The notes under the pieces are model-generated. The model was given only the letters and a program-made list of their open reading frames with translations, was not told where the DNA came from and ran no database searches. This document shows positions 1 through 64,000 of a DNA stretch of 64,000 nt, in pieces (within the stretch, counting starts at the first letter, position 1; every line of letters begins with the position of its first letter). Origin of the DNA: an uncultured Gammaproteobacteria bacterium. Lineage in GTDB: Bacteria > Patescibacteriota > Microgenomatia > UBA1406 > HO2-37-13b. The position numbers and the translations under genes were made by a program. The stretch spans positions 666,937 to 730,936 of the forward strand of contig OZ246401.1 in NCBI GenBank assembly GCA_965230965.1, given 5' to 3'.

Positions 1-317
1 TTGAAGAAGCGGAGCATATTTTTGTCACATGGGGCAGTAATAAAGGGGTAATTCTGGATGCAATGGAAAAGTTGGATGAGCAAGGAAAAAAGGTAGCGAT
101 GATTCATTTTACCTATATGTTCCCGCTAAATGCGAATGCACTGAAGCCACTTTTTGCCCATAAAGGCCGCTATATTCTAGTAGAAAATAATAGCCGCGGC
201 CAGTTTGGCTTGTTGTTGAGGCAGGAAACGGGGATTAATATTGAAGAAAAGCTTCTTAAATATGACGGACGTCAATTTTTTGTTGAAGAAATTATAGAGG
301 CAGCAAACATAACATAA
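1..317 (+). CDS. 2-oxoacid:ferredoxin oxidoreductase alpha subunit, C-terminal fragment (gene starts left of the window)
   Basis: Reading frame is open from nt 3. The tail ...AEHIFVTWGSNKGVILDAMEKLDEQGKKVAMIHFTYMFPL...YDGRQFF resembles the C-terminal domain of KorA/PorA-type alpha subunits. The TPP-binding beta subunit lies at 2167..3009. Confidence 0.8.
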   Translation, partial: EEAEHIFVTWGSNKGVILDAMEKLDEQGKKVAMIHFTYMFPLNANALKPLFAHKGRYILVENNSRGQFGLLLRQETGINIEEKLLKYDGRQFFVEEIIEAANIT

Positions 318-2161
318 TGGATCCAATTGGAGAATCGCCACAACTTTCGAGAAGGGATTTCCTTCGTTTTCCATTTGTAGCAGGTGGTAATGCTGCTGGT
401 GAATTGGAAGATCAATCTACAGTAAGACCCCACACTGAAAGGCAAAACTATGTAAATCAACAACTAGAAAACATGGGTTTTCCCCATACCCGTGCTGAGG
501 TCAATTTCTATCCAGGAGATCATATGCTTAACAAGACACACCTTGCACTTTTTCAGAATGATGATGCTGTTACAGGGGAGATAGATAGAAATACGATGTG
601 CGTTATTTGGAATATTGAAGAAAATGCGGGCCAATTCGCTTTAACATTTCCTCAACAACACAACAAGAGTAAGGGCGTGCTTTGGTCCTTAATGCATCCG
701 GGAATAGAGGTGCCAACTAAAGAGAGGATTATGCAATCAATAGAAATATATCGCGAGCTTAAAGCTAGAGGGGTCAATATGTATTCGGGAGATGTGTCCT
801 CTACGGCAATATCCCAGCTTCAAAGCATTGATACTCTTGAAAGTGCGAATACACTTAACGTGGGGATTGCGGGGTTGTCGGCAATGTTACAGGTTGGATT
901 GATTGCTAATTCAGTTGCAGAATTAAGGAATAATGAGCCGATGACGCGCAGAAAATTTTTAAAACTGGGTGGAAAACTTGGATTGGCTGCAGGACTTAAT
1001 AAAATATTGAGATTGCAAATGAATTTTGATTTTTCTGGTGGAATTCCACTTGGAAGACAGCCGGCTCTTGAGCATGCAATCGACGCAGAAGCATCAATTG
1101 AAGAGGCCATACGCGATCTTGGCTTAACAGATTCCCAATACGAGACGTATACAAAAATGCTCGTTGAGCACAGGAATAATATTATGGCATTGCATGCGTG
1201 GAGAACACTTGGAGAAGAAGCGCAAACCAAAGAAGATCCTAAAGTTTCTATATTTTACGGCACGGGCCACGGAAGAACAGAAGATATTTTTGATAAAGGA
1301 CCTGAATATTGTGAGGATCAAATTCATGCACATGCTACAACATATCTTACTGATGGATTGGATTACTTAATGGAAGGTGAGTTGAGCGATGAAGAAATCA
1401 TCCTAGCCTTAGAGAATGGCATGACCTTATATCCACCGTGTCTACGCCATGGAGATGCGGTGTTGAGAGATGCGCTGGTAGGGCAAGTATTGCCTCGGAC
1501 TGCACAAATGATATTTGGAGACAGTCTTGTAGAGCAATTAGAAAGCGCTTCACAAAATGGTGATCATCGCCGCGTTCATATTCTGACTGAAGCAATGAAG
1601 AAATTTATTGAGCTTGTAAACGAAAGAGTATATGATGAAGGTAGGCTGACACAGTACTTTGACGCACCGGTAGGACACATTGAGGAAGATAGGGTGGCTC
1701 ATAGACGAGATGTGCGAACTAGTAATGAAACTGATGAGGTTGCAAGTGCATCGGGTATCACGGGAGATCCTTCGTATACTGCCTTAGGGAGATACCTACA
1801 AATTGGATTATATCGGGATACGAATGATACTTATCCCCTTGTCCTCAGCTCATTAGAAGGTGGCGATGAAGATAAAGATATGATGTTGCAAGAAGTAGTG
1901 CTTACCACGCGTGGTCATCTAGAAGGAGTGAAATATACGTGTGAACCTTTGGGCCCGGATGACATTCCTGATGGCGTTAGCAATGTAATATTTGTGCAAA
2001 GCAGTATGGCTTATGAGAGGGTTGCTCGGGATATTTTAAATATTGTGCCGGGTGACAGAGAAATGCTTACACACTATGATGTGTATAGGGCGAACGGTGT
2101 GATAGCCGGTATTGAAAACCCCTTTGTGTTACGATTTAAAAATAATAGCAATGACTCATAA
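317..2161 (+). CDS. hypothetical 614-aa protein inserted between the OFOR alpha and beta genes, with two twin-arginine-like motifs
   Basis: Long ORF. Its ATG overlaps the upstream stop (TAATG) and it ends 5 nt before the beta subunit gene. SRRDFLRF at aa 11-18 and MTRRKFLKLGGKLGLAAGL at aa 209-227. No catalytic motif recognised. Confidence 0.7.
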   Translation: MDPIGESPQLSRRDFLRFPFVAGGNAAGELEDQSTVRPHTERQNYVNQQLENMGFPHTRAEVNFYPGDHMLNKTHLALFQNDDAVTGEIDRNTMCVIWNIEENAGQFALTFPQQHNKSKGVLWSLMHPGIEVPTKERIMQSIEIYRELKARGVNMYSGDVSSTAISQLQSIDTLESANTLNVGIAGLSAMLQVGLIANSVAELRNNEPMTRRKFLKLGGKLGLAAGLNKILRLQMNFDFSGGIPLGRQPALEHAIDAEASIEEAIRDLGLTDSQYETYTKMLVEHRNNIMALHAWRTLGEEAQTKEDPKVSIFYGTGHGRTEDIFDKGPEYCEDQIHAHATTYLTDGLDYLMEGELSDEEIILALENGMTLYPPCLRHGDAVLRDALVGQVLPRTAQMIFGDSLVEQLESASQNGDHRRVHILTEAMKKFIELVNERVYDEGRLTQYFDAPVGHIEEDRVAHRRDVRTSNETDEVASASGITGDPSYTALGRYLQIGLYRDTNDTYPLVLSSLEGGDEDKDMMLQEVVLTTRGHLEGVKYTCEPLGPDDIPDGVSNVIFVQSSMAYERVARDILNIVPGDREMLTHYDVYRANGVIAGIENPFVLRFKNNSNDS

Positions 2162-2166
2162 CAAAC

Positions 2167-3009
2167 ATGTCAACAGTTGAAGAATTTAACGGAAATACAG
2201 CAACGTGGTGCCCAGGATGTGGAGATTGGGCCATTGGTGCAAGTATTAAGCGCGCATTTGTTGATCTTGGCTATCACCCATGGGACATGATGGTTGCTTT
2301 TGGAATAGGTTGTTCGGGAAACATGAATGATGTGCTGCATGCGTATGGTTTTCATAGTTTGCACGGACGTGCATTGCCGCAGGCGATTGGGATGAAAATT
2401 GGTCAGCATAATATGCCAGTCGTCTGTATTGTGGGTGATGGTGATACATATGGCGAGGGTGGTAATCATATGTTGCATGCCAGTCGTGGCAACCATGATA
2501 TTACTGTTGTAGTCCACGATAACGGTGTGTATGGGCTCACAACGGGTCAAGTATCGCCACGATCAGCAAAGGGCCAAAAATCGAAATCTACGCCGTCTGG
2601 GACGCTTGATGCGCCACTTAATCCACTTGCTCTGACATTGAGTCAGGGCGCCACATTTGTGGCGCAGGGGTTTGCAGGGAATGCGATGCAGCTTATTGAT
2701 TTGATAAAGAAGGGCATCGCGCATAAGGGCTTTTCTATTGTGAACGTGCTACAGCCTTGCGTGACGTTTAACAAAATTAATACTTACGATTATTATCGTG
2801 ATAAGGCATATGATCTGGAGGAAGGATATGATCCAAGTGATTTCAAAGCGGCGATGGAAAAAGCTCTTCAGCCAACACAAGAAGAAAAGTTCCCGCTGGG
2901 TGTGATATATGAATTCAAGAAGCCTACCTATACCGAGCAATTGCCACAGCTGGCTGAAAAGCAGCTTATTGATAGAGATAGGTTTACAGAATTCGAAAAA
3001 TTGATATAA
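2167..3009 (+). CDS. 2-oxoacid:ferredoxin oxidoreductase beta subunit (TPP-binding)
   Basis: WCPGCGDWAI cysteine motif near the N-terminus and the TPP-binding block IVGDGDTYGEGGNH. The 280-aa length is typical of KorB/PorB-type subunits. Confidence 0.9.
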   Translation: MSTVEEFNGNTATWCPGCGDWAIGASIKRAFVDLGYHPWDMMVAFGIGCSGNMNDVLHAYGFHSLHGRALPQAIGMKIGQHNMPVVCIVGDGDTYGEGGNHMLHASRGNHDITVVVHDNGVYGLTTGQVSPRSAKGQKSKSTPSGTLDAPLNPLALTLSQGATFVAQGFAGNAMQLIDLIKKGIAHKGFSIVNVLQPCVTFNKINTYDYYRDKAYDLEEGYDPSDFKAAMEKALQPTQEEKFPLGVIYEFKKPTYTEQLPQLAEKQLIDRDRFTEFEKLI

Positions 3010-3070
3010 TTTCATCGTTCTTTCACAACGCAGTTGATGTCTGGGCAATCGTGTCCTAGAACTGCGTCAA

Positions 3071-3475
3071 ATGGAGGTTGACATGGCAGACGTGACCGTC
3101 AAAGAGGCTTTGTGCATACTCGCCACTCCCTATCTCTGGATCATTCTAGGGGCATTGTTGTTTGGGTCTGCGATCCCAAACAAGTCGATCGCAAGAGTGC
3201 TTGGGTTATGCATTGCTGGACTGGGCATTGGGTTGAGGTTGGTCTTCTACTCTGCCTCGGTACGACAACTCAATCCTGCGTTCCACATGTGGCTTACGCA
3301 AAGCGGCCCGGCCACAATCGGGTGGATCAGCCTCTTCTTGGGGGCTTTGTCTACACATGTTGGGATTGAGCTAATAAAGAAGGATCGGATAGACGGTGCC
3401 TTGCTCCTCATGATTGCCGTTATCGAGGCGGCGGTTGCTGTTGTCCTAGTCATCCTGCCAGCTGTACCTATCTAG
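3071..3475 (+). CDS. small integral membrane protein (hypothetical)
   Basis: 134-aa ORF with about four hydrophobic helices. G+C is visibly higher than in the flanks. No homology recognised. Confidence 0.55.
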   Translation: MEVDMADVTVKEALCILATPYLWIILGALLFGSAIPNKSIARVLGLCIAGLGIGLRLVFYSASVRQLNPAFHMWLTQSGPATIGWISLFLGALSTHVGIELIKKDRIDGALLLMIAVIEAAVAVVLVILPAVPI

Positions 3476-3491
3476 AAGGATGGGTACGTGC

Positions 3492-3521
3492 GTGGGCCGC
3501 CTCGTAATCGGGGCGGCTCAC
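3492..3521. terminator. GC-rich hairpin between convergent genes (possible bidirectional terminator without a clear U-tract)
   Basis: 10-bp stem, 3492..3501 (gtgggccgcc) pairing with 3512..3521 (ggcggctcac), with a 10-nt loop. It lies between the stops at 3475 (+) and 3540 (-). Confidence 0.35.
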
Positions 3522-3539
3522 ATTTCCAATTAGAAGATA

Positions 3540-5318
3540 CTATTCTACAAACATCACCTGATCATCGGGTAGGCGGAAGAGCCCTTCGTCAAGGCGTTTT
3601 TGGTCGAGGTAGTGGGCGATGAAGCCTGCTGAACGGGGTAGAATAAAAAGTGCATTAAAGAACTCTGTATCAATGCACTCTTTCAGTTGTTCAGTTGAAA
3701 ATCCTTCTTTTTCTGCAAGTAGATCAAGCATAATTGCTGCAACAGCACCATCAAGATTGAGTATTAAGTTAGCTTTTTTGTCGGTCGTGATTTTTTCAAC
3801 TTCGAGTGCAAAACTTGTGTATTTTTTAGCGTGGAGTTGCTCTGTGAAAGTTAGCAATTTTGCAACGCGTGGATCTGGGTTGTCTGTGCGGTATTTTTTA
3901 TGGCCAATACCAGAGATGTATTGTTTTTTGGCCGCAAAAGATTCTACAAGTTCTTGTGGTGGCACGCCGCCTTCTACTGCTGAAAACCAGTTATGTGCCG
4001 CCTCATTTATAGCCCCGCCAAAGCGGGGGCCAATTGTCAAGATGCCCGCTGCCAATGAAGAAACCATATCTCGGCCGGCGCGGGCGGTAATCATGGTATT
4101 GACTGCTCCAGAGACATGGGGGCCGTGGTCGATCAAAAGTTTGAGCACGGTATCAACAAATTCGACCACTTCTTTTGACTTGATTTTTTTGCCCAAAAAC
4201 ATTGATATGAGGAGCTCTGCAAAACTTGTTGAAGCGCTTAATTCTGTCAAATCTGAGCCCAAAACTTCAACTTTCCCATCTTTTTCGCGCGAAATTGAAC
4301 TCATGAAAAGTGATTTTTTGCGTTCGCCAAGTTCTGGCTTTTCTTGATCGTCATTTTTTTGCATAGGAATAGTATCTAGCAAAGATAGGAATTCTGCAAA
4401 TGTATCTGGCGTGTTAATACCAGCCTCACGCAGAGCTGCTCTTTTTGCTTGTGCAGATTCGCCTTGCGTTTTTGCCATTGCTTTTGCATGGCCAAATTGT
4501 GGTGGCTCTTCAAAAAGATCCGAAATGGTGCCGGCAATGAAGGCATATACGGGTTTTGTGAGGGCACCTTCTTTTTTAAGTCGAACCAGTTCATATTCAT
4601 CATCGCCGCCGAGTTCACCATAATAAACGATAGCTTCAGTGGAGGAGTCGGCTTCAGCTTGGAGGAAGGCTTGGGCAGGGGAAAAAATAGGGAAGCGGTC
4701 ACCGCCAAAATGGAGAGCAAAGGATAATGAGTGACCGGCTTTTGTGACATTCCAAATGAGCTCGTTAGTCATCCCGCCGGAGGCGGAGAAGACGGCAACA
4801 TTACCGCGTGTAGCGGCGCGGGCGGTCTTTAACTGCGCATAATCAATGCCCGCAATTGCTCCGAGCTTTAGCTGGCCCGGCACCAGAACCCCAACGCTCG
4901 CCGGGCCAATGATCCAAATGCCTCTTTCTGCTGCTGTCGCAATAAGATCTGTGGCGTGCTGTTCTGGCATATTTTCTGCAAAAAGCACGCCGCCTTGTAC
5001 CGACGGCATATTATCAAGAAATTCCATTGTTGATGCGAACACTCGTCGCCCTGAGCTGACATTTAAGAATAGGGCACGATCCTGAAAAGACACGGTCTTA
5101 GAAAGGTCGTGCCCGCTTGCAAACACCGGGATCGCGACCTCGCGTTCGCCAAAAAAATACCTTTCAAATTTACGTCCACCAGCAATAATTGCCTTGATAG
5201 ATGGCTCCTTGCGGCCAATTATGTAGTCAAAATCGAGCATTGATTGAATGATCGGAGGGTGATTGCCGATACACACAATCGGTCCGCCTTCTGCAAAGAT
5301 AGTGCTTTCGGTTTTCAT
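3540..5318 (-). CDS. aclA: ATP-citrate lyase large subunit-like protein (SucD-like CoA-ligase domain fused to a citrate-synthase-like domain)
   Basis: Phosphohistidine-loop-like PPQFGHAKAMA followed by QAKRAALREAGI. The C-terminal half has citrate-synthase-type GIGHKKYRTDNPDPRV and LNLDGAVAAIMLDL. Its start overlaps the aclB stop (ATGA). Confidence 0.8.
   Translation of the reverse strand: MKTESTIFAEGGPIVCIGNHPPIIQSMLDFDYIIGRKEPSIKAIIAGGRKFERYFFGEREVAIPVFASGHDLSKTVSFQDRALFLNVSSGRRVFASTMEFLDNMPSVQGGVLFAENMPEQHATDLIATAAERGIWIIGPASVGVLVPGQLKLGAIAGIDYAQLKTARAATRGNVAVFSASGGMTNELIWNVTKAGHSLSFALHFGGDRFPIFSPAQAFLQAEADSSTEAIVYYGELGGDDEYELVRLKKEGALTKPVYAFIAGTISDLFEEPPQFGHAKAMAKTQGESAQAKRAALREAGINTPDTFAEFLSLLDTIPMQKNDDQEKPELGERKKSLFMSSISREKDGKVEVLGSDLTELSASTSFAELLISMFLGKKIKSKEVVEFVDTVLKLLIDHGPHVSGAVNTMITARAGRDMVSSLAAGILTIGPRFGGAINEAAHNWFSAVEGGVPPQELVESFAAKKQYISGIGHKKYRTDNPDPRVAKLLTFTEQLHAKKYTSFALEVEKITTDKKANLILNLDGAVAAIMLDLLAEKEGFSTEQLKECIDTEFFNALFILPRSAGFIAHYLDQKRLDEGLFRLPDDQVMFVE
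5072..5099 (+). repeat. copy of the conserved ~28-nt motif GGCACGATCCTnAACAAGACACGGTCTT, inside the aclA coding sequence
   Basis: gggcacgatcctgaaaagacacggtctt. Its 5' arm is repeated inverted at 5105..5114 (ggtcgtgccc). See the copies at 15607, 30607 and 55392. Confidence 0.6.
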
Positions 5319-6496
5319 ATTACATCTAATGATTTTTTAACAATTTCATTCAAACTTAATTCTGGACCAGCAACATATCCACGCAAACCCTGTTTTTCCA
5401 CAAAATTACGCATCATCGTTAGGCCTTTTTCCTGTTGTGGACCGCCACGACGTACAAAAATTGCAATATCTTGAGCTTGCAACTCTTTAATATGTTCTTC
5501 CAAAGTTCTTAAAATTCCCTTAAAAGTGACACTTACATCTGTGAAATTTGCTACGCCTCCGGCAATTAACAGTATCTTTTTTTTGGCTTCACTTTTCAGT
5601 AAGAGCGATAGAATTTGTTTTGCATATTCATATGTTTCATCAGCATTTGGTGCGCCACTATATTCTCCATAATTGCCAATCAGATTGCCTTTGCCAAGAT
5701 TGTTATATTCGTCGGCAATAACTAGACTTGCGCCTCCTCCAGATAATAACATCCACACACTCCCATTCTTATTCAAAACCTCTAATTTGAACGAGGAAGG
5801 ACTTTTCTCAGAAATTTTTACAACATTCTGTTCTTCTTCAATTGTTACTTTTTTTTGAACAAAATCTGACTTATTCCATGATGTGACAAAATAATCTCCT
5901 GCGCTATCAACTTCCACCGCAAGATCAAGAAGCTGTATATTATCCTCATTAATTAAAAGTGGATTAATTTCCAAAAATGCAAAATACTCCTTTTTAAATA
6001 TATCAATCAGTCTCTTTAATGTATCAAAAGATATCGATATGGCCTCAGAAACCTTTTTAATTTCTTCTTCATTATTGACCATGTACTCATCCACACCAGA
6101 TTCTTTTGTAGCATCCTCAATATCAACACCGCCTTCTGGGTGATACCATAGTTTTATTCCTTCACGAACTCGTTGTAAGGCGAGATACCGCTCAGTTTTT
6201 TGCTCATGTTTTGAAAATTCCTCGATTAAAAAAGAATTAAAACCTCGTGCTTCAAGTTTTCTAATAGCTGCCTCAAGTTCATCTCTTTTCACATCCAGTA
6301 CTAACAACCCCTGTTTTCCGCGTTTTTTCACACCCTGGTCGACTTTTACTACATACGTGTGATCTTTTGATAGTGCAGAAAGATTCTTGTTCCAATCTTG
6401 CTCAGAAGTATCAATGTGCAGACCAGAATAGATTTGTACAAGCTGAGGGAGGACGATGGATTTCGCTTTGAATTCAGTGATTTTTACCCGTGACAT
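5315..6496 (-). CDS. aclB: ATP-citrate lyase small subunit-like protein (SucC-like ATP-grasp subunit)
   Basis: SucC-like N-terminus MSRVKITEFKAKSIV, then LLSGGGASLV and IAGGVANFTDV blocks. The ORF-track start at 6511 is a TTG inside a TATAAT box, so the ATG at 6496 is preferred. Confidence 0.8.
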   Translation of the reverse strand: MSRVKITEFKAKSIVLPQLVQIYSGLHIDTSEQDWNKNLSALSKDHTYVVKVDQGVKKRGKQGLLVLDVKRDELEAAIRKLEARGFNSFLIEEFSKHEQKTERYLALQRVREGIKLWYHPEGGVDIEDATKESGVDEYMVNNEEEIKKVSEAISISFDTLKRLIDIFKKEYFAFLEINPLLINEDNIQLLDLAVEVDSAGDYFVTSWNKSDFVQKKVTIEEEQNVVKISEKSPSSFKLEVLNKNGSVWMLLSGGGASLVIADEYNNLGKGNLIGNYGEYSGAPNADETYEYAKQILSLLLKSEAKKKILLIAGGVANFTDVSVTFKGILRTLEEHIKELQAQDIAIFVRRGGPQQEKGLTMMRNFVEKQGLRGYVAGPELSLNEIVKKSLDVI

Positions 6497-6508
6497 TGCA
6501 ATATTATA
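6497..6508 (-). promoter_or_regulatory. -10 box TATAAT placed 6 nt upstream of the aclB ATG (leaderless-type arrangement)
   Basis: Minus strand reads aagacacggtcttgTATAATattgcaATG. Confidence 0.45.
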
Positions 6509-6509
6509 C

Positions 6510-6532
6510 AAGACCGTGTCTTATTTGATCGC
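6510..6532 (-). repeat. partial copy of the conserved motif (AAGACACGGTCTT core) spanning the sortase stop and the aclB promoter
   Basis: Minus strand reads gcgatcaaataagacacggtctt, directly abutting the TATAAT box. Confidence 0.45.
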
Positions 6533-7237
6533 TGGCTCGGCGAAAATCAGCATGCGTTGTGCAACTGTGCCTGGAGGCCAACAGGTCTGCAGCGTTAGAA
6601 ACTCGGTGTCAGTCTTTTTTGTAATGTAGCCTACCTCGCTAGGGTCAACGATTGTTTTTCCCGTCACGTTATATTTATGGCGAATGCCATGAAAGTAGAG
6701 ATTAATTTCATCGCCAACTTCCAATTTATATAACAGATAAAAAACCGCATTGTAGCGGCTCACATTTGTAAATGTATTTGTTGAATGCGCAAAAAGATAA
6801 ATATGGCCGTGCTCACCAGGGAATTTTGTTCCGGCAGCATGTGCTACACCAGATTCAAGCGCTGGTAAATATTGATCTGGATTAGCACTATCAACATTAG
6901 GAATAATATTTGCATTAGCACCAAGTTTAGGAACAAGAATGGAGAAGTTTGGATCTTTAGGTACAAGAACTTCAACATTATTTATTTTCAGCGCATCGCT
7001 CAACAAGCCTTTCGGCCCAGTATTTTCAGGTTGAGTAAATGTGGGAGCTTCATCAGCGAGTACATACTTTTTTCCAACGACCTGATTGTATGCGTATTTG
7101 ACTTCCTCTAGCGCTGGCTTATAGAAGACCCAGCTGATCATATAGATCGAGAATAGAACCAAAAAATTACCTACGGTTCGTAGCGTTAGAATGCGATAAA
7201 ACTCACTACGTGACATATTCTTGGGGATCGAGATCAT
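6521..7237 (-). CDS. sortase family transpeptidase
   Basis: Catalytic-Cys motif TLQTCWP (TLxTC), upstream His in HIYLFAHS, downstream Arg in VAQRML, and an N-terminal TM anchor. Confidence 0.8.
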   Translation of the reverse strand: MISIPKNMSRSEFYRILTLRTVGNFLVLFSIYMISWVFYKPALEEVKYAYNQVVGKKYVLADEAPTFTQPENTGPKGLLSDALKINNVEVLVPKDPNFSILVPKLGANANIIPNVDSANPDQYLPALESGVAHAAGTKFPGEHGHIYLFAHSTNTFTNVSRYNAVFYLLYKLEVGDEINLYFHGIRHKYNVTGKTIVDPSEVGYITKKTDTEFLTLQTCWPPGTVAQRMLIFAEPAIK

Positions 7238-7251
7238 ATCATTTCATTATA
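7238..7251 (-). promoter_or_regulatory. -10 box TATAAT 8 nt upstream of the sortase ATG, preceded by the hairpin GGTCTTcgctAAGACC (7255..7270)
   Basis: Minus strand reads ggtcttcgctaagaccataTATAATgaaatgatATG. Confidence 0.4.
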
Positions 7252-7258
7252 TATGGTC

Positions 7259-8497
7259 TTAGCGAAGACCGACAGAGTATACGTCGGGAAGTGTACGGGT
7301 TGAGCTATTAAAATTGGTCAAAATAAGCAGCTTCCCATCGCGCGTCATTGAGGCAAATTCAGGCTGGAATGGGCCGGAGTAGACAAGACGTTTGTTTGTT
7401 CCATCATAATCAACAATGGCCATACCTTCAGGTTGTCGCATCACAATATGTTGTGAATCAACATACCAAAATAAGGGTAGCTCAGGGTCAAATTCATCAG
7501 CAATTTTAAAGTTTTTATCTTCTTTTTTATCGTATACATAGACGGCTCCAGGCTTTATAGAACGCTCTTCAGGTGTTTGATTTGTTGCTATCAACGCCGG
7601 CTTGATAACTTGATCAATTGTGGCACTTTGAGTAGCTTCATAGAGAATTTTGGTCTCATCAGGTGAAAAACCAATGATATTGAATGAGCTGCTTGCTTTT
7701 ACAATAGGTTTTTTAAACGTTTCTATAAGTTTTGCATGAACTTCGACCTTTTCAATATCCCATGCACTTCTGATAGCCTGAACAGAATTAGTGACATCAA
7801 ATGGCTGAAGTGTCACGTCATCAGTTGAGAGAAGGTATATGGCCTTAACAACAGTTTGTGGTTGAGTGGGCTTTTTATTGCGCAATGTTGGTGTTGGAGT
7901 TGTTGTTTCGACAAATGAAACCAGCATTTGTTTTTCATTTGGTGAAAACTCAACCTGAGCAGTCTTGAATACAAATCCAGCAGGGAAGATGGATTTAAGA
8001 GCGAGTAGTTTTTGACCATTTATGCGTGCAAGCGGATTATTTCTATTGTCAATAAGATATATGCCATCTTTTTCAGTTGCGCCGGTTTCTGAGAAGAGAA
8101 TTGTTTTTTCCTGTGAATTGGTCGAAATTGCCTTTACGACGCCGAATGAGGTTAGTGGTGAAAGTGTTGGATTGACAGGGAAGAGCAAGGCATCGGCCTT
8201 AATGACGAGTTCACCTTTTATTGTAAGACGTTTTTTCCATGAAAGGTAGCCGTCTTGGGCAATTTCAACATCATACACGCCTGGCTTTACGCCAATATTT
8301 GAGTTCGTTGCTCCCTTGAGCTCACCATTCACTAGAATTTTTGCTCCATCAGGAGCTGATGAGGCAACAAGAATTCCTGTTGATGAGAATGTTTTTTGTG
8401 AAAAATCAAGTCTGTAGCCACGAGCAAAGCCAATAAGGAAAAAGAGAATGGCGCCAAAAATTATCAATAGCAATAGGCGGTAGACGAAAAATCTCAT
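7259..8497 (-). CDS. PEGA domain-containing membrane-anchored protein
   Basis: N-terminal TM helix. PEGA-type segment ILVNGELKGATNSNIGVKPGVYDVEIAQDGYLSWKKRLTIKGE. The C-terminal part is beta-rich. Confidence 0.7.
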   Translation of the reverse strand: MRFFVYRLLLLIIFGAILFFLIGFARGYRLDFSQKTFSSTGILVASSAPDGAKILVNGELKGATNSNIGVKPGVYDVEIAQDGYLSWKKRLTIKGELVIKADALLFPVNPTLSPLTSFGVVKAISTNSQEKTILFSETGATEKDGIYLIDNRNNPLARINGQKLLALKSIFPAGFVFKTAQVEFSPNEKQMLVSFVETTTPTPTLRNKKPTQPQTVVKAIYLLSTDDVTLQPFDVTNSVQAIRSAWDIEKVEVHAKLIETFKKPIVKASSSFNIIGFSPDETKILYEATQSATIDQVIKPALIATNQTPEERSIKPGAVYVYDKKEDKNFKIADEFDPELPLFWYVDSQHIVMRQPEGMAIVDYDGTNKRLVYSGPFQPEFASMTRDGKLLILTNFNSSTRTLPDVYSVGLR

Positions 8498-8509
8498 GTC
8501 CTTATTATA
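8498..8509 (-). promoter_or_regulatory. -10 box TATAAT 6 nt upstream of the ATG of the PEGA gene
   Basis: Minus strand reads atagTATAATaaggacATG. Confidence 0.4.
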
Positions 8510-8594
8510 CTATTTTTTTGATATCATATAGGGTAAGTTTCTTATTCAGAGCTCCAAAAAAGTATATATTACTATACTTTAAGTATATCAAAAT

Positions 8595-9599
8595 ATGACA
8601 TTTCAGCGCCAAGTAGCGATTGATTTAGGAACGGCAAACACATTAGTGTATATCGCCGGAAAAGGTATCGTTTTGAATGAGCCAACCGTTGTCGCATATT
8701 CAATTGAAAACCGACAGATTCTTGCGGTTGGTGATGATGCTCGTCAAATGCTCGGGAGAACCCCCGGATCAATAATTGCTTCGCGACCATTGAAGGATGG
8801 GGTTATTGCAGATTATTCAATAACCGAAGCAATGGTGTCATATTTTTTGAAGAAAGCGATTAAAGATTTTACCTTCAGAATAGATCTGATGATTTCTGTG
8901 CCTGGAGGTTCAACTCAGGTGGAAAAGCGTGCCGTGGTTTCAGCGTGTAAAAGCGCGGGCGCTACAGACGTGTATCTTATTGAGGAGCCGCTCGCGGCAG
9001 CGATTGGCGCCCGCATCCCCATTTCTCAGGCATCGGGCCATATGATTATCAACATCGGCGGTGGAACCGCCGAGGTTGCTGTTATTTCCCTCGGACAGTT
9101 GGTTGTATATAGAAGTGTCCGAGGAGCTGGAACAAAGTTAGATGAGGCCATTATTCAATATTTACGCAAGAAATATAATCTCATCATAGGTGAACGCACA
9201 GCAGAAGACATAAAGATAAAAATAGGCAATGCATACCTTGATTCAGCCTCAGAAGATAAAGTCATGGAAGTAAAAGGCCGAGATTTTCAAACAGGCTTGC
9301 CTAAAATTGTCAGTGTGAGCGAAAAAGCTGTATCTGAGTCCCTCCAAAAGCCGCTAAAGGTGATTTTGGAGGGGGTAAAAGAGGTTTTGTCGCTCACGCC
9401 GCCTGAATTGGCCTCAGATATTGTAGATCGAGGCATTGTTATATCTGGTGGCACCGGCTTATTGAAGAATATCGACAAATATTTCAGCCACAATATCGGC
9501 GTTGCAGCCTTTACAGCTGAAGAGCCACTTTTCTGCGTTATTCGCGGTGCAGGCATGGCCATTGAGAATCTTAACAGCTATAAAGAGGCCATACGCTAA
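8595..9599 (+). CDS. mreB: rod shape-determining protein MreB
   Basis: Actin-fold signatures AIDLGTANTLVY, VPGGSTQVEKRA, IINIGGGTAEVAV and ISGGTGLLKN. 334 aa. Confidence 0.95.
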   Translation: MTFQRQVAIDLGTANTLVYIAGKGIVLNEPTVVAYSIENRQILAVGDDARQMLGRTPGSIIASRPLKDGVIADYSITEAMVSYFLKKAIKDFTFRIDLMISVPGGSTQVEKRAVVSACKSAGATDVYLIEEPLAAAIGARIPISQASGHMIINIGGGTAEVAVISLGQLVVYRSVRGAGTKLDEAIIQYLRKKYNLIIGERTAEDIKIKIGNAYLDSASEDKVMEVKGRDFQTGLPKIVSVSEKAVSESLQKPLKVILEGVKEVLSLTPPELASDIVDRGIVISGGTGLLKNIDKYFSHNIGVAAFTAEEPLFCVIRGAGMAIENLNSYKEAIR

Positions 9600-9629
9600 C
9601 AAGCCCAGGGCTTAAAAAGATCGTGTCTT

Positions 9630-9637
9630 GGTATAAT
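9630..9637 (+). promoter_or_regulatory. extended -10 box (TGgTATAAT) 16 nt upstream of tRNA-Arg
   Basis: aagatcgtgtcTTGGTATAATaaagcacggttttact followed by the tRNA 5' end. Preceded by a partial AAGAnCGTGTCTT motif at 9617..9629. Confidence 0.4.
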
Positions 9638-9653
9638 AAAGCACGGTTTTACT

Positions 9654-9725
9654 GTTCTCGTAGTTCAATGGATAGAACCGGCCCCTCCTAAGGGTCAAAT
9701 GCAGGTTCGATTCCTGCCGAGAACA
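9654..9725 (+). tRNA. tRNA-Arg (anticodon CCT)
   Basis: Hand-folded cloverleaf: acceptor gttctcg/cgagaac, D-stem gttc/gaac, anticodon stem ggccc/gggtc with loop ctCCTaa, T-arm gcagg-ttcgatt-cctgc. No encoded CCA. Confidence 0.85.
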
Positions 9726-9974
9726 CATATAAGAATAAATATAGTATTTACTACTATTTAAGGAGAATAGAAGAGCACTTTAATATAGGAAGAAAATGGC
9801 CAAAAATTTAAGACGCATAGTAATAATTACTATCACCTATTAAAATTTTGCATTTTCAACTATTTTATATACATATTAGAAAGCTAAGACAATCTATAAT
9901 AAATGTATATAAAAATTGAACAAAACCCTATATTTCGACACCTAATTTTTTAATAAAACAAACTTATAATAATT

Positions 9975-10730
9975 ATGAAAACTGACCAGAAAAATACCAT
10001 ACTTTCGATTCCAATCCCAAATGACTCAAAAGCCGATATCCTAGAGAAAATTATTTTATACATAAAAAATCCACGTGGAATATTCCATATTGTCTCCCTG
10101 AATCCCGAAATTTTTGCTCTTGCTGAAGAAAACAATGAATTTAAAAAGGTTATTACAGAGGCCCAAATGCGCATAATCGATGGCACCTATGTATTCATCA
10201 TAGCTCGACTTATGGGCATCCACGCTCAAGTCCGCATGCAAGGGGTTGATCTTATGCAGACGCTATTAGATTACGCATCGAGAGAGCGCTTGAGAGTTAT
10301 GCTAATCGGTGGTGCGCCAGAAATAGCAGATAGGGTTGTTGACTGCCAAAAGCGAGTGTATCCGAGGCTAGAAATTACTGGCTTACAGGGTATTAAAGAT
10401 GTGCGTAATCCTTCTAAGCAGGAAGAAGACCATATTTTTGCCATAGTGGCTGATACAAAGCCACATTTCGTGTTTGTTGCCTTTGGTTCTCCATACCAAG
10501 AATTGTGGATTGACAAGCACAAAGATCAATTTGAGGCTAGTGTTGTCATGGGTGTGGGAGGAGCGTTCGATTTTCTCTCAGGGGCAGTGCCACGAGCTCC
10601 AAAATTCATGAGAAGCCTTGGTTTGGAATGGCTTTTCCGTCTTGTTCTGCAGCCCTGGAGAATAAAGAGGCAATTAACAGTCTTCAATTTCTTTGCCGCG
10701 GTTGTTAAAGAACAGTTAAAAAAGCATTAA
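9975..10730 (+). CDS. WecB/TagA/CpsF family glycosyltransferase
   Basis: Family blocks IIDGTYVFIIARL, LIGGAPEIADR, FVAFGSPYQELWI, GVGGAFDFLSG..RAP and LGLEWLFRL..QPWR. Confidence 0.85.
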   Translation: MKTDQKNTILSIPIPNDSKADILEKIILYIKNPRGIFHIVSLNPEIFALAEENNEFKKVITEAQMRIIDGTYVFIIARLMGIHAQVRMQGVDLMQTLLDYASRERLRVMLIGGAPEIADRVVDCQKRVYPRLEITGLQGIKDVRNPSKQEEDHIFAIVADTKPHFVFVAFGSPYQELWIDKHKDQFEASVVMGVGGAFDFLSGAVPRAPKFMRSLGLEWLFRLVLQPWRIKRQLTVFNFFAAVVKEQLKKH

Positions 10731-11164
10731 GCAGCTTTTCTTTGACCTGATGGAAGGAAGCTCCTAAGAAGTGCCGCTGCCTTCATTATGAATCCAGGTT
10801 CAGCCTGAGGCTGAAGAGGTCGGGGTTGTATTCTCTCTCTCATTCTATCCGCCTCAGCTCTTTCTGCCGCTAGTCTTTCCTGAGCTGCAGTTTCCTCAGC
10901 TAAAGCTAGTCTATGAGCCTCTTCTTGTGCACGTTCTTGCTTTCTAGCTGCGGACCAAGCCATGCTACGTTCACGTTCTTCCTTCTCAGCTTCAGCTATG
11001 TGAGCTTTTAATGCCTGTTCAGTCTGGCCAAATTCACTAGCGTTGAATGCAGCCATATCAGGCCCATGTGCTTCTTCCGTAGTAGTCATACCAGCTTCAT
11101 CATCATAAAGTTTTGAAGGAGTGACTGCATCGGTGTTTCCTCTATGTCTAATTTCATCATCCAT
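10727..11164 (-). CDS. hypothetical Glu/Ala/Arg-rich coiled-coil protein
   Basis: Low-complexity segment AEAEKEERERSMAWSAARKQERAQEEAHRLALAEETAAQERLAAERAEADRMRER. ATG at 11164 (MDDEIRH) chosen because the upstream in-frame starts overlap the promoter. Paralogue at 12135..12605. Confidence 0.55.
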   Translation of the reverse strand: MDDEIRHRGNTDAVTPSKLYDDEAGMTTTEEAHGPDMAAFNASEFGQTEQALKAHIAEAEKEERERSMAWSAARKQERAQEEAHRLALAEETAAQERLAAERAEADRMRERIQPRPLQPQAEPGFIMKAAALLRSFLPSGQRKAA

Positions 11165-11173
11165 ATAATATTT

Positions 11174-11225
11174 ATTACACACCGAGAGATACATATTTGT
11201 CAAGTACAAGATTATTTGAGAGAAT
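11174..11225. promoter_or_regulatory. divergent promoter pair sharing a palindromic -35 (TTGTCAAG / CTTGACAA)
   Basis: Plus strand: TTGTCA(11197-11202)-17-GAGAAT(11220-11225)-6-ATG(11232). Minus strand: TTGACA(11198-11203)-18-TGTAAT(11174-11179)-9-ATG(11164). Confidence 0.45.
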
Positions 11226-11231
11226 ATCACC

Positions 11232-12128
11232 ATGAGACGAGGTAACGGACGTGAAAAAACAGTTGAAAGCCATATTCTTGATGTTGTGAGGTACTTCCAT
11301 ATATTTCAATATGCCGCTGATGAAAGGCAACTATATACCTTCTTATCAAAAAAAGTCTCTAAAAACGCATTTAATGAGGCATTAGAAAAACTAGTGCGTC
11401 AAAAAAAGCTCGTTAAGGGTGAAATGAGTATGCCCCCTGGCAGTATATATGCCATGGGGGGGCATAGTATATTATTGAAGAAAAGGATTGCTAGAAAAGT
11501 CCAAACAGAAAAAAAGTTACAAAATCTTAAAAGATACTCCCATATACTCCACACATCTCCGTGGATACGTATGGTCGGCATATCTGGCTCATGTTCAATG
11601 GATAATGCGAAAGCCAATGATGATGTTGACTTTTTCATTATCACTGCCAAAAATCGCCTCTGGTTAGGTCGTGCATGGGCTATTGTTGTTGCGAAGCTCT
11701 TGGGAGTGCATCGTGGCAGACGTGATAAAGCGGTTTCTGGGAAGGCTTGTCTCAACATGTTCTTTGATGAGCAGGATCTTATAATTCCAGAATCAAAGAA
11801 AAACCTTTATATTGCACATGAGGTTGTTCAGATGAGATTAATCAATATGCCGGTAGGGGCTTATCACCATAGAAAGTTCTTACAATCGAATCAATGGATA
11901 AAGGCATATTTTCCCAATTTTAGAATGCCAAAAAGTCAAAAGGATGTAAGTATCATGTTGACTAATCAAAACCCTTTAATGGTCATTCTAGGGGCAGTCC
12001 TGGAACCTTTAGCAAAACACCTGCAGCTTGCCATTATGAAGCCCCATATAACGAAAGAAAGAATCTCTAATACCCAGTTATGGTTCTTTCCGAAGGATTT
12101 TGAGAAGAGAATTGCTAAAAAAATCTAA
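11232..12128 (+). CDS. nucleotidyltransferase-fold protein (hypothetical)
   Basis: Pol-beta-type signature GISGSCSMDNAKANDDVDFFII (G-S ... D-x-D). No further assignment possible by eye. Confidence 0.6.
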   Translation: MRRGNGREKTVESHILDVVRYFHIFQYAADERQLYTFLSKKVSKNAFNEALEKLVRQKKLVKGEMSMPPGSIYAMGGHSILLKKRIARKVQTEKKLQNLKRYSHILHTSPWIRMVGISGSCSMDNAKANDDVDFFIITAKNRLWLGRAWAIVVAKLLGVHRGRRDKAVSGKACLNMFFDEQDLIIPESKKNLYIAHEVVQMRLINMPVGAYHHRKFLQSNQWIKAYFPNFRMPKSQKDVSIMLTNQNPLMVILGAVLEPLAKHLQLAIMKPHITKERISNTQLWFFPKDFEKRIAKKI

Positions 12129-12134
12129 AGTAAA

Positions 12135-12605
12135 CTAATCATCAACTTCATTTTTACCCAATAATCTGGCGAGCAAGTTCATGGTTATGCTATCACCTGG
12201 ATTATTGAGCGTTGCTACAGATGGTGTGAAATTTGGATCATTTTGGCGGGCTATTTTTTCTTCTGCTTTAGCCTGCGCCCGAGCTTGACGAGCAGCATCC
12301 TGTGCCAGGCGAGCATTCCGCGCTTCTTTAAGAGCAGTCATATCTTTTTTTGCACTCTCAAGAGCTTCTTCTCTTCGTGCCTCAGCTATCCTCCTCCTCT
12401 CTGCAAGAATGGCCTCTTCCGTCTCAGAAAGCTCACTGCGCGTAGATTGATTTGTGACCATTGATTCTGTTATGGTGGTCGGTTCAGCAGGAGTTTTTTC
12501 GGCCTCGTCTCCTTCACGTATATAATCTCTCAATATACGCACCGCCTCAGCACTTGGGCCTGTTTTGCCTTGAGAATTCTTTTTGTTATCACCTCCTGCT
12601 TCCAT
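12135..12605 (-). CDS. hypothetical Glu/Ala/Arg-rich coiled-coil protein (paralogue of 10727..11164)
   Basis: EEAILAERRRIAEARREEALESAKKDMTALKEARNARLAQDAARQARAQAKAEEK. Both paralogues end in a short amphipathic tail (LLARLLGK here, ALLRSFLP in the other). Confidence 0.55.
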   Translation of the reverse strand: MEAGGDNKKNSQGKTGPSAEAVRILRDYIREGDEAEKTPAEPTTITESMVTNQSTRSELSETEEAILAERRRIAEARREEALESAKKDMTALKEARNARLAQDAARQARAQAKAEEKIARQNDPNFTPSVATLNNPGDSITMNLLARLLGKNEVDD

Positions 12606-12619
12606 AAATATGAGTACCC

Positions 12620-13345
12620 TTACTGGTTCAATAAAATCCAGTCAGTTTCAATGAAAGAGCTACCTTCAGCGCATTCTATCTTAACATTCGAACATGCGGG
12701 GGGGAGCACTTCATAGTGGCTTGTCCTATTAGCATCACTCTTCAACGTTATTATTTTTTCACCATCAATACATGCCGCTCGAGCTGAACAATCAAGTGGT
12801 GACTTTGTTTCACAGAATACAAGGAATCCAGCATCTGTTTTCTCGATAATATTCTTATTAATACATAGGCTTGTTGCTTGGGTCGTATGAGATGTGGGGG
12901 ATTGAAATACGCTTGATAAATAGGCAACTGAGAGCGTAGCCACGAGAATAAAGCTATATACCAGGACAGATTGTAATGCGGGTAGGGGTATCTGCCACGT
13001 TTTAAAATAAGAAATTTTTGCTTTTTGTGCCTTCTTAAAATTCACTAGGTCATCAGCATATGCAAAAACTTCACCAGTTGTTTTTGAGTGAAGTAGTGTG
13101 ACAAACTGCGGGATTGAATTGTCATTTATACGTAATAGCGGGCTTCCATCTTTAGGAGAAAATTTTTCCTCGCCTGAAATAACATCTGATTGTTTCATGG
13201 AGGCAAGTTTTCGTGCATCAGCCACTGTAATACGGTTAATCTCATTCATATCAAAGACTGTCGCACCACAAAAATTACAGTGATCCACCTCAATGGCATC
13301 CAATATGACTTTCGTCAAAATATGATGGCAATTCGGACAATGCAT
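12620..13345 (-). CDS. zinc-ribbon membrane protein (hypothetical)
   Basis: MHCPNCHHILTKVILDAIEVDHCNFCGATVFD (CxxC...CxxC), one TM helix (VLVYSFILVATLSVAYL) and a Cys-containing C-terminal domain. Start moved to the ATG at 13345 to avoid overlapping the divergent gene. Confidence 0.6.
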   Translation of the reverse strand: MHCPNCHHILTKVILDAIEVDHCNFCGATVFDMNEINRITVADARKLASMKQSDVISGEEKFSPKDGSPLLRINDNSIPQFVTLLHSKTTGEVFAYADDLVNFKKAQKAKISYFKTWQIPLPALQSVLVYSFILVATLSVAYLSSVFQSPTSHTTQATSLCINKNIIEKTDAGFLVFCETKSPLDCSARAACIDGEKIITLKSDANRTSHYEVLPPACSNVKIECAEGSSFIETDWILLNQ

Positions 13346-13398
13346 ATAATTAGTTGTACCACACTCGCGAAATAATTTCTTATAATACGAGTAATCGT

Positions 13399-13788
13399 AT
13401 GCCAAAGAAAAGCGCACAATGGGATTTTGTACCTGCAGAGGATATAAGAGAAATGGTTGCAGATTTGGTGAAGCGTCTTGAGTTTGACCACGTACAAATT
13501 CCAAATATTTTTTGTGTCAGAAGTAGGGGAAGCCGTACGCGAGCATATGCAAGAATTTGGGGGTTGTCAAGGATTTTTCAGGTTACAGCTGGATTTGCTC
13601 CAACGTATGTAATAGAAGTGCTCTCCCAGCATTTTGATAAGCTTCCGCATCACGAACAGCAGAAAGTTATTATTCACGAACTGCTTCATATTCCAAAAAC
13701 ATTTTCTGGGGCCTTGTTGTCGCACAAAGGACGATATCATAGCGTCGATCATAAAACAGTTGAAGAGTTGTTTAAAAAGTTAATATGA
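13399..13788 (+). CDS. predicted zinc metallopeptidase (HExxH)
   Basis: VIIHELLHIPKTFSG motif in a 129-aa single-domain protein. It resembles small archaeal-type predicted metallopeptidases. ATG at 13399. Confidence 0.6.
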   Translation: MPKKSAQWDFVPAEDIREMVADLVKRLEFDHVQIPNIFCVRSRGSRTRAYARIWGLSRIFQVTAGFAPTYVIEVLSQHFDKLPHHEQQKVIIHELLHIPKTFSGALLSHKGRYHSVDHKTVEELFKKLI

Positions 13789-15485
13789 AAATTATCGGAC
13801 GTGCTATTATAGGACTTTTTATTCTTGTGACAGGGTTTCTTGTGGTCACATCTTCGGTTTTTGCACAAGTAAACCCATTTGAAAATGTTGAGCATATTGA
13901 TAGGTACGAAGTATTAATTAACGTCCAGAAAGATGGAACATTGTCAATCACAGAGAAGATCCAATATGATTTTGCGAATGTTGATCGGCATGGTATCAAA
14001 CGATGGATCCCTCTGAGATTTCAAGATGGAGAAAAAGAATATGAGATGGAATTGACTAACGTGCAGATTTTAATGGATGGAGGAAGTAAAGTGCCCGTAG
14101 ATTTTTCTTCAAGCGAAGGGATTCGCGAAATTAAAATAGGAGATCCGAATAAGACAATTACCGGAAAACATACGTACGAAATTCGGTATATGATCGCAGG
14201 AGGTATGCGGTATTTTGATGATCATGATGAATTATATTGGAATGCAATTGGCCAAGATTGGCAAGTACCCATATTAGAAAGTGCTGTTCATATTGAGTAC
14301 CCACAGGAGGTGAATAGAGAATTGATAGAAGCACAGTGTTTCACAGGTGTGATTGGATCGACGGAACAAAATTGTCAGACGTTTGCTAATCAAGGTAGAG
14401 TAGATATTTCCTCAAGCAACATATTGTCACCTGGAGAAGGCATGACCATTGTTGTTGGCTTACCAACGGGTTCTGTTGCGCGGCTTTTGCCTAAGGAGTA
14501 CATACCGTTTAGTAAAACACCGTTAGGCAAACTTCTCATCACCATAGGAATGATTGTGGCTATTATTGGGGCAATTGCATGGTATATAGTTTATCCAATT
14601 TGGATTGCCGTACGATGGTTTTTATACGGTCGTGATCCTGATGTCGGAATAGATGTAACGGCTTATTTTGAAGGGCCAAAGGTTGGGAAAGGGCATCTGT
14701 CGCCAGCTGAAACAGGTGGGCTTATTGACGAAAAAGTTGATAGACGTGACATTGTTGCAGCTTTGGTTGATTTAGCAAGACGAGGATATGTAAAGATTGA
14801 AGAACGTGAGGAAAAGGATTTCTATCTTTATAGATTGCATGAGCAAAGAAAGAATGACAGATTGCAGGATTTTGAAGATGATATTTTGAACGCAATGTTT
14901 GCAACAGCAGACGAGGTGCGCTTAAAGGATGTTAAAAATATCACGTCTGAACTTTCAGTTATTGAAAATAAGATTTATCAGCGACTTATGGACGATGCAT
15001 TTTTCGTAAAAAATCCAAAGAAAGTGCGTGATTTTTATGGAGTAATTACCGGTATTGCTATGATGACGTTCAATTTTCAGCTGCTACTAATCAGCGCACT
15101 TTTTGGCAATGCTATGCCGCGCAAGACGTTAAAGGGTGCGCGCGCTGCGCAGCAGGCGCGCGGCCTGCAGAATTTCCTGACAAGTCAGGAACGCCAAATA
15201 AATTATCAAGGCAACATGCAGATGCTCTTTGAGAAGCTGTTGCCGTATGCCGTTGCCTTTGGCGTAGAGAAGCATTGGATACAGCGCTTCGCAGACCTTG
15301 GCGTAGAAATTGTGCAGCCAGTCTGGTATGTCGGCCAAAGCCATTTTGCGTCATCGTTCAGCGATTTCAATTCCGCTGCTCGTACATCATCATATACCCA
15401 GACGACCTCATCGTACTCATCTTCAGGCTTTTCTGGGGGATCATCCGGCGGCGGCGGTGGCGGTGGCGGTGGAGGCAGTTGGTAA
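13785..15485 (+). CDS. DUF2207 domain-containing membrane protein
   Basis: N-terminal signal/TM, IDRYEVLINVQKDGTLSITEKIQYDF...HGIKRWIPL, central TM helices, and a C-terminal poly-Gly tail SGGSSGGGGGGGGGGSW. Confidence 0.8.
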   Translation: MKIIGRAIIGLFILVTGFLVVTSSVFAQVNPFENVEHIDRYEVLINVQKDGTLSITEKIQYDFANVDRHGIKRWIPLRFQDGEKEYEMELTNVQILMDGGSKVPVDFSSSEGIREIKIGDPNKTITGKHTYEIRYMIAGGMRYFDDHDELYWNAIGQDWQVPILESAVHIEYPQEVNRELIEAQCFTGVIGSTEQNCQTFANQGRVDISSSNILSPGEGMTIVVGLPTGSVARLLPKEYIPFSKTPLGKLLITIGMIVAIIGAIAWYIVYPIWIAVRWFLYGRDPDVGIDVTAYFEGPKVGKGHLSPAETGGLIDEKVDRRDIVAALVDLARRGYVKIEEREEKDFYLYRLHEQRKNDRLQDFEDDILNAMFATADEVRLKDVKNITSELSVIENKIYQRLMDDAFFVKNPKKVRDFYGVITGIAMMTFNFQLLLISALFGNAMPRKTLKGARAAQQARGLQNFLTSQERQINYQGNMQMLFEKLLPYAVAFGVEKHWIQRFADLGVEIVQPVWYVGQSHFASSFSDFNSAARTSSYTQTTSSYSSSGFSGGSSGGGGGGGGGGSW

Positions 15486-15494
15486 TATAAGCAG

Positions 15495-15580
15495 CGGAGG
15501 TGATGGGATTCGAACCCATGAGAGGTTTTCACCTCGCAGGTTTAGCAAACCTGTGCACTAGGCCACTATGCGACACCTCC
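15495..15580 (-). tRNA. tRNA-Ser (anticodon GCT)
   Basis: Hand-folded: acceptor ggaggtg/cacctcc, anticodon stem caggt/acctg with loop ttGCTaa, long variable arm gaggt-gaaa-acctc, T-arm atggg-ttcgaat-cccat. Confidence 0.85.
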
Positions 15581-15597
15581 AAACAAACTCACGACTT

Positions 15598-15603
15598 ATT
15601 ATA
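15598..15603 (-). promoter_or_regulatory. extended -10 box (TGtTATAAT) 17 nt upstream of tRNA-Ser
   Basis: Minus strand reads aagaccgtgtcttgtttaggatcgtgccctgtTATAATaagtcgtgagtttgttt followed by the tRNA 5' end. Confidence 0.4.
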
Positions 15604-15606
15604 ACA

Positions 15607-15635
15607 GGGCACGATCCTAAACAAGACACGGTCTT
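15607..15635 (+). repeat. copy of the conserved ~28-nt motif (reference copy)
   Basis: gggcacgatcctaaacaagacacggtctt, between tRNA-Ser and the RHS gene. Nearly identical to the reverse complement of 55392..55419. Confidence 0.6.
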
Positions 15636-15702
15636 CTTTACTTCTTGACATGTTTGTCCAAAAAAATTACCATCAAATACATAGAGTAAGTTTGCATAAG
15701 CC

Positions 15703-18700
15703 ATGGTTAACAAATTGTTCAAAAAAGTTTCATCTGACCTCACTTTATTGCCTCACAAGGGTCTCTTTGTAACCCTATTTTTACTTATATCACTCTTGGT
15801 TACATTTGAACTTGCCCGTAACCCCGTCTTTAGATTGACCCGAGCTGACGAACTCAATTTGCCTGAGGGTTACTCTGCACTCGAATACTTACAAGCGTTG
15901 GGCCAAGCCGACACAAACAATGATGGCGTCATTAATCTTTTCGACTATGCTGTGCTCATGGATCAGGATTATGGAAAGCAAGACGCATTTATTACGTCTG
16001 ACGTTAATTATGATCAAAAAGCCAATGCGCTCGATGCCTCGTTCATGCTTAATCATTTTTATACCGAAGTTGACGGTGAACGTGAAAAAATCTTCTCAAG
16101 TCAACAGTACATAGATGAAATAAATAAAGAAATTGCCATGCGCAATGAAGATAAGCTTCCACAATCAAACGCTGATGACACTACGCTTTCTATCACCTCA
16201 GAAGAAGGTGGCTCTGAACCAGAATTTGGTCGTAACGTCATTCCACAAGTTTTAGGAACAGTTTCTGCATATACTGGAGCTTCTGCTTTTTCCATGAGTT
16301 TTGATGTGCCTAAAGGTCCTGGTGGTCTTGCTCCTGCGCTTGGTCTCAGCTATTCTTCTGCTTCGATTGATGATGCACGTGACAACGGCAGCGATGGCGG
16401 AAAACCTTTTTACGTCGATGCAAGCAGATACACTCCATTCCAAGCAGGTTACGGATTCTCGCTTTCTGGTGTAGGTTCAATTATCCGAGATACAAAAGGT
16501 GAGAAGGAAGTATATAAGTTGAAGGGTAATCTTTACCATCGTTATATTTTAAATCTTCCAGGAGGTATTTCAGCAGAGATGAAATATAATCCAACAACTG
16601 GTCGATGGGTTTCGATTCCACAATCTTTCATAAAAATTGAACATCGATCACCAGGAAAAGTCACCCTTGGAGCCCTAAGCTATCTTGATCCTTGGGATTG
16701 GAAGATTACGACTAAAGATGGGACGACATACTTTTTTGGCGAGGAGAATATAGAAACAAAATTAGCTGCAGATGCGCGTATTCATGGCTCAGAAGATATT
16801 CGTAATGCTGAAGGCAACCTAACTGGTACAAAGAATGGTAATCTATACGTTGAATTTGATAAAGGACAGTTATGCAAAGGTGATAGCGAACGTGATCCTT
16901 GCCGTGAAAGAGAGAAAGATGGGAAAGTCTTAATTGTGACAAAATGGCTTCTTCGCAAAGTAGAAACCGCTGATGGTCGTGCTATAAATTACACGTACGA
17001 CACACAGCAGAGTTATCTTGAAAAACCTTGGAAAGATACTTCAATTGCATTTGTTACCGCAACATCATATCCAAAGGAAATTACATGGAACGATGGAAAA
17101 CATCGTGCACGATTCGTTTTAGAAGACCGTCCTGATAAAGCTAACAATGGCTTCATGAACAATCGTATAAAGGAGGTTGTTGTAGAGACTAAACAGCAAG
17201 ATGATGATCAATATCATTTAGTTCGCCGCTACGCGCTGGGATATTTCGATTTAAATACAAAAACAAAAGACTTTTTGGGAGTAAAAGCCGGCGAAGAAAA
17301 TGAAGGTATTGCAAATGAATTTAAAGCATCATTCCTCACGTCTGTGCAAGAATTCGGTACGGACAACACGACAGCTCTACCACCAACGACGTTTAAGTAT
17401 ATACAATATGCCTTCCCACCACAGGGCTATCATGGTGGGGAGATTTATCTCTCAAATATTAATAATGGATATGGTGGCGAAACGCGATTTGCTTACCAAC
17501 CATTAACAGTAGGTGCATTTGATCCGAACGGGAAGGTTGCCCCTGGAAAAAATTGGCGTGTGCGCGTTATTCAAAAAGAAGTCGCAGATCTTGTAGCTAA
17601 TAAGTCCTCGCGTGAAACGTATACCTATGGTGATGCTGTGCAATTCGGAGAAAATTATCGCAAAGCTCCCGTTGGAGAAGGTGGATTTGCACTAGAATTT
17701 CTTGGTCATTCAAGTGTTGAAGTAAAACAGTATGATTTTGATGGTTCATTGCTTGGTCATTCCGAAACATTCTTTAATCAAGTCAATAGAGGAGAGGGCT
17801 GCTTTGAGCCCCATCCTGCAAAAGGTCAGCCATATCGTCAGGTTGTGTATCGTGGAGATGGCAAAGATATTGCTCAAGAAACGGATAGTGTCTTTCGCTA
17901 TCGACTTGATGGTCAGGATGGATTGAACCCGTCAGATGGATGTCAGAAGGATCGTAGAAACCAGCCATTGTTCCTATATGCATACGATACGACGAACGTA
18001 CAAAGAGAGCCTGCAAAAGATTTCGTACCGCTTGCATTCAAGAATAAAGTTCAGAGTGGGGGAAAGTCAGAGTTACGCACGTTGCAGAGGGTATTGGCTC
18101 ATGATGAGTATGGAAATCAAACATTATCTGTTAACTATGGTGAGGTTGATAGTAATGGCCACGATGTCGATACAAATGATAATCGTTTTTCGTACGCATA
18201 TTATTTAACGTCCGGTGAAAAATGGATAAAGGGACTCTCTAATTTAAGCTATGCATCAACGGTTCAGAATTGTGCGCCTGAAAATCTCGCCTGCCAATAT
18301 GGCCGCACAAAGTCATACTACGATAATTTTGATAAGAATTACTGGGAGTTAACGGCCGAAGAATTGCAGCCTCGATTCGGCTTCCTTACACAAAAAGAAA
18401 CATGGATTGACGATACACATGTTTCGGTTGAAGGATACGTTTACGACGATCTCTCGGGTAATAAAAATGATCAAGATCTTCGCAAGGGTGGCATCACACA
18501 AACCTATGGTCCAAAACCCAACATAAAAACCATTCAAGATGCACGAAAGGATGTCATGCTCATCTCGGAGAAGAAGTATGATCCGTATTATCACACACTC
18601 ATTTTGGAAGAAAAAAACGCTGCCGGATTTAAGAAGAATTACGAGGATTACAATATTTTAATTCAAATACCTACAACCATTAAGACACAAGTCCAAAATG

Positions 18701-20745
18701 TGCCCGAAGCTTTTGCTGTAAGTCGTATGCAATTTGATGCATTAGGTAGAATGACAGCACAATATGCGCCAGATCCAGAGAAGCTTGGTAACACGCTCGA
18801 CATACCATCATCACGAACGTACTTTTTTGAACAAGGGAATAATGGTTTGGTTATACGTAATGCACAGCTAACTTCACAAACACAAGATGGTCAACGACAC
18901 TATCAATTTTCGGACACGTTCTATGATGGTATAGGTCAAATACGACAGACTCAAGTATTGCAGACAAAAGTAGACGGTAAGGATCTAAGGAAAATAAATA
19001 ACAATGAGTACCATGCTGATGGAAGCACATCAAGAAGCTATGAGATACAAACAGCGGCACCTATGAATGTTGATATAAATAATCTCGGTGCCGTGCAGCC
19101 ACAGTATATTGCAGATGCAGCAAAAGTTGTGAATTCAGAAGTCCAATTTGATGCTTTGCGCCGTCCAGTGACAGCTACAAAAATTGAGACTCTAAGCGGC
19201 AAAAAATTCACGTCCACAACAGAATATACAATTCTTGGTTCAAAGAGCACCGATCCAAATGGTGTAGAAAAGATTGCTCTTGCTGATGTATGGGGTCGTG
19301 GAAAGTATGCCTTCACACAGGATCGCTCAAAAGAAAATGTACTTTTGACGGTCAATGAATATACAAAACCACTACTTGATAAGGCAACAAAAACAACGAT
19401 CGTTGATAAAGCAGGTACAAAAACCGAATCAATTTTTGACTACGATAAATCCGGTCGTTTGCTCTTCTCGCAGGATCCATCACTCGGTCAGTACCGCTTT
19501 GAATATGATATCTACGGAAATAAAACGCTTGAGATAAGCCAGCCACGTGAGGATGTGGGGTATGAATACGACCTACTTGGAAGATTGGTAAAAAAAACAT
19601 ACTTTAGCCTGAGTCAAGGTGAGTTATATAATAAAATGGTCAGTGACGAGGTTACCTATGACTACGATAACGGTCCATTCGCATTAGGAAAGCTAACAAA
19701 GGTACATCACCTTACAGGCTCGAAGGAATTTACCTATGACGGTGGGCAACGCCTTACAAAAACACGCATAGCTACATTCTCGAATGCTAAGGATTTCACC
19801 ACAACCTACAATCAGCTCTCTCAAGAAATAGAATCAACCTATCCTGATGGAACAAAGATCAATAAAGAATACGATCGTGAAGGAAGAGTGGTAAAGATGA
19901 AGGTCGATGGAAAAGATGTCTTTACAGGAGCAATATATGATAAGTTTGGCAACCAAAGAGTCGCACAAGTACAATTCCAAGGCACTCAATACACAAATAC
20001 AAACGATTTTGACACCTTAGGGAGACTTAAAGTGCTTGGTGTATCTAAAAAAGCAGCAGCATTTGGGGTTGGCATAGTTGATCAGGATCTTATAAAACAG
20101 AACCTAAACTACAACGACTATAGCGAAATTGACACACTTGATGAAACTGTTTCTGGGCAAACAACACTTTTTGACTACGGTTATGATGGATTCTCACAAC
20201 TTACGTCCGTTAAATCACCACTATATAACACATCGTACGAATATGATTTATTTGGTCGTATGTTAAAGAAGCAAGAAAAAGATAATGTGGTGATGAAATA
20301 TTCTTCAACATATCCATTCTTTGCCCCAAAGACAGTTGAGGTTACTGGCGAAGAGCAGACTGATGTCCAGCCAACAACTAGTCCGACCCCAGCAGTACCA
20401 ACGGCAACATTAACCCCAGTCCCGTTGCCAACAAAAGGTCCTGTTGAACAAACTCTCGGACTTACTACACGCTCGTACGACATTGGTTATACAAACGAGG
20501 GTGGTATGAAAAACGATGAAAATAACTGTTACCGTTACAATCGTGAAGGTGAATTAATCTTCTTGGGGATTAAGAAAAATAAAAAAGGCATGTGTTCAGA
20601 TGATAATTTTAAGAAAATCTACATGTTCTATTATGACGAGGGTGGAGCAATGAACTTACAAGAAGAATACGATCCGGCGAATCTACAAAAACCAACAAAG
20701 CAAATTTATCTATTTGGTCAATATGAAGAAGAGGTCACTAATTAA
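15703..20745 (+). CDS. RHS/YD-repeat shell protein with an SpvB/TcB-like N-terminal region and an N-terminal dockerin-like module; no RHS core or toxin tip
   Basis: TM anchor. Double Ca-loop DTNNDGVINLFDYAVLM / DVNYDQKANALDASFML at aa 69-118. SpvB-type FSMSFDVPKGPGGLAPALGLSYSS. YD repeats YDYDKSGRLLFSQD, FEYDIYGNKT, YEYDLLGRLVKK and YEYDLFGRM. The C-terminus ...IYLFGQYEEEVTN lacks a DPxG core motif. Confidence 0.85.
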   Translation: MVNKLFKKVSSDLTLLPHKGLFVTLFLLISLLVTFELARNPVFRLTRADELNLPEGYSALEYLQALGQADTNNDGVINLFDYAVLMDQDYGKQDAFITSDVNYDQKANALDASFMLNHFYTEVDGEREKIFSSQQYIDEINKEIAMRNEDKLPQSNADDTTLSITSEEGGSEPEFGRNVIPQVLGTVSAYTGASAFSMSFDVPKGPGGLAPALGLSYSSASIDDARDNGSDGGKPFYVDASRYTPFQAGYGFSLSGVGSIIRDTKGEKEVYKLKGNLYHRYILNLPGGISAEMKYNPTTGRWVSIPQSFIKIEHRSPGKVTLGALSYLDPWDWKITTKDGTTYFFGEENIETKLAADARIHGSEDIRNAEGNLTGTKNGNLYVEFDKGQLCKGDSERDPCREREKDGKVLIVTKWLLRKVETADGRAINYTYDTQQSYLEKPWKDTSIAFVTATSYPKEITWNDGKHRARFVLEDRPDKANNGFMNNRIKEVVVETKQQDDDQYHLVRRYALGYFDLNTKTKDFLGVKAGEENEGIANEFKASFLTSVQEFGTDNTTALPPTTFKYIQYAFPPQGYHGGEIYLSNINNGYGGETRFAYQPLTVGAFDPNGKVAPGKNWRVRVIQKEVADLVANKSSRETYTYGDAVQFGENYRKAPVGEGGFALEFLGHSSVEVKQYDFDGSLLGHSETFFNQVNRGEGCFEPHPAKGQPYRQVVYRGDGKDIAQETDSVFRYRLDGQDGLNPSDGCQKDRRNQPLFLYAYDTTNVQREPAKDFVPLAFKNKVQSGGKSELRTLQRVLAHDEYGNQTLSVNYGEVDSNGHDVDTNDNRFSYAYYLTSGEKWIKGLSNLSYASTVQNCAPENLACQYGRTKSYYDNFDKNYWELTAEELQPRFGFLTQKETWIDDTHVSVEGYVYDDLSGNKNDQDLRKGGITQTYGPKPNIKTIQDARKDVMLISEKKYDPYYHTLILEEKNAAGFKKNYEDYNILIQIPTTIKTQVQNVPEAFAVSRMQFDALGRMTAQYAPDPEKLGNTLDIPSSRTYFFEQGNNGLVIRNAQLTSQTQDGQRHYQFSDTFYDGIGQIRQTQVLQTKVDGKDLRKINNNEYHADGSTSRSYEIQTAAPMNVDINNLGAVQPQYIADAAKVVNSEVQFDALRRPVTATKIETLSGKKFTSTTEYTILGSKSTDPNGVEKIALADVWGRGKYAFTQDRSKENVLLTVNEYTKPLLDKATKTTIVDKAGTKTESIFDYDKSGRLLFSQDPSLGQYRFEYDIYGNKTLEISQPREDVGYEYDLLGRLVKKTYFSLSQGELYNKMVSDEVTYDYDNGPFALGKLTKVHHLTGSKEFTYDGGQRLTKTRIATFSNAKDFTTTYNQLSQEIESTYPDGTKINKEYDREGRVVKMKVDGKDVFTGAIYDKFGNQRVAQVQFQGTQYTNTNDFDTLGRLKVLGVSKKAAAFGVGIVDQDLIKQNLNYNDYSEIDTLDETVSGQTTLFDYGYDGFSQLTSVKSPLYNTSYEYDLFGRMLKKQEKDNVVMKYSSTYPFFAPKTVEVTGEEQTDVQPTTSPTPAVPTATLTPVPLPTKGPVEQTLGLTTRSYDIGYTNEGGMKNDENNCYRYNREGELIFLGIKKNKKGMCSDDNFKKIYMFYYDEGGAMNLQEEYDPANLQKPTKQIYLFGQYEEEVTN

Positions 20746-22237
20746 GTCGATAGCGTTGCTAACTGCGTCAGTTTTTTCACTGACGTATTTTTTTCTTATC
20801 CCGTTTGCAAGAATTAATGCTTCTCACGCTCAAAATCCTGATGTTCCACAGCCGACACGAACTCCTAATGTAGAGAAGCGCATAAGCAAAGTGTATATAC
20901 CGACGGGTGCGAGCTCCACGTTTATGAAAACAAGTGAGGGTGAAGAGAATCTTCTTATTCAAGATCACATAACTTCAACACGTATCGTTGAATCAAATAA
21001 GGGTGAGGAGCAGCAGGCATATTATCCATATGGTATGACGAATGGGGAAGCAAACACGATTTCAGATAAACAGTTTACAAGCCATCGAAGTCTTGCTGAT
21101 ACGGGCGTGTATCATGCGGGTGCTCGATTCTATAATCCACAATTGGGTGTTTTTGTATCGGCAGATAAAGTGCAGGGTCCGAATAGATATATGTATGGTG
21201 CAGCGAATCCAACGCTTTACACCGATCCATCAGGAAAAATTATTCCTATTATTATCGCAGCAATTATTATTGGCGGCGCAGCATTTGGTGCTGGCTTCGG
21301 AGCGGGCTATGAACATGGGACTCAGGTAGCAAAATACGGATCAGTTAAAGAGCCGTCAAATATTATCGTGGCAGGAGTAGCTGGCGGTGCAGTCGGTGCT
21401 GGCGCAGGATATATGGGTGCCGTGGCTATTCCGGCAGCAATAGGTGCTGTCAGTACGGGAGTTGGGGCCGCAAGTGCAGTCGGCGTTATGGGTGGAGCTC
21501 AGATTGGCGTGGCGACATGCTTGGGAAATCCTAACTGCGTTAGGGCAGTTGAGTCTGGTGCTGAAATAGCTTCAGGATCAAATCTTCCACCAGGATACAG
21601 TGCCGCAAATTATATAACCTCACCATATAATCCAGGTGAGGCTTTTTATGATCCTCGCCAAGCTTCCAAAGCCGTTGATGAGCTTGTTGACTCTGTCAAT
21701 GAAGGCCGTTCAGTATTTGGTACTGTTTTGGTTAAGGGCACTTGGCAAATTGAAACAGACTATCGAATTAGAACAAGTGATATAGCTGGTCAAGATGAAG
21801 CTATTGCTAACGATATTGTAAAACGAGTGAATAGCCAACTTGCCTATGATCTAGGCAGAGCAGACTATGCTGATGGCTTAGGCTCGCTTGATGCTTTGTG
21901 GGAAGGTGGCACAGGTGTGTGTAGGCACGCTGCTAGTTTATGCACAGGAGCTGCAATGAAAATTTGGGGGGAAGATGCAGCTGAATATTTTGCCTTTAAT
22001 CGTATTCCGAAGGGTGTTGCATCGATGGGGCAAGATGCCACAGAAGGATTTGCCGCTCATGCTGTCGCGCATATAAATACTGGCTTTTTCAATGCAACTC
22101 TAGATGCATCAAATGGTTCTCGTGGTTTAGTCACAGGAATTAGTGACCTTGAATCGTATGCCAGAAATTTTGGTCAAGTTGATGGTGGTGTGAGATACTC
22201 TTTTAACAATCGCTCTGGTTCATGGGTACAAAAATAA
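20714..22237 (+). CDS. secreted RHS-repeat-associated core protein with a variable C-terminal toxin-like domain (Gly-zipper plus transglutaminase/papain-like Cys-His-Asp)
   Basis: Signal peptide (the ATG at 20723, MKKRSLIK, may be the true start). Core: LIQDHITSTRIV..YYPYG..KQFTSHR..GVYHAGARFYNPQLGVFVSADK..GPNRYMYGAANPTLYTDPSGK. Then IIAAIIIGGAAFGAGFGAG...GAGAGYMGAV, then GTGVCRHAASL...AAHAVAHIN...LDAS. Confidence 0.75.
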   Translation: MVNMKKRSLIKSIALLTASVFSLTYFFLIPFARINASHAQNPDVPQPTRTPNVEKRISKVYIPTGASSTFMKTSEGEENLLIQDHITSTRIVESNKGEEQQAYYPYGMTNGEANTISDKQFTSHRSLADTGVYHAGARFYNPQLGVFVSADKVQGPNRYMYGAANPTLYTDPSGKIIPIIIAAIIIGGAAFGAGFGAGYEHGTQVAKYGSVKEPSNIIVAGVAGGAVGAGAGYMGAVAIPAAIGAVSTGVGAASAVGVMGGAQIGVATCLGNPNCVRAVESGAEIASGSNLPPGYSAANYITSPYNPGEAFYDPRQASKAVDELVDSVNEGRSVFGTVLVKGTWQIETDYRIRTSDIAGQDEAIANDIVKRVNSQLAYDLGRADYADGLGSLDALWEGGTGVCRHAASLCTGAAMKIWGEDAAEYFAFNRIPKGVASMGQDATEGFAAHAVAHINTGFFNATLDASNGSRGLVTGISDLESYARNFGQVDGGVRYSFNNRSGSWVQK

Positions 22238-23493
22238 TAATTCTACACGAGTGTATTGCTATAATCTGTTTTCTGGGGTTTTTTACAGGTGGTGCCAATG
22301 CCCAAGAAACGACCACTCGCCTTTATATTCCAACTTCGTCTCAAACCACACTGATTAAAGAAGGGAATGAGAGCTCTATGATAGTAAAAGATTATCTAGG
22401 TTCGACAAGGCAAAAAGATTTTTATCCATATGGTACAGACGTGAAAAATACGGCAAGTACCACGGATAGACAATTTACTGGCCATAGAAATCTTGAAGAT
22501 GCACACATCTATCATGCCGGCGCACGATTCTACAGCCCTGAACTCGGTCAATTTATTCAAGCAGACGAAGCCGAAGGCCCCCAACGATACGCCTATGCAC
22601 TTAATAATCCTGTCACACACACAGATCCAACGGGGAATTGTGTCGAATGCCAACAGGAAGAACCCCAATATATCGATATCAGCGATTATTACACACAATA
22701 TGCATTGAGTCCAGAATTTAGAGGCGCAGATATCTATCAAATGCCACCAGATCAAGGCATATCAGACAGCATTTATTATCCAGTTGTAGGAGGGGCAGCC
22801 GCAGGAGCTGTTGTTGCTGGAGGTATATACGCAGCCCCTGTGGTTGCAGGCTCAGGAGTAGTTTCTTCAATAGGTAGTGCCGCGAGCACAGCGCTCGAAT
22901 ACTCTGCGGTTCAAGGAGCCATCGGCAGTGTTGGTGTGGAAGCGATAGGGCAAGGAATTCAAGGGAAATTTGATGGGGAAAAACTTGTTACACAAGGTAT
23001 TGTAGGTGCAGTTGGTGGAAAGTGGATTGGTGCGGCTCGTGGATTTATAAGTCCACGGTATGCTAGTTTAATTGAAAAAAGCCCGGCATTGGTACGTGCC
23101 GCAGCAAATACGAAAGTTGGCCATTTGGCCTATGAGTTTACGGCAGAATCTGCAATTGTATCACCACTTATTGCGTATGGGACGGCTCACGATATGAGAA
23201 AAGTTGATGGCCCTACATTTGGAAAAGCATTTCTTACGAACTACTTAGCTACAAAAGCCGGGCTTCAAGTTGCAATGTTGGGTAGATATGGTGGAGGAAA
23301 GCTGGGTGGGGTTGTGACAAAAAAAGCTTTGAACAAAATGTTTCCTCAGATTGAGGGAATACTGACAAACACGGGGACATATTTTGGGTTAACCAATCAT
23401 CTGAGAACAAACAATTCGATCCAAGAACCACTACGAAATTTGGAGGCGGCTATTGTGAAGAGTTTTATGGGAAAGGAGTCATATGCGCACTAA
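22222..23493 (+). CDS. secreted RHS-repeat-associated core protein with a variable Gly/Ala-rich C-terminal domain
   Basis: Signal peptide ...GGANAQETTTRLYIPTS. Core: VKDYLGSTR..FYPYG..RQFTGHR..IYHAGARFYSPELGQFIQADE..GPQRYAYALNNPVTHTDPTGN. The C-terminal ~280 aa is unrelated to those of the neighbouring cassettes. Confidence 0.75.
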   Translation: MGTKIIILHECIAIICFLGFFTGGANAQETTTRLYIPTSSQTTLIKEGNESSMIVKDYLGSTRQKDFYPYGTDVKNTASTTDRQFTGHRNLEDAHIYHAGARFYSPELGQFIQADEAEGPQRYAYALNNPVTHTDPTGNCVECQQEEPQYIDISDYYTQYALSPEFRGADIYQMPPDQGISDSIYYPVVGGAAAGAVVAGGIYAAPVVAGSGVVSSIGSAASTALEYSAVQGAIGSVGVEAIGQGIQGKFDGEKLVTQGIVGAVGGKWIGAARGFISPRYASLIEKSPALVRAAANTKVGHLAYEFTAESAIVSPLIAYGTAHDMRKVDGPTFGKAFLTNYLATKAGLQVAMLGRYGGGKLGGVVTKKALNKMFPQIEGILTNTGTYFGLTNHLRTNNSIQEPLRNLEAAIVKSFMGKESYAH

Positions 23494-24688
23494 ACTGGTC
23501 GTTATTCTAACTTTTTCGTATTTATTTTTATCTGTCGTGGCAACGCAACGCGTGACTTTTGCTCAAGAAACAACTACTCGCCTTTATATTCCAACATCAA
23601 ACCAAACAATGATCGTAAAAGATGCTGCAAAAACTTCTCTTGTGGTGAAAGATTATCTTGGTTCAAGTAGGGCCGTTGACCAAAACAACACGATGCAGGT
23701 AGAGGAATATTATCCATATGGTGCGGACGTGAAAGATATGGATATTGATGTAGATCGGAAGTTTACGGGCCATCGTGAGCTCGATGACGCAGGTGTCTAT
23801 CATGCCGGAGCGAGGTTTTATAATCAGGAATTAGGTATTTTTGTGCAGGCAGATAAAGTTGAAGGACCAAATAGATATGGATATGTACAAGGGAATCCAA
23901 TAAGCAATAATGACCCAACAGGACATTCTTCAAGTAATAATATGACAGAGTCACAAAGAGTTGGAAATCCTTTACCTGATTTCCCTCATGCATTGCCGCT
24001 GCAGGATATAAGATATGCGGAACTTTATAACGACCCATTATTGCCAAAGCTCGCCGAATATTATACAAAGAAAAATCCATATGATCCCGTAAAAAATAAA
24101 AAGGAATTTGTTGAATACTTATCCAAAGATATATATGAAAGTTCATCTTATAACAAAGATCTAGCAAGAATATGGAGACAACAATCAGAAGTTGAATCAA
24201 GTATTTCATATATGAGTCATATAGATCAAAGTGATGAGAGATTTAAAAATATCCCAGTAGAAACTGAACTTCAAGATTTATATCAAGCTCAGCGGGCTTA
24301 TGATAAAGAAGAAAAACAGTATCATCGTGAGTACAAAAGTCTTTCTCTAGGTCAAAGAATGGCTAATTGCAAGTCAATCTGCGCGGATTTTACAGCATTT
24401 ACCGGTTATGTCTTAGCAAAAAATGGCATTGCAACTGCCGTTGGGGGTACCGACGATTTACAACATGCCTTTGGTGTGGTTGAAATTGGAAATGTTCCTT
24501 ATGTCTATGATACAACATGGGGCGGTGGTCAAATGCATACTTTTTTTGAAGATAGAACAGGCCAGAATAAATGGAGAAGACACTATGAAACATGGGATTT
24601 CCAAACCCCCTGGGGCAATAATTTTGAATTCAACCTACAAAATACTACGGATGAGGATAAGAACGATGGTCTCTCACCATATTATTAA
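23483..24688 (+). CDS. secreted RHS-repeat-associated core protein with a variable C-terminal transglutaminase/papain-like domain
   Basis: Signal peptide ...VTFAQETTTRLYIPTS. Core: VKDYLGSSR..YYPYG..RKFTGHR..GVYHAGARFYNQELGIFVQADK..GPNRYGYVQGNPISNNDPTGH. The C-terminus has CKSICADFTAFTGYVLAKNGI...LQHAFGVVEI...YVYDTTWG (Cys/His/Asp order). Confidence 0.75.
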   Translation: MRTKLVVILTFSYLFLSVVATQRVTFAQETTTRLYIPTSNQTMIVKDAAKTSLVVKDYLGSSRAVDQNNTMQVEEYYPYGADVKDMDIDVDRKFTGHRELDDAGVYHAGARFYNQELGIFVQADKVEGPNRYGYVQGNPISNNDPTGHSSSNNMTESQRVGNPLPDFPHALPLQDIRYAELYNDPLLPKLAEYYTKKNPYDPVKNKKEFVEYLSKDIYESSSYNKDLARIWRQQSEVESSISYMSHIDQSDERFKNIPVETELQDLYQAQRAYDKEEKQYHREYKSLSLGQRMANCKSICADFTAFTGYVLAKNGIATAVGGTDDLQHAFGVVEIGNVPYVYDTTWGGGQMHTFFEDRTGQNKWRRHYETWDFQTPWGNNFEFNLQNTTDEDKNDGLSPYY

Positions 24689-24693
24689 GATAT

Positions 24694-25647
24694 TTACTTA
24701 AACTCCAACACATCCACAATCGTCTTCGCAATGAATTTGTGGCCTTCGACGGAAGGATGAATGTTGTCACTTGGGTTGACGAGCTCGCGCTTTCCTTCTT
24801 TTACACCTTCTTGTAGTGATGGGGTATAGGCATCAATCAGTGGAACGTGTAACGTTCGTGAAAGTCCTAGTACATTTTCAAGTTGTTCAATAATCTTTTC
24901 GGTATGACTCCAAGCCGTTGACGGCTCCCAATTTACCCCATTCGGTCCAAATCCAAAACCCCGGCGCATTGGTGCAATCTCAGCAAGCATGTAGACATTA
25001 GGTGTTAGTCTCTGTGCACGTTGCACAAGTTCCGTATAGCCCAACCAGTGAGCATTTCTATCATGAGGAACAAACACATTGTAGGCAAATGAACCAACAA
25101 TAATAATGTTTGGTTTTAATTCTGTAATTGCTGGGAAGCTCCGATCCATATAGCGAAGCGGCTTGTTCCATCGTTCAAGGCCATCATGAACGTTTTGTGA
25201 GCCTACACCATAGTTGTAGAGGTGAAAGGTGGTGTGGGGATAGCGTTCAAGTAGCTCATGCTCAAGATATTCTAATCGTTCACCCATGGTGTCAACCATA
25301 GAATCACCATAAATTGCGATTGAATATTCCTGTCGTGGAGGTTGTGGATATGATGTTGGTTCGGGCGTGAGATTTTCTGTCGGTTCTTCAACATGTTCGT
25401 CTTCAGTGCCCAGGACAGCACTCTCAACAGTAGCTTCTTGTGGCTCTTTTGGTTTTTCAGCACTCGAATCTTCTTCATACGCAAGTGGAGAAGTAACAGA
25501 TGTCGGGAGTGATGCTTCTTTTAGATATGTGTTAAGGCTAATGCCACCATAGCCAAGGGCCAACATCACCAAAAATCCTGCCTGAATGGCTAAAATTCCG
25601 ATATGTTTTTTGACTGATTGCAGCGAAGGCTCGCCGAAGTTAAACAT
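24694..25647 (-). CDS. SGNH/GDSL-type hydrolase, membrane-anchored
   Basis: Block I IAIYGDSMVD and block V SDNIHPSVEGH, with an N-terminal TM helix. The first 30 aa of the ORF-track model are antisense to tRNA-Leu, so the start was moved to the ATG at 25647 (MFNFGEP). Confidence 0.75.
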   Translation of the reverse strand: MFNFGEPSLQSVKKHIGILAIQAGFLVMLALGYGGISLNTYLKEASLPTSVTSPLAYEEDSSAEKPKEPQEATVESAVLGTEDEHVEEPTENLTPEPTSYPQPPRQEYSIAIYGDSMVDTMGERLEYLEHELLERYPHTTFHLYNYGVGSQNVHDGLERWNKPLRYMDRSFPAITELKPNIIIVGSFAYNVFVPHDRNAHWLGYTELVQRAQRLTPNVYMLAEIAPMRRGFGFGPNGVNWEPSTAWSHTEKIIEQLENVLGLSRTLHVPLIDAYTPSLQEGVKEGKRELVNPSDNIHPSVEGHKFIAKTIVDVLEFK

Positions 25648-25667
25648 GCTATGAGTATAGCAAAAAA

Positions 25668-25751
25668 TGGTGCCGGAGAGAGGACTCGAACCTCCATGTC
25701 TTGCGACACACGCTTCTGAAGCGTGCGCGTCTACCATTTCGCCACCCCGGC
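25668..25751 (-). tRNA. tRNA-Leu (anticodon CAG), CCA encoded
   Basis: Hand-folded: acceptor gccgggg/ctccggc, anticodon stem cacgc/gcgtg with loop ttCAGaa, long variable arm, T-arm ggagg-ttcgagt-cctct, 3' acca. Confidence 0.85.
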
Positions 25752-25774
25752 TTCTTGTGGAGCTGAAAATACAG

Positions 25775-25780
25775 TATACT
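25775..25780 (+). promoter_or_regulatory. -10 box TATACT 7 nt upstream of the pth ATG
   Basis: acagTATACTacattctATG. The palindromic AGTATACT could also serve the divergent tRNA-Leu. Confidence 0.35.
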
Positions 25781-25787
25781 ACATTCT

Positions 25788-26324
25788 ATGAAACTACTTG
25801 TTGGGCTCGGGAATCCGGGAGAAAAGTATGCGAAAAACCGCCATAATGTTGGGTTTATGTTTTTAGATATACTGGCAGGTGAAGCGACCTGGCGCGAGGA
25901 AAAGAAAATCCATGGCATGGTAGCAGAAGTTGAAATTGAGGGAGAGAAATGTATTTTACTAAAGCCGAATACGTTTATGAATGATAGTGGGCAGGCAGTT
26001 GCTGCTGTTGTGAATTTCTATAAATTAACAAAAGACAATATATTTGTCGTGCATGATGATTTAGATATTGTTTTTGGTGCATGGAAAATACAAAAAGATA
26101 AGGGTCCAAAAATTCATAACGGGATTCTGTCGATAGAGGAGCATTTGGGCAGCACTGATTTTTGGCGAGTGCGTGTTGGTGTTGATGGTCGCGATCCTGA
26201 AAATAGAATGGAAGGTCACGCATATGTCTTGCAGGATTTTAGTAGCGAGGAAATTGTGGAATTAAAGGGAAACGTATTCGATAAAATTGGTGAGGAAATA
26301 AAAATCCGCCTTGCGGCGGATTAG
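25788..26324 (+). CDS. pth: peptidyl-tRNA hydrolase
   Basis: MKLLVGLGNPGEKYAKNRHNVGFM and VVHDDLD signatures. 178 aa. Confidence 0.95.
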   Translation: MKLLVGLGNPGEKYAKNRHNVGFMFLDILAGEATWREEKKIHGMVAEVEIEGEKCILLKPNTFMNDSGQAVAAVVNFYKLTKDNIFVVHDDLDIVFGAWKIQKDKGPKIHNGILSIEEHLGSTDFWRVRVGVDGRDPENRMEGHAYVLQDFSSEEIVELKGNVFDKIGEEIKIRLAAD

Positions 26325-26339
26325 TGTCTAGAGATTGAT

Positions 26340-26373
26340 CCAAGATTCTCTAATTATAGAAGATTCTTGGTTT
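26340..26373 (+). terminator. probable intrinsic terminator after pth
   Basis: ccaagattct...agaagattcttgg imperfect ~10-bp stem followed by ttt, starting 15 nt after the pth stop. Confidence 0.5.
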
Positions 26374-26387
26374 ATGTCAATCTGATA

Positions 26388-26459
26388 GTGTGGAGGTGAG
26401 GGGAGTTGAACCCCTGCTCTTGATTTCTTGGATCAATTGCTCACCTGACACCCCCACAC
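26388..26459 (-). ncRNA. tRNA-like element lacking a canonical D-arm (degenerate tRNA or other structured RNA)
   Basis: Minus strand reads gtgtGGGGGTGtcaggtgagcaaTTGATccaagaaATCAAgagcAGGGGttcaactCCCCTCACCTCCacac. It has a good T-arm, a 7-bp acceptor extendable to 11 bp, and an anticodon-like hairpin. Only 12 nt occupy the position where a D-arm should be. Confidence 0.3.
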
Positions 26460-26496
26460 CAACGCTAGAATAGCAAACGATTATTAAATTAAACTT

Positions 26497-27321
26497 ATGA
26501 TCATAGGCGGACATGTTTCTATTGCAGGAGGATTAGACAAAGCTGTTGGTCGAGCAGTAGCCGAGGAGTTTAATGCGATGCAAATTTTCGTCTCCTCACC
26601 GCGCTCATTTAAACCCAATATTTATACAACAGAGCAGATCAATGCATTTGTAGCTGCATACAAAACTGCTAAGATGCAGGCACTCTTTTTTCATGCAATA
26701 TATTTGGTTAATTTGGGAAGTGAAAATGAAAATTTGCATACGCTATCTATAAATTCGCTCAAAAACTACTTAGAAGTGGGTGAGCAACTAGGCTCCAATG
26801 GTACGATCGTACATATTGGTAGCGGAAGTATTGAAAAAATATCAGAAAGTCTTGCGCATATTCTTTTCGATACTCCCACGTCACAGAATGTTTTGGTAGA
26901 AAACATGGCATCTGAGAAACGTGTTATCTTTAAACTTGAACAGTGTGTCGAGATTTTAGAGCGCGTGCAATCGGATCGTGTAAAATTTTGTATTGATACG
27001 CAGCATCTTTTTGCCTCTGGCATTGATATTCGCGATGGAGAAACGGTAAAAAATTGGCTTGATGATGTGGAACGTATGATTGGTATTGAAAAAATCGCCT
27101 GTATTCATGTTAATGATTCAAAAACAGCTTGCGGCTCACAGCATGATCGTCATGAAAATCTTGGTGAGGGTGAAATTGGCCTTGCAGGAATCAAAAAATT
27201 TCTTTCAGAACCGCGTCTCGCACATATTCCATTGATTCTAGAAGTTCCAGGTTTTGCCGATAAAGGACCAGATAAGAAAAATAAGGATCTACTTATGAAC
27301 GCTCTTCAAGGTACTCTCTGA
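26497..27321 (+). CDS. nfo: deoxyribonuclease IV (endonuclease IV, AP endonuclease family 2)
   Basis: MIIGGHVSIAGG, HAIYLVNL, VENMA, CIDTQHLFASG and HVNDSK..GSQHDRHENLGEGEIG blocks. Confidence 0.9.
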   Translation: MIIGGHVSIAGGLDKAVGRAVAEEFNAMQIFVSSPRSFKPNIYTTEQINAFVAAYKTAKMQALFFHAIYLVNLGSENENLHTLSINSLKNYLEVGEQLGSNGTIVHIGSGSIEKISESLAHILFDTPTSQNVLVENMASEKRVIFKLEQCVEILERVQSDRVKFCIDTQHLFASGIDIRDGETVKNWLDDVERMIGIEKIACIHVNDSKTACGSQHDRHENLGEGEIGLAGIKKFLSEPRLAHIPLILEVPGFADKGPDKKNKDLLMNALQGTL

Positions 27322-28150
27322 CAGCTTTTAAAGCAGGAGCGTAATTTAATTGTGGTGCAGCATTAGCCTCAAATATATATGGTTTTCCTGTTTCTTTATC
27401 CACAACAATGTCCACTCCGCATACCTCGCGTTTTAATAACTTACTAGCTTTTTCAGCAAGCTTACAAAGCTTACGTATCTTTGTATGATCAACAAGTTCG
27501 CGACTACCGCCTTTAGAGACATTATTTAAATGAGTATCGGTATTCTTTCCTCTAATACGCTTATATACAATGGTCGTTTTATATCCCACGGTGAGTATTC
27601 TATAGTCAAAATCGTTTGGAATAAATTCTTGAGCAACAAAAAGCATATCCTCTCCATAGTTTGCCATAACATGCACGAATTCTTCTTTATTCTTAATGCA
27701 AAAATTATCTTCACCTTTACGACCCCCAACGGCTTTAATGATAAAAGGGTAGCCAAGTTTTTTTTCGAAAATGGGGAGCATTTTTTTCATCTTATCGGCG
27801 AAGGCGATGATACTATGAGGAAAGGGGAGCCCATTAAAGAGGAATATTGCATATTGATATGATTTTGAGGAAATTTGTTTGGCTAAAAGTGCACTATCAA
27901 TAAACGGAATGCCTAATTTATTAAGACAAAGTGCGAGGGGAATTGCCATCTTTTCTTTATCGTCAGCGGTACGGAAGTATACAAAGGAATAGTCAGTGAT
28001 ACTGTGGTTTTTTTCTACAATTTCAAAGGTAGAACTCTTAGGTTCTAATTCAATAGAAATATCATTGTATGAACGAAGTGTATGCCCACTACTTAATCTG
28101 TGGTGGTGTGGTTTATCAGGAAAAGATGATAGTATTAATACTTTTTTCAT
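27293..28150 (-). CDS. RimK-type ATP-grasp ligase
   Basis: PFIIKAVGGRKGEDNF, LFVAQEFIPNDFDYRILTVG and VCGVDIVVDKETGKPYIFEANAAPQL. The 3' end overlaps the convergent nfo gene by 29 nt. Confidence 0.8.
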   Translation of the reverse strand: MKKVLILSSFPDKPHHHRLSSGHTLRSYNDISIELEPKSSTFEIVEKNHSITDYSFVYFRTADDKEKMAIPLALCLNKLGIPFIDSALLAKQISSKSYQYAIFLFNGLPFPHSIIAFADKMKKMLPIFEKKLGYPFIIKAVGGRKGEDNFCIKNKEEFVHVMANYGEDMLFVAQEFIPNDFDYRILTVGYKTTIVYKRIRGKNTDTHLNNVSKGGSRELVDHTKIRKLCKLAEKASKLLKREVCGVDIVVDKETGKPYIFEANAAPQLNYAPALKAVREYLEERS

Positions 28151-29586
28151 AATGATGGTGTTTTTGTTTTTGCTGGATCTACTAAAAAGTCCTTCAAGTC
28201 TTTTTTACCAATAATGATGGGGAAAAGCAGATTGCTTCTATCGGTAACTGTTGCATGGGCAAGAAATTCTCTTTCTTGCATTTTTGCCCGAAGCCCAAGG
28301 ATAATACGGTAACTTCTTCCGTTACTATTTACGATAACTTCAGTATTGACAATGTCGTTGTCTCCCTCGGTCAGAATAGTATGGTATTTTTCTGCGATTG
28401 CGACACCTTCTTCGAGAGTTGCAATTTGCTTTGGAATATCAAGTTTCTCAAATTGTTTGATTGCCTGACTGTATCCAAGATCAATAGCGATCTGGCGATC
28501 GATTGAAGAGTAGGTTGCGCCGGTGTCGATTTTTGCCATGTAGGTAATGCTGCGTTTTTCTGTTTTGTGGTAAAGTTTTACCGGTTGAATGAGGCCAATG
28601 ACTTTTTTACCGGCAATAGCTTCAATTTCTTCTTCAATCTCACCTCCAAAGAGATCTTTGCCAAGGCGAATGCCGTGGGCAATTGTTTTTGCACGGACGT
28701 GTTTTATTTGTTCAAGTCTCCAACGAAGACCATCTTGATTTGCAAGTTGAATACGAAGGCCAGGTCGTGCGTTGAGCTCGACGACAAGTGGACCACGCTC
28801 ACGGTCAATAAGGAAGTCAACCCCACAAAAGCCAAGTCCGGTGGCTTTTGCGGACTTAACTGCATACGTTAATATCTTATCCCAGTAGGGAACTTTGAAA
28901 CCAGAATAGCGTATGCGAGTGACATCAACATACTCAAGATCAATAATGCGACCCTCTTTTGTTTCTTTAATGGTGTGGGTCGTAATACCTGTTGCTAAGT
29001 CAAGGCCGCTGCCTGCAGCGCCTTGAGAAAAATTTGCCCGCCCGGCAGAATCTTTAGTTGGCCAGCGAATCATAGCCATAACCGGAACTTTTTTAAATAC
29101 GATAACACGGATATCTGGTACGCCTTTGTAACTGAATGGCCTTAATTTATGGTGCGGGCGCACTCTTTCTTCAATAAGAACTTTATCTGGACTGTAATTT
29201 AAAGAATATGCACCTTCCAAGATGTTCGCCATCTGCGTTTTTAACGCCTCTGGCGTAATTTTTTGTCCCAGTGCATTAATAAAATTGCCGTCCTTGTCGC
29301 GGTTATAAATAATCTCTATGCCTTGCCCCGCGACGCCACTACCTGGCTTAACCACAAATGTTTTTGGCAGCCCTTCTATATCAAGTTTTGCAAGTTGATC
29401 AGGATTCTTAACAATATGCAAAACCTTTGTTGTTGGCACTTCGACATCAGCGAGTATTTTTTTGGTGAGTAATTTATTATCGGCTATTTTTCGGGCCGAG
29501 GGAAGATTGTACTTTTTAACGTACGATATATTGCGTTCATTAAGTCCAAGAATGCGCGATTTATTCGCTAAGATCTTCAGGATCAT
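28147..29586 (-). CDS. ATP-grasp (alpha-L-glutamate-ligase-like) protein fused to a C-terminal retropepsin-like domain
   Basis: TFVVKPGSGVAGQGIEII, IRVIVFKKVPVMAMIRWP and FCGVDFLIDRERGPLVVELNARPGL. The C-terminus has AKIDTGATYSSID ... LLFPIIIGKKDLKDFLVDP, as in the RimK-associated protease family. Confidence 0.75.
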   Translation of the reverse strand: MILKILANKSRILGLNERNISYVKKYNLPSARKIADNKLLTKKILADVEVPTTKVLHIVKNPDQLAKLDIEGLPKTFVVKPGSGVAGQGIEIIYNRDKDGNFINALGQKITPEALKTQMANILEGAYSLNYSPDKVLIEERVRPHHKLRPFSYKGVPDIRVIVFKKVPVMAMIRWPTKDSAGRANFSQGAAGSGLDLATGITTHTIKETKEGRIIDLEYVDVTRIRYSGFKVPYWDKILTYAVKSAKATGLGFCGVDFLIDRERGPLVVELNARPGLRIQLANQDGLRWRLEQIKHVRAKTIAHGIRLGKDLFGGEIEEEIEAIAGKKVIGLIQPVKLYHKTEKRSITYMAKIDTGATYSSIDRQIAIDLGYSQAIKQFEKLDIPKQIATLEEGVAIAEKYHTILTEGDNDIVNTEVIVNSNGRSYRIILGLRAKMQEREFLAHATVTDRSNLLFPIIIGKKDLKDFLVDPAKTKTPSL

Positions 29587-30274
29587 GGGAGTCTTGACTC
29601 AGAATGTTTCTAAATCTGAAATATTCAAGAAGCTTAAGCCCTCGCCATTTACCAACTAAAAAGCTAGTAACGATCATAAGGCCTGCGATTTCTGGATAAT
29701 CAATAAGTGCGTTTTGCAAAATTTCTTGACTCATCAAAATGAAAAGAGCAGAGGCAAGAATAATGGTGAAAATCATCAAGCGTATAGCCTTTTTGACACC
29801 ATGTCGTACATAGCTTTTTACCAACGCTTCAACCGACACTATAAAAAGAAGAATAGTCAATGGATTGACCATGTTGAGCGAAACCTGGTCAATATAGGTA
29901 GAAACATACAAAAGGAAGAGGGTTCCAATAGTCGAAAACGACATGACGATACTTACTTTTGAAAGATAATGAAGTCTGACATCATGCAACCACGAATGTA
30001 CCATAAGTCCTACTGCAGAGGTTGCCACGATAAATAAACTTCCATAGAAAAGGGCACCTGAATAGTCAGTGAGACCTTTGTGAATGTAGCCCAGGTCAAA
30101 CAAGGCATACGCAAGCAAGATAGTTGTATAGATATTAATTGTTCTCCAACCAATAATATAGCGCGTAATAGTTATAAGCGCTGTTACCAAAGGGAGAAAG
30201 AGCAACATAATGATTGTATACTCTGAAATCCCGCTGCGAATTAAGTATTGTATAAATGGTGCAAACATGCTCAT
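29561..30274 (-). CDS. 7-TM membrane protein, first gene of the ATP-grasp operon
   Basis: About seven hydrophobic helices and no soluble domain. Overlaps the next gene by 26 nt. Confidence 0.55.
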   Translation of the reverse strand: MSMFAPFIQYLIRSGISEYTIIMLLFLPLVTALITITRYIIGWRTINIYTTILLAYALFDLGYIHKGLTDYSGALFYGSLFIVATSAVGLMVHSWLHDVRLHYLSKVSIVMSFSTIGTLFLLYVSTYIDQVSLNMVNPLTILLFIVSVEALVKSYVRHGVKKAIRLMIFTIILASALFILMSQEILQNALIDYPEIAGLMIVTSFLVGKWRGLKLLEYFRFRNILSQDSHDPEDLSE

Positions 30275-30322
30275 ATTATATCATATTATGGGCTATTGCA
30301 ATACTGTATACTAATGGTGATT

Positions 30323-30679
30323 ATGGACTCAATAAAAGACGTTTTAAAGACATTTAATCCCACATCAGACCGCTATATATCAAGAGAATATCAATCATTT
30401 GGCGTGCATCTCGCCGAGAAACTCGGCGACGAACAACATAAGAGTTTGTATATTAAATTATCCAAACAAGTGCCGCGCCCAATGTTGTTAAAAGCGTTGC
30501 AGTTTGTGGTCGATTCGGGCGCACGTAGGAAAGGAGCGCTTTTTATGTGGAAGCTCAAGGAATTAAATGCATTTCCAGAAAAAATCAGCTCAACAAAGAA
30601 GAAAAAGGCACGATCCTCAACAAGACCTGGTCTTACTGTTCCCGACGTAGTTCAGGGTTCAATTCTGGAGCAAGATTAA
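30323..30679 (+). CDS. hypothetical protein
   Basis: ORF with a TATACT box (30307-30312) 10 nt upstream of the ATG at 30323 (MDSIKDVLK). The Lys-rich C-terminal tail overlaps the convergent gene and contains a copy of the 28-nt motif. Confidence 0.45.
   Translation: MDSIKDVLKTFNPTSDRYISREYQSFGVHLAEKLGDEQHKSLYIKLSKQVPRPMLLKALQFVVDSGARRKGALFMWKLKELNAFPEKISSTKKKKARSSTRPGLTVPDVVQGSILEQD
30607..30634 (+). repeat. copy of the conserved ~28-nt motif at a convergent gene junction
   Basis: ggcacgatcctcaacaagacctggtctt, located where the 3' ends of 30323..30679 (+) and 30633..32756 (-) overlap. Confidence 0.55.
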
Positions 30680-32756
30680 GTCTACAACCCTCACCTTTGC
30701 CGAAGTTAGCCTGCGTAAAGACGAGGTCAAATCCATTGATAATACCATCGCCATTTATATCAGAGCTATTTTGATCGGTCGGTCCAATCTCTTCTGCATA
30801 TTTTGTAGCTACAACAGAGAAATCGTTTGCATTACAGCAAGAATCTTTATTAACATCACATGCGTCAATTTCAGTTACCCCTTGCCCGGTTATGCTTCCT
30901 GCTTCTGAGGCTACGATACGATAAATGACGTTCTGGCGGAGTGGGGTGGTTACCTCATTTGGACAATTCACAGGTGTTGAACTACCTTCGAATGTAGCTC
31001 GGCACTTAACGCTGTAATCATTAATACCTTGTGGCAAGACCAAATTTGTCTCAACTGTGCCTCGTTGTCTTGGCTGGATCGAGGTATTAACAAGTTCAGA
31101 TGTGCATTGTGTTTTTCCTGGACCATAACAGGTGATTGTTGTAATACTGGTCACCGCTTTTGAGGAACCATTGTAGAAGGAAATACTTGTGTAAAAACCA
31201 GCATTTGATGTGTCTGGCGTTGGTGTTGGTGAAAATCTAGGATTTGGTGTTGCTGTTGCGCGTGGGGTTAAGCTTGGTGTAGGTGGAATTGTGGTTGGTG
31301 TTGGTGACCAGATTGGTGTTGCTGTAGGTGCGGCATTTTCACAGCTTACAGCACCAGAGCTACGTACGTTTGCCTCATTTTCTGTTGTGGGATATTTTGA
31401 TTTATCAAAGGTACACACAATCACCTGACCAGCAGGGAGTGTAATTGCATTTTCTACTTCAAAGAAATTTTGAACCAGTTCTGGTGTATCAACAGGCGCA
31501 TTGACCTCACAAATTTTATCATTTTCGTCAAATGTGCCATTACAGCGACCTAACAGCCAATAGAGTTTTTCCTCAGTTGTGCCATTGTTGTGATAGGTGA
31601 CTTTAATATTGTTGCCCGCGGCGCTTGAACTACATTGTCCGCGATTACCTTCGCTATCAGAGCCTTGTTTGTTATTTGTGTCGATTGCATGTGTACACGG
31701 ATCGAGCAAAGATCGTGCTTCGCCATCCTCTTTTCCAAGTCGCAATTCATACGTTGTGACATTGGCGGTAGGGAGTTGCAACTTAAATGTTGTTGTTTTA
31801 CCTGAAGCGCCGAGATTAATACCACATACAAATGCACCAAAATCTACATAAGAAGGCGAACAATTTGTATTGTTTATTGGTTCAATACGCACTCCCGTAT
31901 TATCTGCCTTTCCATCATCACGCTTGTAGTCGTAGAAAAGCACAAGAGCTTTTGCACCTCCTGGTGTATCATTTATTGTTAAATTCACCGTCTTATTTAT
32001 TGTCGTACCTGTACCTTTGCGTGTAATATCTGTGTTTGATGTTTTGTTTCCCTGTGCGCCACACGATTCCCAGTTAATGTCTCCTTGTTCGGTAAAATCA
32101 CAGGTCATGGCGGTTGCTTGGAACTCTGTAAAGTTAGATTTCCATGTTCCCGCAAGCTGCAGATTGACCGTTATGTCGCCTGGCTGAGCTGGAGTAGGTG
32201 ATTGATTCGGATTGTTTGTTGGTTGTGGATCGTCAGGACAGAAGTAGCTGCGACTTATTTTTCCTACCTCTGCTTGTAGCTGCCATGGTGGGCCAGCTGT
32301 GTCAACACGAATATCAAGATCGCCAGCTGGTAAACATTCAGCGCCTTCTGGCAGGCGGGTTGCCGCTGGCATATTTATAGGCGCATTAAACAAGAGCATT
32401 GGATTGCCATCTTTGCAGCGAGCAGTAGCAGGGTTTGAAACTGTCTTTTGTACACTGGCGCCAATAGGAATTTCTGGCTGCAAAAGATCGTCATGATATA
32501 TCGATACTTTCCATTTTCCATTTAATGGTGGGTTGTTGGTAAAACAAAGTCCGCCAGTTAACATATAATCCCAGCGATTATGCGGAGCCAAGCTGGTAAA
32601 TTCGATAGTTACATCTTGATTTGCCACCTCGGTTAACTCAGGTGGGACTGCAGCTTCGGTTGTTCTTTGTTGAAGCTGGGGGCTTGTTACCAAGGAGACA
32701 CCAATGATAAGTCCTAGTGTCATTATTGCTAAAACGGCTAATGATAGTGTTTTCAT
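30633..32756 (-). CDS. large secreted surface protein with a C-terminal dockerin-like module
   Basis: Signal/TM anchor. Pro/Thr linker APTATPIWSPTPTTIPPTPSLTPRATATPNPRFSPTPTPD. C-terminal double Ca-loop CDVNKDSCCNANDFSVVATKY / DINGDGIINGFDLVFTQANFG. Confidence 0.75.
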   Translation of the reverse strand: MKTLSLAVLAIMTLGLIIGVSLVTSPQLQQRTTEAAVPPELTEVANQDVTIEFTSLAPHNRWDYMLTGGLCFTNNPPLNGKWKVSIYHDDLLQPEIPIGASVQKTVSNPATARCKDGNPMLLFNAPINMPAATRLPEGAECLPAGDLDIRVDTAGPPWQLQAEVGKISRSYFCPDDPQPTNNPNQSPTPAQPGDITVNLQLAGTWKSNFTEFQATAMTCDFTEQGDINWESCGAQGNKTSNTDITRKGTGTTINKTVNLTINDTPGGAKALVLFYDYKRDDGKADNTGVRIEPINNTNCSPSYVDFGAFVCGINLGASGKTTTFKLQLPTANVTTYELRLGKEDGEARSLLDPCTHAIDTNNKQGSDSEGNRGQCSSSAAGNNIKVTYHNNGTTEEKLYWLLGRCNGTFDENDKICEVNAPVDTPELVQNFFEVENAITLPAGQVIVCTFDKSKYPTTENEANVRSSGAVSCENAAPTATPIWSPTPTTIPPTPSLTPRATATPNPRFSPTPTPDTSNAGFYTSISFYNGSSKAVTSITTITCYGPGKTQCTSELVNTSIQPRQRGTVETNLVLPQGINDYSVKCRATFEGSSTPVNCPNEVTTPLRQNVIYRIVASEAGSITGQGVTEIDACDVNKDSCCNANDFSVVATKYAEEIGPTDQNSSDINGDGIINGFDLVFTQANFGKGEGCRLNLAPELNPELRREQ

Positions 32757-32759
32757 TGT

Positions 32760-33392
32760 TTAGTCGAAAATATGTAGTGTTGCTGGCTCGGTTACTTGTA
32801 AAAGATTTTTTCCATCCTGTGCTGCGATTGTGCGGTCCTTATCGAATTGGATGACCGTCTCTTGTGTCTTCTTTAAGGCACGCGCCTTAAATTTAAGAAC
32901 GATGCCCTCTTTTTTGAACGTATTTTTGCCTGGGTCGTATGCGGCTGAAAAAGTTATGGTGCCTGGTTTTTGTTCATTAAGTATGACTCGATCAAAGACA
33001 TCGCCATTTTCAACGGTGCTGACAGCTATATACGTAGGATCATAGGTCAAAACTGTATCAACAGCATATGCGGGTGCGCCACTCATAGTCACAAAGAAGG
33101 TAATCTCTTCATTTGGCTTCATAAATTTACTTTGAGGCAAGAGGGAAAGGCGCACGCCATCTGTTTTTTCGAGGGCAGCTCCTGGGGCTGCTTCATGTAG
33201 CACATTGCGCTTAAACTTTGGTGAAAAAATAACGCCAATAAGAATGCTCAAGATAAAGAGAATAATAAGTTGAATTGCGAGCAAGAACTTAACTTGAGGG
33301 CTGAGCGTAAAAAAATCCTTTACATCTTTACGCACAGTAGTAGCGACGGTGTCCATGTATCCATTATAGAGAGATTGTGAATTGTTTGTCAA
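32760..33392 (-). CDS. membrane-anchored cohesin-like domain protein
   Basis: N-terminal TM (FLLAIQLIILFILSILIGVIF), then a ~140-aa beta-sandwich pattern: VRLSLLPQS..EEITFFVTMSGAPAYAVDTVLTYDPTYIAVSTVENGDVFDRV..GTITFSAAY..IVLKFKARALK. Confidence 0.65.
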   Translation of the reverse strand: MTNNSQSLYNGYMDTVATTVRKDVKDFFTLSPQVKFLLAIQLIILFILSILIGVIFSPKFKRNVLHEAAPGAALEKTDGVRLSLLPQSKFMKPNEEITFFVTMSGAPAYAVDTVLTYDPTYIAVSTVENGDVFDRVILNEQKPGTITFSAAYDPGKNTFKKEGIVLKFKARALKKTQETVIQFDKDRTIAAQDGKNLLQVTEPATLHIFD

Positions 33393-36300
33393 TTAAAGCT
33401 CAGTTCCAAATGAGTTCATGAAGATGGAGAGGTCGAGCGCATTCACTGCGCCATCTTGATTCACATCTGTGGTCGACGCGCCTTCGGCGCCATATTCATC
33501 GTAGAGGTACTGAAGGTCGATTGTATTAATGACACCATCCTGGTTTATATCGAGATCAATAGATACTGGTTGTATTGGTCGAGCTCCATTACTCGGACAG
33601 AGTGAACCAAGACTCGATTTATCAATCACGCCAGATCTTACAGAAATATTGTAAATATAACATGTATCTCCTGTGACATTAATTTCCGCGGGCGTACACA
33701 GCTTGGTGTTTGACCCATCAAATACTACTGAACATTGAACAGAATGTTTTCCTTTTGGAACATCGTTATATAGCACGTTGTGTTCATATGTGTTTGTGCC
33801 GTGGAGTGATCCAAGTGTGAACTCACTCCCTGTGAAAAGGAAGGGAACGGGGCCTGAAAGTACTGGTTTTAGGGTAAAGGCGGTCAATCTAAATGCTTCA
33901 ATTTTATATTTTATAGTTACACGATATTTAGGTTGAACAACTTTTGTTGGTTCAGGCTGTTGAATCTTACTACAGTACCCAGTACCAGTGCGAGATTTTT
34001 GTGCGCTACAGTTATCAACACCCATCTCACGGCACTGCTTTTCAGCTTCGCCTTTGCTAGGGAAAGCAGGGGAACGCCCATTAATGCCATATTCTTTCTT
34101 CTCATTATCACATGTACCAATATTGCCCTTAATCTTACAGCAGAATCCAGATGTACCAATTTTGCTGTTAGGTGATTTCACAACCTCAACCAGATTAGAT
34201 CCATATGTGCCAGTACATCTTGCAGTTGCCTCATCTTTATTTCCAGGAACTGCTTGATCTCTATTAATACCTACACCTCGTAAACCATCTTGAGCTGAAC
34301 AACTACCTATATCAGCAGTATGTACACCGCAACAATGGCGAGATCCATCTCGTTTGCCAGTATTTTTATCGAGTGGGTGGTTGTATGACATAAATCCATT
34401 CGCACGGACACATTTATTTGCGGAAGCAGGAAATGGTCCGTAGGTTCCAACTGTACATTCGTAAGGGTCGGTTTGGCCATTACCACCGCCACCCGTCCCA
34501 CCGCCAGGACCACCAGACGTTCCAAACGAGCAACAGTATCCTCCATCAGATGCATTAACAGGTCCATTACTTCCAGGCCATACACTTTGACATACGCCAC
34601 GATCACTTTCTGAACTAACTTTTATGAATGATTCACCAACGCGGCCTTCTTGGCCGTACGAATTTGCTGGGCAGACACCTTGGCCACCGCCACCTGGATT
34701 GCCACCACCTGGGTTACCAGGATTTCCTGGATTACCGCCACCGCCTGGGCCTTCGCCACCTGGTGGTTCTGTGCCTGGAGGGCAACACCATAGATCGGTG
34801 CCGCTACAAGGTTGATCACTTGGTGGGGTTTTTGGTACATATCCACGACTTCTACAAAAGCTTTCTGGAGCACACCACTGTGGACATACACCACCGCCAC
34901 TACCTGGATCACCAGGTTCTTTAGGTTCTTCCGGATCGTCAGAATCATCGCGTGCAACGCCAGTAAAGTCGAGTGAGACAGGGTTGCTCATACAGGCACC
35001 ATCTTTATCTAAGAATGAATAAAGATACGCAGTATACTCATGGCCCTCATCATAATAATCCCTACGAACTACATTTACTTGATGTGGTGCCTCACCTGGA
35101 TTACGATCGTTTGTCTTAACGCCAGTATCTTCATCTTTCATTCCTCTTCGTGAAGCTACAATTTCTCCTGTTTCCTTATCTTTCACAATAATCCAGTATC
35201 GATCAGAACCACGCTTAAATGCTGGACAATTACCAGCAACATCCCATTCAAGATTCGCTGTTCGTTCTTTTATTTCTTTAATACGGAAGTTTCGAGGCTT
35301 ACAGCCCTCGTTTTGTGTAGCAGAAACATTGTTGTCGTCGCGCAGCGCGCATGATACAGAGCCAATGGGTGCACCACCAACAGGAGGCTCAGCAGCTGGA
35401 GGTTGTGGGGTAGGGGTTGGAGGAATCTTTTCCAATACCCAGCCATATTCCAGATTTGCATTACATGCAATACGAAGGTTTTCAAAGATTTTTGGATTGC
35501 GAAGCTTACTCATGTCTGTCTCGCTCCATGTATCTGTATAACCAGGGCACGCAGGCACACTTGAATTTTTACTTGTACATTCTTGTTTGACCACACGATA
35601 GTCGTCAGCATAGAGTTTTACTGCAGCCAAAGCATCGCGGCCCCAAGTTTTAGTTTCTCTGAAATCACCCAAGTCAGTGAGGTGGAAGTCAACACGTCCG
35701 GGATTGCTGCCAAGGTTATTGAAGGTTAGTGTTTCAATTGGCTTATCACCACGATCGAAAAGTTGTTTATTGTTGACCGTTCCATATATGCCGGGTTTAT
35801 TATCGAGTGCAGTAAGGATATTGCCACTTGTGTCTTTTACATATGAAACAGCGTCAAACGCACAGCCGCAGGTGCGATTTGCATAGACTTCAAAGTCGCG
35901 CTTGTCGCCAGGTTTTACGCGCAATTTTTCTCCTTGTTCACGCTCGGAATCAAAATAGGTAGCATCGTTATCAAAAAAACCAGCAGCACGACTTAAGAAG
36001 TATGTTTTAGAAGGATCAAGTAACTTATTGTTTTCATCTGTGCTTATTCTGTACTTATACATCCAGGTTCCATCATCATTTGTGTCGTCAAGCCAAATAC
36101 CATGATCACTCGGTCCAGGGGTGAATGGCAGCGCCACAACTTTTCCGCCATTTAATTCATCACAGGTTTCGCCTGTGCAAAAATCTACAGCTACTCGCGA
36201 AGGTTTCTTACATGCAAATACAGAAACCCGCCCAGAAATTGTTCCATCTGGTGTTGGAGTAGGGGTTAGCGTTGGTGTGACTGGAGCGTCACTTGGTGCA

Positions 36301-36974
36301 GGTGTTTCGCTCGGGCCGGGTGTTTCACTTGGTTCGGTAGGGTCTGTCGTTGGCCCGGTACCTGGCTCCAATGTTGGAGTGGGGCTCTCGGTAGGGCCAC
36401 ATACATCTTTGATTTGGTCAAGAGCAATCTTTGCAAATGGGGTTCCTGAGAACCATGTTCCTCTGTAATGTAGATATACTTCTGGACAATAACTTGCACT
36501 TAGTCGGCGTGGTGTTGTTGCAATGACAGAGAAGCGATGTGGTTGTTTTTGATTTTTATCAAGCATCTTTCCTATACCTGCAGCCCGATCCACATATTCA
36601 CAGCTTGCGGGGAAGCTTCCATTGCCGGCCACATATAGACGGCCACCATCGATATAGCTTCCATCATTTTCACCATCTAGTGCCTTGCCACGATTATCGG
36701 TAGCCCAAAGCGTCCATTCTTCTTTTCCTCCGCTTTGAAGATGGCGTGAGTAACAAATCTGACCGCTGATTTCTACATGAGTATCATCAATGCGACGTAC
36801 ATCAAGAGTATTTTCTTGCAACATGACACCTGTTGAGTTTAGGGCTGCCTGTGAAGAGGTGCCAAGATTGTTTTGAGTAATACCTATGACTGTTGCAGCA
36901 AGTGCAATAACGCTGATACCAGCAACAAGCATACCTGCAATTGAGCCTCGATTATTGAGTTTCATTGACATCAA
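33393..36974 (-). CDS. giant secreted surface protein (FN3-like module, Gly-rich spacers, Cys-rich CC-motif repeats) with a C-terminal dockerin-like module
   Basis: Signal/TM anchor, PT linker, FN3-like PRNFRIKEIKERTANLEWDV...YTAYLYSF, GGEGPGGGGNPGNPGNPGGGNPGGGGQG, repeated ...CC motifs, and C-terminal DINQDGVINTIDLQYLYDEYG / DVNQDGAVNALDLSIFMNSFG. Confidence 0.75.
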   Translation of the reverse strand: MMSMKLNNRGSIAGMLVAGISVIALAATVIGITQNNLGTSSQAALNSTGVMLQENTLDVRRIDDTHVEISGQICYSRHLQSGGKEEWTLWATDNRGKALDGENDGSYIDGGRLYVAGNGSFPASCEYVDRAAGIGKMLDKNQKQPHRFSVIATTPRRLSASYCPEVYLHYRGTWFSGTPFAKIALDQIKDVCGPTESPTPTLEPGTGPTTDPTEPSETPGPSETPAPSDAPVTPTLTPTPTPDGTISGRVSVFACKKPSRVAVDFCTGETCDELNGGKVVALPFTPGPSDHGIWLDDTNDDGTWMYKYRISTDENNKLLDPSKTYFLSRAAGFFDNDATYFDSEREQGEKLRVKPGDKRDFEVYANRTCGCAFDAVSYVKDTSGNILTALDNKPGIYGTVNNKQLFDRGDKPIETLTFNNLGSNPGRVDFHLTDLGDFRETKTWGRDALAAVKLYADDYRVVKQECTSKNSSVPACPGYTDTWSETDMSKLRNPKIFENLRIACNANLEYGWVLEKIPPTPTPQPPAAEPPVGGAPIGSVSCALRDDNNVSATQNEGCKPRNFRIKEIKERTANLEWDVAGNCPAFKRGSDRYWIIVKDKETGEIVASRRGMKDEDTGVKTNDRNPGEAPHQVNVVRRDYYDEGHEYTAYLYSFLDKDGACMSNPVSLDFTGVARDDSDDPEEPKEPGDPGSGGGVCPQWCAPESFCRSRGYVPKTPPSDQPCSGTDLWCCPPGTEPPGGEGPGGGGNPGNPGNPGGGNPGGGGQGVCPANSYGQEGRVGESFIKVSSESDRGVCQSVWPGSNGPVNASDGGYCCSFGTSGGPGGGTGGGGNGQTDPYECTVGTYGPFPASANKCVRANGFMSYNHPLDKNTGKRDGSRHCCGVHTADIGSCSAQDGLRGVGINRDQAVPGNKDEATARCTGTYGSNLVEVVKSPNSKIGTSGFCCKIKGNIGTCDNEKKEYGINGRSPAFPSKGEAEKQCREMGVDNCSAQKSRTGTGYCSKIQQPEPTKVVQPKYRVTIKYKIEAFRLTAFTLKPVLSGPVPFLFTGSEFTLGSLHGTNTYEHNVLYNDVPKGKHSVQCSVVFDGSNTKLCTPAEINVTGDTCYIYNISVRSGVIDKSSLGSLCPSNGARPIQPVSIDLDINQDGVINTIDLQYLYDEYGAEGASTTDVNQDGAVNALDLSIFMNSFGTEL

Positions 36975-38682
36975 CGCCTTGCAAACTTGTAACGAGAGAT
37001 AAATCTAATGCATCTACTGACTTGTCTTTATTAATATCACATGTCAGTTTGTCAGATTTCTGACCCCATTCATCAATACAGGCAACAAGGTCGGCTGTGT
37101 TAATAAAACCATCATTGTTTATGTCGACATCTTCAGGTTTTGCAACGCGCATGACTTCAGCATTTGAGCCTGTTGCATTTTTACGAATATACCAATCATA
37201 AGAAACATCAACACCACATGCAACGCGGAAACCAAGGAAATTGGGTTCATCAACGAGTGTTGATTCATTTTCGAGGGTACCTCCAGGACACGCATGGACT
37301 TGACTTTGTGGAGTTGTCTGGCAGCGCTGCTTTACAACGCTATAGCCTGGCGCATAGAGACGAACATGTGCCATGCCATCTATACCGTATGGCGTCCATG
37401 GACCAACTTTATTGCTGTAACTTATATCGTGAAGACTTTCGAGCACGTCGAGCACCCCATTAGTAAATGGACTTACTGGTTTGTCGCCGCGAGTAATTAT
37501 CTGCATGTCATTTGCACTGCCATAGGTAAGATCTTTACCGGGAACGAGTGCCTCATCAAGAGCAGTTGTTATTTCACCAGTATCTGCATCACGCACATGT
37601 GCTCGAGCGTGGAATACGCACGCGCATGTTTGGGCTGCTGCATTGACGGTTAAATCGCGCGAGCCTGGGACAGACACTTCTTTTTTATCTTCCTTTGTCG
37701 ATGCGAATGCCTCGATTGTTGTATCCTTGAAGCGTTTTATGCGAGCATTCGCGTTATAGATGGCATACGTCTTACTCTTGTCTAAGGCATTTCCAGCCTT
37801 ATCTTTTATGATGCGATACTTATATATGAATGTGCGCTCATTGGTATCGTCGTCGAGCCAGACTGACTGATCTTGCTCAGACGGTGCAAGACTGATATCT
37901 GCACAGCTTGTTCCGCTAGGATCATCGCAATAACTCAAGGTGACATTTTCAGGTTGGGCACATGAGAAAACTGTTATGCGACCTTCGATTGCATCAGGTG
38001 TAGGAGTTGGCGTTGCAGTTAGGATAGGTGTAGATGTGGGCGCTGCTGGGGTTGTGGTAGCGCGTGGTCGAAATGGAATACGAGTTGGTGCAGGCTTATT
38101 TGGTGTTGGTGTATTGCCACCGCCACCTGGTGCTGTTGTTACAGTTGGGTCAGGGTCTTTGATCACGCCATCGGGACACAAAAAGCTTCGTTCAATATAT
38201 GCCACATCCTCTTGTGGAATAGGGCGCCAAGGGCCTTTTGTAGTAACCTTTACTTTAATACGTGGGCAACTTTCAACCCAGCGCTCCTGAGGAGGCACGT
38301 TGAAAGGTGCGTTTGCTACAAGTCGTCGTAATCTTCCTGAGCCACAGCGCGCCGTGGAGGGTGTTGTAATGAGTTGATTAACTGATGCGCCAATGACTTC
38401 TTCTTTCTTAATCGCTGGATTTACTTTGTCTTTAAGTTCCATGGTAAGCTGAACGGATGCACTTCCGGCTGCTGAAGGAGGAGAGGCGGTAAAACAGAAA
38501 TCAGAATTTAAAATATAGTCCCACTGTTTTGATGGATTTATGGCAGAAATATTAAATCCAATGTCCGGATTTCTGATGTAAGTTACTTCTGGCTTGGACT
38601 GTCCGTAAGCCACAGAACCTAAACTTAGGAGACTAATAAAAAGTGTCAATATAAAAATATGAGCAGTCTTTACGACGTACAT
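36952..38682 (-). CDS. secreted surface protein with a C-terminal dockerin-like module
   Basis: Signal peptide, PT linker TTTPAAPTSTPILTATPTPTPD, and C-terminal DINNDGFINTADLVACIDEWG / CDINKDKSVDALDLSLVTSLQG. Shares modules with 30633..32756 and 33393..36974. Confidence 0.75.
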   Translation of the reverse strand: MYVVKTAHIFILTLFISLLSLGSVAYGQSKPEVTYIRNPDIGFNISAINPSKQWDYILNSDFCFTASPPSAAGSASVQLTMELKDKVNPAIKKEEVIGASVNQLITTPSTARCGSGRLRRLVANAPFNVPPQERWVESCPRIKVKVTTKGPWRPIPQEDVAYIERSFLCPDGVIKDPDPTVTTAPGGGGNTPTPNKPAPTRIPFRPRATTTPAAPTSTPILTATPTPTPDAIEGRITVFSCAQPENVTLSYCDDPSGTSCADISLAPSEQDQSVWLDDDTNERTFIYKYRIIKDKAGNALDKSKTYAIYNANARIKRFKDTTIEAFASTKEDKKEVSVPGSRDLTVNAAAQTCACVFHARAHVRDADTGEITTALDEALVPGKDLTYGSANDMQIITRGDKPVSPFTNGVLDVLESLHDISYSNKVGPWTPYGIDGMAHVRLYAPGYSVVKQRCQTTPQSQVHACPGGTLENESTLVDEPNFLGFRVACGVDVSYDWYIRKNATGSNAEVMRVAKPEDVDINNDGFINTADLVACIDEWGQKSDKLTCDINKDKSVDALDLSLVTSLQGVDVNETQ

Positions 38683-38688
38683 ACGATC

Positions 38689-38717
38689 ATTCTAGTTAAG
38701 AATAGAGGAGATTACAA
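38689..38717 (-). promoter_or_regulatory. internal promoter TTGTAA-17-TAGAAT, with the -10 box 6 nt upstream of the ATG at 38682
   Basis: Minus strand reads cTTGTAAtctcctctattcttaacTAGAATgatcgtATG. The -35 box overlaps the stop of the upstream gene. Confidence 0.45.
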
Positions 38718-39506
38718 GAGAGAAATCTGACTGGTGAGCAAGGTGTAATCGAGCGCATTTACTTTATTGTCATTATTTAGGTCGCCCATAAGCCCCGGAC
38801 CTTGTTCGCCATACGTATCTAAGACGATAAATAGATCAAATGTATTGCAGGCGTTGTCATGATTGAGATCACATGTAGTTGTCAACGCCGAATCTGTACG
38901 TGCGGCTGGGTCGGCTTGTTTGCCAGCTCGTCTTTCAACGACCCAGCCTGCCTTTAATGTCATATTACAATCCATTGATATATTTTTTACTGTGTCCAAA
39001 TCAATAGTCTCAGTCACATCATCTTGAAGCGTTGCATTATTGCAGAGGTGTGGGTGGGTGGGTGAGGAGCATGTGTTAATTTCCTGCTTCACTATAGCAA
39101 ATAGATCGCTTTGGTAATTTAATTTTAACGATGTGCTTTCACCCTTTCGATACACATCAATACTTCTTGGTAAAGAACTAAATGTAAGTGCATCAGCAGT
39201 ATGTAAGTATTCCATACGCGGCAATTCATTAAAATACAAAGGCTGCGCATTTGGTCTCACGCCATCAATGACGTTCCACGCTAGGATGTTAATATCTGGA
39301 TATTTTTCAATTGAAAGTGGAATTTCTTGGCCGACCTCATCCTTTTCATATACATATATTTCAGCATTGATAGGGCAATACACAGGTTTGTATTCTTGTG
39401 CACTTGAAAAAAGAGCAAAGGGGCGATCGGTTTGTAGGGTAAGTACGCCGATGATAATCCCAAAGGTGAGAAAAAGAATACTCGAAACAAACGTTATTGC
39501 CTTCAT
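38712..39506 (-). CDS. secreted protein with a C-terminal dockerin-like module
   Basis: Signal/TM anchor. C-terminal CDLNHDNACNTFDLFIVLDTYG / DLNNDNKVNALDYTLLTSQ. Confidence 0.7.
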   Translation of the reverse strand: MKAITFVSSILFLTFGIIIGVLTLQTDRPFALFSSAQEYKPVYCPINAEIYVYEKDEVGQEIPLSIEKYPDINILAWNVIDGVRPNAQPLYFNELPRMEYLHTADALTFSSLPRSIDVYRKGESTSLKLNYQSDLFAIVKQEINTCSSPTHPHLCNNATLQDDVTETIDLDTVKNISMDCNMTLKAGWVVERRAGKQADPAARTDSALTTTCDLNHDNACNTFDLFIVLDTYGEQGPGLMGDLNNDNKVNALDYTLLTSQISLL

Positions 39507-42055
39507 TGTGATTCAAGCTCTGGACTCACTACTGTACCCAGATCACCAATCATGAGGGAGACATCGAGCGAGTTGATGACACCATCGTCATTAAGATCTC
39601 CAGGAAGTTCTGTGCCTTGCTGGAAGTAAGCGTCATAGAGATTGAAGAGGTCGACAGTATTAATAATGCCATCGTCATTCATATCTTTTGCCCGCATAAA
39701 CGCTGTGTGCAATGCTTCTGTTTGAGCACAAGAGTTAAGACTTTGTTGGACACGGCCGAAGATCTCGCTTATTGACACATTTGCTGCGGTAGAGAATGCC
39801 CATGTGTCATCTGAGGCGACGACTTTAATAACTCTGAGAAGTTCGGCATTTACAAGTTCACCTGGAACAGGGTTGTTTGCGGCATTAGGATCACCATAGC
39901 CGATACCAATGACTGTTGGTGGTACGTTGCCTGTTGCAGCAGTATTCATCGCTTTGAGCTTATCAGCCTCAGTCTTGATTTCAGCCTCGTAGCCCCCAGC
40001 TCGTGGATTGCCTGGGTCACTGTTTGGAAGACCATCGGATAAGAATACAACAACCACTCTTCGAGATTTATCTGTACGGAAGTTGGTGAGAAGATTCATG
40101 GTTTCACGAAGTCCACATTCAATACAAGTCCCTTCTTCGTATGTAAGACTGTTTGTTGCATCATTCTTTACGGTATCTATATTGTTAGTGAGTGGGGTAA
40201 CAATACGTGTATTTCTACGGCTACTAAACTGGATGAGCGCAGCTCGATGATCGCCACCACTATTTTTGATATTTGTAAGGAAGTCTTGAAGTTCTTTCAT
40301 TGCGGCATCCTTCTTAAGTTCGCCACCACGATCGCGTGTTTTGATCATTGACGTTGATGTATCCATGACGAATATGTAGTCAAAGTCTGCATTACATTTT
40401 TGAACAGTCCAACCGTAAACAATATTTTGGCCACATCCGACGGTAAGGCCTGTGACTGTATCGCGAGGATCGCGCTTGGTCAGATCAACACTATTGTCAA
40501 TTCTATTTGCCTGGAATGCTGGAAGATTACATGCTCCAACAGTGTTTCCCTTTATATTGTTTTTACAAAACTTGATTTCATTACCTTCAGGCACAATGCG
40601 ATAATCTGGTCGTTTAAGTGTAAGGCGTATTGATGCGTCCTCCATATTTGCGTAGCGCTCATTTGGATAGGTGAAAGTGGGTGGTATAAACATCCCGTTA
40701 CCCGATGCAACTGGATTCACTCCAGCTGGAACAGGCTGCGTGAGATCTGCTCTGAAGTATGAGAGTTGTGAGCCGAGTATGCCGCCACCGTAATAAGGAT
40801 AGTTTTTAATAATGTCGGCGGCCTCAATTGGATTACCAGTGAATAGATTAAAGCGAGAAGCTGGTCCTTGACCATAACGACCACCAGCGAGTTGCTTATT
40901 ATTTATAGTGCCAAAGTTTGTAAGCTCAGCCGTCGAAAGAGCACGAGCCATAAAATTACCTCTCGCGTCACGTACGCATTGTCCCTGAGCATTAAATTGT
41001 GTACATTCTTGCACATAAACAAGTGCGCTAAAGCTGCATGATGTTGCAGTAATTGGCGTTGGTGTTACGCTTGGCGTGCCAGACAGCGGTGTACTTGGCG
41101 TCGCTGTCGGTGGGCATGTTGGGCCTCCACACGATGGCGTCGGAGTAATGCTCGGTGGTGGGCAAGTTGGGCCTCCACACGATGGTGTTGGTGTAGGTGA
41201 TTTCAATATAATCGTCACAAATATATTTGTAGGTGTTGGACTTTTTGTAGGTGTGGGGGTTGGTGACTTTACTACTATAGTTATAAGCCAATTTGTAGGC
41301 GTAGGTGTTACGGATGGTGTGCCTGATAAAGGTCCTGTCGGCGTTACGCTAGGTGTGCCCGAGAGCGAACCTGTTGGCGTAACTGTTGTTTCAGGGCCAC
41401 AGCCCTTTTTGCCTTTAGCAATTTGTGAATAACGTCGAGTGACACCAGCTGTTTTTGCATCAAATTCAAAATAGAATAACGCGTCTTCACCACCTGTTAA
41501 CCAGCTTGGACGATCATACACAAAGTATTTATGATCGCTTGGTCCTTGACGAACACTCAAGAGAATTTGACCTTTTTTAATATCATACCCTGTTGCTTTG
41601 CGTATATTTGCTTTTTGAGCATCGGTATAATCGATGCGTGGATCCCAGTTAACCGAAATGCCATATGCACGATTACTACACGCGCCAGTAATGGATTTGC
41701 CGATTGGTGTGCCATTTGGATTTCCACGACCGGTAACATCAACACCTAAATCAAGTTTTTGTGAGCCATCTAAAGAGCGAATCTCAAGTTTCTGTATGAG
41801 AGGGTCTGAATTACAGGTAAATTCAGCTGCACATATCATTCCTTGTGAACCATCAAACCATCGACCACCGGTATAACCAAGATCAATAGGTGTGGGGGCA
41901 TCAACAGCGAATGGGGTAGTAGATATGGGTCGTGATGCTTGATTAATCTGTGTTCCTATAACGATGCCTGCTGTAATAACCAGCATCGATACAATAGTTA
42001 ATAACGAGGCGACTTCACCTCGTTGGTGTCGATTTTTTCTCTTAAATATGTTCAT
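39503..42055 (-). CDS. vWA-domain surface protein with a TadE/G-like N-terminal hydrophobic segment and a C-terminal dockerin-like module
   Basis: N-terminus KRKNRHQRGEVASLLTIVSMLVITAGIVIG. vWA MIDAS DYIFVMDTSTSM ... GTCIECGL ... VVVFLSDGLPN. Repetitive PT/Cys linker. C-terminal DMNDDGIINTVDLFNLYDAYF / DLNDDGVINSLDVSLMIGDLG. Confidence 0.8.
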   Translation of the reverse strand: MNIFKRKNRHQRGEVASLLTIVSMLVITAGIVIGTQINQASRPISTTPFAVDAPTPIDLGYTGGRWFDGSQGMICAAEFTCNSDPLIQKLEIRSLDGSQKLDLGVDVTGRGNPNGTPIGKSITGACSNRAYGISVNWDPRIDYTDAQKANIRKATGYDIKKGQILLSVRQGPSDHKYFVYDRPSWLTGGEDALFYFEFDAKTAGVTRRYSQIAKGKKGCGPETTVTPTGSLSGTPSVTPTGPLSGTPSVTPTPTNWLITIVVKSPTPTPTKSPTPTNIFVTIILKSPTPTPSCGGPTCPPPSITPTPSCGGPTCPPTATPSTPLSGTPSVTPTPITATSCSFSALVYVQECTQFNAQGQCVRDARGNFMARALSTAELTNFGTINNKQLAGGRYGQGPASRFNLFTGNPIEAADIIKNYPYYGGGILGSQLSYFRADLTQPVPAGVNPVASGNGMFIPPTFTYPNERYANMEDASIRLTLKRPDYRIVPEGNEIKFCKNNIKGNTVGACNLPAFQANRIDNSVDLTKRDPRDTVTGLTVGCGQNIVYGWTVQKCNADFDYIFVMDTSTSMIKTRDRGGELKKDAAMKELQDFLTNIKNSGGDHRAALIQFSSRRNTRIVTPLTNNIDTVKNDATNSLTYEEGTCIECGLRETMNLLTNFRTDKSRRVVVVFLSDGLPNSDPGNPRAGGYEAEIKTEADKLKAMNTAATGNVPPTVIGIGYGDPNAANNPVPGELVNAELLRVIKVVASDDTWAFSTAANVSISEIFGRVQQSLNSCAQTEALHTAFMRAKDMNDDGIINTVDLFNLYDAYFQQGTELPGDLNDDGVINSLDVSLMIGDLGTVVSPELESQ

Positions 42056-42076
42056 TTGTCTTTAATCCTTTATATA

Positions 42077-42622
42077 TTATCGAACGGTAATAGTAACTGG
42101 TTCAGCTGTACCAAGTGTATTGGTGCCAGTATGAGCAGTAATAGTTAGATCTTTATTAAAATCTATTGTAGCCGTTCCAGAATCCATTGCGGTTACGGTA
42201 AAGGTGAAAAGAGTGCCTGCTTTTAGATCTGTTGGATTATTGGGATCCACAGCAGAGGAGACGATAAGCTGATTATCTTTTATTTCACTACGTAGAATGT
42301 CAGGAAACACGGTGCCATTGACAATGTCTGAGGCCTTCAGAAGCTTTGCATCAAATGTCAAAACAACGTCAGCTGCTTGTGAAGGGGCACCTGTGAGTTC
42401 AACAGCAACTTGCGTACTTTCACCCTTGTTCAAACTTGTGACTTGAGGCTTTAATACAAGCTGTGTGGTACCTAATTGATTCTCTGTTTTGGAACCAGTC
42501 ATTCCAGATTTGCCTTTTTGGGCAAAGAGAAGCCCCATAATCAAACTAACAGCAAAGACAAAAAAGATGATGCCGATAAGTGCAATATTTTTATTAGGTT
42601 GAAGGGTTTTAGATTGATCCAT
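42077..42622 (-). CDS. membrane-anchored cohesin-like domain protein
   Basis: TM helix [21 protein letters not shown], then [77 protein letters not shown] at 42622 (MDQ...) preferred because the ATG at 42631 lies inside the -10 box and the paralogue starts MDN. Confidence 0.65.
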
Positions 42623-42629
42623 GAGAATC

Positions 42630-42659
42630 ATTGTACGGGTTATAAAAGTTGTTTGTCAA
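42630..42659 (-). promoter_or_regulatory. promoter TTGACA-18-TACAAT, with the -10 box 7 nt upstream of the ATG at 42622
   Basis: Minus strand reads cTTGACAaacaacttttataacccgTACAATgattctcATG. Confidence 0.5.
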
Positions 42660-42673
42660 GAGAAAATAAGAGG

Positions 42674-45600
42674 TTAATTGAAGACATCACCAATTACTTT
42701 TTGAGCAGTGTTATTTTCTTGTGGGACTACTTTGCCCATACTGTTGACGATGATTGATACGTCGAGTGAGTTGACGATTTGATCATTGTTCAAATCTTCT
42801 GGAACATCTTGACCTCGTGCAAAGTAATTATCGTAGATAAGGAAGAGGTCAATTGTATTAATAACACCGTCACCATTAATATCTTGTGAGCTGACGAAGT
42901 TTGCATACAAGGCATCCGAGCGAGCACAAGAGTTCAGGCTGACTTCAATGCTATTGTAAATTTCCTCAATACTGACCTCACTTGTTGTAGAGAAGGCGAG
43001 GTCGGGCGTGCTCGTGAAATGCTGAATAACACGAAGTATCTCGGCATCAGCATTCACGCCTGTTTTTGTTGGATCGCCAACGCCTATGCCATACACTGTT
43101 GTATTAGGTATGGCTTTTATTTCTGTTCCAAGTTTTATGATTACATCTTCAGAGCCTGGATTTGGATTTCCTTCAGGACAATTTGGCATACCGTCTGTTA
43201 AGAATACGACATGTGTTTTTCTCGCTGTACCATTTCTTTTCAATAAAGAGATGGTTTCACGCAAACCGTCTTCAATACAGGTGCCTGATTGATAGCGAAG
43301 CTTTGTATCAACAGCTCCGAGGACAGAATCAATATTGGTAGTAAGATCTTGTACTGTTGCTGTATTTGCTGTTGAACTAAATTGTACTAATGCTGCGCGG
43401 CTATCTTTTCCGTAAGTCTTGATGTTTGTTAAGAAGGTGCGCAATGCCTTCTTTGCTGCATCGATTTTCAGTTGTCCTGATGCATCTTTTCCTGTTGTCA
43501 TCGAGGACGAAGTATCAATGACAAATATATAATCGGCTGGCGCGGTATTACATTTCTGCAATGTCCAGCCGTAGACAATATTCTGACCGCATCCAACAGT
43601 TAGGCCATCGATGGTATCCCGTGGATCTCGTGAGGCAGGGTCAACAGTGTTATCAAAGCGTGAAGATTGGAATGATGCAAGATTACAAGCGCCTATCGCT
43701 GTACCCATAAGCGCATTATTACAGTAGGCAATTTCATTTCCATCTGGAACGACTCTATATTCTTTATTGCCAAAGTTAGCATACAGGCGTACACTTGCAT
43801 TTTCACGATTAAAGTATTGTTCGTTTGGATATTGATGCACAGGTGCAATAAGAATTGGATTCTTAGCACGTCCTTCTGGTGTTAAGTCGGCTGCTGAGCC
43901 TGGCTCTAAAGGATTTTTCCCTGCTGGGATAGGCACACTTGCCTGATAATCTAAGAATGACATTTCACTAAATTGGAGCGTACTAAGATAAGGGAAGCGT
44001 ACTTTAAGACCATCAAAAGCCCCTACAAAAGTATTAGTTTGATACTGGAATGGTGTTGCTGGGTTTGTACCATAGCGACCACCAGCAATCTGCTTATTGT
44101 TACTTGCGCCCCAACCATTAAGCACGTTTGCTTGAATAGCTTTTGCCTGAAAGCGGCCGTTCCCAGCACGCTTACATTGTCCAGTTGCATCAATCTCTAA
44201 ACACTCTTGGACATAGGCAAGTGCATCGAAGCTACATGCTTGTGGTGTACCAGTTGTCGTTGTTATCGTAGGTGGTGGGGGGGTTACTGTTTTTGCTGGT
44301 GTTATTGAGACTAATGGATTCGTTGGTGTTGGAGAAACCTTCACATTTGGACATGCAAGATCTGGACTTTCACAAGAACCTGGGTTTGCCTGACATCGCT
44401 GTGGTAGACATAGACAGTCAACATCACCATTTTGACAGATTGATAATACATTATTAGCCCCATCAGTATTTTTTGCGGTTGTTGGGAAAGTAGGTGGAAG
44501 AATATTGAACCCATCAACATTTAAACATAGCATACGTTTGCCTGTAGCTGGATCAACATCACATTTTGTAATAGGTGTACATCGTTGATAACACTGTGCG
44601 ACTGGTGGTGTTACGGATGGTGTGCCTGACAATGGTCCTGTTGGTGTTGGACTTACTAATGGCGTGACAGTCACAGGTACCGAAGGTGTTGGGCTTCCAC
44701 CTTGACCTGTTGTTGGTGTCGGTGTGACATTTGGGTTACAAAGGTCTTTTGCCTCATCTTCGCCCAATACATCACGTAAATTTATCTTGAATATATTATA
44801 TGTGTCCTTTGGCTTAGCTTTATCACCAGCTGTTATATTGTCGCGGAGGTGGATATAGACTTCACATGCTTCCTCGTCGAATTTTTGGTGGATTGTTGGA
44901 TCCTGCTTTGCTCGCTCAATTGCACTCTTTATACTTGCTTTTGCGGCTTGAATATTAAAGAGAAGAGGATTATCTGTTTTTCTGTAATCTGTTGCGTCAA
45001 CTTTTCCATTGGTAAACGTACAAACCTCATCACGAGCTCTCGCAACAAACAACTCATCAGTATTATTTGAAGCAGCTTTATCTTCTGCAGCTGCGATTTT
45101 ATAACGAAGGACATCGTTGATATCATTTTCTTCAATACCAACCTGACCCTTGTCATCATAAAACTTTCGAACTCCAAAGAGACTGATATAAACCTCGACG
45201 TCTTCTGTTGAGAGTCGACCATTGCCTGCAACTGAGCTTCGGTTAAGACAAAGTCCTCCGTATATTTGTAATGTCCGCTGATCTTTTGCTGTTACAGCGA
45301 CAATAAGTGGGTTTTGTTTTGACTGTTCTGTGCCTTGAAAGATTTGATTAAAAATTTGTTTTGCGCGTGCATCCGCGGTTTTAATGATGTCGCGTGTTAA
45401 AAGAGCAGGGTACATTCGTGTACGACAATACTTATCGCGCACTTGTTGGTTCTTATCACCACCAGGGAAACAAACCTGGTCATGTCTGTCAACACCTTCA
45501 GCTGGAATCGGGGATGTTGTTGTTGGGCCGGCAGCTTGTGGAGCGGGATTAATTGTTGCTGAATTTCTGTTGATCTGATATCCGACGAGAAGGCCAATGG

Positions 45601-45679
45601 AAAGAACAACCATTGACACAATGGTTAAAAGTGAGGCTACTTCACCTCGTTGTCTTTGCGAACGCTCAAAATATCTCAT
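42674..45679 (-). CDS. vWA-domain surface protein with a TadE/G-like N-terminal hydrophobic segment and a C-terminal dockerin-like module (paralogue of 39503..42055)
   Basis: N-terminus RSQRQRGEVASLLTIVSMVVLSIGLLVG. vWA DYIFVIDTSSSM ... GTCIEDGL ... HVVFLTDGMPN. C-terminal DINGDGVINTIDLFLIYDNYF / DLNNDQIVNSLDVSIIVNSMG. Confidence 0.8.
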   Translation of the reverse strand: MRYFERSQRQRGEVASLLTIVSMVVLSIGLLVGYQINRNSATINPAPQAAGPTTTSPIPAEGVDRHDQVCFPGGDKNQQVRDKYCRTRMYPALLTRDIIKTADARAKQIFNQIFQGTEQSKQNPLIVAVTAKDQRTLQIYGGLCLNRSSVAGNGRLSTEDVEVYISLFGVRKFYDDKGQVGIEENDINDVLRYKIAAAEDKAASNNTDELFVARARDEVCTFTNGKVDATDYRKTDNPLLFNIQAAKASIKSAIERAKQDPTIHQKFDEEACEVYIHLRDNITAGDKAKPKDTYNIFKINLRDVLGEDEAKDLCNPNVTPTPTTGQGGSPTPSVPVTVTPLVSPTPTGPLSGTPSVTPPVAQCYQRCTPITKCDVDPATGKRMLCLNVDGFNILPPTFPTTAKNTDGANNVLSICQNGDVDCLCLPQRCQANPGSCESPDLACPNVKVSPTPTNPLVSITPAKTVTPPPPTITTTTGTPQACSFDALAYVQECLEIDATGQCKRAGNGRFQAKAIQANVLNGWGASNNKQIAGGRYGTNPATPFQYQTNTFVGAFDGLKVRFPYLSTLQFSEMSFLDYQASVPIPAGKNPLEPGSAADLTPEGRAKNPILIAPVHQYPNEQYFNRENASVRLYANFGNKEYRVVPDGNEIAYCNNALMGTAIGACNLASFQSSRFDNTVDPASRDPRDTIDGLTVGCGQNIVYGWTLQKCNTAPADYIFVIDTSSSMTTGKDASGQLKIDAAKKALRTFLTNIKTYGKDSRAALVQFSSTANTATVQDLTTNIDSVLGAVDTKLRYQSGTCIEDGLRETISLLKRNGTARKTHVVFLTDGMPNCPEGNPNPGSEDVIIKLGTEIKAIPNTTVYGIGVGDPTKTGVNADAEILRVIQHFTSTPDLAFSTTSEVSIEEIYNSIEVSLNSCARSDALYANFVSSQDINGDGVINTIDLFLIYDNYFARGQDVPEDLNNDQIVNSLDVSIIVNSMGKVVPQENNTAQKVIGDVFN

Positions 45680-46251
45680 TATTTAACAGTAATAGTTACG
45701 GGTTCCGTCATACCTAACGTATTGACACCGTTTGTTGCTGTGATGGTAAGATCTTTATCAAAATTTAATGCCGCTGAACCAACACCCACACCTTTAAGCG
45801 TGAAGGAAAAAAGGGTTCCAGTTTTAACATCCGCTGGATTATTTGGATCTACAGCTGCAGAAACAATAACTTGGTTGTTAACTACCTCGCTACGAAGAAT
45901 GTCAGGAAAGACATCACCATTTGTAATGTCAGAGATAGCAACAAGTTTTGGATCAAATGTTATGACAACATCAACTGCTTGGGCACCTGTATCGTTCACA
46001 TTAACGCTAACTTTTGTTGCAGCTCCTTTTGCGATTGATGGTGATTCAGGAACAATGCTCAGCTGTGACATGCCTTTATTCGTATCCTTTATCACATCAC
46101 TTGGGGCTTTACGGAGCCCACTTTGACCAGCAAAATAAAGACCCGCACCAATGCTTAATGCAAAAATGACAGCAATAATCGAAAGGGCTTTGAGTTTTTT
46201 TTGAGGGTGAAGCGTATGAAATTCTTGAATATCATCCTGTACATTGTCCAT
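45679..46251 (-). CDS. membrane-anchored cohesin-like domain protein (paralogue of 42077..42622)
   Basis: TM helix ALSIIAVIFALSIGAGLYF, then [58 protein letters not shown]. The first base of its stop codon (45679) is also the A of the downstream gene's ATG. Confidence 0.65.
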   Translation of the reverse strand: MDNVQDDIQEFHTLHPQKKLKALSIIAVIFALSIGAGLYFAGQSGLRKAPSDVIKDTNKGMSQLSIVPESPSIAKGAATKVSVNVNDTGAQAVDVVITFDPKLVAISDITNGDVFPDILRSEVVNNQVIVSAAVDPNNPADVKTGTLFSFTLKGVGVGSAALNFDKDLTITATNGVNTLGMTEPVTITVK

Positions 46252-46257
46252 CCCATC

Positions 46258-46287
46258 ATTCTACGGCCTGGGAAAATGCTTTGTCAA
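46258..46287 (-). promoter_or_regulatory. promoter TTGACA-18-TAGAAT, with the -10 box 6 nt upstream of the ATG at 46251
   Basis: Minus strand reads cccTTGACAaagcattttcccaggccgTAGAATgatgggATG. Confidence 0.55.
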
Positions 46288-46320
46288 GGGTTTTTTTGAA
46301 CAATTTTACAAGTCCGGGGC

Positions 46321-46857
46321 TCAGTATTCAGGAAATTCATTGAGATCATTAAGTAATACGCAGCCATCCTGATTTATATCAAGTGCGGGATTATAGTCTG
46401 TATCACCTTTGCATGCACCATACACATCGTTTGAATAGGCTGAAGCATCTATACCAAATGTTTTACTTAATGGGCTCGCAGGTACAAAAACCTCAATAGG
46501 TTCCTGATCACCACTATATATATAACAATAATAAGGTGTATTGGCATTCAGGGTCACATTAAATTTTTGTGTATTAATAAGGTGTTGTGTGGAAGGCTCG
46601 CCGTCTTCGCCGGCGAAAAATTTAACACCTGTGCGCGATAGCGCACATTGAAGACTTGTTGCGACAGATGTTGATGTTTGATAGGTAATTTCTGCAGCAA
46701 CATTTGAGATACGCACGGCTTTTGCATTCAGAATTTCTGTATTACCTGATGCCTTTGAACGTAATTGAGTTGTGTAATATACACCGCCAAAAATGAGCGG
46801 CAATAAAATCAGGGATGCAATGATCAAAAGCGTGCGTGGATTCATATTGTGCATCAT
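46321..46857 (-). CDS. membrane-anchored beta-rich protein with a single dockerin/EF-hand-like Ca-loop
   Basis: N-terminal TM. FN3-like segment ...HLINTQKFNVTLNANTPYYCYIYSGDQEPIEVFVPAS. C-terminal DINQDGCVLLNDLNEF. Confidence 0.55.
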   Translation of the reverse strand: MMHNMNPRTLLIIASLILLPLIFGGVYYTTQLRSKASGNTEILNAKAVRISNVAAEITYQTSTSVATSLQCALSRTGVKFFAGEDGEPSTQHLINTQKFNVTLNANTPYYCYIYSGDQEPIEVFVPASPLSKTFGIDASAYSNDVYGACKGDTDYNPALDINQDGCVLLNDLNEFPEY

Positions 46858-47648
46858 AGCAAAATCTTTATCAAAATGCTTAATAACGTTAGGCCAACTC
46901 CTATTGCGATTGCCAACGTTGTTGGCTCAATATTGCCCGTCTCAGGAAGTGTTGAAGGGGTGGGGCCTGTCGTGGGGGTGGGGGAAATAGCAAGAGTCGG
47001 CGTCAGGCTTATTGCTAATGTTGGAGTCGCCGACGCAATTTTTGGTGTCACCGAAGGTGTTAGAGATTTACTCAGTGTAGGTTTTGGGGTGCCGCTCAAT
47101 CCTGATGTTGGCGCAGGATTGCTGCCTGTACCGCTCACCGTTATTTTTGTGCTTGTGGCTTTGCTACAATCTATTATGTCAGTTACGCGCTGATTTCTTT
47201 TGAGCGTTATGTTTGAGTCAGTAGTTTTTCCGTCTTCGCATTGCACACTTGCCAATGTTTCGCCATCGGCTATGCCCTGAAATACTATTGTCGCGATCAA
47301 TCCATCGCCCGATTGCGGTGTTCCTTGAGGAAGAATTGCAGACCCCACAAAAACTTTATTGGCCTTATTATTCAAGAAAAAGCGGGGAAAGAATTTTTCA
47401 CTTTGTTCAGGTTCTTTTACTTCTACCACTTTTAATTTTGCAGGATCATATACAACAATAGCATCAGTCGTTGTTGGTTTTTCACCTTCAGTATTAATAC
47501 GAATATTAACCTCAAGTTTTGTATTGTCTGTCACAGAGCCCGAAGTTGGATCGAGATAGATGTACGCGGCGTTAATAGATGTTGCACTAAAAAGAAAAAT
47601 AACCAAGCAAAAAGCTAATGCATATACAAATAATTTATATGACCCCAT
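46854..47648 (-). CDS. sortase-anchored cohesin-like scaffold protein (LPETG)
   Basis: Signal peptide. Cohesin-like IYLDPTSGSVTDNTKLEVNIRINTEGEKPTTTDAIVVYDPAKLKVVEV..GLIATIVFQGIADG. PT linker. LPETG at 46935..46949 followed by a hydrophobic helix and a K-containing tail. ATG at 47648 preferred over the TTG at 47666. Confidence 0.75.
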   Translation of the reverse strand: MGSYKLFVYALAFCLVIFLFSATSINAAYIYLDPTSGSVTDNTKLEVNIRINTEGEKPTTTDAIVVYDPAKLKVVEVKEPEQSEKFFPRFFLNNKANKVFVGSAILPQGTPQSGDGLIATIVFQGIADGETLASVQCEDGKTTDSNITLKRNQRVTDIIDCSKATSTKITVSGTGSNPAPTSGLSGTPKPTLSKSLTPSVTPKIASATPTLAISLTPTLAISPTPTTGPTPSTLPETGNIEPTTLAIAIGVGLTLLSILIKILL

Positions 47649-47655
47649 ATGTAGG

Positions 47656-47684
47656 ATGGTACACAATAGGTAGAGAATTCACAA
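47656..47684 (-). promoter_or_regulatory. promoter TTGTGA-17-TACCAT, with the -10 box 7 nt upstream of the ATG at 47648
   Basis: Minus strand reads aTTGTGAattctctacctattgtgTACCATcctacatATG. It is back-to-back with the plus-strand promoter at 47691. Confidence 0.4.
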
Positions 47685-47690
47685 TAGTTC

Positions 47691-47719
47691 TTGACAATGA
47701 TTTTGAAACTATCTATAGT
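47691..47719 (+). promoter_or_regulatory. promoter TTGACA-17-TATAGT upstream of the glutaredoxin-like gene
   Basis: cTTGACAatgattttgaaactatcTATAGTtgattatagatATG (ATG at 47731). Confidence 0.55.
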
Positions 47720-47730
47720 TGATTATAGAT

Positions 47731-48420
47731 ATGAAGATTACTGTTTATACTATTACTGACTGCCCGTTTTGCAAACAAGAAAAGGAATTTCTTACGGCCC
47801 AAGGCCTTCAGTTTGAGGAAAAGAATGTTCAAGAAAATCGACAGTTTTTAACAGAAATGCTTGATGTCTCGGATAAGTTTGCAGGTGTTCCTTTTACTTT
47901 GGTAGAGAAGGATAGTGGAGAAAAAATTGGACTTAAAGGATTCACGCAAAGTGAGTTTGAAGCAGCACTTGGTTTATCTGCGGCCGCTCCTGCAGCCCCA
48001 GCCGCTATGTCAGCTGCTCCTGTCGATATGCCAGCTGCTCCAGCACCCTCTGTTGCTGATCCAATGCCAGCACCAGCACCAGCTGACCCAATGACGGTCG
48101 TGCCTGCGGCTCCAGTAGATATGCCTACAACATCAACTACCACATCTATGCCAGATGCGGCACCAAATATGCCTTCAATGCCAGGGATTGACGAAGCCCC
48201 AGCTGCTCCTGCTCCAGTAACAGCAGCCCCCAATATGCCATCTGCAGCACCAGTAGAACCAGCACCAGCAAATCCACAGAATCAACTCGATGGTCTCTTG
48301 GCTGATCTTCAAACAAAAGCACAGCCAGATCTTCCAGATTTTACTGCTCCTTCTGGTCCAACTGTTCCAGCGGCGCCAGTTAATACAGCTGCTGATCCAA
48401 TGACAGCGCCTCAACAATAA
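47731..48420 (+). CDS. glutaredoxin/NrdH-like redoxin fused to a long Pro/Ala-rich tail
   Basis: MKITVYTITDCPFCKQEKEFLTAQGLQFEEKNV (CPFC active site), then ~140 aa of AAPAAPAAMSAAPVDMPAAPAP...AAPVDMP...APNMPS repeats. Confidence 0.75.
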   Translation: MKITVYTITDCPFCKQEKEFLTAQGLQFEEKNVQENRQFLTEMLDVSDKFAGVPFTLVEKDSGEKIGLKGFTQSEFEAALGLSAAAPAAPAAMSAAPVDMPAAPAPSVADPMPAPAPADPMTVVPAAPVDMPTTSTTTSMPDAAPNMPSMPGIDEAPAAPAPVTAAPNMPSAAPVEPAPANPQNQLDGLLADLQTKAQPDLPDFTAPSGPTVPAAPVNTAADPMTAPQQ

Positions 48421-48427
48421 GCTACGC

Positions 48428-48457
48428 TTGACAGTACTTATTTACTCCTGATATATT
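48428..48457 (+). promoter_or_regulatory. promoter TTGACA-18-TATATT, with the -10 box 6 nt upstream of the ATG at 48464
   Basis: cTTGACAgtacttatttactcctgaTATATTcaatgtATG. Confidence 0.5.
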
Positions 48458-48463
48458 CAATGT

Positions 48464-48781
48464 ATGCACAATGATGATGCACAAGATGGTTTAGTTCACG
48501 ATTTACAGAAAAAACTCCTTAATGACCTCATTGCTGCGGTAGAAGCGGGTGAAATGACCATGTCAGAGATGCGCGACGCTGCAAAATTTATCCTTGAAAA
48601 AACTCGATCGATAACAGAGGCAGATGTTCCTGCATTTCTCAAAGAGCTTAGTGAAAAATGGACTGCGTTTAAGAACACAGAGGTTGTTGAAGGTGGGAAG
48701 GCAGTAGAAGATAAAGAAAAAGAGGTTATTGATAAATTGTCCGAGTACATTAAAACTATGGACACAGATACTACAAACTAA
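48464..48781 (+). CDS. hypothetical small acidic helical protein
   Basis: 105-aa ORF directly downstream of a consensus promoter. No recognisable motif. Confidence 0.5.
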   Translation: MHNDDAQDGLVHDLQKKLLNDLIAAVEAGEMTMSEMRDAAKFILEKTRSITEADVPAFLKELSEKWTAFKNTEVVEGGKAVEDKEKEVIDKLSEYIKTMDTDTTN

Positions 48782-48784
48782 CTT

Positions 48785-50893
48785 ATGGCAGAACCAGACA
48801 CATTACGTACAGTAGCACAAGAGGCGGTAGCAAGAGTCGAGGGCGCTCCAGCGCCGAAAGATCGCACAAATCATGGAAAACAAGTAGCAGCAGCTTTAAG
48901 GGCTGAGGCAGATAGAGATGTTTTTACAACACTCCAAATCGCTGCAGGCGAGCAAGTGAGTCCAGCGATACTTCAAGCTAATATTAATGTAGCGATCGGC
49001 ATTATTGATAAAGATGGCAAAGTGGAAAGATCTGCTCCACCATATTCTGTACGTTATGCCCGTGCTGGAGAAGCAGTAGAGAACATAAAAGCATATTTTG
49101 ATGATAAGCTAACTTTTGAGGCTTTTGCTTCGTCCTCGGAAGGTACGCGGATTATCGATAATACAGGTAGTTTTTTGATGAGGCATCCAGCTTTATCGGA
49201 ATATTTTGCAAATATCAAAGATCCAGCAAGGCGTGTCGATGCTGCGAAAGCACTTGCAAGGCAATATCTTCAAAATCCATTTGCACGAGAAAAGATTCGT
49301 GAGGCAGTAACCGGCTCCCAATTAAATAAAGGAGACGTTGCTGATGAGTATTCTGAAGCTGCAAGAAAGAGAGATGCACTCGCTGTTAAAGCTACTGCAT
49401 TAGAAGCAAAGATCAAAAAGCTCGAAGGTGATTCTACAACGAAAGGTGAGATAGATACAATGGGTGATCGAAGGCGGGAATTTGATCGTATTTCAAATCC
49501 AGGTAGTGGAACTCCGAAACCTGGAAAAGAATTTGGTCTCATTCAAACGCGCTTAGGAGAAATAGCTGGACTAAACACTGATATTGCAGCAATAAATTCC
49601 GATTTGCAAAAATTACAGCAGCAAGAGACCAATTTGCAGAGTGAACGACGAAGAATGCAAAAAATGGTTGATGATGGTAAAGTGCCAACCAGAGACCCTG
49701 CAGTCATTGATGGCGAGATAGCCACAAAGCAAGGCGATATTGCAGGAAAGCTAAAAGATAAAAGTTCCAAGGAAGGTGAGAAGGCTACAAAAGAAGCCGA
49801 GATTAAAGCTATTGAGGAAGATAGAAGGCAGTTAGACGAAAAAATTAATCAAAAAATCGAGGAATTAAAGGTATTAAAAGGTGAGTTGAGTGGTATTAAG
49901 AATGAACATGGAGAGATAGTTGTTAAGTTGGCAAGGCTAGAAGCAGGTAAAGGTCGTAGTGAAGAACTTGCAGTTGCAGAGCTTGAAAATGTATTTAAGA
50001 AGGGTATTGAGCAGGAACTTATATCTCGTCTTGAGCGTGCAAAAGAGGCTGCTGATAAGGCGCTTCAAGAATCTGCAGATAAGGCAAAAGATGTTGACGA
50101 AAAGCAGTATAAGGAATTGCGAGCAAAGCGACATAAGGATGCGAATGGTAAAGTTGATGGCGCATCGATCAACAAGGACTTTGATGCCATGATGAAAAAT
50201 AGTACTGAATACCATATCGTTCAAGACCCAGCAAACCCGAATAAAGTTATTATCACTGAAATGCCAGCGGGAGGTTGGGCTACTCCACCAGCAGGGAATG
50301 AAGTATTTTATCTAACCGGTCCCGAGTTTTCTATGTTACAGATGATGAATGATACCAGTGAATTTGGCGGAAAATTTATGTTAGGTAAGCTGAAAGATGC
50401 CGAATGGATGCAGTCAGAGTCACAAGATTTTCTTGCACAAACGCTTCAAGATAAAATGTATGCAAGCCGCAGTTGGCTACAACGAAGAAACAATGGTGTT
50501 AAGAAGCTTAGTTCTGCTGAAATAACAAAGATCCAAAACAGTACCTGGGGAGTCGGCATGCTTGAACGCGCACTTGAACAAAATAAAGCACATATCGAAG
50601 AGTTAGAAAGGGTCATGAATGGTGGGTCTTTGAAAGGTGAAGTCTTACGAGGCCCAGGAACATGGAAAGAAAAGATTGGTCGTATGAATAAGGCACAACT
50701 CGCACTTCTTATTTTAGCCTTAACAGCCGGTGGTATAATGCTCGGTCCAGTAGCGTATGGATTAGGAACGGGAGCGGCTGAGTTCTTAGCTACGCCAGCA
50801 GCAGCAGCTGCCATTACAACAGCCAAGGTTGGAGGCGGTTTAGCCGGAGCAGGTTTAGGAGCAGCAGCAGTCAGATCAAGAAAGACGTATTAA
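48785..50893 (+). CDS. hypothetical coiled-coil protein with a C-terminal hydrophobic anchor
   Basis: 702 aa, with long Lys/Glu heptad-like stretches at about aa 190-430. The C-terminus has LALLILALTAGGIMLGPVAYGLGTGAAEF and AGLGAAAV. Confidence 0.6.
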   Translation: MAEPDTLRTVAQEAVARVEGAPAPKDRTNHGKQVAAALRAEADRDVFTTLQIAAGEQVSPAILQANINVAIGIIDKDGKVERSAPPYSVRYARAGEAVENIKAYFDDKLTFEAFASSSEGTRIIDNTGSFLMRHPALSEYFANIKDPARRVDAAKALARQYLQNPFAREKIREAVTGSQLNKGDVADEYSEAARKRDALAVKATALEAKIKKLEGDSTTKGEIDTMGDRRREFDRISNPGSGTPKPGKEFGLIQTRLGEIAGLNTDIAAINSDLQKLQQQETNLQSERRRMQKMVDDGKVPTRDPAVIDGEIATKQGDIAGKLKDKSSKEGEKATKEAEIKAIEEDRRQLDEKINQKIEELKVLKGELSGIKNEHGEIVVKLARLEAGKGRSEELAVAELENVFKKGIEQELISRLERAKEAADKALQESADKAKDVDEKQYKELRAKRHKDANGKVDGASINKDFDAMMKNSTEYHIVQDPANPNKVIITEMPAGGWATPPAGNEVFYLTGPEFSMLQMMNDTSEFGGKFMLGKLKDAEWMQSESQDFLAQTLQDKMYASRSWLQRRNNGVKKLSSAEITKIQNSTWGVGMLERALEQNKAHIEELERVMNGGSLKGEVLRGPGTWKEKIGRMNKAQLALLILALTAGGIMLGPVAYGLGTGAAEFLATPAAAAAITTAKVGGGLAGAGLGAAAVRSRKTY

Positions 50894-51154
50894 TTAAGCT
50901 ACTTCAACGTCTACACCAAGCATACGAAGCACCACTTCTTTTCTGTAGCGTCGATCACCACGAGAATTTATACGAATTGCCGGAAGCTTTCCACGTTTAC
51001 CCCAACGTTTTATTGTAAGTGGAGATACGCGGAGAATGTCTGCGACTTCACGAATAGTGAGAAGATCTGGTAAGTCTTCAAGTGATAGCTTTTTAGCACT
51101 TGTGCCTTCGATTGACATAGACGGTATTATAAACGAGCTGTTATATCCTGTCAA
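50894..51154 (-). CDS. helix-turn-helix DNA-binding protein (excisionase/MerR-type HTH)
   Basis: LLTIREVADILRVSPLTIKRWGKRGKLPAIRINSRGDRRYRKEVV. Confidence 0.65.
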   Translation of the reverse strand: MTGYNSSFIIPSMSIEGTSAKKLSLEDLPDLLTIREVADILRVSPLTIKRWGKRGKLPAIRINSRGDRRYRKEVVLRMLGVDVEVA

Positions 51155-51175
51155 TAGACTGGATTGTTACATCGC

Positions 51176-51472
51176 TTAAATTACCTTGAGGGCTTTGAAA
51201 AAGACGAATGTGACAGCGTAAAACAAAAGCACCTGAAATAGGGGGAGGAACATGGTCAAAAGGATTGTCACAATAGCGTGAAGGAAAAAAGCTTCATTAT
51301 GAATAGAGGGAAGGAGACCTTTCAATATAAGGAAGATTACGGCAAGAGTAAGGAGGGATTGCGGTTCGAAGAAGAGAAGTTGGATATTAAAGTAGAGAGC
51401 CGCGGCCAATAGAATAATGGCAAGTATTAAAAATAACTCCTTTGTATCAAAAAAGAACGGACCAATTCTCAT
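51176..51472 (-). CDS. small membrane protein (hypothetical)
   Basis: 98 aa with three hydrophobic helices. Lies between the S8 protease and the HTH gene on the same strand. Confidence 0.5.
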   Translation of the reverse strand: MRIGPFFFDTKELFLILAIILLAAALYFNIQLLFFEPQSLLTLAVIFLILKGLLPSIHNEAFFLHAIVTILLTMFLPLFQVLLFYAVTFVFFKALKVI

Positions 51473-51474
51473 GC

Positions 51475-53160
51475 TTAGTTATAAATTGCTTTTCGTATAT
51501 ATTCAAACCAAGGCGAGAGGGCAGCTGAACCCTTTTTAAATTCACCTTCCCATGCCTTGTAATCATTGTCGTCTGTTGGCGTTGTGCAGTTGTAATTTCC
51601 TTTTGCTGCTTCTTCTGGACATGGATGCGCTTTTGGTGCGCTTGTTGGAGCCCCAGCTGGGTTTGTAGGTGCTGGTGTGGTGCCGCTACTTGTTGGTTGT
51701 GGGGCACTTGTTGGTTGTCCTGGGACATTACATGTAGGAATATTGCCACTTTTTACTGCATCAACTGCAGCTTTAAGATTTAGACGACCATGGCCGTAGA
51801 TTTCATCCCAGCCGGTTGCGCCCAAGTCATCAGCTGTACATTGCAGCGCATTTTGTACTTGATCTGGTGTTAAATTAGGATTTATGGAAAGTAAAACGGC
51901 AGCAGCACCGACGACGTGAGGTGTTGCCATACTTGTACCTGAGATTGTATTGTAGCCGGTTGAAGGCCATGTTGATTCAATCTGTACGCCCGGAGCAGCA
52001 ATATCATTTGCATTTCCTCGATTGGAGAAAGATGCTGATTGATCGCTTGAAGTCGTTGCGGCGACTGTAATTACTTCTGGATATGCCGCGGGGTAGGTAT
52101 AGTCAGAACTTCCACGTTGTGTCTGGTCTGGAAGCGGACATTTTTGTGATTGTGGTTGTCCCCAACAATTACCAGCAGCCACAATAACTGTGACACCTGA
52201 ATTTTTTGCATTGATTATTGCGTTATGAAAGGTGGTTGAATCACCATTGCCTCCAAGACTCATATTTATGACTTTATTTCCATCGGCTACTGCTTTATTA
52301 ACACCTGCGGCAATACCTGCCATTGATCCTGAACCACCTGAACAGAGTACGGCGTAGCCATTAATACTTACTGCCCAGTTTACGCCGACTACGCCTTGGC
52401 CATTGTCACCAACGGCGCCGATTGTTCCTGCAACGTGCGAGCCATGACCACCAGTGTCAACGGTATCTTGACATCCGGTGCCAACACCCTCACTTTTTAA
52501 CACATTTGCTTTTAAGTCTGGATGATTTACTTCAACACCCGTATCGACGACAGCAACTTTTACGGAGTTGGATCCCGTCGTGATATCCCATGCTTCTTCA
52601 GCATTAATTTTTTTCATTCCCCATAAGTTACTGAATTTTGGATCGTTTGGGGCCTTAGAAGCTGAATATATATAGTTTGGCTCTATATACTCAACATTAT
52701 CCATTTTGTTGTAATCATTGAGGATATCATTAGGATTTGCGTTGCTACTATATTTATATAGATATGTTTCTTTAAAGAGGGCCTCGGCCCCAGGATTGCC
52801 ATAAGTTTCGATTGCTGCAGTAGATTGTAGGTCATATTTATTTTCAAGTGTTTTGAAAGAATTTAATTCTGCTTGTGGGCCAGATTGTATGCCCAAGAGA
52901 GAACGGACGCGACGCAAAAAAGTAGGGGCTTGGTCTTCTGAGGATGTCGCGGCTTGAAGTTGAACAGGTGAGTGGCCATCTTTATATTTAATAATAAACT
53001 GACCAGGAACATATTGACCTGGCTCGAGGGTGTATATCTGTGGCGATGATTGTGCTTGTGCTGGTTTCGATTGATGAAGAAATGTCAATAATCCAATAGC
53101 GAGTAGTGAAACTAATGCAAGGGATAGTAATGAAAATTTAAGATATTTCATATCAATCAA
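51475..53160 (-). CDS. secreted subtilisin-like serine protease (peptidase S8) with an N-terminal propeptide
   Basis: Catalytic triad blocks VAVVDTGVEVNHPDL (Asp), GHGSHVAGTIGA (His) and SGTSMATPHVVGAAA (Ser). Signal peptide, I9-like propeptide (QFIIKYKDG...YIEPNYIYSA), and a Pro/Thr-rich C-terminal tail. Confidence 0.9.
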   Translation of the reverse strand: MIDMKYLKFSLLSLALVSLLAIGLLTFLHQSKPAQAQSSPQIYTLEPGQYVPGQFIIKYKDGHSPVQLQAATSSEDQAPTFLRRVRSLLGIQSGPQAELNSFKTLENKYDLQSTAAIETYGNPGAEALFKETYLYKYSSNANPNDILNDYNKMDNVEYIEPNYIYSASKAPNDPKFSNLWGMKKINAEEAWDITTGSNSVKVAVVDTGVEVNHPDLKANVLKSEGVGTGCQDTVDTGGHGSHVAGTIGAVGDNGQGVVGVNWAVSINGYAVLCSGGSGSMAGIAAGVNKAVADGNKVINMSLGGNGDSTTFHNAIINAKNSGVTVIVAAGNCWGQPQSQKCPLPDQTQRGSSDYTYPAAYPEVITVAATTSSDQSASFSNRGNANDIAAPGVQIESTWPSTGYNTISGTSMATPHVVGAAAVLLSINPNLTPDQVQNALQCTADDLGATGWDEIYGHGRLNLKAAVDAVKSGNIPTCNVPGQPTSAPQPTSSGTTPAPTNPAGAPTSAPKAHPCPEEAAKGNYNCTTPTDDNDYKAWEGEFKKGSAALSPWFEYIRKAIYN

Positions 53161-53645
53161 AACGCGTGAAATGTATAATTTGGTTCTGCGTATTCAACTT
53201 CAGGTAGCGCTTCATATGTTTTAATCGCGTCTTCAATGCTTTTCGAAGGGTCTAATTCGATGACAAATAAGTTTCGCTGATTTTCGTCATTAGCATCAAA
53301 TATGCGTGTTTTGTTTTTTGCACCAGCTTTTTCATCAGCAGCTTGGATACGTGCTAATTTATCTTCTGGTAAAGCCTGTTTTGCCATTTTATATTTGAGA
53401 TTTTCGAAAAAAAGGCGGATAGAACCAAAAGTACTGGATCGCTCGACTTTTCGTTCGTCGACTTTAAGCTGTAGTGCTTGTGGGGAAAGGTCTTTCTTAT
53501 ATTTGACAATGACCTGGTTAGGAGTGGGCTGTGTAGCAAAACTATTGGTTGTGTTGGTTTTAGGTGTTGCGGCCATTGTGGGCGCTATAAGGGCGAAGGA
53601 AGTGAAAGCTGCGAGCAATAAAAGAAATGATATGTGCTTTGCCAT
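53157..53645 (-). CDS. secreted free-standing subtilisin-propeptide (inhibitor I9)-like protein
   Basis: Signal peptide. QVIVKYKKDLSPQALQ ... AIKTYEALPEVEYAEPNYTFHAF mirrors the propeptide of the downstream S8 protease. 4-nt overlap with that gene. Confidence 0.6.
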   Translation of the reverse strand: MAKHISFLLLLAAFTSFALIAPTMAATPKTNTTNSFATQPTPNQVIVKYKKDLSPQALQLKVDERKVERSSTFGSIRLFFENLKYKMAKQALPEDKLARIQAADEKAGAKNKTRIFDANDENQRNLFVIELDPSKSIEDAIKTYEALPEVEYAEPNYTFHAF

Positions 53646-53741
53646 ATTTATATATACACGTTATATGAAAATTTGGTTAATTGCAAGTACTAGTGAGTTC
53701 GACTACAGGGTAGTGGGGTTTGCCATGTATTTCAAGAGCTA

Positions 53742-53903
53742 GCGTGCATCGATGTGCGAAAGCGCTTTGGAATTTTGTACTCATTTTCTACTTTGCTATC
53801 ATGCTTCGATATGCGAAAGCAAGATAAAATGTTGAGCATAATTCTGTGCCATGTTATCGTGCTTCGATGTACGAAAGCATTCATAAAGATGGTTGAGAAG
53901 TAA
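53742..53903. repeat. about 2.5 tandem copies of a ~58-nt unit, each carrying a TGCTTCGATrTrCGAAAGCA hairpin
   Basis: gcgtgcatcgatgtgcgaaagcgc (53742), tatcatgcttcgatatgcgaaagcaagataaaatgttgagcataa (53797), and ttatcgtgcttcgatgtacgaaagcattcataaagatggttgagaagtaa (53854). Lies in the 307-nt intergenic region upstream of the TrpR/YerC-like gene. Confidence 0.6.
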
Positions 53904-53952
53904 GCCTATCTACATAAGAAGATTTTAATCTTACTCATTTATACTCACCAAC

Positions 53953-54240
53953 ATGCACAATGGCGACATTATAACAACGCGAGGTCTTATTGAATCCGAG
54001 TATTTTGACGATCTTGTGCTTCGCTTGGTAGGCATTACGTCTTTTGAAAAAGCTGAACGCTTCATTAAGGCAGTACTTACCCCAAAAGAAGCCTATTTTA
54101 TTGGCCAGCGCACTTTAATAGTGGCCTTTCTAGAAGAAGGTCGCACATATCGCGACATTGCCAAAACTTTACGAGTAAGTTTTTCAACCATTGCACGTGC
54201 TGCCCGCCAAATTCAGGACGAACGCTTTCCAGTCTTGTAA
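53953..54240 (+). CDS. TrpR/YerC-YecD family DNA-binding protein
   Basis: Pattern ...FEKAERFIKAVLTPKEAYFIGQRTLIVAFLEEGRTYRDIAKTLRVSFSTIARAARQI matches the YerC/TrpR helix-turn-helix layout. TATACT box 7 nt upstream of the ATG. Confidence 0.6.
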   Translation: MHNGDIITTRGLIESEYFDDLVLRLVGITSFEKAERFIKAVLTPKEAYFIGQRTLIVAFLEEGRTYRDIAKTLRVSFSTIARAARQIQDERFPVL

Positions 54241-54335
54241 TTTCTACACCCTTGTTATACAATAACAGCTGTTCAGAGACCGCGGGTCGTCGCAAGACAT
54301 AAATTACTAAAAAGTTCCAGCGGTAGAACACATAC

Positions 54336-54899
54336 ATGCCAAATACACAGAAACGTGAATACGTAGAGAATATTGTTAGCTTACTCAAGGAAAATCCTCA
54401 ATTTATTGTTGTGGGTTTTGCCGGAACAAAACACAAGAAGCTTGAAGAATTTCGTGCAAAACTTCGTGAACTTTCCTCAGATCCAACAGCCAAATCAGGG
54501 CTCATGATTCTCAAAAACTCACTATTCAAGGTTGCTTTAGAAAAATTTAATAAAAATGCGCAGCTTGTCTCTTCAGACGAGATTGAAAAAATCGCGGCGG
54601 GAACTGAAGGCCAGTCAGCTGTTCTTTTTCTTTCTGAAGATTGGATAGGTAACCTCAAAACTTTCAAAGGCTTTGCAAAAGAAGAAGAGGGGATGCAATT
54701 TAAAGTTGGATTGATCGACGGTGTTGTGTATGTCCAAGCGGGACTTTCACAGCTTGCTGATCTCCCAGGTAAAGACGAATTGGTTGCAAAGATTATTGGA
54801 TCACTCCGAACTCCATCCACGAAGCTTGTGTATGGTCTTAAGTTTAATGCAACGCAACTCGTAACTGTACTTAAAAATGCTGCAGAGAAAGCTAACTGA
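54336..54899 (+). CDS. rplJ: 50S ribosomal protein L10
   Basis: N-terminus MPNTQKREYVENIVSLLKENPQFIVVGFAGTKHKKLEEFRAKLRE. Position immediately upstream of rplL. Confidence 0.9.
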   Translation: MPNTQKREYVENIVSLLKENPQFIVVGFAGTKHKKLEEFRAKLRELSSDPTAKSGLMILKNSLFKVALEKFNKNAQLVSSDEIEKIAAGTEGQSAVLFLSEDWIGNLKTFKGFAKEEEGMQFKVGLIDGVVYVQAGLSQLADLPGKDELVAKIIGSLRTPSTKLVYGLKFNATQLVTVLKNAAEKAN

Positions 54900-54955
54900 C
54901 ATTATTAGTTCGATAACGATTTATTAAAAGATTATTAGAAGGAGGTGAAAAAGGT

Positions 54956-55393
54956 ATGGCAGATGAACAAACAGAAGAAGTAAAAGAAACAAAGGAAACA
55001 ACGAAACTTTCAGCAAAAGTTGAAAAGATCGCAAAAGAAATAGAAGGTCTTACAGCATTGGAGCTTTCAGAACTGGCAAAGCACCTCGAAGAGGTGTTTG
55101 GTGTGTCCGCAATGCCAGCGATGGCTGCTATGCCAATGGCTGGTGCTCCAGCAGCTGGTGGTGAAGCGGCTGAGGAAAAAACATCCTTCAGCGTTATGCT
55201 CACAGACGCAGGTGCTAATAAACTCGCTGTTATTAAGGCAGTTCGTGAGGTCAAGCCTGAGCTTGGACTTATGGATGCAAAGAAGCTTGTCGAAGAAGCT
55301 CCAAAAGAGATTCTCGCTGGCGCTAAAAAAGAAGACGCTGATGCAGCTGTGGCAAAAATCACAGAAGCAGGCGGTAAAGCAGAACTTAAATAA
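54956..55393 (+). CDS. rplL: 50S ribosomal protein L7/L12
   Basis: C-terminal domain [57 protein letters not shown]. Strong SD GGAGGTG (54941-54947) 8 nt upstream of the ATG. Confidence 0.95.
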
Positions 55394-55419
55394 GACCGTG
55401 TCTTGTTTAGGATTGTGCC
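55392..55419 (-). repeat. copy of the conserved ~28-nt motif (reverse orientation) overlapping the rplL stop codon
   Basis: Plus strand aagaccgtgtcttgtttaggattgtgcc is the reverse complement of ggcacaatcctaaacaagacacggtctt. Confidence 0.6.
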
Positions 55420-55446
55420 TTCTTATGAAGAGCAGCTACAAAAAAA

Positions 55447-55470
55447 GGCCCCGATTCGGGGCCTTTTTTT
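55447..55470 (+). terminator. rho-independent terminator after rplL
   Basis: ggccccg-att-cggggcc 7-bp GC stem followed by seven T and preceded by an A-run. Confidence 0.85.
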
Positions 55471-55491
55471 GTGCTCAATAAAATATCCCTA

Positions 55492-55520
55492 TTGACACTG
55501 ATTTTCAGCTATGTTTTACT
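55492..55520 (+). promoter_or_regulatory. promoter TTGACA-17-TTTACT, with the -10 box 7 nt upstream of the ATG at 55528
   Basis: aTTGACActgattttcagctatgtTTTACTtattcctATG. Confidence 0.5.
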
Positions 55521-55527
55521 TATTCCT

Positions 55528-56817
55528 ATGAACACACGGTTCGCCGCTATTGCTGGTACACTTCTCGTTGGCCTATCTCTTTTTGTCACCACGCTCATTA
55601 CGAATAACCTAAATAACAGCACATTATCAACATCTTCGCTTGCAGCGGGGAGAAGCGGCACGTGTAAAGCCTTTGCTACCTGTGAGAAATGCGCTCCAAC
55701 TTGTACTGGCTCACAATGCACTAAAAAAATAACGCAAGTTGGATGTAAATATATAGATGAAAATGGTCAAGAGGTAATTGTGCCCGTGCCAAGCGATATG
55801 CCGCTACCTACGCAACAATATACCGGAGATGGCAATCCTTATGCGTGCATACAACCTAATTCTTGTAGTGTATATGCTGCAAGATTAACCTCAAAATTTC
55901 AAAATTGGTGTGAAGGTTTTTGTAATGGAACAAGACGGGCTCCTCAAAATACTTCAACGCCATCCCCAACACAAGCCGCCACTCAGCCATACTGTACTTC
56001 AACAGTTCCCGCAGGTGCAAGATGTGATGGCTTAGGTGTGTGTTGTGCAAGTGGGTCATTCTGTATAGATCTTGGTGCGCCAGGGAAGTATTGTTTGGGC
56101 ATATCGCCCACACCAGGAGCGTTCCAATGTCTTAATGGTTCATTTAAAGGTTCAAAGTATGGCTGCAATAATCCAAATGTACCAGGAGGTAATCCATGTT
56201 GTGCACCACGAACCTGTAAAGTAGTAGCCGAATACCCTGGACCTCCAAAAAGCTATGATATTGACTGTGTGTTGCCAACATTAACACCAACCCCGTCTCC
56301 AACACCACGAGCAGGTTCGTGCTTTGACTCCTGCAGTGGCAATGCTCCTGGGCAATGTATAGAAGGTTCTTGCAGAAGCTTAAGTGATCCAAGTAATCCA
56401 AATCCAGATTGTAGAACAAAAGGAGATTGTAAATGCATTCGCAATGACACCTGTAAAGATGATAAATCGAAGGATTGTCTTTGCTTCGATCCTCAGTCGT
56501 GTCCAAATCTTGATGAAGGAGATTTTGATTTATGTGGATGTTGGCGTCGAGATGCGACTGGTAAATGTTTGAATCCAGCTGGTGAATGTAAAGCTCCTCT
56601 AGAATGTTCAGAGAAGGTTGGGGTAGGCTACTGTACAAGTAAGTATTGTGTAACCCCAACTCCAACACCAGATTCACCTTGGTTTAAGAATCCCGTTGAC
56701 TCTGAGAGGTCTCAAGAAGTTCGTATTGAAAGAATATTAAGAGCGAATCCCAATGTCACTAGACAACAATTAGAGAGCCTTCCAAATCAATATCGCAGAA
56801 ATCTGGGTCTTGATTAA
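55528..56817 (+). CDS. secreted cysteine-rich protein (hypothetical)
   Basis: TM/signal MNTRFAAIAGTLLVGLSLFV. Many Cys, e.g. GTCKAFATCEKCAPTCTGSQC and PDCRTKGDCKCIRNDTCKDDKSKDCLCFDPQSC. The ORF-track GTG at 55471 abuts the terminator, so the ATG at 55528 is preferred. Confidence 0.6.
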   Translation: MNTRFAAIAGTLLVGLSLFVTTLITNNLNNSTLSTSSLAAGRSGTCKAFATCEKCAPTCTGSQCTKKITQVGCKYIDENGQEVIVPVPSDMPLPTQQYTGDGNPYACIQPNSCSVYAARLTSKFQNWCEGFCNGTRRAPQNTSTPSPTQAATQPYCTSTVPAGARCDGLGVCCASGSFCIDLGAPGKYCLGISPTPGAFQCLNGSFKGSKYGCNNPNVPGGNPCCAPRTCKVVAEYPGPPKSYDIDCVLPTLTPTPSPTPRAGSCFDSCSGNAPGQCIEGSCRSLSDPSNPNPDCRTKGDCKCIRNDTCKDDKSKDCLCFDPQSCPNLDEGDFDLCGCWRRDATGKCLNPAGECKAPLECSEKVGVGYCTSKYCVTPTPTPDSPWFKNPVDSERSQEVRIERILRANPNVTRQQLESLPNQYRRNLGLD

Positions 56818-56823
56818 CATTTA

Positions 56824-56853
56824 TTGACACCCACATTCCGTTTGTGCTATGCT
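56824..56853 (+). promoter_or_regulatory. promoter TTGACA-18-TATGCT, with the -10 box 6 nt upstream of the ATG at 56860
   Basis: aTTGACAcccacattccgtttgtgcTATGCTtgataaATG. Confidence 0.5.
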
Positions 56854-56859
56854 TGATAA

Positions 56860-57438
56860 ATGCTGAATATAAGAAACATTTCTTTATTATTTCTGCTTGG
56901 TTTTTTACTTTTTTCTTCAACTACGCCCACCTATGCACAAAGGCCCGTTGGACAATGCGGTCAATCCTGTCCAGCAGCAGGTTGCCAGGTAGGGAAGCAG
57001 TGTATTAATGGCACGTGCTATGAAGCAGGCTGCAATCCCGCCGGTGGTGATCCTCCATGTTGTAAGTCGCAACGTGTAATCCGTCCAACAACCCCTCCGG
57101 GTGGAGGTGGTGGTGGTGGAGGCAGCCCAACAACTCCTGGCACAACGCCAGGTACTATTGTGACGCCCGGACCTGGTAAAAGTACGACACCTGGCATGAC
57201 ACCATTGACCCCATTTATTACCATAACCCCAGGTGGTCCAGTAGGCGGTTCTGCAGGTGACTGCTCAGGGCCTACAGAAGGTGTAAAAGATGGCAAAGTT
57301 GACCTGGTTGATTTCAATTTACTTCGCAAAGAACTCAGTGGAAGTTCTACAACAGTAGCATGTGATTTCGACACAAATGGTCTTGTAGATTTGTTAGACT
57401 TTAATATATTTAGAATAGCGTTTATCGCTCAGAAATAA
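56860..57438 (+). CDS. small secreted Cys-rich protein with a C-terminal dockerin-like module
   Basis: Signal peptide, CGQSCPAAGCQVGKQCINGTCYEAGC, a Gly/Pro/Thr spacer, and C-terminal KDGKVDLVDFNLLRKELSG / CDFDTNGLVDLLDFNIFRIAF. Confidence 0.7.
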   Translation: MLNIRNISLLFLLGFLLFSSTTPTYAQRPVGQCGQSCPAAGCQVGKQCINGTCYEAGCNPAGGDPPCCKSQRVIRPTTPPGGGGGGGGSPTTPGTTPGTIVTPGPGKSTTPGMTPLTPFITITPGGPVGGSAGDCSGPTEGVKDGKVDLVDFNLLRKELSGSSTTVACDFDTNGLVDLLDFNIFRIAFIAQK

Positions 57439-57444
57439 CGAATA

Positions 57445-58266
57445 ATGAACACAACAACCAGGCTTACCGTACTTGGGTTAGTTTTTGTATTATCCACGTT
57501 ATTTTTCTGGCAAGCAATTAATACCTACCTTATTCCTTCAAAAGCCCAGCTTGCGCCAAATATGAAAATCTTCATATCAGAGAAGGCGATTCAATGTAAC
57601 GATAAAATTGATTCACTTTGTCTCGTGCATATTTTTGGTTCAACGGATGCGACTACTGGTGTTGCGGGTGTGACCGGAGCAATGGCATTTTCAGAGAATC
57701 TTGCACTCCAAGGCATAACTCAGGAAGGATTTTGTGGTCAGGCTTCGTTTGGCCTTGATTTGGTCTTGAAGTATGCGCCAGTGACATCAGGGCTTAAATT
57801 TTCACTAGGTAGCTTAAAGGGTGATAACTTATTGGCTTCTGGCACAAAGTGTATTACAACTGTTGGTTTTAAGCGAGTTCCTACCTCAAATGGTGGTACG
57901 GCAACTGATGCTAAAGTAGTGCTAGCAGATGCAGCACAGTGGCAGGGGGTTGGTTCTAAGGCCATTGTTCCTGATGTTGACACAACACCGGTCGGCATAA
58001 CATTTTCGCCGAATGCACCTATCCCAAGTATTACAATTACACCACCCCCAATAGGTGGACCTGTTAATCCGCCATTAACGCCACCAGCTGGTGGGAGTTG
58101 CTCTACAAAATCAAAAGGCGATTGCAGCTGTGACGGCAAAATAAATGTTGAGGATTGGGAGATACTCAGAAGCTCAATACGAAGTGAAGGTCAAGCGTGC
58201 GATCCAAACGGTGACGGGACTATAAATAGTGTCGATTTATCAATCTGGAAAACTAACCATGACTAA
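57445..58266 (+). CDS. secreted beta-rich (possibly cohesin-like) protein with a C-terminal dockerin-like module
   Basis: Signal/TM anchor. Beta-rich segment ...GVAGVTGAMAFSENLALQGITQEG...KCITTVGFKRV. C-terminal CDGKINVEDWEILRSSI / CDPNGDGTINSVDLSIWKTN. Confidence 0.65.
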   Translation: MNTTTRLTVLGLVFVLSTLFFWQAINTYLIPSKAQLAPNMKIFISEKAIQCNDKIDSLCLVHIFGSTDATTGVAGVTGAMAFSENLALQGITQEGFCGQASFGLDLVLKYAPVTSGLKFSLGSLKGDNLLASGTKCITTVGFKRVPTSNGGTATDAKVVLADAAQWQGVGSKAIVPDVDTTPVGITFSPNAPIPSITITPPPIGGPVNPPLTPPAGGSCSTKSKGDCSCDGKINVEDWEILRSSIRSEGQACDPNGDGTINSVDLSIWKTNHD

Positions 58267-60034
58267 TAACAAGATTTCAATGCGTGTACCATTCTTTATT
58301 TTCGTAGGTCTTGTTGCCATGGTGTTTTTCGGTAGTTTTGTAAATCGCTATGTTCTTCAATCAAACGCTGCTCAAAGCAAGATCAGCGTTGAATTTTCTC
58401 CACAAACAGGAACACTTGGCGATGCACCATTCCGCATTGTTCTAAAGCCCGAAAAAACAACAGACAAAGTTTCTGGAGCAGATGTCACCTTGACTGTACA
58501 AAATGGAACAATTAGTTCATGGCTTCCTTGTAAGCCGCTCGAAGAAGGAAAGACGCCGCAAATAAAGCCCTTGATTGAAACGATTGGTACAAATCCACGA
58601 TATAGCTGTGTTGTGCTTGATAAAGATGAGAATTTGGTATCCGGCTTGATTATCTCTGGAGCAGTGCAGTGTTCTGGAACAGCACCTGTCATTATTTCAC
58701 TTGACACACAAAAATCACAAGTGAGTGGTCCTGTTGAAGGGGCTTTGTATAGCTTTAATCCTTCACAAACGGTGACATACACCTGTAATGGTGCAGGAAC
58801 AACACCAACGCCAATTCCTTCAGATGTAAGTGCAGAGTTTGATCCAACGACCTGTCGTGGCGATAAGGGGAGCGCGTGTAATTATGGCTTGACCATCAAA
58901 TCTAACGATGGCGCAAAGAAAATTTCAGGGTATTTTGTAAAGATTAATTTTGATAAGACTATTCTTAAAGGAAAAGCGGCTGCAGGCCCAGCATCGGTAA
59001 AAGGATTGCTTGCACAAGCAATTGTGCCTACAAATACTCCTGCTCCTGTAATTAATGCACCAACAGCTGTACCTGCCGCACCAACAGCAGCACCGGGAGC
59101 TCCAACAACAGCGCCGGGTACACCGACGGGTATAGCTTCGACACCAACTGTTACTGGTGGTGTGACACCAACCGGTTCTATAACAGGCACAATAACACCT
59201 CCCGTAGGTGGTGGGAAACCTGTCATTGTGCCTCCAAAAGAATCTACCTGTAGTATGGTTACTGCTGATGTCGATAATGAAAAAGGTGTCATGACATTGC
59301 TTTATGTGTGTGATAGCGCAAGTGCAGAGCTTAAAACAAGCTATACAAACACACTTACGTTTGATGCTATCGCCGAGGGCGAAGGGTCTTTAAGTATTGC
59401 AGATGTTCAGGTTGTAGGCCCACAAGCAGTGGCTGGGCTTTATAGTGTGAATAAAGGCACAGCAAAATATATTATTGGTCAGGGCGGTGGAAACGTTGAT
59501 GTGAAACTCAAGCTTCGCATGCAAGGTATTACCAAGAAGCCATCCAAGCGCGATACTATGCAGGTTCGCATCGGTGTGGGTGATGGTGGACTAGCCGAGC
59601 CAGTCTATAAGACCGTCGAATTCAAATCCGATGAAAACGGCCACTTTAGTGGAACAGCGAGCTTCAATGTTCCATCACGCAAAGATTATAAGCTGCTCGT
59701 GAAGTGTGAACACTGCTTACAACGCAAGGTTTGTGATAAAGATGCAAAAGAAGCCGAAGCAGCTTCATACAGCTGTGATAAAGGAAAGATTGAGCTTAAA
59801 AATGGTCAAAATAGCTTCGATCTCTCAGGTATAGTGCAATTAGCATGTGATATTCCTGCCGGCAAACAGGATGGCGTGTGTAACTCAGCTGACTTTGCAC
59901 TCGTACGCAACCTGCTCGGAAAGACCGATGAAGATTCTCTTCGAAAAGCTGACTTGAACTTTGACGGCATCGTCAATGCCCTCGATTTCTCAATAATGAC
60001 AGCGTCACGAATAAATGTTGCAGATATAAAATGA
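58259..60034 (+). CDS. secreted multi-module (cohesin-like repeats?) protein with a C-terminal dockerin-like module
   Basis: Signal/TM anchor (ATG at 58259, MTNNKISMRVPFFIF). Beta-rich modules KISVEFSPQTGTLGDAPFRIVLKPEKTTDKVSGADVTLTV and KKISGYFVKINFDKTILKG. PA/T linker. C-terminal CNSADFALVRNLLG / DLNFDGIVNALDFSIMTA. Confidence 0.7.
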   Translation: MTNNKISMRVPFFIFVGLVAMVFFGSFVNRYVLQSNAAQSKISVEFSPQTGTLGDAPFRIVLKPEKTTDKVSGADVTLTVQNGTISSWLPCKPLEEGKTPQIKPLIETIGTNPRYSCVVLDKDENLVSGLIISGAVQCSGTAPVIISLDTQKSQVSGPVEGALYSFNPSQTVTYTCNGAGTTPTPIPSDVSAEFDPTTCRGDKGSACNYGLTIKSNDGAKKISGYFVKINFDKTILKGKAAAGPASVKGLLAQAIVPTNTPAPVINAPTAVPAAPTAAPGAPTTAPGTPTGIASTPTVTGGVTPTGSITGTITPPVGGGKPVIVPPKESTCSMVTADVDNEKGVMTLLYVCDSASAELKTSYTNTLTFDAIAEGEGSLSIADVQVVGPQAVAGLYSVNKGTAKYIIGQGGGNVDVKLKLRMQGITKKPSKRDTMQVRIGVGDGGLAEPVYKTVEFKSDENGHFSGTASFNVPSRKDYKLLVKCEHCLQRKVCDKDAKEAEAASYSCDKGKIELKNGQNSFDLSGIVQLACDIPAGKQDGVCNSADFALVRNLLGKTDEDSLRKADLNFDGIVNALDFSIMTASRINVADIK

Positions 60035-60861
60035 TAGAAGAATTGAAAGAACACAAATCGCTGTTGATAGCTCTTATAGTGGTCCTTTTACTGGCTGCTG
60101 GTGGCATTATGTTCCTTCAAGGAACGCGCAAAGGCACGAGCATTCAAACCGGGAAGAAAAATAGTGTTACCCCAAGTTCAAATGAGGTTGTAAAAGGAAG
60201 ATTGAGCATAGAGCCAATGACAGGTAGACAAATTTATGAAGTGGGTGAGTCGATCACGCTTTTATTGCGTGGCAATTCTGATGGAAAAGATGCAGTTGGT
60301 TTTGATGCAGCAGTTAAAGTAAATCAAGATGTAATGACGTTTAGTCAAGTCAAGTCTCTGCTCACCACATTCGAAACCTTTAGTAACGTAAATGCAGAGC
60401 GCGTATATATTGGGGGGATTCGAAAGCTAGATAGTAAAAATGCTACAGTTCTTGATAATACCGATCTTGCTGAGGTTACGTTTAAAGCACGAAGTGAAGG
60501 TCATTCAAATGTTGATTTCCTCTTTAAACCTGACGACACAACAGAATCAAACATTGTCCTTACAAGCTCAAAAGACGGTCTGGGAGATGTAAAAGGTACT
60601 GATATTTATGTAGGAAAGAAGGTTGCGCTTACTACAGATAGTGCTGTAGTTGTCCCTAACGCGAATTTCAGATTAACATTAAAAAACATAACAACCGAGT
60701 CGGCTCAAATTGACATTGCCCTGGGCAATCAAACTGATACAAAGAAATTTACATGGGGGGTTGGAGGAACAGTATCAAAAAATATAGAAACGTTTTCTGG
60801 TTTTATGTTTCAAGTTGAAAAAACAAGCCCGAATGGCGTAACTGTCTATTATGGAAGATGA
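60031..60861 (+). CDS. membrane-anchored cohesin-like domain protein
   Basis: TM helix LLIALIVVLLLAAGGIMF, then RLSIEPMTGRQIYEVGESITLLLRGNSDGKDAVGFDAAVKVNQDVMTFSQV..LAEVTFKARSEG. ATGA overlap with the upstream gene. Confidence 0.6.
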   Translation: MIEELKEHKSLLIALIVVLLLAAGGIMFLQGTRKGTSIQTGKKNSVTPSSNEVVKGRLSIEPMTGRQIYEVGESITLLLRGNSDGKDAVGFDAAVKVNQDVMTFSQVKSLLTTFETFSNVNAERVYIGGIRKLDSKNATVLDNTDLAEVTFKARSEGHSNVDFLFKPDDTTESNIVLTSSKDGLGDVKGTDIYVGKKVALTTDSAVVVPNANFRLTLKNITTESAQIDIALGNQTDTKKFTWGVGGTVSKNIETFSGFMFQVEKTSPNGVTVYYGR

Positions 60862-61483
60862 TAAAGAAATAAAAAACAAAATGATGCTTACCGGCATATT
60901 GTCTATTGTTGGCATCGTTCTTGTGGTGGGAGGTATTATGTACGTTGCGCAAAGAAAACTACCTGAAAAGTACAAAACACAGGAGAAAAATTTGTTAAAT
61001 ACTATCGTTCACAATGCAGAGCCGACACAAGCCCCACTTACCGGTGTGATGAATATGAATGTAAAATCAGCGAAAGAGGCGTATAAAAAAGGCGACTTGG
61101 TAACGCTTACTGTTTCTGCTGATTCAAAAAATGATCATATTGCCGGGTATGATGTTGTTTTGCGCTACGATCCAACACTTTTGAAGGTTGATAAAGTAAC
61201 ATCGTTGGTAGAAGGCATGGATTTGTATCAGGCAAGTACGCCAGCAGAAGTCCCAGGTTTGCAGGATCTTGTGGTGACAGGTATTCAAAGTATTAGTCAG
61301 AAAGATCCGTACGTGTTTGCAAACACGCCGATTGCTGAGGTGACATTCAGTGTATTGAAGGTGGGTACGGCAAATGTGGATATAGTGTTTACGCCAAACC
61401 ATACTGCCGACTCTAATCTCATGAATACGCAAACACAAGATATTTTGAGCAACGTAGAAGGGCTCACGTTGCAGATTAATTAA
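60851..61483 (+). CDS. membrane-anchored cohesin-like domain protein
   Basis: TM helix LTGILSIVGIVLVVGGIMYV, then KKGDLVTLTVSADSKNDHIAGYDVVLRYDPTLLKVDKVTSLVEG..IAEVTFSVLKVGTANVDIVF. Confidence 0.65.
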   Translation: MEDDKEIKNKMMLTGILSIVGIVLVVGGIMYVAQRKLPEKYKTQEKNLLNTIVHNAEPTQAPLTGVMNMNVKSAKEAYKKGDLVTLTVSADSKNDHIAGYDVVLRYDPTLLKVDKVTSLVEGMDLYQASTPAEVPGLQDLVVTGIQSISQKDPYVFANTPIAEVTFSVLKVGTANVDIVFTPNHTADSNLMNTQTQDILSNVEGLTLQIN

Positions 61484-61485
61484 GT

Positions 61486-62142
61486 ATGAAATATAAGGGT
61501 ATTGTAACAATATGTGTGCTCGGATGGCTCCTCGCAGCAGCGCCGATTCTCGGCGCAGTATCTGCTGCGACGCTAAAATTTGATCCGAGCACGGTTAGTA
61601 CAAATGTCGGCGAGACGTTTAAGCTTGATGTGGTCGCCGACGCAGAAGAGAAGGAGATTCTTGGGGTTGACGCCCTTATTGAATATGACCCGGCTATCTG
61701 TGAAATTGAGAGTATCACCGATGGTGATTTCCTCGAAATCGGTATTAAAGAATTTACGCAGCCAGGCAAAATTTATATTGCCGGCGTCGTCTCTAACCCT
61801 GGCGAGTCAGTAACAGGAGAAGGTGTGCTTGCATCGGTGCAATGTAAAGCCAAGGCTTCAGGAAAGACCACGTTTACCTATACGTGCGAAACTGGCGAGA
61901 CAAATGAATCAAACATTTCTGAGAAATCCACCGATGCACCAGATTTAATTCAATGTGCATCGAATGGAGAAGCTGTTGTTACGGTAGGAGGCAGCACAAA
62001 GACAAAAGTTTCTACCGGTAGTGGGAAGACGCCATCAGAGTTGCCCCGTACAGGTATTGTTGAAGACTTTATGTTGTACGGAGCTATCGGACTGGGCTTT
62101 ATGATGATAGGCCTTGGCGCAAAAGCGCTTTTACGCATATGA
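61486..62142 (+). CDS. sortase-anchored cohesin-like protein (LPRTG)
   Basis: Signal peptide. LKFDPSTVSTNVGETFKLDVVADAEEKEILGVDALIEYDPAICEIESITDGDF..GVLASVQCKAKASG. LPRTG at 62041..62055 followed by a hydrophobic helix and the KALLRI tail. Confidence 0.75.
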   Translation: MKYKGIVTICVLGWLLAAAPILGAVSAATLKFDPSTVSTNVGETFKLDVVADAEEKEILGVDALIEYDPAICEIESITDGDFLEIGIKEFTQPGKIYIAGVVSNPGESVTGEGVLASVQCKAKASGKTTFTYTCETGETNESNISEKSTDAPDLIQCASNGEAVVTVGGSTKTKVSTGSGKTPSELPRTGIVEDFMLYGAIGLGFMMIGLGAKALLRI

Positions 62143-62846
62143 ACAAAAAATCACAAAAAATAGCAGCGATTGGTATTGGATTTATTCTTTCAGTACTTCT
62201 TATTTATATTGGCTTTCGTATTGTGCAAAAAAGAGGCTCACAAGCAGGTGTAACAGAGAATTTCAAATGTGTAAGAAGCAAAGATACAGAAAGCACCTGT
62301 ACCTGGACAAGTAGAACTGATGAAGTCGGCCGTATTTTATATGCAAGTATGCCACCAGGCGGCCTTCAAGATTGCAGTCTTGTTTTTATAGCTGAGGAAC
62401 TTGGCACGCCAGTTGCTTTGGGTGATGGTAACTTTGAACATACGGTTGTTTTGCAGCCACTTGTTTCAAAGCAGAGTTATTGTGCAGCCCCAGCAGGTAG
62501 TGAGGACAATATGATTGAAGTTCCTGCTTCAGTAGACGGAGCAAGCGCAGGAACTACTGGAGGTACCGGAGGGCAAACAGTACTCGATGTAACCCCAAGT
62601 CCAACCACAGGTGTTGTGATTGAGCCGACAGCAGCCCCGACAAGTCCCCAAGCACTTCCATCGCCACAACCATCACTTGGGACAACTACAGACACAGAAA
62701 TTGATGCCTACTTTAAGAACGCATCAAGTACAGACGACTGGGGTGACTGCTTGGACTATTTTGAGAAGAAAGGTCAGCAAGTAAGTGGTAACGCCTGTAT
62801 TAAGGGCTATTATCGTCATAACGTAACTCCAACCCCAGCTTCTTAA
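62139..62846 (+). CDS. membrane-anchored beta-rich protein with a Pro/Thr tail (counterpart of 46321..46857)
   Basis: TM helix IAAIGIGFILSVLLIYIGF. ...HTVVLQPLVSKQSYCAAPAGSEDNMIEVPAS resembles ...YYCYIYSGDQEPIEVFVPAS of 46321..46857. Same position immediately after an LPxTG cohesin gene. Confidence 0.5.
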   Translation: MNKKSQKIAAIGIGFILSVLLIYIGFRIVQKRGSQAGVTENFKCVRSKDTESTCTWTSRTDEVGRILYASMPPGGLQDCSLVFIAEELGTPVALGDGNFEHTVVLQPLVSKQSYCAAPAGSEDNMIEVPASVDGASAGTTGGTGGQTVLDVTPSPTTGVVIEPTAAPTSPQALPSPQPSLGTTTDTEIDAYFKNASSTDDWGDCLDYFEKKGQQVSGNACIKGYYRHNVTPTPAS

Positions 62847-62896
62847 GGTGGGTAAAACTATAGGATTGCGACTTTTCATCTTTCTTTTTAGGCGAT

Positions 62897-62912
62897 ACAT
62901 CATATATGATGT
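62897..62912. promoter_or_regulatory. perfect 16-bp palindrome ACATCATATATGATGT upstream of the XRE-type regulator (candidate operator)
   Basis: Read directly from the sequence. It lies 80 nt upstream of the ATG at 62992, in the only sizeable intergenic gap there. Confidence 0.35.
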
Positions 62913-62991
62913 AAACCCCAATTTGATATTCAAAACCTCTTGAGCTCATAGTAATCAGATTTTCTTAATCAATGTGCGATAATATTCTCAT

Positions 62992-63264
62992 ATGTATCGA
63001 AATGTGTATGATTTCATGTACCAGTGCGGTAGAACCTTTATGAATGCTCGAATTGACATGGGATATACTCAAGCTGAGTTGGCAAAGAAGACCAAGCTGT
63101 CTCAACAAGCTATTTCGCGTTTAGAATCCGGTTTGTCAAATCCTTCTATAAGTTTTCTTTACAAAATAGCAACAGCTCTGGATAAAGAATTAAACATAGA
63201 ACTACAAAAACCGCCCAGTCTTGAGGATATTTTGAACGAGCTCTTAGGGAATGAGAATCCCTAG
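62992..63264 (+). CDS. XRE-family helix-turn-helix transcriptional regulator
   Basis: MGYTQAELAKKTKLSQQAISRLESGLSNPSISFLYKIATAL. GATAAT box 8 nt upstream of the ATG. Confidence 0.75.
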   Translation: MYRNVYDFMYQCGRTFMNARIDMGYTQAELAKKTKLSQQAISRLESGLSNPSISFLYKIATALDKELNIELQKPPSLEDILNELLGNENP

Positions 63265-63876
63265 AAAGAAGCTCACCACAGGCCCGATGAACGTCTGAAG
63301 AATTGATCTACCACCAGCGAAAGGCAATATAACAAACATAAGGAGAAGAAAACCATAACGCTCCAAACCATACCATTCATCAGCTTGATCCTCAGGAATC
63401 AAGCCACCGACGATTCTGAAACCATCTAAGGGTGCAATAGGAATGAAGTTAAATACGCCTAGGATAAGATTTGTTGAAATAAAAATAGATAGAAATGCAC
63501 CAAAAATGTTGGCATGTGCAAACTCTTGCCCCAAAATATGCAACAGAACCCCACTCATAATCGCCATCCCAAAGTTTGAAAGGGGACCCGCCAACGCAAT
63601 CATTGCCGCGTCTCTACGTGGATTTTTTAGGTTGTAAGGGTCATATGGCACCGGCTTTCCCCAGCCAAAGCCAAAAAGGAGAAATAAAAGCGAACCAAGA
63701 GGGTCAAGATGTGAGCGTGGATCTAGGGTGATTCGGCCTTGCATACCTGGTGTTGGATCGCCGAGATTATCAGCAACTTTTGCATGACAGAACTCATGAA
63801 CTGTAACCGCGATAATAATAGAAAGGAGGAAGAGGACAGCCCCAACAGGATTTGTGAACAACTCTGTTAATACCAT
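63244..63876 (-). CDS. site-2 protease family (M50) membrane metalloprotease
   Basis: HEFCHA zinc motif in a TM helix and the NFIPIAPLDG motif. Multiple TM helices. ATG at 63876 preferred over the TTG at 63885. TATAAT box 8 nt upstream. Confidence 0.8.
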   Translation of the reverse strand: MVLTELFTNPVGAVLFLLSIIIAVTVHEFCHAKVADNLGDPTPGMQGRITLDPRSHLDPLGSLLFLLFGFGWGKPVPYDPYNLKNPRRDAAMIALAGPLSNFGMAIMSGVLLHILGQEFAHANIFGAFLSIFISTNLILGVFNFIPIAPLDGFRIVGGLIPEDQADEWYGLERYGFLLLMFVILPFAGGRSILQTFIGPVVSFFLGILIP

Positions 63877-63893
63877 ATAAGGCAATTATAACA

Positions 63894-63922
63894 TTGATTT
63901 TACCTCTAGTATTTGATATCAT
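63894..63922 (+). promoter_or_regulatory. promoter TTGATT-17-TATCAT, with the -10 box 7 nt upstream of the ATG at 63930
   Basis: aTTGATTttacctctagtatttgaTATCATacaacccATG. Confidence 0.45.
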
Positions 63923-63929
63923 ACAACCC

Positions 63930-64000
63930 ATGGCTCACTGTTACGTATCCGGAAAATCATCAATGCATGGACGAACCCATACACATCATCGTGGTGTGGC
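63930..64000 (+). CDS. rpmB: 50S ribosomal protein L28, N-terminal fragment (runs off the window)
   Basis: Translation MAHCYVSGKSSMHGRTHTHHRGV fits the L28 N-terminal pattern M-x-x-C-x-V-(S/T)-G-K-x4-G-x-x-x-(S/T)-H. Not in the ORF track because it is truncated. Confidence 0.5.
   Translation, partial: MAHCYVSGKSSMHGRTHTHHRGV

Follow-up and report, generated by a model that had tools for sequence, protein, structure and literature searches.

The window, that is the whole 64,000-nucleotide stretch of DNA analysed here, comes from an uncultured, ultra-small bacterium of the Microgenomates (CPR) and carries at 15703..20745 on the plus strand a gene for an Rhs shell of 1680 amino acids, a B-like subunit with neither Rhs core nor toxin. 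Its parts follow one another on that strand from an N-terminal hydrophobic helix (KGLFVTLFLLISLLVTFEL, residues ~19-39, 15757..15819; helical from 19 to 39 in the AF2 model), through a two-loop dockerin module (residues ~67-123, 15901..16071) detected with Pfam, hhalign, a window HMM and PDB profiles, and an SpvB/TcB-type N-terminal region of the cocoon (residues ~178-480, 16234..17142) placed by alignment to the related protein P0111 and by Foldseek, to the RHS/YD-repeat wall of the beta-cocoon (residues 481-1680, 17143..20742) as delimited by the AF2 model and Foldseek. Inserted before the last ~95 residues is a Pro/Thr-rich linker (20347..20463, plus strand), apparent from both alignment and pLDDT, which varies in length and is missing from some homologs in the alignment, and which has a pLDDT below 50 at residues 1071-1107 of the AF2 model. 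The chain ends with the strand KQIYLFGQYEEEVTN (20698..20742, plus strand), the end point across the whole family, which corresponds to ...LYAGNIEKNLQTG in the unsplit relative. The N-terminal helix had been called a TM anchor in the initial annotation; the hydrophobic segment is indeed present, and judged from its sequence it may be a signal peptide, with a possible cleavage site between TRA and DE, or a signal-anchor. Just 5' of the shell start a consensus scan alone finds a promoter-like site (TTGACA-17-TACCAT, 15645..15673, plus strand), and its position after a minus-strand tRNA-Ser hints that the shell may start its own transcription unit.

Both loops of the dockerin module are visible in the shell sequence (DTNNDGVINLFD and DVNYDQKANALD). 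Pfam Dockerin_1 (PF00404) gives the shell 19.0 bits, below the gathering cut-off of 22.9, and is matched in seven of the nine shell family members with a best E of 2.8e-6. Aligned by hhalign to the C-terminal dockerins of the window, the module of the family reaches a probability of 98.8% and an E of 5e-17; the shell's own module scores 46.1 bits (E 3e-14) with an HMM built only from seven C-terminal dockerins of the window, and its best matches in a PDB profile search are cellulosomal dockerins. By its sequence the module is a dockerin, as had been proposed, and one of the type that this genome uses elsewhere. Nine other proteins in the window bear dockerins, and the shell's is the only one within the window at an N-terminus. 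In the distant clade L012-L017 the first loop alone is retained. A further candidate dockerin, at the C-terminus of the L018 shell, has the look of a single Ca-loop but was rejected, hhalign giving it only 15% and Pfam no match.

The run of YD/RHS repeats already read from the sequence is borne out by Pfam and NCBIfam, where RHS_repeat (PF05593) and YD_repeat (TIGR01643) score 42.8 and 43.8 bits in the shell, both above cut-offs, and such repeats are matched in all nine family members. In the AF2 model residues 481-1680 consist entirely of beta-hairpins (pLDDT 68.5), and Foldseek ranks the TcdB2-TccC3 cocoon first for them (E 1.5e-33), with T6SS Rhs proteins and teneurins next. A beta-cocoon fold is thereby assigned to the modelled repeat half with moderate confidence; the alignments given to AF2 were shallow, at 9-10 sequences, and model confidence is itself moderate. 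For the SpvB/TcB-type motif the outcome is mixed: the shell itself reaches 13.6 bits with Pfam SpvB, short of the cut-off at 22, but its family aligns to P0111, where Pfam detects the region at 35.7 bits (26.3 bits in the L018 shell), and a model of residues 1-700 (pLDDT 63.2) has as its best Foldseek matches the TcB components YenB (4.9e-10) and TcdB1, with SpvB-N 6p0x matched too (E 1.5e-5). No member of the shell family matches FG-GAP or TcdB_mid, both of which are found in the control P0011.

The Rhs-associated core profile TIGR03696 (NCBIfam; cut-off 32.5 bits) has no match in the shell and matches the three ORFs immediately downstream on the same strand at 57-63 bits, in keeping with the earlier reading of a shell devoid of its own core and toxin. 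Core-toxin subunit 1 (504 amino acids, 20723..22237; 57.3 bits, also found with a core HMM) has a predicted signal peptide cut between ..SHA and Q, then the last RHS hairpin and the Rhs core (residues ~50-173, DPSG), a hydrophobic Gly-zipper region that is conserved, and a variable C-terminal domain whose Cys/His pattern, as read from the sequence, resembles that of a transglutaminase-like cysteine peptidase. Subunit 2 (423 amino acids, 22222..23493; 63.4 bits) is predicted to be cut between ..ANA and Q, carries hairpin and core at residues 27-140 (DPTG) and ends in a Gly/Ala-rich domain without a recognised fold, while subunit 3 (401 amino acids, 23483..24688; 62.3 bits), with a predicted cut between ..TFA and Q and with hairpin and core at residues 27-149 (DPTG), ends in a domain giving a weak transglutaminase-like match (DUF553, 16.4 bits, below cut-off). 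Pfam and NCBIfam return no match above cut-off for any of the three C-terminal domains, nor does a PDB sequence search for those of cassettes 1 and 3. The cleavage sites were read off the sequence by the pattern A-x-A followed by Q; past them, after 3-20 residues in the three window genes, the last RHS hairpin begins, and only ~20-45 residues of RHS hairpin precede the core in these C-like proteins. All three cassettes keep both self-cleavage aspartates, which are the invariant positions Asp88 and Asp108 in alignment A2. Their spacing of 20 residues matches that of cleavage pairs named in PDB entries (Tse15 D1369/D1391; TccC3 D651), and the core profile matches the TcC, YenC2, RHS2 and Rhs cores in the PDB, to which the cassette aspartates align. 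Thus the statement that the shell has no plug or cargo is true in cis, but three adjacent, co-oriented signal-peptide genes supply core and toxin, and the joined chain is colinear with an unsplit Rhs protein.

The shell gene and subunit 1 share 23 nt at the shell stop, read in different frames, the cassettes overlap one another by 11-16 nt, and beyond the last of them lies a conserved minus-strand GDSL-like gene. With cassette abutting cassette and the GDSL-like gene next, no immunity gene was found at the window locus or at the related loci. Between the conserved flanks of the related loci the cargo varies and includes Trypsin_2, NTP_transf_2, a Kdo/WaaP-type kinase fold, GNAT, an HExxH motif and transglutaminase-like domains.

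The division between shell and core is a family trait. All eight full-length shell homologs (35-74% identity), conserved also in length, end at ...YxFGxYEE, as do the shells of further loci, and wherever downstream sequence exists the shell is followed by one to three ORFs made of signal peptide, hairpin, core and variable C-terminal domain. Core ORFs, whole or in part, were available at 13 related loci (L001, L002, L004-L007, L009-L011, L013, L014, L016 and L017); L015 preserves the shell 3' end only, and at L008 and L003 the start of the signal-peptide ORF is visible even at the contig end. Within the related shell loci core ORFs occur nowhere away from the shell, and no fused shell-core form was seen at any locus of the window's shell family. 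The core proteins of L018 and L020 begin TTYYFDGIEKE and TTLYFGPFEK and their shells end correspondingly earlier, so that the split is shifted there by one strand, which speaks for genuine splits, kept up independently of one another and falling at strand boundaries. The junction itself is not constant: where the window has a 23-nt overlap, L020 has a gap of 2 nt, and in L018 a whole cohesin gene intervenes. The picture was extended by searching 1.84 billion representatives with the core profile: among the 150 best matches 145 are shorter than 700 amino acids, and 89 of the 150 best (as 50%-identity clusters) have an N-terminal hydrophobic signal segment; the named members belong to Roizmanbacteria and Gottesmanbacteria, with unsplit forms in Shapirobacteria. 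The shell/core-toxin arrangement is conserved across Microgenomates lineages. The literature searched, whose coverage was incomplete so that absence is not proven, describes neither Rhs systems from Microgenomates nor stand-alone core-toxin genes with a signal peptide.

Joined end to end, shell and mature cassette are colinear with a single-chain Rhs protein. The shell family aligns end to end with the unsplit P0111 (Ca. Shapirobacteria, 1801 amino acids) with an hhalign probability of 100% and E 1e-58, and when the shell C-terminus is joined to mature ORF2 BLASTP yields a single HSP against P0111 (E 1e-20) that runs through the junction with no gap there. The register at the P0111 end was set by this BLASTP of the joined sequence, the hhalign end alignment being one hairpin off. 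With the TcB-like P0011, hhalign aligned the repeat region alone and the ends were uninformative.

Seven cohesin modules are encoded in the window, the number counted in the initial annotation, which had expected cohesin scaffolds; they are not multi-cohesin scaffolds but lie in seven small single-cohesin proteins. Those with an N-terminal TM helix on the minus strand, at 32760..33392 (Pfam Cohesin 38.4 bits), 42077..42631 (window cohesin HMM 48.9 bits) and 45679..46251 (54.8 bits with the same HMM), are candidate docking partners. On the plus strand a cohesin-like protein with an N-terminal TM helix at 60031..60861 (window cohesin HMM 53.0 bits, no Pfam match) is followed by a single-cohesin protein of the same topology at 60851..61483 (Pfam Cohesin 39.6 bits). 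Two more are candidate wall anchors: a minus-strand protein at 46854..47666 (Pfam Cohesin 21.3 bits, just below cut-off) with a signal peptide, a PT linker and the sortase signal LPETG followed by TM and KILL, and a plus-strand one at 61486..62142 (45.1 bits) with a signal peptide and LPRTG followed by TM and KALLRI. The likely anchoring enzyme for these two LPxTG proteins, going by its family, is the minus-strand sortase at 6521..7237 (Pfam Sortase 78.6 bits), which is syntenic in relatives. The 30-47 kb region otherwise encodes mostly other dockerin-bearing proteins. In L018, from another Microgenomates lineage, the cohesin gene between shell and core-toxin gene lies inside the operon, which ties cohesins to the shell/core-toxin system. 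The shell system is probably displayed on cohesin anchors. Sortase-mediated ligation of shell to core was also considered and is rejected, the shell sequence having no LPxTG-type C-terminus.

We think it somewhat probable that the shell and the short proteins downstream form a two-component, Sec-exported Rhs toxin system, akin to the TcB/TcC 'BC' cocoon and cut at another place. Physical assembly, encapsulation and cohesin binding are steps we infer. After separate export a core-toxin protein would attach by its N-terminal strand to the shell's free C-terminal one; the core would then plug the cocoon, and the C-terminal domain, cleaved after DPxG, would stay within the cocoon or at it. Dockerin-cohesin binding would display the loaded assembly on the cell surface. 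The conserved Gly-zipper segment past the cleavage site in type-1 cassettes may aid membrane entry. In a genome of ~1 Mb such a use of one 5-kb shell gene for one to three interchangeable cargo genes would be economical. That immunity genes are lacking suggests targets that are perhaps not kin, i.e. a host or competitor cell.

Other explanations have to be set against this one. A sequencing or assembly frameshift at ~20.7 kb, a pseudogene or programmed recoding there, with one canonical Rhs protein as the true product, might be suspected from the 23-nt overlap of shell stop and first cassette start in different frames and from the OLB23 assembly of a relative (L010), which has frameshifts within its shell. 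Such an error was named at the outset as a possibility, and the shared end point in all eight full-length homologs and further loci, together with the gene order conserved in relatives, makes it very unlikely: the end point is identical in independent assemblies from different samples at 35-78% identity, read-through would leave a signal peptide buried mid-chain, and the variable junction geometry (overlap, gap or cohesin gene) speaks against any conserved recoding site. We regard this explanation as practically negligible. Hardly more probable is a reading of the ORFs downstream as orphan Rhs-CT cassettes that stay silent until recombined into the main gene. Their arrays of one to three, with a conserved core-coding 5' part, a variable 3' part and conserved flanks, do recall such cassettes, but the main gene offers no core sequence for recombination, a repeat search finds no DNA repeat between the shell 3' end and the cassettes, and no fused locus was seen within the shell family. 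Moreover every cassette has its own ATG and signal peptide, which a fusion would internalise.

A more serious contender, though one we still consider unlikely, grants a functional link between the shell and the short proteins and dispenses with the closed cocoon, the short proteins being free secreted pro-toxins with the Rhs core as a self-cleaving pro-domain and the shell an empty, dockerin-displayed surface adhesin or receptor-binding protein. Independent secretion is possible with a signal peptide on every cassette, teneurin-type YD shells serve adhesion or recognition, and we know of no described precedent for loading a separately exported polypeptide into a cocoon outside the membrane. 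Against it, the break sits exactly in a beta-turn, and the two products line up in sequence order with an unsplit Rhs protein without loss or duplication, the mature cassette N-terminus being the very strand that the shell is missing. Adjacency of shell and cassette is strict in every lineage examined, and in other lineages the split moves in register, shell and cassette together. A lone hairpin with a core is also unlikely to fold.

The two-component reading can be taken further, to Rhs cocoons that are assembled and loaded in trans after export, the surface-docked shell accepting any of several plug-toxin subunits and serving as a modular, immunity-free contact weapon or host-manipulation device; this stronger form we put forward tentatively, as possible and on balance doubtful. 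Toxin encapsulation has been understood either as a cytoplasmic assembly of B and C, as with TcB and TcC, or as a cis event in which the Rhs shell folds round the tail of its own chain. Here both parts have export signals and the C-like part is one hairpin and a plug, and if the parts assemble, cocoon closure and cargo loading would have to be possible outside the cell, with interchangeable cargo. The shell would be reusable or mass-produced, joined to its plug by simple strand addition and mounted on a cohesin-dockerin surface scaffold. Were this true, the Rhs/Tc/teneurin fold would have a new route of assembly, and CPR episymbiosis a candidate effector system. For Microgenomates/CPR the finding itself offers a concrete candidate of this kind, and a widespread one in view of how many of the best core-profile clusters are signal-peptide core-toxin proteins; to our knowledge the molecular means of host interaction in these bacteria are largely unknown. 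Cohesin-dockerin display would be put to use outside polysaccharide degradation, and a shell taking cargo in trans via a short N-terminal tag would have some appeal for engineering.

Among known systems the Tc BC subcomplex (Photorhabdus TcdB2-TccC3, Yersinia YenB-YenC2/RHS2) is the closest, in that an RHS cocoon is encoded by two adjacent genes, the first subunit with an SpvB-type start (likely in the shell, which scores below the Pfam cut-off) and the second with an Rhs core, a self-cleavage site and a hypervariable toxin. It gives the best structural match for both halves of the shell, and its TcC cores are matched by the core profile. In Tc toxins, too, one B subunit can serve alternative C subunits. 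The split point differs, however: the C-like subunit of the window adds no more of the wall than its final hairpin, besides the core, while about a third of the wall comes from TcC. The window system also has no FG-GAP/TcdB-mid beta-propeller signature, no insect or eukaryote context and, among the window ORFs scanned, no TcA-like partner, while its shell bears a dockerin tag; and with Sec-type signals on both subunits assembly would be outside the cell, and not in the cytoplasm as for Tc.

The unsplit Sec-type SpvB-RHS toxins, such as MBM3209122.1 (P0111/P0168), share with the window system the order of parts and homology from end to end, running from signal peptide, SpvB-type region and RHS repeats, with a PT-rich insertion before the last repeats, to core and variable C-terminal domain. 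MBM3209122.1 is a single polypeptide without a dockerin, whereas in the window the chain breaks off at the turn that precedes the last hairpin, and its tail has its own signal peptide and occurs in one to three alternative copies. These unsplit toxins fall into the 'TcdB/TcaC-type' class of polymorphic toxins of Zhang et al. 2012 (PMC3482391). A canonical single-chain Rhs toxin holds core and toxin within the repeat protein and has its cognate immunity gene directly downstream; in the window the core is in three separate ORFs that keep the cleavage aspartates, and the cassettes have no immunity gene. The enterobacterial rhs genes with orphan Rhs-CT form similar downstream cassette arrays, with a common core-coding sequence and different toxin ends, but those orphans are without secretion signals, need recombination with a core-bearing main gene and are accompanied by immunity genes.

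For the dockerin tag the comparison is with scaffold proteins. The initial annotation was aware of no described dockerin-tagged Rhs shell, yet the ScaO/ScaP scaffoldins of Acetivibrio cellulolyticus and Clostridium alkalicellulosi unite within a single secreted protein an Rhs-repeat domain and a dockerin and/or cohesin (PMC3413522, PMC6780208). By their descriptions these are multi-domain proteins with peptidase and galactose-oxidase modules and without split core-toxin partners, and they are not described as toxin cocoons. PT-TG polymorphic toxins, too, are on record as containing cohesin and dockerin modules (PMC13483458). Non-cellulosomal cohesin-dockerin display is alike in having single cohesins on a TM helix or sortase signal and many dockerin-bearing proteins that are not glycosidases (VWA, the Rhs shell), but the window's shell has its dockerin at the N-terminus, joined to a toxin-type shell. 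The kind of device is already known, and the novelty lies in a new split point and, on the preferred reading, in one shell for several separately secreted plug-toxin subunits.

The shell gene (15703-20745, + strand; 1680 aa) encodes a protein with a K-rich start and a hydrophobic helix at residues ~19-39, then, at residues ~67-123, a pair of Ca-loop/helix repeats (DTNNDGVINLFD and DVNYDQKANALD). These are followed by a region starting GRNVIPQVLGTVSAYTGASAFSMSFDVPKGPGGLAPALGLSYSS that is the typical opening of SpvB/TcB-type proteins, YD/RHS repeats spanning about 1200 residues, a Pro/Thr-rich linker and then ~95 more repeat residues up to the C-terminal end ...KQIYLFGQYEEEVTN. The long YD/RHS run proposed in the initial annotation holds good through repeats scoring above the Pfam and NCBIfam cut-offs; the SpvB/TcB-type start it proposed is probable from this opening, the SpvB score of the shell itself being sub-threshold (13.6 bits against a Pfam cut-off of 22). 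Its claim that the shell is without an Rhs core of its own is also upheld: Pfam and NCBIfam scans found no Rhs-associated core in the shell protein, and the TIGR03696 core model matches all three co-oriented downstream ORFs (20723-22237, 22222-23493 and 23483-24688, all +) at 57-63 bits against a cut-off of 32.5. The AF2 model of shell residues 481-1680 (9 sequences, pLDDT 68.5, pTM 0.56) is all beta-hairpin; in the PDB it comes closest to the cocoon of TcdB2-TccC3 (E 1.5e-33, query TM up to 0.56), followed by T6SS Rhs cores and teneurins. For the model of residues 1-700 (pLDDT 63.2) the best matches are the B components YenB and TcdB1, and the SpvB N-terminal domain is matched as well. FG-GAP and TcdB-mid propeller signatures are in no shell family member, and both are present in a TcB-like control protein, P0011. 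Directly 5' of the shell gene lie a PhageMetallopep-domain gene and a gene for a DUF2207 membrane protein (13354-15485, +), a pair that always holds this position in the close relatives L002, L004, L006 and L007; between the DUF2207 and shell genes of the window are a tRNA-Ser gene (anticodon gct, 15494-15580, -) and, after it, a promoter-like site (15645-15673).

Each of the three core-toxin ORFs, or cassettes, opens on reading of the sequence with a typical signal peptide ending A|Q. The cassette profile matches PDB cores of YenC2, RHS2, TccC2/3, SGS1 and T6SS Rhs proteins, and two invariant aspartates 20 residues apart (..ADK/ADE.. and DPSG/DPTG) correspond in position and in spacing to those that PDB entries give for self-cleavage (Tse15 D1369/D1391, TccC3 D651); their role is presumably catalytic, as established for Rhs/TcC cores. 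The C-terminal domains, set between conserved flanks (shell upstream, minus-strand GDSL-like gene downstream), vary from cassette to cassette and among close relatives, and across cassettes and relatives include Trypsin_2, NTP_transf_2, a Kdo/WaaP-type kinase fold, GNAT, an HExxH motif and transglutaminase-like Cys/His patterns, with several matching no family. Directly after DPSG in cassette 1 (residues ~170-295, window 21230-21600) comes a strongly hydrophobic Gly-zipper stretch (IIPIIIAAIIIGGAAFGAGFGAG...GAQIGV), kept ahead of the variable ends in type-1 cassettes of all close relatives and weakly matched by PT-TG in one of them, which judged by its sequence may be a pre-toxin or membrane-entry domain. 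Immunity-less toxins are typically directed against other species. No immunity-sized genes were found between or after the cassettes in the window and the related loci examined, and polymorphic-toxin-like toxins lacking immunity genes do occur (Zhang et al., PMC3482391). Two RimK/ATP-grasp genes and a 7TM_transglut-like gene (27293-30274, -) form a cluster that is conserved 3' of the cassette array in L002 and L006.

Unsplit relatives in Ca. Shapirobacteria emerged from an exhaustive search with a profile of the cassette hairpin and core. One of these, P0111 (1801 aa), has a signal peptide, SpvB (35.7 bits), RHS repeats, a PT-rich insertion, a core at 1471-1590 and an HExxH C-terminal domain, and the shell family aligns to it almost from end to end (hhalign probability 100%, E 1e-58). 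When the last 73 shell residues were fused to mature ORF 2 (22222-23493) and compared with P0111 by BLASTP, a single HSP crossed the junction, ungapped there (E 1e-20; GQYEEEVTN|ETTTRLY-IPTSSQTTLIKEGN against GNIEKNLQTGVITRYY-SLGGQEVAVKEGS in P0111), and so shell and cassette together make up a canonical Rhs in which no part is absent or present twice. The alignment places the cut in the turn that leads into the last hairpin. Elsewhere, in other lineages of Microgenomates, it is one strand earlier: their shells end before a TTLYFGxxEK / TTYYFDGIEKE strand with which their short proteins open, right behind the signal peptide. Since the shift affects shells and short proteins alike, strand-boundary splits are maintained in register in different lineages.

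That the shell end might be an error at ~20.7 kb is effectively excluded, because it is common to homologs and the junction geometry varies. All eight full-length shell homologs (35-74% identity, 1596-1884 aa, different samples) stop at a ...YxFGxYEE motif, as do further shells from genome collections (Microgenomates OLB23, Roizmanbacteria MAGs), and the core-less end first read from the sequence is thus real. A six-frame scan of the window and of 17 loci with a core HMM found one to three core ORFs per locus, only immediately 3' of the shell, with the core beginning 21-65 residues in, behind a hydrophobic signal segment. In one variant a further ~200-aa domain and a PT linker separate signal peptide and hairpin; at two contig ends the start of a core-type signal-peptide ORF is still seen. 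The shell/cassette junction is a 23-nt overlap in the window and a 2-nt gap in L020, and in L018 a whole cohesin gene intervenes, so there is no conserved recoding site. Orphan cassettes are likewise effectively excluded, the repeat search having found no DNA repeats linking the shell 3' end to the cassettes. The main rival would make the short proteins free pro-toxins and the shell an adhesin, which is opposed by the fact that the two products complement each other exactly and that their genes are strictly linked.

Among the best 150 50%-identity representatives from the core profile search, 145 are shorter than 700 aa, and in 89 of these 145 a hydrophobic signal segment is clear at the N-terminus; several of the remaining short ones are incomplete gene calls of the same proteins. 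Named members come from Roizmanbacteria and Gottesmanbacteria, and the two short proteins checked in their contigs follow a core-less RHS shell, either immediately or with one gene between. The shell genes of L010 (8004-13066, Microgenomates OLB23) and L020 (197-6280) are broken into two to three ORFs, being either pseudogenes or frameshifted in the assembly, for which reason the deposited OLB23 protein has only 979 aa. Several MAG records with a Microgenomates-type locus (L009, L011, L013, L015-L017) bear the title 'uncultured Gammaproteobacteria bacterium', apparently a default or mislabelled taxonomy.

The N-terminal two-loop module, initially called dockerin-like, is by its profile matches a dockerin at the family level. 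Dockerin_1 gives 19.0 bits on the shell itself, below the Pfam cut-off of 22.9, and matches seven of nine family members (best E 2.8e-6); PDB dockerins are the best profile matches of the module, which aligns over both loops with the C-terminal dockerins of the window (hhalign 98.8%, E 5e-17) and scores 46.1 bits with an HMM built from seven of those alone. With the dockerin at the N-terminus the C-terminal strand of the shell is left free. Of the cohesin scaffolds first placed at 30-47 and 55-62 kb, the seven cohesin modules stand and the multi-cohesin scaffold does not: they are seven small single-cohesin proteins (Pfam support for four), five with an N-terminal TM helix and two with LPETG/LPRTG sortase signals. 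The window also encodes a sortase and nine further proteins with C-terminal dockerins, two of them VWA proteins, and the whole is a dense surface-display set (30633-47666, -, and 55471-62846, +), not a multi-cohesin scaffoldin. Cohesin and dockerin-protein genes alternate, for example at 39503-42055, 42077-42631, 42674-45679 and 45679-46251. Two Cys-rich secreted proteins with PT linkers (55471-56817 and 56860-57438, both +), the latter ending in a weak dockerin-like module (13.3 bits, window HMM), are encoded near a subtilase gene (51475-53160, -).

In L018, from another Microgenomates lineage (JGI 3300037851 contig, 3353-11338), the order is shell, 291-aa cohesin protein with a Cys-rich tail, and signal-peptide core-toxin gene; the cohesin scores 28.8 bits, above cut-off, and its place between the two genes ties cohesins to the Rhs system independently. 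The L018 shell, one strand shorter at its end, has a PT linker and a C-terminal module with one Ca-loop-like motif; this module did not score as a dockerin. An extra ~200-aa domain ending ..YGW(Y/N)V(K/R)(E/K)KG, with PT linkers before or after, is inserted ahead of the last repeats in the shell homolog P0007 (residues ~1560-1760) and between signal peptide and hairpin in a cassette of L015 (1123-3168, residues ~40-200); similar motifs (..YDWYIRKN / ..AGWVVERR) are found ahead of the dockerins in the window proteins 36952-38682 and 38712-39506.

The best-supported reading, grounded in gene structure, homology, colinearity, conservation and domain identities, is a Sec-exported, TcB/TcC-like two-component Rhs system, in which one shell would serve several plug-toxin subunits and would be anchored through cohesin-dockerin pairing; complex formation, cargo loading, cleavage, cohesin binding and the target are what we infer from it. 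Two-gene RHS cocoons are known from Tc BC. Dockerin or cohesin with Rhs-repeat domains is known in cellulosomal ScaO/ScaP proteins (PMC3413522, PMC6780208), PT-TG polymorphic toxins are on record as carrying cohesin and dockerin modules (PMC13483458), and a canonical Rhs with an immunity gene is mentioned for a soil Saccharibacteria genome (PMC6031116). A literature search of incomplete coverage turned up no account of signal-peptide core-toxin genes partnered with core-less shells, nor of Rhs systems in Microgenomates. The present system is like TcB/TcC in its two-component mode of working and differs in its new split point, the signal peptides on both parts, the one shell for several plug-toxin subunits and the proposed cohesin-dockerin anchoring.

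Follow-up and report, generated by a model that had tools for sequence, protein, structure and literature searches.

A probable split, exported RHS toxin with three alternative plug-toxin subunits in a CPR bacterium

We describe a locus that probably encodes a split, Sec-exported RHS (YD-repeat) polymorphic toxin of two components, in which alternative plug-cargo subunits would load a cocoon that delivers effectors to neighbouring cells. The RHS cage and the plug-plus-toxin would be exported as separate proteins, with a choice of three plug-toxins; for this well-known toxin family, such a split form is undescribed. In logic and fold, the closest known system is the TcB/TcC pair of Tc toxins.

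Organization of the locus

The window, the whole stretch of 64,000 nucleotides that was analysed, comes from a tiny-genome, Microgenomates-like CPR bacterium. Directly 3′ of a 1680-aa ORF (15703-20745; the shell) lie three overlapping ORFs of 507, 423 and 401 aa (20714-22237, 22222-23493 and 23483-24688; cassettes 1 to 3). An earlier sequence-only reading had reported these sizes and consecutive overlaps of 32, 16 and 11 nt from shell to cassette 3, and the ORF coordinates bear both out. Cassette 1 more probably starts at the ATG at 20723, the start used in public gene calls, which makes it 504 aa long and shortens its overlap with the shell to 23 nt. The overlapping stop and start codons, together with an AGGAG Shine-Dalgarno sequence 4 nt 5′ of the cassette 3 ATG, suggest coupled translation of the cassettes. 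The features of the locus are as follows.

15494..15580, − strand: tRNA-Ser(GCU), left border of the locus
15645..15673, + strand: candidate operon promoter, best sigma-70-like match (TTGACA-17-TACCAT), ~30 nt 5′ of the shell start codon
15703..20745, + strand: core-less RHS/YD-repeat shell, 1680 aa, matching Pfam RHS_repeat and TIGR01643 and not TIGR03696
15703..15846, + strand: putative shell N-terminal signal peptide or signal-anchor, aa 1-48 (heuristic check only)
15907..16056, + strand: dockerin-like duplicated Ca-binding segment, shell aa 69-118 (Pfam Dockerin_1, sub-cut-off)
20347..20451, + strand: Pro/Thr-rich insertion in the last shell repeats, aa 1549-1583, differing in length among orthologues
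20764..20797, + strand: terminator-like hairpin and T-tract, 19 nt past the shell stop, within the leader-coding part of cassette 1
20723..22237, + strand: cassette 1, 504 aa from the ATG; leader 1-36, strands 56-99, core 100-172, Gly-zipper pre-toxin 173-285, tip 286-504
21020..21238, + strand: RHS-associated core of cassette 1 (TIGR03696 E 1.7e-15), with both catalytic Asp (SAD... and TDPSGK)
22222..23493, + strand: cassette 2, 423 aa; leader 1-27, strands 33-66, core 67-139, C-terminal domain 140-423
22420..22638, + strand: RHS-associated core of cassette 2 (TIGR03696 E 2.1e-17)
23483..24688, + strand: cassette 3, 401 aa; leader 1-27, strands 33-75, core 76-148, transglutaminase-like domain 149-401
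23708..23926, + strand: RHS-associated core of cassette 3 (TIGR03696 E 4.7e-17)
25668..25751, − strand: tRNA-Leu(CAG), right border of the locus jointly with a convergent GDSL-like gene
32760..33392, − strand: membrane-anchored single-cohesin protein (Pfam Cohesin E 1.7e-9; N-terminal TM helix)

The GDSL-like gene (24694 to about 25650) has its stop at 24694, next to the cassette 3 stop at 24688. The candidate promoter is a consensus match only, and the total of promoter-like sites across the region was not above shuffle expectation. The hairpin stem is kept in four related loci (L001, L003, L012 and L018), in L003 with one two-sided (compensatory) change, and a role as attenuator is possible. 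Lying just past the shell stop, it could limit transcription of the cassettes, a point we count against the split-toxin reading.

Cassette 1 is read in the +1 frame relative to the shell, whose stop codon falls within the start region of cassette 1, and the hairpin, which is stable, follows 19 nt after that stop. These are features that might accompany programmed frameshifting or similar recoding in the 23-nt overlap, by which a fraction of translations would yield a shell-cassette 1 fusion, that is, a single-chain RHS protein. We consider such recoding extremely improbable. The fusion would bury a 36-residue signal peptide in the cocoon wall, locus L002 has a 65-nt gap between shell and cassette instead of an overlap, cassettes 2 and 3 would be left unexplained, and no slippery motif was identified.

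Modules of the cassettes and the shell

Each cassette consists of a signal-peptide-like leader, ~35-45 residues of final shell strands, an RHS core, and a distinct C-terminal domain of 250-330 aa. The TIGR03696 profile (Rhs_assc_core; cut-off 32.5 bits) matched each of the three cassettes with 57-63 bits and did not match the shell, which contains YD/RHS repeats only. This confirms the claim that each cassette has an RHS core and the upstream shell has none. The cassette 2 core aligns to the cores of TccC3, YenC2, Tse5, and SGS1. Catalytic Asp positions were assigned by alignment to TccC3, and both are invariant in 112 of 112 family members; they align to TccC3 D651 and D674 (residue numbering of Meusch et al. 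2014). The N-strands of the cassettes are likewise conserved (YIPT...D(Y/H)LxSTR).

Signal peptides of shell and cassettes were judged by heuristics only. By these, a signal peptide of its own is predicted for each cassette, as had been proposed: a charged n-region, a hydrophobic core, and an (A/S)xA|Q site occur in 3/3 cassettes and in their orthologues. The string AQETTTRLYIPTS, said to be common to cassettes 2 and 3, is present in both. A leader is found on every cassette; leader sequences differ among strain variants, with the AxA|QETTT junction kept (e.g. in cassette 2). The shell N-terminus combines a positively charged n-region, a hydrophobic 15-mer (mean Kyte-Doolittle 2.79), and a TRA|DE site.

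The dockerin-like segment of the shell reads DTNNDGVINLFD...DVNYDQKANALD and matches Pfam Dockerin_1 with E 4e-4 to 1.7e-3, under the family cut-off. PF00404 was also found on P0018, a shell relative. Six dockerin proteins are encoded at 30633-45679, and the cohesin protein at 32760..33392 might be the surface partner onto which the dockerin-like N-terminus of the shell docks. An AlphaFold model of shell aa 604-1680 (pLDDT 80-93) had the TcdB2-TccC3 cocoon as its best Foldseek match (E 1.7e-33, TMq 0.52-0.57), and there was a weak hint of an SpvB domain. The Pro/Thr-rich insertion is missing from L002/P0015 and P0012, much longer in P0018, and disordered in models.

Conservation of the two-gene arrangement

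Across about a dozen assemblies with 35-79% shell identity, shells end at a common YxFGxYEE(E/I) motif. Wherever the contig extends past the shell, 1-3 leader-bearing cassettes follow with no gene between. This split with 1-3 cassettes recurs in L001, L002, L003/L004, L006/L007, L008, L012, L014, L015, and L018, while in L009 and L010 a leader-bearing cassette start is visible after the shell stop. No RHS core was found in a scan of the shell homologues at 35-61% identity, and those at 67-79% identity stop at the YxFGxYEE motif.

We take the common shell end and the leader-bearing cassettes over about a dozen assemblies to mean that the split is no artefact. The OLB23 MAG, in which the shell is broken into three ORFs, shows that errors or decay can happen. 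Nevertheless, we give hardly any credence to explaining the split by a single RHS gene that has become a pseudogene or carries a frameshift from assembly or sequencing: the stop position, with a leader after it, is the same in about a dozen independent assemblies at 35-79% identity, and a frameshift would not produce the canonical signal peptide seen there.

The single-chain relative P0040 matches shell and cassette collinearly on both sides of the junction. Shell aa 800-1561 are covered by its residues 29-840 (31% identity, E 4e-95) and the cassettes, from (R/K)LYIP on, by its residues 908-1031 (45-47% identity). Its junction reads FGQLEKEKQADGSYSRKLYIP, compared with FGQYEEEVTN(stop) and the mature cassette start QETTTRLYIP in the window. 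A PDB profile search did not bridge the junction by sequence.

The sequence-only reading had proposed that the core-less shell is served by the cassettes as interchangeable plug-plus-cargo subunits. This is well supported by comparison, as the split is conserved to 35% identity, P0040 is collinear, the Asp residues are invariant, and each shell is accompanied by 1-3 cassettes. Physical assembly, the other part of the proposal, was not recovered: in two AlphaFold2 runs on a shell(604-1680)-cassette 2 fusion, the junction strands had pLDDT <50 and docking was not resolved.

This lack of docking would also suit cassettes that are autonomous secreted pro-toxins, with strands and core acting only as a self-cleaving pro-domain or chaperone and the shell being a separate, cassette-independent surface protein. 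We think this unlikely, though it has further points in its favour. The distant family member P0036 is away from any visible shell: its neighbours are rplA and a tRNA-synthetase gene, and no shell lies directly 5′ of it on a contig of only 3 kb. Moreover, the family of short cassette proteins is sizeable, since among the best 147 cluster representatives matching the cassette module 141 are at most 700 aa long (130 carry the module in the first 100 residues), and shell linkage was checked in nearer relatives only. Against autonomy, a cassette lies directly 3′ of every core-less shell with downstream DNA, often with overlapping codons, and no function is known for a shell devoid of plug or cargo. 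The N-strands of the cassettes have homologous, collinear counterparts among the shell strands of P0040, and conservation of these N-strands would be unexpected of an unneeded remnant. The C-terminal domains also show a length ceiling of ~330 aa. Past DPxG they have a median of 248 aa and a maximum of 327 aa in the best 147 representatives, lengths that fit a cargo-size limit.

Tip domains and their exchange

Effector-type C-terminal domains in the family include Tae4, Peptidase_M23, GNAT, AvrPphF-ORF-2, Kdo-type kinase, trypsin-like, and transglutaminase-like domains. The cassette 3 domain had been read as transglutaminase-like, to which two weak matches point: Pfam DUF553 at E 0.003, under the cut-off, and PDB 9crn_A, which a profile of the domain matched at E 0.0026, the Cys, His, and Asp being aligned. 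A similar papain/transglutaminase-like assignment for cassette 1 fared less well; the motif is there, but the C-terminal domain matched no family and no PDB entry, and hhalign against the cassette-3 family gave 1.9% probability. The Gly-zipper stretch noted in cassette 1 is present as well, but belongs to the conserved pre-toxin module and not to the variable toxin. Homologues of the cassette 1 tip are P0011, P0025, and P0027, and the tip variants P0028 and P0029 are carried on an N-module identical over the shared part. The C-terminal domain of cassette 2 is Gly/Ala-rich and hydrophobic, with homologues in P0004, P0030, and L001 cassette 2, and matched no known family.

Comparison of the sequences clearly points to exchange of tips by recombination. 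Loci L006 and L003, from 97%-identical strains, share 97.6% identity up to the DPxG codons and 96.4% from the stop codon on, over 10 kb. The replaced DNA runs from the DPxG site to the stop codon only, and there is no other gene change within 10 kb.

Clear recombinational exchange, like tandem units with a common core-coding homology block, is also a trait of classical Rhs orphan arrays, in which downstream units are silent spare tips for recombination into the main gene. It is very unlikely that the cassettes are such an array. Here the "main gene" itself lacks core and tip (in the shell homologues scanned, 35-61% identity), each unit has a start codon and leader (with a Shine-Dalgarno sequence on cassette 3), leader function is conserved despite diverged leader sequence, and the units come with no immunity genes.

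Indeed, no credible immunity ORF was found between or inside the cassettes, and the last of them stops at 24688, next to the convergent GDSL-like stop at 24694, in line with the earlier claim that immunity genes are missing here. Linked immunity genes were absent at every locus compared, and the clean tip swap between 97%-identical strains involved no accompanying gene. A target in another organism, with the toxins directed at a host, is plausible and consistent with these absences. For a host Actinobacterium in particular there is no support, the named relative being a MAG of Microgenomates (OLB23) and not of Saccharibacteria.

Proposed mechanism

Under the split-toxin reading, the 1680-aa gene would encode a cocoon that lacks its last strands and plug and has its own leader or anchor, plus a dockerin-like segment through which it may attach to the membrane-anchored cohesin, whose gene lies 12 kb away. 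Each translationally coupled cassette precursor would comprise a cleavable signal peptide, ~35-45 shell-strand residues, a core acting as aspartyl autoprotease and plug, and a 250-330-aa effector. Shell and cassette would be exported separately, and one cassette would complete one shell by strand complementation. The C-terminal domain of the cassette would then be enclosed and cut at DPxG, and the loaded cocoon, displayed on the surface, would pass its effector into a neighbouring cell. Three cassettes and one shell gene could thus give three holotoxins, with tips swapped by recombination at the core/tip boundary. Leader cleavage, extracellular assembly, encapsulation, autoproteolysis, tethering at the surface, delivery, and target are inferred. 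Two further points count against the split-toxin reading. In known RHS toxins the C-terminus is believed to become enclosed as the single chain folds, and we know of no precedent for a separately exported 30-kDa domain being threaded into a shell outside the cell.

Comparison with known RHS systems

The BC cocoon of Tc (ABC) toxins is formed by TcB and TcC, for example TcdB2-TccC3 and YenB-YenC2 (PDB 4O9X, 4IGL; bioRxiv 10.1101/590430; PMC11435725). As proposed here, it is an RHS cocoon made from two polypeptides, and the C subunit brings both the RHS core, an aspartyl autoprotease, and a hypervariable toxin of ~30 kDa. One B subunit can be served by any of several alternative C subunits, again with no immunity genes, and this cocoon was the best structural match of the predicted shell model. 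The two differ in that TcC gives ~650 shell residues, versus ~35-45 from a cassette here. As far as we know, Tc toxins are put together in the cytoplasm from subunits without Sec leaders, whereas here both partners have leaders. The organism is also different, being a CPR bacterium with a dockerin/cohesin context, and no TcA-type family was matched among the ~35 window ORFs scanned against Pfam.

The Sec-exported single-chain RHS toxins of Gram-positive bacteria, namely WapA of Bacillus subtilis and Streptococcus suis (PMC12704120), and the teneurin-like proteins of bacteria (PMC13018210) share an N-terminal Sec leader, a surface YD shell, a core with the DPxG cleavage motif, and polymorphic C-terminal toxins. 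However, each is a single polypeptide whose gene is followed by a cognate immunity gene, unlike the separate leader-bearing genes without an immunity gene found here. The orphan rhs-CT/immunity cassettes downstream of classical Rhs genes (PMC3150448; PMC3482391) are similarly tandem units, with core-coding homology first and different toxins last, whose tips are replaced by recombination. In contrast to the cassettes, they have no translation or secretion signals of their own, stand behind a complete main gene, and form toxin-immunity pairs; none of these three features is found here. The T6SS Rhs effectors RhsA (7Q97; PMC8765631) and Tse5 (PMC9637101) have the same cocoon fold and core sequence, but are single-chain with immunity genes, and the locus has no PAAR, VgrG, or T6SS context. 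By analogy, the Gly-zipper pore-forming C-terminal domain of Tse5 is reminiscent of the Gly-rich modules in cassettes 1 and 2.

Organization of the split RHS locus

The RHS locus comprises a shell gene, which encodes a core-less RHS/YD-repeat protein, followed by three overlapping genes here called cassettes 1, 2, and 3. Each cassette encodes a leader, the last strands of a shell, an RHS core, and a variable C-terminal domain (the tip). The window containing the locus is part of a 938,475-bp NCBI contig.

15494-15580, tRNA-Ser, left border of the locus
15703-20745, + strand, shell, 1680-aa ORF
20714-22237 (ORF) or 20723-22237 (from the ATG), + strand, cassette 1; the ATG at 20723 is the start in public gene calls
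20764-20797, + strand, terminator-like hairpin GCGTCAGT-TTTTTC-ACTGACG plus T-tract, within the signal-peptide coding part of cassette 1
22222-23493, + strand, cassette 2
23483-24688, + strand, cassette 3
25668-25751, - strand, tRNA-Leu, right border of the locus

The sequence-only reading had described the three cassettes correctly: its ORFs, overlaps, leaders, and cores were all recovered, with nothing credible between them. Consecutive ORFs overlap by 32 nt (23 nt with the cassette 1 ATG at 20723), 16 nt, and 11 nt. An AGGAG sequence stands 4 nt 5' of the cassette 3 ATG, and the promoter-like site ranking best in the region lies approximately 30 nt 5' of the shell ATG. The DNA sequence of the hairpin, 19 nt past the shell stop, is preserved in four related loci (L001, L003, L012, and L018); L003 has one compensatory two-sided change, and codons on either side differ synonymously. 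As a possible attenuator, it could set the ratio of shell to cassette.

The cassette 3 stop at 24688 faces the stop of a convergent GDSL-like gene at 24694. This gene (24694-25737, - strand) adjoins the right side of the RHS locus in every close relative. As a mechanical 347-aa ORF it runs into the tRNA-Leu gene; since its orthologues are 311-323 aa, its real start is probably near 25650 or further downstream.

Within the shell, RHS/YD repeats were detected by Pfam RHS_repeat (E 6e-11) and TIGR01643 (E 2e-11), and the N-terminus has its own hydrophobic stretch. A dockerin-like duplicated segment at residues 69-118 scored below the Pfam cut-off (20.9 versus 22.9 bits), and an SpvB-domain match at residues 411-478 was sub-threshold (E 0.0022). 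A Pro/Thr-rich insertion in the last repeats (20347-20451, + strand) is highly variable in length among homologues: it is missing in L002/P0015 and P0012, and in P0018 it is expanded along with a Cys-rich segment.

The RHS-associated core was found where it had been placed from the sequence, in the cassettes. TIGR03696 matched every cassette at 57-63 bits (cut-off 32.5), at residues 103-174 (cassette 1), 67-138 (cassette 2), and 76-148 (cassette 3), and was absent from the shell in the same model scan. Leaders were called heuristically from a charged n-region, a hydrophobic stretch, and a cleavage-site pattern; by this call, all three N-termini carry these elements with an (A/S)xA|Q site. A conserved (R/K)(L/V)YIPT...D(Y/H)(L/I)xS(T/S)R segment begins 5-20 residues past the leader site, ahead of the core, and only approximately 35-45 shell-like residues precede the core. 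The two catalytic Asp residues (those of QAD and of the DPxG cleavage motif) are invariant in an alignment of 112 relatives and align to TccC3, YenC2, and Tse5. We take this pair to be D651 and D674 of TccC3 (Meusch et al. 2014).

Arrays of core-plus-tip units behind an RHS gene recall classical silent orphan units. The likeness to orphan rhs-CT arrays is in layout only, and we regard this explanation as very improbable. As the sequence-only reading had pointed out, the cassettes differ from orphan rhs-CT units in having start codons (ATG) and predicted leaders. Cassette 3 also has a Shine-Dalgarno sequence, and no immunity genes accompany the cassettes, whereas orphan units are paired with them.

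Conservation of the split

With cassette 3 as query, all proteins returned were short (360-663 aa), one of them from Microgenomates bacterium OLB23. Related loci in other assemblies repeat the arrangement of the window, with one to three cassettes behind a shell.

Table. Shell and cassette lengths at related loci.
L001 (OLB23): fragmented shell + 491 + 418 + 391 aa
L002: shell 1659 aa + 448 + 417 aa
L003 / L004: shell 1713 aa + 466 + 478 + 416 aa
L006 / L007: shell end + 466 + 478 + 395 aa
L008 (shell identity 43%): shell 1853 aa + 494 aa
L012: shell 1695 aa + 479 + 448 aa
L014: shell end + 681 aa
L015: shell 1673 aa + single 441-aa cassette
L018: shell 1651 aa + 496 + 463 aa

In two further loci, L009 and L010 (shell identity 43% and 35%), the contig stops just past the shell, where one can already see another leader and, after it, ...LFIPF or ...SRLSL. 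All shells end in the same YxFGxYEE(E/I)xx motif and then a stop, and TIGR03696 was found in no shell homologue scanned. This conservation indicates that the split is neither an error nor a recent pseudogene, and we give a pseudogene or assembly artefact very little credence. Recoding could in principle fuse the shell to the cassette 1 ORF that overlaps it, a prospect that we consider just as remote. The stop codon after YLFGQYEEEVTN is kept in all orthologues, and shell, core, and toxin do not share one polypeptide.

Several features of individual records merit mention. The OLB23 shell (2166-7228) lies in three ORFs (979 + 516 + 153 aa) and a DUF2207 neighbour is also fragmented, reflecting either assembly errors or decay in the OLB23 MAG. 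In L009, the interval from the shell stop to the next cassette start (approximately 11505-11640) contains two copies of a 28-nt direct repeat, CTGTCATCCTGAACTGGTTTCAGGATCT, which itself includes an inverted repeat. Loci L012, L013, and L014 are syntenic with OLB23 (60-79% shell identity) and are titled "uncultured Gammaproteobacteria bacterium", while L015 is titled Saccharibacteria; these titles are probably automatic mislabels of CPR MAGs. Taxonomy here rests on one named relative, OLB23.

Junction of shell and cassette

A single-chain relative, P0040 (1294 aa, from a representative search), is collinear with the split proteins. Its residues 29-840 align to shell residues 800-1561 (31% identity, E 4e-95), and its residues 908-1031 align to all three cassettes from (R/K)LYIP on (45-47% identity). 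At the junction P0040 has ...TIFGQLEKEKQADGSYSRKLYIPLTS..., where the window has a shell ending in ...IYLFGQYEEEVTN(stop) and a mature cassette predicted to start with QETTTRLYIPTSS.... Comparison of the two places the break within one loop, whose length is about restored when the shell C-terminus and mature cassette N-terminus are taken together. From this alignment, a leader would in effect have been inserted at a break in a single RHS protein. In a PDB search with a profile of the shell C-terminus plus the cassette N-terminal part containing the core (the N-module), no chain aligned through the junction; the matches were separate and local, to the repeats and to the core.

Shell residues 604-1680, fused to mature cassette 2, were modelled in two AlphaFold2 runs. 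With 18 alignment rows, mean pLDDT was 66.9 and the cassette part fell below 50. With 60 rows, among them fused relatives and 45 cassette modules, mean pLDDT rose to 74.8 (pTM 0.65). In this second run the shell reached pLDDT 80-93 and the core only 64-75, and the last repeats, the junction (residues 1058-1128), and the cassette strands stayed below 50. The closest structural match of the shell model was the TcdB2-TccC3 cocoon (E 1.7e-33, TMq 0.52-0.57), followed by T6SS Rhs cores, a bacterial teneurin-like protein, and teneurins.

Tip exchange and linked immunity genes

Two near-identical loci, L006 and L003, reveal the unit of exchange. They share 97.6% identity over the end of the shell, cassettes 1 and 2, and the cassette 3 N-module as far as the DPxG codons. 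The tips that follow have no similarity (773 versus 840 nt; transglutaminase-like versus trypsin-like), and past the stop codon identity returns to 96.4% for the next 10 kb. By this comparison, the tip alone was replaced, with no change in gene content within 10 kb.

Cassette 1 tells a similar story. P0028 and P0029 carry its N-module, identical over the shared part, with two other tips; divergence starts within the Gly-rich helices and is complete past an (A/S)(D/N)LPPG motif. The Gly-zipper stretch also occurs in L001, L003, and P0024-P0027. The sequence-only reading had counted these helices as part of the variable toxin, but their constancy under differing tips marks them as a conserved pre-toxin module instead. 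Among cassette 2 variants, the leader sequence itself is unrelated and the AxA|QETTT junction is the same, which argues for selection on leader function.

The claim that no immunity genes lie between the cassettes held on three counts. A search of both strands of 20700-24700 for ORFs of at least 40 aa returned no credible immunity ORF between or within cassettes (those besides the cassettes were antisense, low-complexity, and inside coding sequence only), no related locus has a gene between cassettes, and the tip swap came without a gene-content change. Pfam scans of the other window ORFs likewise found no known immunity family. With no immunity genes at hand, targets that are not kin would fit. 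Zhang et al. 2012 (PMC3482391) remark that effectors aimed at hosts look like polymorphic toxins yet have no immunity genes.

Of the three tips in the window, that of cassette 3 is probably transglutaminase-like, judging from its profile matches. A profile of six homologues aligned to the transglutaminase-like structure 9crn_A (E 0.0026), including the Cys, His, and Asp residues, in keeping with the earlier assignment; the Pfam DUF553 match remained below cut-off (E 0.003, 17.5 versus 20.5 bits), and in three relatives it reached E 2e-6. For cassette 1, the proposed papain/transglutaminase-like pattern stood as a motif, the GxGxCRH...HAV...D residues being conserved (P0011, P0025, and P0027 are 55-57% identical), but not as a homology: neither Pfam nor PDB gave a match, and comparison of the cassette 1 and cassette 3 tip families was not significant (hhalign, 1.9% probability). 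The cassette 2 domain, described earlier as Gly/Ala-rich and without known family, again matched no family. It is largely hydrophobic, has homologues in OLB23, P0004, and P0030, and might, as a guess, be membrane-active.

A family of short cassettes

A profile of the cassette N-module matched 75,485 proteins at E <=1e-3, essentially all RHS cores. Nearly all of the 150 best cluster representatives were short: 141 of the 147 examined had 700 aa or fewer, and the module lay within the first 100 residues in 130 of the 147. A Met and hydrophobic leader stood at the start of 70 of the 83 representatives with a complete module. Past DPxG, the C-terminal part of the best representatives had a median length of 248 aa and a maximum of 327 aa, a ceiling that would fit a cocoon limiting the size of its cargo.

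Most C-terminal domains of the family had no family match. Those that did were effector types: GNAT (3), DUF553 transglutaminase-like (3), Peptidase_M23 (2), NTP_transf_2 (2), Tae4, AvrPphF-ORF-2, polysaccharide lyase, Kdo-type kinase, and PT-TG. The syntenic loci add trypsin-like, HExxH, and kinase-like tips. The Tae4 and M23 tips suggest bacterial targets.

Shell linkage of more distant cassettes was followed on two short contigs. In L019, two cassettes are again adjacent (gap 20 nt). In L020, the cassette P0036 is flanked by rplA, a tRNA synthetase gene, and an ORF of 159 aa; the 3-kb contig has no shell directly before it. Cassettes might thus be autonomous secreted pro-toxins, each with its own predicted leader, core, and tip. 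Set beside this are the shells of the close loci and the few shell-like strands that a cassette brings, and we consider autonomy unlikely.

Two sets of cluster representatives have identical leaders and N-modules and differ in length: P0051/P0054/P0055 (270/362/447 aa) and P0070/P0082/P0083 (415/326/283 aa). This pattern suggests that in distant lineages, too, tips vary on a constant N-module; some of the sequences could come from truncated genes.

A possible two-component toxin

We favour, as somewhat better than an even bet, a two-component RHS toxin in which shell and cassette precursors would leave the cell via Sec and one shell gene would serve one to three alternative cassettes. The cassette, after leader cleavage, would bring the shell its final strands along with plug-protease and cargo, and autoproteolysis would free the encapsulated tip. 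The loaded cocoon, probably displayed on the cell surface, would then pass its effector to a neighbouring cell.

Functionally, the nearest system is the Tc BC cocoon. Both have two chains, the second with core and hypervariable region (here known from gene architecture), and both have alternative C subunits without immunity genes. They differ in that TcC contributes approximately 650 aa of shell and a cassette only 35-45, and that Sec leaders are predicted here on both parts. Among the approximately 35 window ORFs scanned against Pfam (genome 0.94 Mb), no match to a TcA-like family was seen, and the sub-threshold SpvB-domain match of the shell is a weak hint towards TcB, which has a beta-propeller gate. 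WapA and bacterial teneurin-like proteins share Sec export and surface display with the proposed system; unlike the present proteins, they are single chains with immunity genes.

A neighbouring gene cluster includes a candidate surface dock for the dockerin-like segment of the shell.

30633-45679, - strand, cohesin/dockerin cluster: one single-cohesin protein and six proteins with clear dockerins, two with VWA
32760-33392, - strand, single-cohesin protein, membrane-anchored by an N-terminal TM helix, 12 kb from the shell gene

From its domains, this cluster would form a cellulosome-like set for surface display in a genome of CPR type. We hold a further step only tentatively: that the core-less shell, tethered to the outside of an ultra-small, episymbiotic CPR cell, is completed after secretion by any of several subunits of strands, plug, and cargo that are exported separately from it, giving combinatorial contact-dependent toxins without immunity genes. 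Immunity would then be unneeded because the toxins would never fold inside the producer and would be aimed at another organism, host or competitor. Were this so, the hundred-plus short cassette clusters would show us just a part of a two-component RHS system that is widespread and has gone unrecognised.

In current understanding, the C-terminal toxin of an RHS, Tc, or teneurin cocoon is trapped by the cocoon as it folds, from one chain or, in Tc toxins, from two cytoplasmic chains. If confirmed, the present system would be a cocoon loadable in trans outside the cell, and its module of approximately 110 residues would offer a natural minimal "plug + cargo" unit for loading foreign proteins into RHS cages. 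It would also give CPR/Patescibacteria, about whose ways of attacking or exploiting partner cells little is known, a candidate weapon or device for interacting with hosts. That no immunity gene is linked, even with tips swapped between near-identical strains, breaks with the rule of toxin-immunity pairing in polymorphic toxin systems. A search of open-access full-text literature found no description of a split or leader-bearing RHS core protein, or of RHS in CPR.

Other features of the window

A sortase gene adjoins one for a PEGA-domain protein (6521-8497, - strand), suggesting Gram-positive-type surface protein anchoring. A fourth tRNA-like match (26391-26455, - strand) was found by Rfam only (33.5 bits, just over the gathering score) and was not reported by ARAGORN. 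Two adjacent genes at 3540-6511 (- strand) encode Citrate_bind, Citrate_synth_N, Ligase_CoA, and Citrate_synt domains, an ATP-citrate-lyase-type set unexpected for a genome of <1 Mb with reduced metabolism, and a pyruvate:ferredoxin oxidoreductase beta-type gene lies at 2167-3009.

Follow-up and report, generated by a model that had tools for sequence, protein, structure and literature searches.

ScaE of Ruminococcus flavefaciens is a sortase-anchored protein with a single cohesin, which binds the XDoc of ScaB and the adhesin CttA. Outside cellulosomes, cohesin–dockerin pairs are known from Archaeoglobus fulgidus and from the toxin complexes of Clostridium perfringens, and the 2009 survey of Peer et al. 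reportedly found cohesin and dockerin modules in settings other than the breakdown of plant fibre, where a hypothetical or surface protein often has just one copy. To our knowledge, none of these non-cellulosomal cases comes from the candidate phyla radiation (CPR), and we know of none with conserved cassettes in which a membrane-anchored cohesin is followed by cargo with VWA or beta modules. For the CPR itself, cohesin and dockerin proteins of Ca. Shapirobacterales (a Microgenomates MAG) were seen by metaproteomics and read as a cellulosome (bioRxiv 10.1101/2021.08.21.457207), and the Saccharibacteria dockerin-domain protein SEML1_0315 is essential (PMC10633639). These reports resemble the locus described here in that CPR organisms have expressed or essential cohesin/dockerin surface proteins, but they give domain annotations only, interpreted as cellulosome or glycan targeting, and do not analyse anchors, cargo or cassettes. 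The suggestion in a preliminary, sequence-only reading of this DNA that the system was undescribed is thus correct only in part.

The window, meaning the whole 64-kb stretch of DNA that was analysed, holds 7 cohesins, 10 dockerins and one sortase, and a cohesin and dockerin HMM scan of its proteins confirmed that the modules are real and clustered with the sortase. An 11-gene block on the minus strand (30633..47666), to which all block features below belong, encodes four single-cohesin proteins, three of them anchored through a membrane helix at the N-terminus and the fourth an LPETG protein with signal peptide and PT linker, along with six Cys-rich secreted proteins that each end in a Pfam-significant type-I dockerin. 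All 11 ORFs of the unidirectional block of about 17 kb that had been proposed are present; of the earlier tallies for the window, about 7 cohesins was correct and about 11 dockerins becomes 10, counted by Pfam and homology. The closest homologues and syntenic loci are all in Microgenomates (OLB23, Ca. Roizmanbacteria and Ca. Woesebacteria), and the organism belongs to the CPR, in line with the earlier reading. The order cohesin, VWA-dockerin, dockerins, cohesin, dockerin is kept in synteny in Roizmanbacteria, Woesebacteria, OLB23 and two MAGs, five Microgenomates genomes in all.

In its single-cohesin LPXTG anchor, its sortase and at least one cargo that is an adhesin and not an enzyme, the R. 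flavefaciens ScaE system is like the block, and many R. flavefaciens dockerin proteins carry modules that are non-catalytic or unknown (LRR, transglutaminase-like, serpin and 155 unknown domains; PMC2930009). In R. flavefaciens, however, what the anchor supports is a hierarchical cellulosome with many cohesins that degrades fibre and abounds in GH, CE, PL and CBM modules, whereas the block has no scaffoldin or adaptor, its anchors are mostly membrane helices and not LPXTG proteins, and the window is without a CAZyme. The clostridial cellulosome (Acetivibrio/Clostridium thermocellum CipA with OlpB, SdbA and Orf2p) is built from the same two module families (PF00963 and PF00404) and has its Ca-binding loops in duplicate, and in the PDB it is cellulosomal modules that the window's dockerins and cohesins match best (2y3n_B, 4fl4_A, 5lxv_A and 4ums_A), but the window has no nine-cohesin scaffoldin, CBM3, SLH anchoring, type-II XDoc tier or glycoside hydrolase cargo. 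Every cohesin protein in the window and in five related loci carries exactly one cohesin, with no multi-cohesin scaffoldin in the window, and no protein in these loci or the window combines a cohesin with a dockerin. The hierarchy of scaffold, adaptor and cargo that had been envisaged is not supported, as the anchors are all monovalent.

Measured against the Pfam Cohesin (PF00963) gathering score of 24.1 bits, 32760-33392 passes with 38.4 bits, while the other three block cohesins score 20.9, 13.6 and, for the LPETG protein, 21.3 bits. The three membrane cohesins are related to one another (BLASTP 1e-23 to 1e-58), the LPETG cohesin matches 61486-62142 (BLASTP 3e-16), which itself reaches 45.1 bits, and hhalign aligns one cohesin group with the other at a probability of 96.4% (E 1.3e-9). 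The top matches of the profiles of both groups in the PDB were all cohesin structures. By sequence comparison, the sub-threshold block cohesins are homologous to those that pass, and three small membrane-anchored cohesin-like proteins plus one LPETG cohesin, as first read by eye, are what Pfam, BLASTP, hhalign and PDB profile matches support. In the wall anchor (46854..47648) a signal peptide precedes the single cohesin, behind which come a linker of ~65 aa rich in PT, LPETG (at aa 240 in the longer ORF form) and a hydrophobic tail. Among the membrane anchors, 45679..46251 has a TM helix (aa 22-40) joined to the cohesin by a linker of ~19 aa, and no Cys; 42077..42622 is 51% identical to it; and 32760..33356 begins at M13 of a TTG-initiated ORF and has homologues mostly of ~193-213 aa with PF00963. 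The true starts of the three are ATG 33356, 42622 and 46251, so the loci given earlier are real and only the start of the first moves, from 33392. Their juxtamembrane linkers are just 17-21 residues long, and the membrane anchors have 0 Cys as against 6-42 in the dockerin cargo.

Each membrane-cohesin gene has a predicted near-consensus promoter 5-7 nt ahead of its ATG: TTGACA-N18-TAGAAT (46249..46287), 6 nt before the start of 45679..46251; TTGACA-N18-TACAAT (42620..42659), 7 nt before ATG 42622; and TTGACA-N18-TATAAT (33354..33392), a 12/12 match 5 nt before ATG 33356. In the window, TTGACA-N16-18-TANAAT-N5-9-ATG occurs 4 times where 0.03 matches would be expected; the membrane-cohesin genes account for three, and the geometry is kept in related loci L001, L005/L009 and L008. 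Since each membrane cohesin has its own promoter, the block splits into cassettes, each made up of an anchor gene and the cargo genes behind it. Lettering the six dockerin proteins A to F from the lowest coordinate, the four cassettes are the LPETG cohesin with 46321-46857; 45679..46251 with F; 42077..42622 with E, D, C and B; and 32760..33356 with A, the last three each headed by one of the predicted promoters above. A weak promoter-like site was also seen 7 nt before ATG 47648 of the LPETG cohesin. The small protein of the first cassette (46321..46857), whose gene overlaps the LPETG cohesin stop by 4 nt, has an N-terminal hydrophobic segment and a C-terminal motif, DINQDGCVLLND, that resembles a single Ca-loop. 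The single Ca-loop claimed for it survives as a loose-pattern motif match, but the protein has no Pfam match and the local dockerin HMM finds nothing there; the equivalently placed gene of related locus L006 gives a faint Dockerin_1 match.

All six large proteins that had been described as ending in a two-loop dockerin pass the Pfam Dockerin_1 (PF00404) gathering score of 22.9 bits: A (30633-32756) with 25.9 bits, B (33393-36974) with 31.5, C (36952-38682) with 30.2, and D (38712-39506), E (39503-42055) and F (42674-45679) with 28.7 each. Each has two loops of the D-x-N-x-D-G-x-I-N-x-x-D type, some degenerate. A dockerin identity of these repeats is favoured over a generic EF-hand one, as Pfam EF-hand families stay far under threshold and dockerin structures score higher (4fl4_A 30 bits against at most 19 bits for calmodulins, with a dockerin profile on PDB sequences). 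Three dockerin sequence classes could be distinguished, T[VI]/SL in the VWA cargo, T[IAF]/AL in cargo B, C and D, and AN/GF in cargo A, and class is kept according to cassette position.

Cargo F (42674..45679) has a hydrophobic signal at its N-terminus, followed by an N-domain of alpha/beta type, PT linkers, a segment rich in Cys, an X2 module, a VWA domain (Pfam VWA_2 59.5 bits, MIDAS DTSSS) and the C-terminal dockerin. Its AlphaFold2 model is poor (pLDDT 51) and confident for the VWA region only; Foldseek matched ANTXR2 and the VWA domains of the adhesins SpaC, PitA, Mfa5 and LapA, and further structural or sequence matches of the VWA include S. sanguinis PilB, PTMP1 and collagen VI. Cargo E (39503..42055) is a paralogue of F (43% identity over ~700 aa) with X2, VWA (MIDAS DTSTS) and dockerin, and cargo D (38712..39506) is a minimal form with signal, X2 and dockerin. 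Cargo C (36952..38682) has a signal peptide, an N beta-sandwich in common with cargo A, a PT linker, the beta modules X1 and X2 in common with cargo B, and a dockerin; its AlphaFold2 model is all-beta (mean pLDDT 69; within the domains, most blocks of 10 residues lie at 70-89), and Foldseek returned generic Ig-like, pilin or adhesin folds only. Cargo B (33393..36974; 42 Cys) runs from a signal and N module through a PT linker, X1 and X2, beta/Cys-rich repeats and a pre-dockerin module, shared with cargo A, to its dockerin. Cargo A (30633..32756) has a signal, the N module shared with C, Cys-rich beta modules, a PT linker, the pre-dockerin module and a dockerin that is divergent and has CC in its first loop. 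The VWA (two proteins), Cys-rich and beta-rich modules expected in the cargo were thus recovered, and the supposed FN3-like repeats are without Pfam support.

SpaC, RrgA and PitA, which are Gram-positive tip adhesins, and the type V pilus tip Mfa5 likewise combine a MIDAS VWA with Ig-like stalks and a C-terminal tether, and in structure sortase-dependent VWA adhesins and Mfa5 are close to both cargo F and cargo C. These proteins are polymerised covalently or sortase-anchored via isopeptide bonds, whereas in the block the tether would be non-covalent via the dockerin, with only the cohesin anchor a sortase substrate.

The sortase (6521..7237, minus strand; Pfam Sortase 78.6 bits, NCBIfam TIGR01076 49.9 against a cutoff of 39.35, class not assigned) is the presumed anchoring enzyme of the two LPxTG cohesins, LPETG and LPRTG, and this earlier count of two substrates and one enzyme agrees with the motifs seen. 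The LPXTG tails are without the usual basic cluster and do not match the NCBIfam LPXTG-anchor model. A second cluster on the plus strand (56860..62142) encodes three dockerin proteins (56860-57438, 57445-58266 and 58229-60034), two membrane cohesins (60031-60861 and 60851-61483) and the LPRTG cohesin (61486-62142). Also on the plus strand, an RHS/YD-repeat protein (15703..20745; Pfam RHS_repeat 42.8 bits) has a hydrophobic segment at the N-terminus, and its dockerin spans aa 66-123; the DPxGL motif was not found in this protein, a putative toxin shell according to the earlier reading. Eight of the 10 window dockerins pass Pfam, and those of the RHS protein (19.0 bits; BLASTP to other dockerins down to 1e-7) and of 56860-57438 (18.3 bits) are sub-threshold but homologous.

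Judged from these modules and their arrangement, the block is fairly likely to be a non-cellulosomal cohesin–dockerin system for the display of proteins on the cell surface. It is unlikely to be a minimal conventional cellulosome-like system whose beta modules are novel CBMs or enzymes degrading polymers of plants, algae or EPS as a source of nutrients. A large share of the cargo is without annotation, the published metaproteomics cited above took Microgenomates proteins of this kind for a cellulosome, and in the MAG CAZKVU010000001.1 the positional orthologue of cargo C, P0024, has a pectate lyase of family PL1 (106 bits), which lies between its X2 and dockerin modules. Pectate lyase is found in 3/56 proteins of the X2 cargo family, in which peptidases co-occur too. 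However, no GH, CE, PL or CBM family was found by Pfam at E<=1 in the window's 10 dockerin proteins, as the sequence-only reading had judged, or in the other window ORFs scanned, and in related loci Dockerin_1 occurs in 18/22 cargo ORFs, VWA in 5/22 and a CAZyme, the pectate lyase, in only 1/22. Neither a multi-cohesin scaffoldin nor a CBM3-like targeting module was found, of the cargo domains, the one characterised best is a VWA of the adhesin type, and the predicted fold of cargo C is one of Ig-like stalk modules. Profile searches of the PDB with cargo families A, B and F gave no enzyme or CBM match; hidden catalytic or carbohydrate-binding modules are possible in these three, because the N-domain and Cys-rich repeats lack a family assignment and the F model is poor. 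That the cargo are not recognisable enzymes is accurate for this window and not as a property of the system, since a cargo orthologue with a pectate lyase means that enzymes are not excluded from it.

It is quite improbable that the modules do not pair, the dockerin-like repeats being Ca-binding stabilising or wall- or S-layer-binding tails, the cohesin-fold proteins having an unrelated role and their co-location reflecting shared envelope-gene regulation. Several anchors do have weak cohesin scores, and the Peer et al. 2009 survey reportedly found that dockerins outside cellulosomes are frequently without cohesins. Yet cohesin and dockerin genes alternate tightly in five genomes, with stops and starts that overlap or adjoin, the pair of membrane cohesin and VWA-dockerin is duplicated in tandem, and cassette position and dockerin class go together. 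In a set of 1.84 billion proteins the signature cargo module is a rare one, with 89 clusters, and 43/56 proteins of the rare X2 family have a dockerin.

That the cargo are pilin-like fibre subunits, with a class-III signal cut by prepilin peptidase and a dockerin serving assembly of a type-IV-pilus-like fibre that carries them, is very improbable: the N-terminus does read [KR]-x-G followed by ~21 hydrophobic residues (e.g., QRG|EVASLLTIVSM), QRGE.A..LT.VSM is invariant among F-family members only ~30% identical overall, families A, B and C have comparable G-plus-hydrophobic N-termini and the VWA profile also matches 7b7p, the PilB of S. sanguinis, which is a modular type IV pilin, but there is no Pfam N_methyl or NCBIfam prepilin-domain match, position +5 is not a Glu, the signal peptide of cargo C is of the ordinary Sec kind and ends in AYG|Q, and no adjoining pilus genes occur among the scanned window ORFs.

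In the surface display system favoured here, the cargo would be exported via Sec, and the C-terminal dockerins would then bind cohesins in a Ca-dependent manner. The C-terminus would thus hold the cargo at the membrane or wall and the N-terminal modules would face outward, much as in the sortase-anchored adhesins of Gram-positive bacteria, but non-covalently; should the cargo signal sequences stay as N-terminal anchors, the topology would be different. From gene order and sequence classes we infer which cohesin would bind which dockerin: pairing is probably cassette-specific, each anchor cohesin taking the cargo of its own cassette, because the layout of the cassettes is mirrored in the three dockerin classes. 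Through its VWA MIDAS sites and beta modules the cargo may adhere to a partner cell, matrix or polymer, and some relatives may in addition act on the bound surface with a pectate lyase or peptidase. The preliminary reading went further and proposed an organelle for host attachment and attack on a probably episymbiotic cell. The hanging of mostly non-enzymatic, adhesin-like proteins on one-socket anchors by means of cellulosome-type modules is unusual, though not unprecedented.

In the block at positions 30633..47666, 11 ORFs follow one another closely on the minus strand, with junctions that range from a 23-nt overlap to a 69-nt gap. The cohesin–dockerin system that the sequence-only reading had seen there was borne out by Pfam, BLASTP and hhalign, with a few counts and start codons slightly corrected. 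Three cohesins in the window pass the 24.1-bit gathering threshold of the Pfam Cohesin family (PF00963), one within the block (32760-33392, 38.4 bits) and two in a second cluster at 56860-62142 on the plus strand (60851-61483, 39.6 bits; 61486-62142, 45.1 bits). The remaining four score 13.6-21.3 bits, the range of the other three cohesins of the block, or have no PF00963 match, and are linked to the passing cohesins by BLASTP and hhalign. The three membrane cohesins of the block (32760-33356, 42077-42622 and 45679-46251) match one another with BLASTP values of 1e-23 to 1e-58, and the LPETG protein (46854-47648) matches the 45-bit cohesin 61486-62142 with 3e-16. Compared by hhalign, the membrane-cohesin profile and that of the other four align with a probability of 96.4% (E 1.3e-9), and the top PDB sequence matches of both profiles are cellulosomal cohesin structures only. 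A count with local HMMs gives the window 7 proteins with a single cohesin each and 10 with a dockerin.

In the membrane anchors, a short N-terminus and a single TM helix are followed by 17-21 linker residues and the cohesin, with no Cys. A juxtamembrane motif, TL-x-P-[QN]-x-K, on what is presumed to be the cytoplasmic side, is kept in all of the membrane cohesins (32760-33356, 42077-42622, 45679-46251), and its L14 and P16 do not vary among 18 sequences. The LPETG anchor instead carries a PT linker of ~65 residues, a length that appears suited to spanning the wall. In this protein and in the LPRTG cohesin of the second cluster (61486-62142), the sorting motif is followed by a C-terminal tail of ~25-30 residues, mostly hydrophobic beyond a short polar stretch and with only 1-2 basic residues in all; neither protein matches the NCBIfam LPXTG-anchor model. 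The sortase in the window (6521-7237) scores 78.6 bits in Pfam, and the NCBIfam sortase-class models assign it to no class.

All six large proteins of the block, here called cargo A (30633-32756), B (33393-36974), C (36952-38682), D (38712-39506), E (39503-42055) and F (42674-45679), end in a Dockerin_1 domain (PF00404) at 25.9-31.5 bits, above the gathering threshold of 22.9 bits. Across the window, eight proteins score 25.9-35.2 bits, with the RHS protein (15703-20745) and 56860-57438 lower, at 18-19 bits; an alignment of all 10 dockerins displays two tandem segments of Ca loop and helix. The concern that such C-terminal repeats are mere EF-hands was settled in favor of dockerins, as the Pfam EF-hand families score far under their thresholds on these proteins and, in a PDB search with the cargo B family profile, solved dockerins (4fl4_A, 2y3n_B) reach up to 30 bits and outrank the calmodulins, at 19 bits or less. 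The single Ca loop that had been assigned to 46321-46857 is a motif match only, detected by neither Pfam nor the local dockerin HMM, and the candidacy of this ORF as a dockerin protein was rejected.

The arrangement of anchors and cargo is punctuated by promoters. Upstream of each membrane-cohesin gene lies TTGACA-N18-TA[TCG]AAT, which ends 5-7 nt ahead of the ATG, at 33392..33354 (ATG 33356), 42659..42620 (ATG 42622) and 46287..46249 (ATG 46251), all on the minus strand. The combined promoter–start pattern occurs four times in 64 kb, against an expectation of 0.03, with three of the four belonging to membrane-cohesin genes, and the same geometry is found ahead of the cohesin genes in Microgenomates bacterium OLB23 and in the related loci L001, L006 and L008. 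So short a distance to the ATG implies that the membrane-cohesin transcripts would be leaderless or near-leaderless. The promoters divide the block into cassettes, each with one anchor and then its cargo: the LPETG cohesin with 46321-46857; the cohesin 45679-46251 with cargo F; the cohesin 42077-42622 with cargo E, D, C and B; and the cohesin 32760-33356 with cargo A. A duplication links the first two membrane cassettes (cohesins 51% identical, VWA cargo 43% identical). At the positions that govern specificity in cellulosomal type I dockerins, the residues form three classes in step with the cassettes, T[VI]/SL in E and F, T[IAF]/AL in B, C and D, and AN/GF in A; these classes are kept in the closest orthologous loci.

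Near-perfect TTGACA-N17/18-TATAAT promoters lie ~5-11 nt ahead of starts, at 33354-33392, 42620-42659, 46249-46287 and 51116-51154 on the minus strand and at 47691-47719 and 48428-48457 on the plus strand, which suggests that leaderless mRNAs are common in this genome. The automatically called TTG or ATG starts at 33392, 42631 and 47719 fall within promoters and are probably incorrect. The TTG-initiated product of 32760-33392 had no match in an exact-sequence look-up, and the promoter puts its true start at ATG 33356.

Besides dockerins, the only Pfam domain found in the cargo at E<=1 was VWA, in cargo E and F, where VWA_2 passes the Pfam threshold with 45.3 and 59.5 bits, respectively. The MIDAS is kept in both (DTSTS and DTSSS), and T800 and D829 are invariant across the family. 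The Foldseek neighbors of these domains are adhesive VWA domains (ANTXR2, SpaC, PitA, Mfa5 and LapA), with a probability of 1.00 to VWA adhesins, and the profile neighbors are mussel PTMP1, collagen VI, LapA, Mfa5 and S. sanguinis PilB. Cargo C, in its AlphaFold2 model (mean pLDDT 69, most in-domain 10-residue blocks at 70-89), is a string of beta-sandwiches with the dockerin helices at the end. Its Foldseek matches, at query-length-normalized TM-scores of ~0.09-0.14, are Ig-like multidomain proteins, Gram-positive pilins and ester-bond adhesin domains, a generic likeness that points to no specific family, and no enzyme fold is among them. Apart from its VWA domain, the cargo F model is poor (mean pLDDT 51) and yielded no assignment for the N-domain and X2 module. 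When cargo A, B and F were searched against the PDB by sequence and by profile, only dockerin, VWA and EF-hand matches came up, and with the A and B family profiles only dockerins and EF-hands.

The cargo proteins, with 6-42 Cys and long PT linkers, are mosaics of common modules: an N module in A and C, X1 in B and C, X2 in B, C, D, E and F, and a pre-dockerin module in A and B. Marked by four conserved Cys and a Trp, X2 is rare, with 89 clusters among 1.84 billion representatives. Of 56 family members scanned, 43 carry Dockerin_1, 16 VWA, 3 pectate lyase, 1 peptidase M28 and 1 M64, and the module is, on this distribution, closely tied to the cohesin–dockerin system. It was also considered as the partner in an X-dockerin dyad. 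X2 adjoins the dockerin in C and D, but a VWA domain lies between them in E and F, a PL1 domain in the related protein P0024 and more than 600 residues in B, and the dyad was rejected.

The N-termini of 42674-45679, 39503-42055 and 33393-36974 and of the related proteins P0028-P0036 are also distinctive. Among VWA-dockerin homologues, which share only ~30% identity overall, the pattern QRGE.A..LT.VSM...G does not vary. In other cargo families [KR]-x-G followed by ~21 hydrophobic residues recurs, with a likeness to a class-III (prepilin-like) signal. The prepilin motif G|FTLIE of type IV pilin-like proteins is absent, there being no N_methyl or TIGR02532-type match and no Glu at +5.

Membrane-cohesin homologues are scarce, with 17 in 5.8 billion clustered proteins, among them proteins of OLB23, a member of the Patescibacteria group, and Ca. 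Roizmanbacteria. A scan of 185,579 species genomes located five loci, in OLB23, Ca. Roizmanbacteria, Ca. Woesebacteria and two MAGs, a count that, as the scan used a narrow cohesin alignment, is a lower bound for close relatives only. All five follow one order, first a membrane cohesin, a VWA-dockerin protein and more dockerin proteins, then another membrane cohesin with a single dockerin protein, and at the end 7TM_transglut and ATP-grasp genes. This shared gene order makes the system a conserved feature of a Microgenomates clade, and public databases already contain its proteins, annotated as hypothetical. The two MAGs, L008 (CAZTFB010000003.1) and L010 (CAZKVU010000001.1), are titled "uncultured Gammaproteobacteria bacterium", in conflict with their synteny with the OLB23, Roizmanbacteria and Woesebacteria loci, and the titles are probably wrong taxonomic labels. 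The Roizmanbacteria cluster (L002/L003/L004/L012) contains an IS200-like Y1 transposase gene at 2838-3527 (weak Y1_Tnp match).

In the window, 27293-30274 (minus strand) holds a 7TM_transglut gene and 2-3 ATP-grasp genes (RimK/ATPgrasp_ST, one with a RimB-like Zn-protease domain), and in each related genome (L002, L005, L006, L008-L012) such genes directly follow the last dockerin gene. A functional link was not adopted: the linkage may be plain synteny, because housekeeping genes further downstream (Pept_tRNA_hydro, AP_endonuc_2) are likewise conserved close by in all related loci.

Other genes in the window deserve mention. The RHS protein (RHS_repeat 42.8 bits, YD_repeat_2x 43.8 bits) has its dockerin at the N-terminus, lacks a DPxG[LWFIM] motif and has a C-terminus without a recognized toxin family. 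The earlier framing of the system as an attack organelle is not supported by the evidence. After the RHS gene come three paralogous secreted proteins of no Pfam family (20714-22237, 22222-23493 and 23483-24688, plus strand), which are 38-54% identical over their N-terminal 125-155 residues. Between the two cohesin–dockerin clusters lies a dockerin-free region (51475-53645, minus strand) that holds a subtilase S8 gene (198 bits) with a fervidolysin-like prodomain and, just upstream of it, a small separate ORF with the same prodomain. Adjoining the sortase is an ATP-citrate-lyase-like pair (3540-5318 and 5315-6511, minus strand), the one with Citrate_bind (186 bits) and an ATP-grasp domain, the other a CoA-ligase with Citrate_synt; a 2-oxoacid:ferredoxin oxidoreductase beta subunit is encoded at 2167-3009. 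Together these are unusual central-carbon equipment for a Microgenomates genome.

A conventional cellulosome, to which the cohesins and dockerins themselves bear likeness, is defined by a multi-cohesin scaffoldin, CAZyme cargo and a CBM, none of which the system in the window has. A scaffoldin integrating enzymes through several cohesins is absent from the window and the five related loci, where each cohesin protein has one cohesin. Pfam found no GH, CE, PL or CBM family, and hence neither CAZyme cargo nor a substrate-targeting CBM, in the window's 10 dockerin proteins, as the sequence-only reading had claimed by eye, nor in the other window ORFs scanned. The organization of scaffold, adaptor and cargo which that reading proposed is not supported, as there is one cohesin per anchor and neither the two local HMMs nor the two Pfam families place a cohesin and a dockerin in one ORF of the window, the mark of an adaptor scaffoldin. 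An enzyme does occur in a relative: the 924-aa P0024 of MAG CAZKVU010000001.1, the positional orthologue of cargo C with the same N, X1 and X2 chassis, has a PL1 pectate lyase (106 bits) inserted ahead of the dockerin. Because PL1, the sole CAZyme found in the lineage, is present in one of 22 orthologous cargo ORFs from four related loci and in 3 of 56 X2-family proteins, the system is predominantly non-catalytic yet able to carry enzymes.

Non-cellulosomal cohesin and dockerin modules were reportedly found in all domains of life by Peer et al. in 2009. The closest known system is the ScaE tier of R. flavefaciens, in which a sortase-anchored single cohesin binds, among others, the adhesin CttA. 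Many dockerin proteins of R. flavefaciens have non-catalytic or unknown modules (PMC2930009). Within the candidate phyla radiation, a Shapirobacterales MAG was reported to express cohesin and dockerin proteins, which were interpreted as a cellulosome (bioRxiv 10.1101/2021.08.21.457207), and Saccharibacteria have a dockerin protein described as essential (PMC10633639). Full-text literature searches found no description of the present organization.

The system is real and conserved, and for the observed modules, anchors, cassettes, conservation and absence of recognizable enzymes, adhesin display is the best-supported explanation and a reasonably probable one. The cargo would be exported by Sec, after which the C-terminal dockerins would plug into membrane- or wall-fixed cohesins, and the VWA and Ig-like modules would be displayed outward for metal-dependent adhesion; the lyase or peptidase added in relatives would alter the bound surface. 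A more ambitious reading, which we regard as speculative and rather unlikely, is that of a Microgenomates lineage-specific, cassette-encoded, non-covalent adhesin/effector rack that determines the specificity of an ultrasmall episymbiont for its host or substrate. Functionally it would be an organelle of host attachment that follows the cellulosome principle. On this reading, the cognate dockerin cargo would come after each membrane-cohesin gene, itself leaderless and strongly promoted, and cargo modules (VWA, X1/X2, N, the occasional lyase or peptidase, the RHS shell) would be shuffled among the cassettes of an exchangeable rack.

Candidate cognate pairs occur naturally in the cassettes and could serve work on specificity as well as orthogonal protein-assembly toolkits. 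The locus also urges caution, in that the co-occurrence of cohesins and dockerins in metagenomes is not always a cellulosome, and hence not always evidence of cellulose degradation. The locus is a concrete, conserved and testable alternative, with a few monovalent cohesin anchors, in membrane or wall, plus VWA/Ig-like proteins that form one dockerin-tagged family, and it widens the known cohesin–dockerin architecture to transmembrane single-cohesin anchors in promoter-defined cassettes of anchor and cargo.
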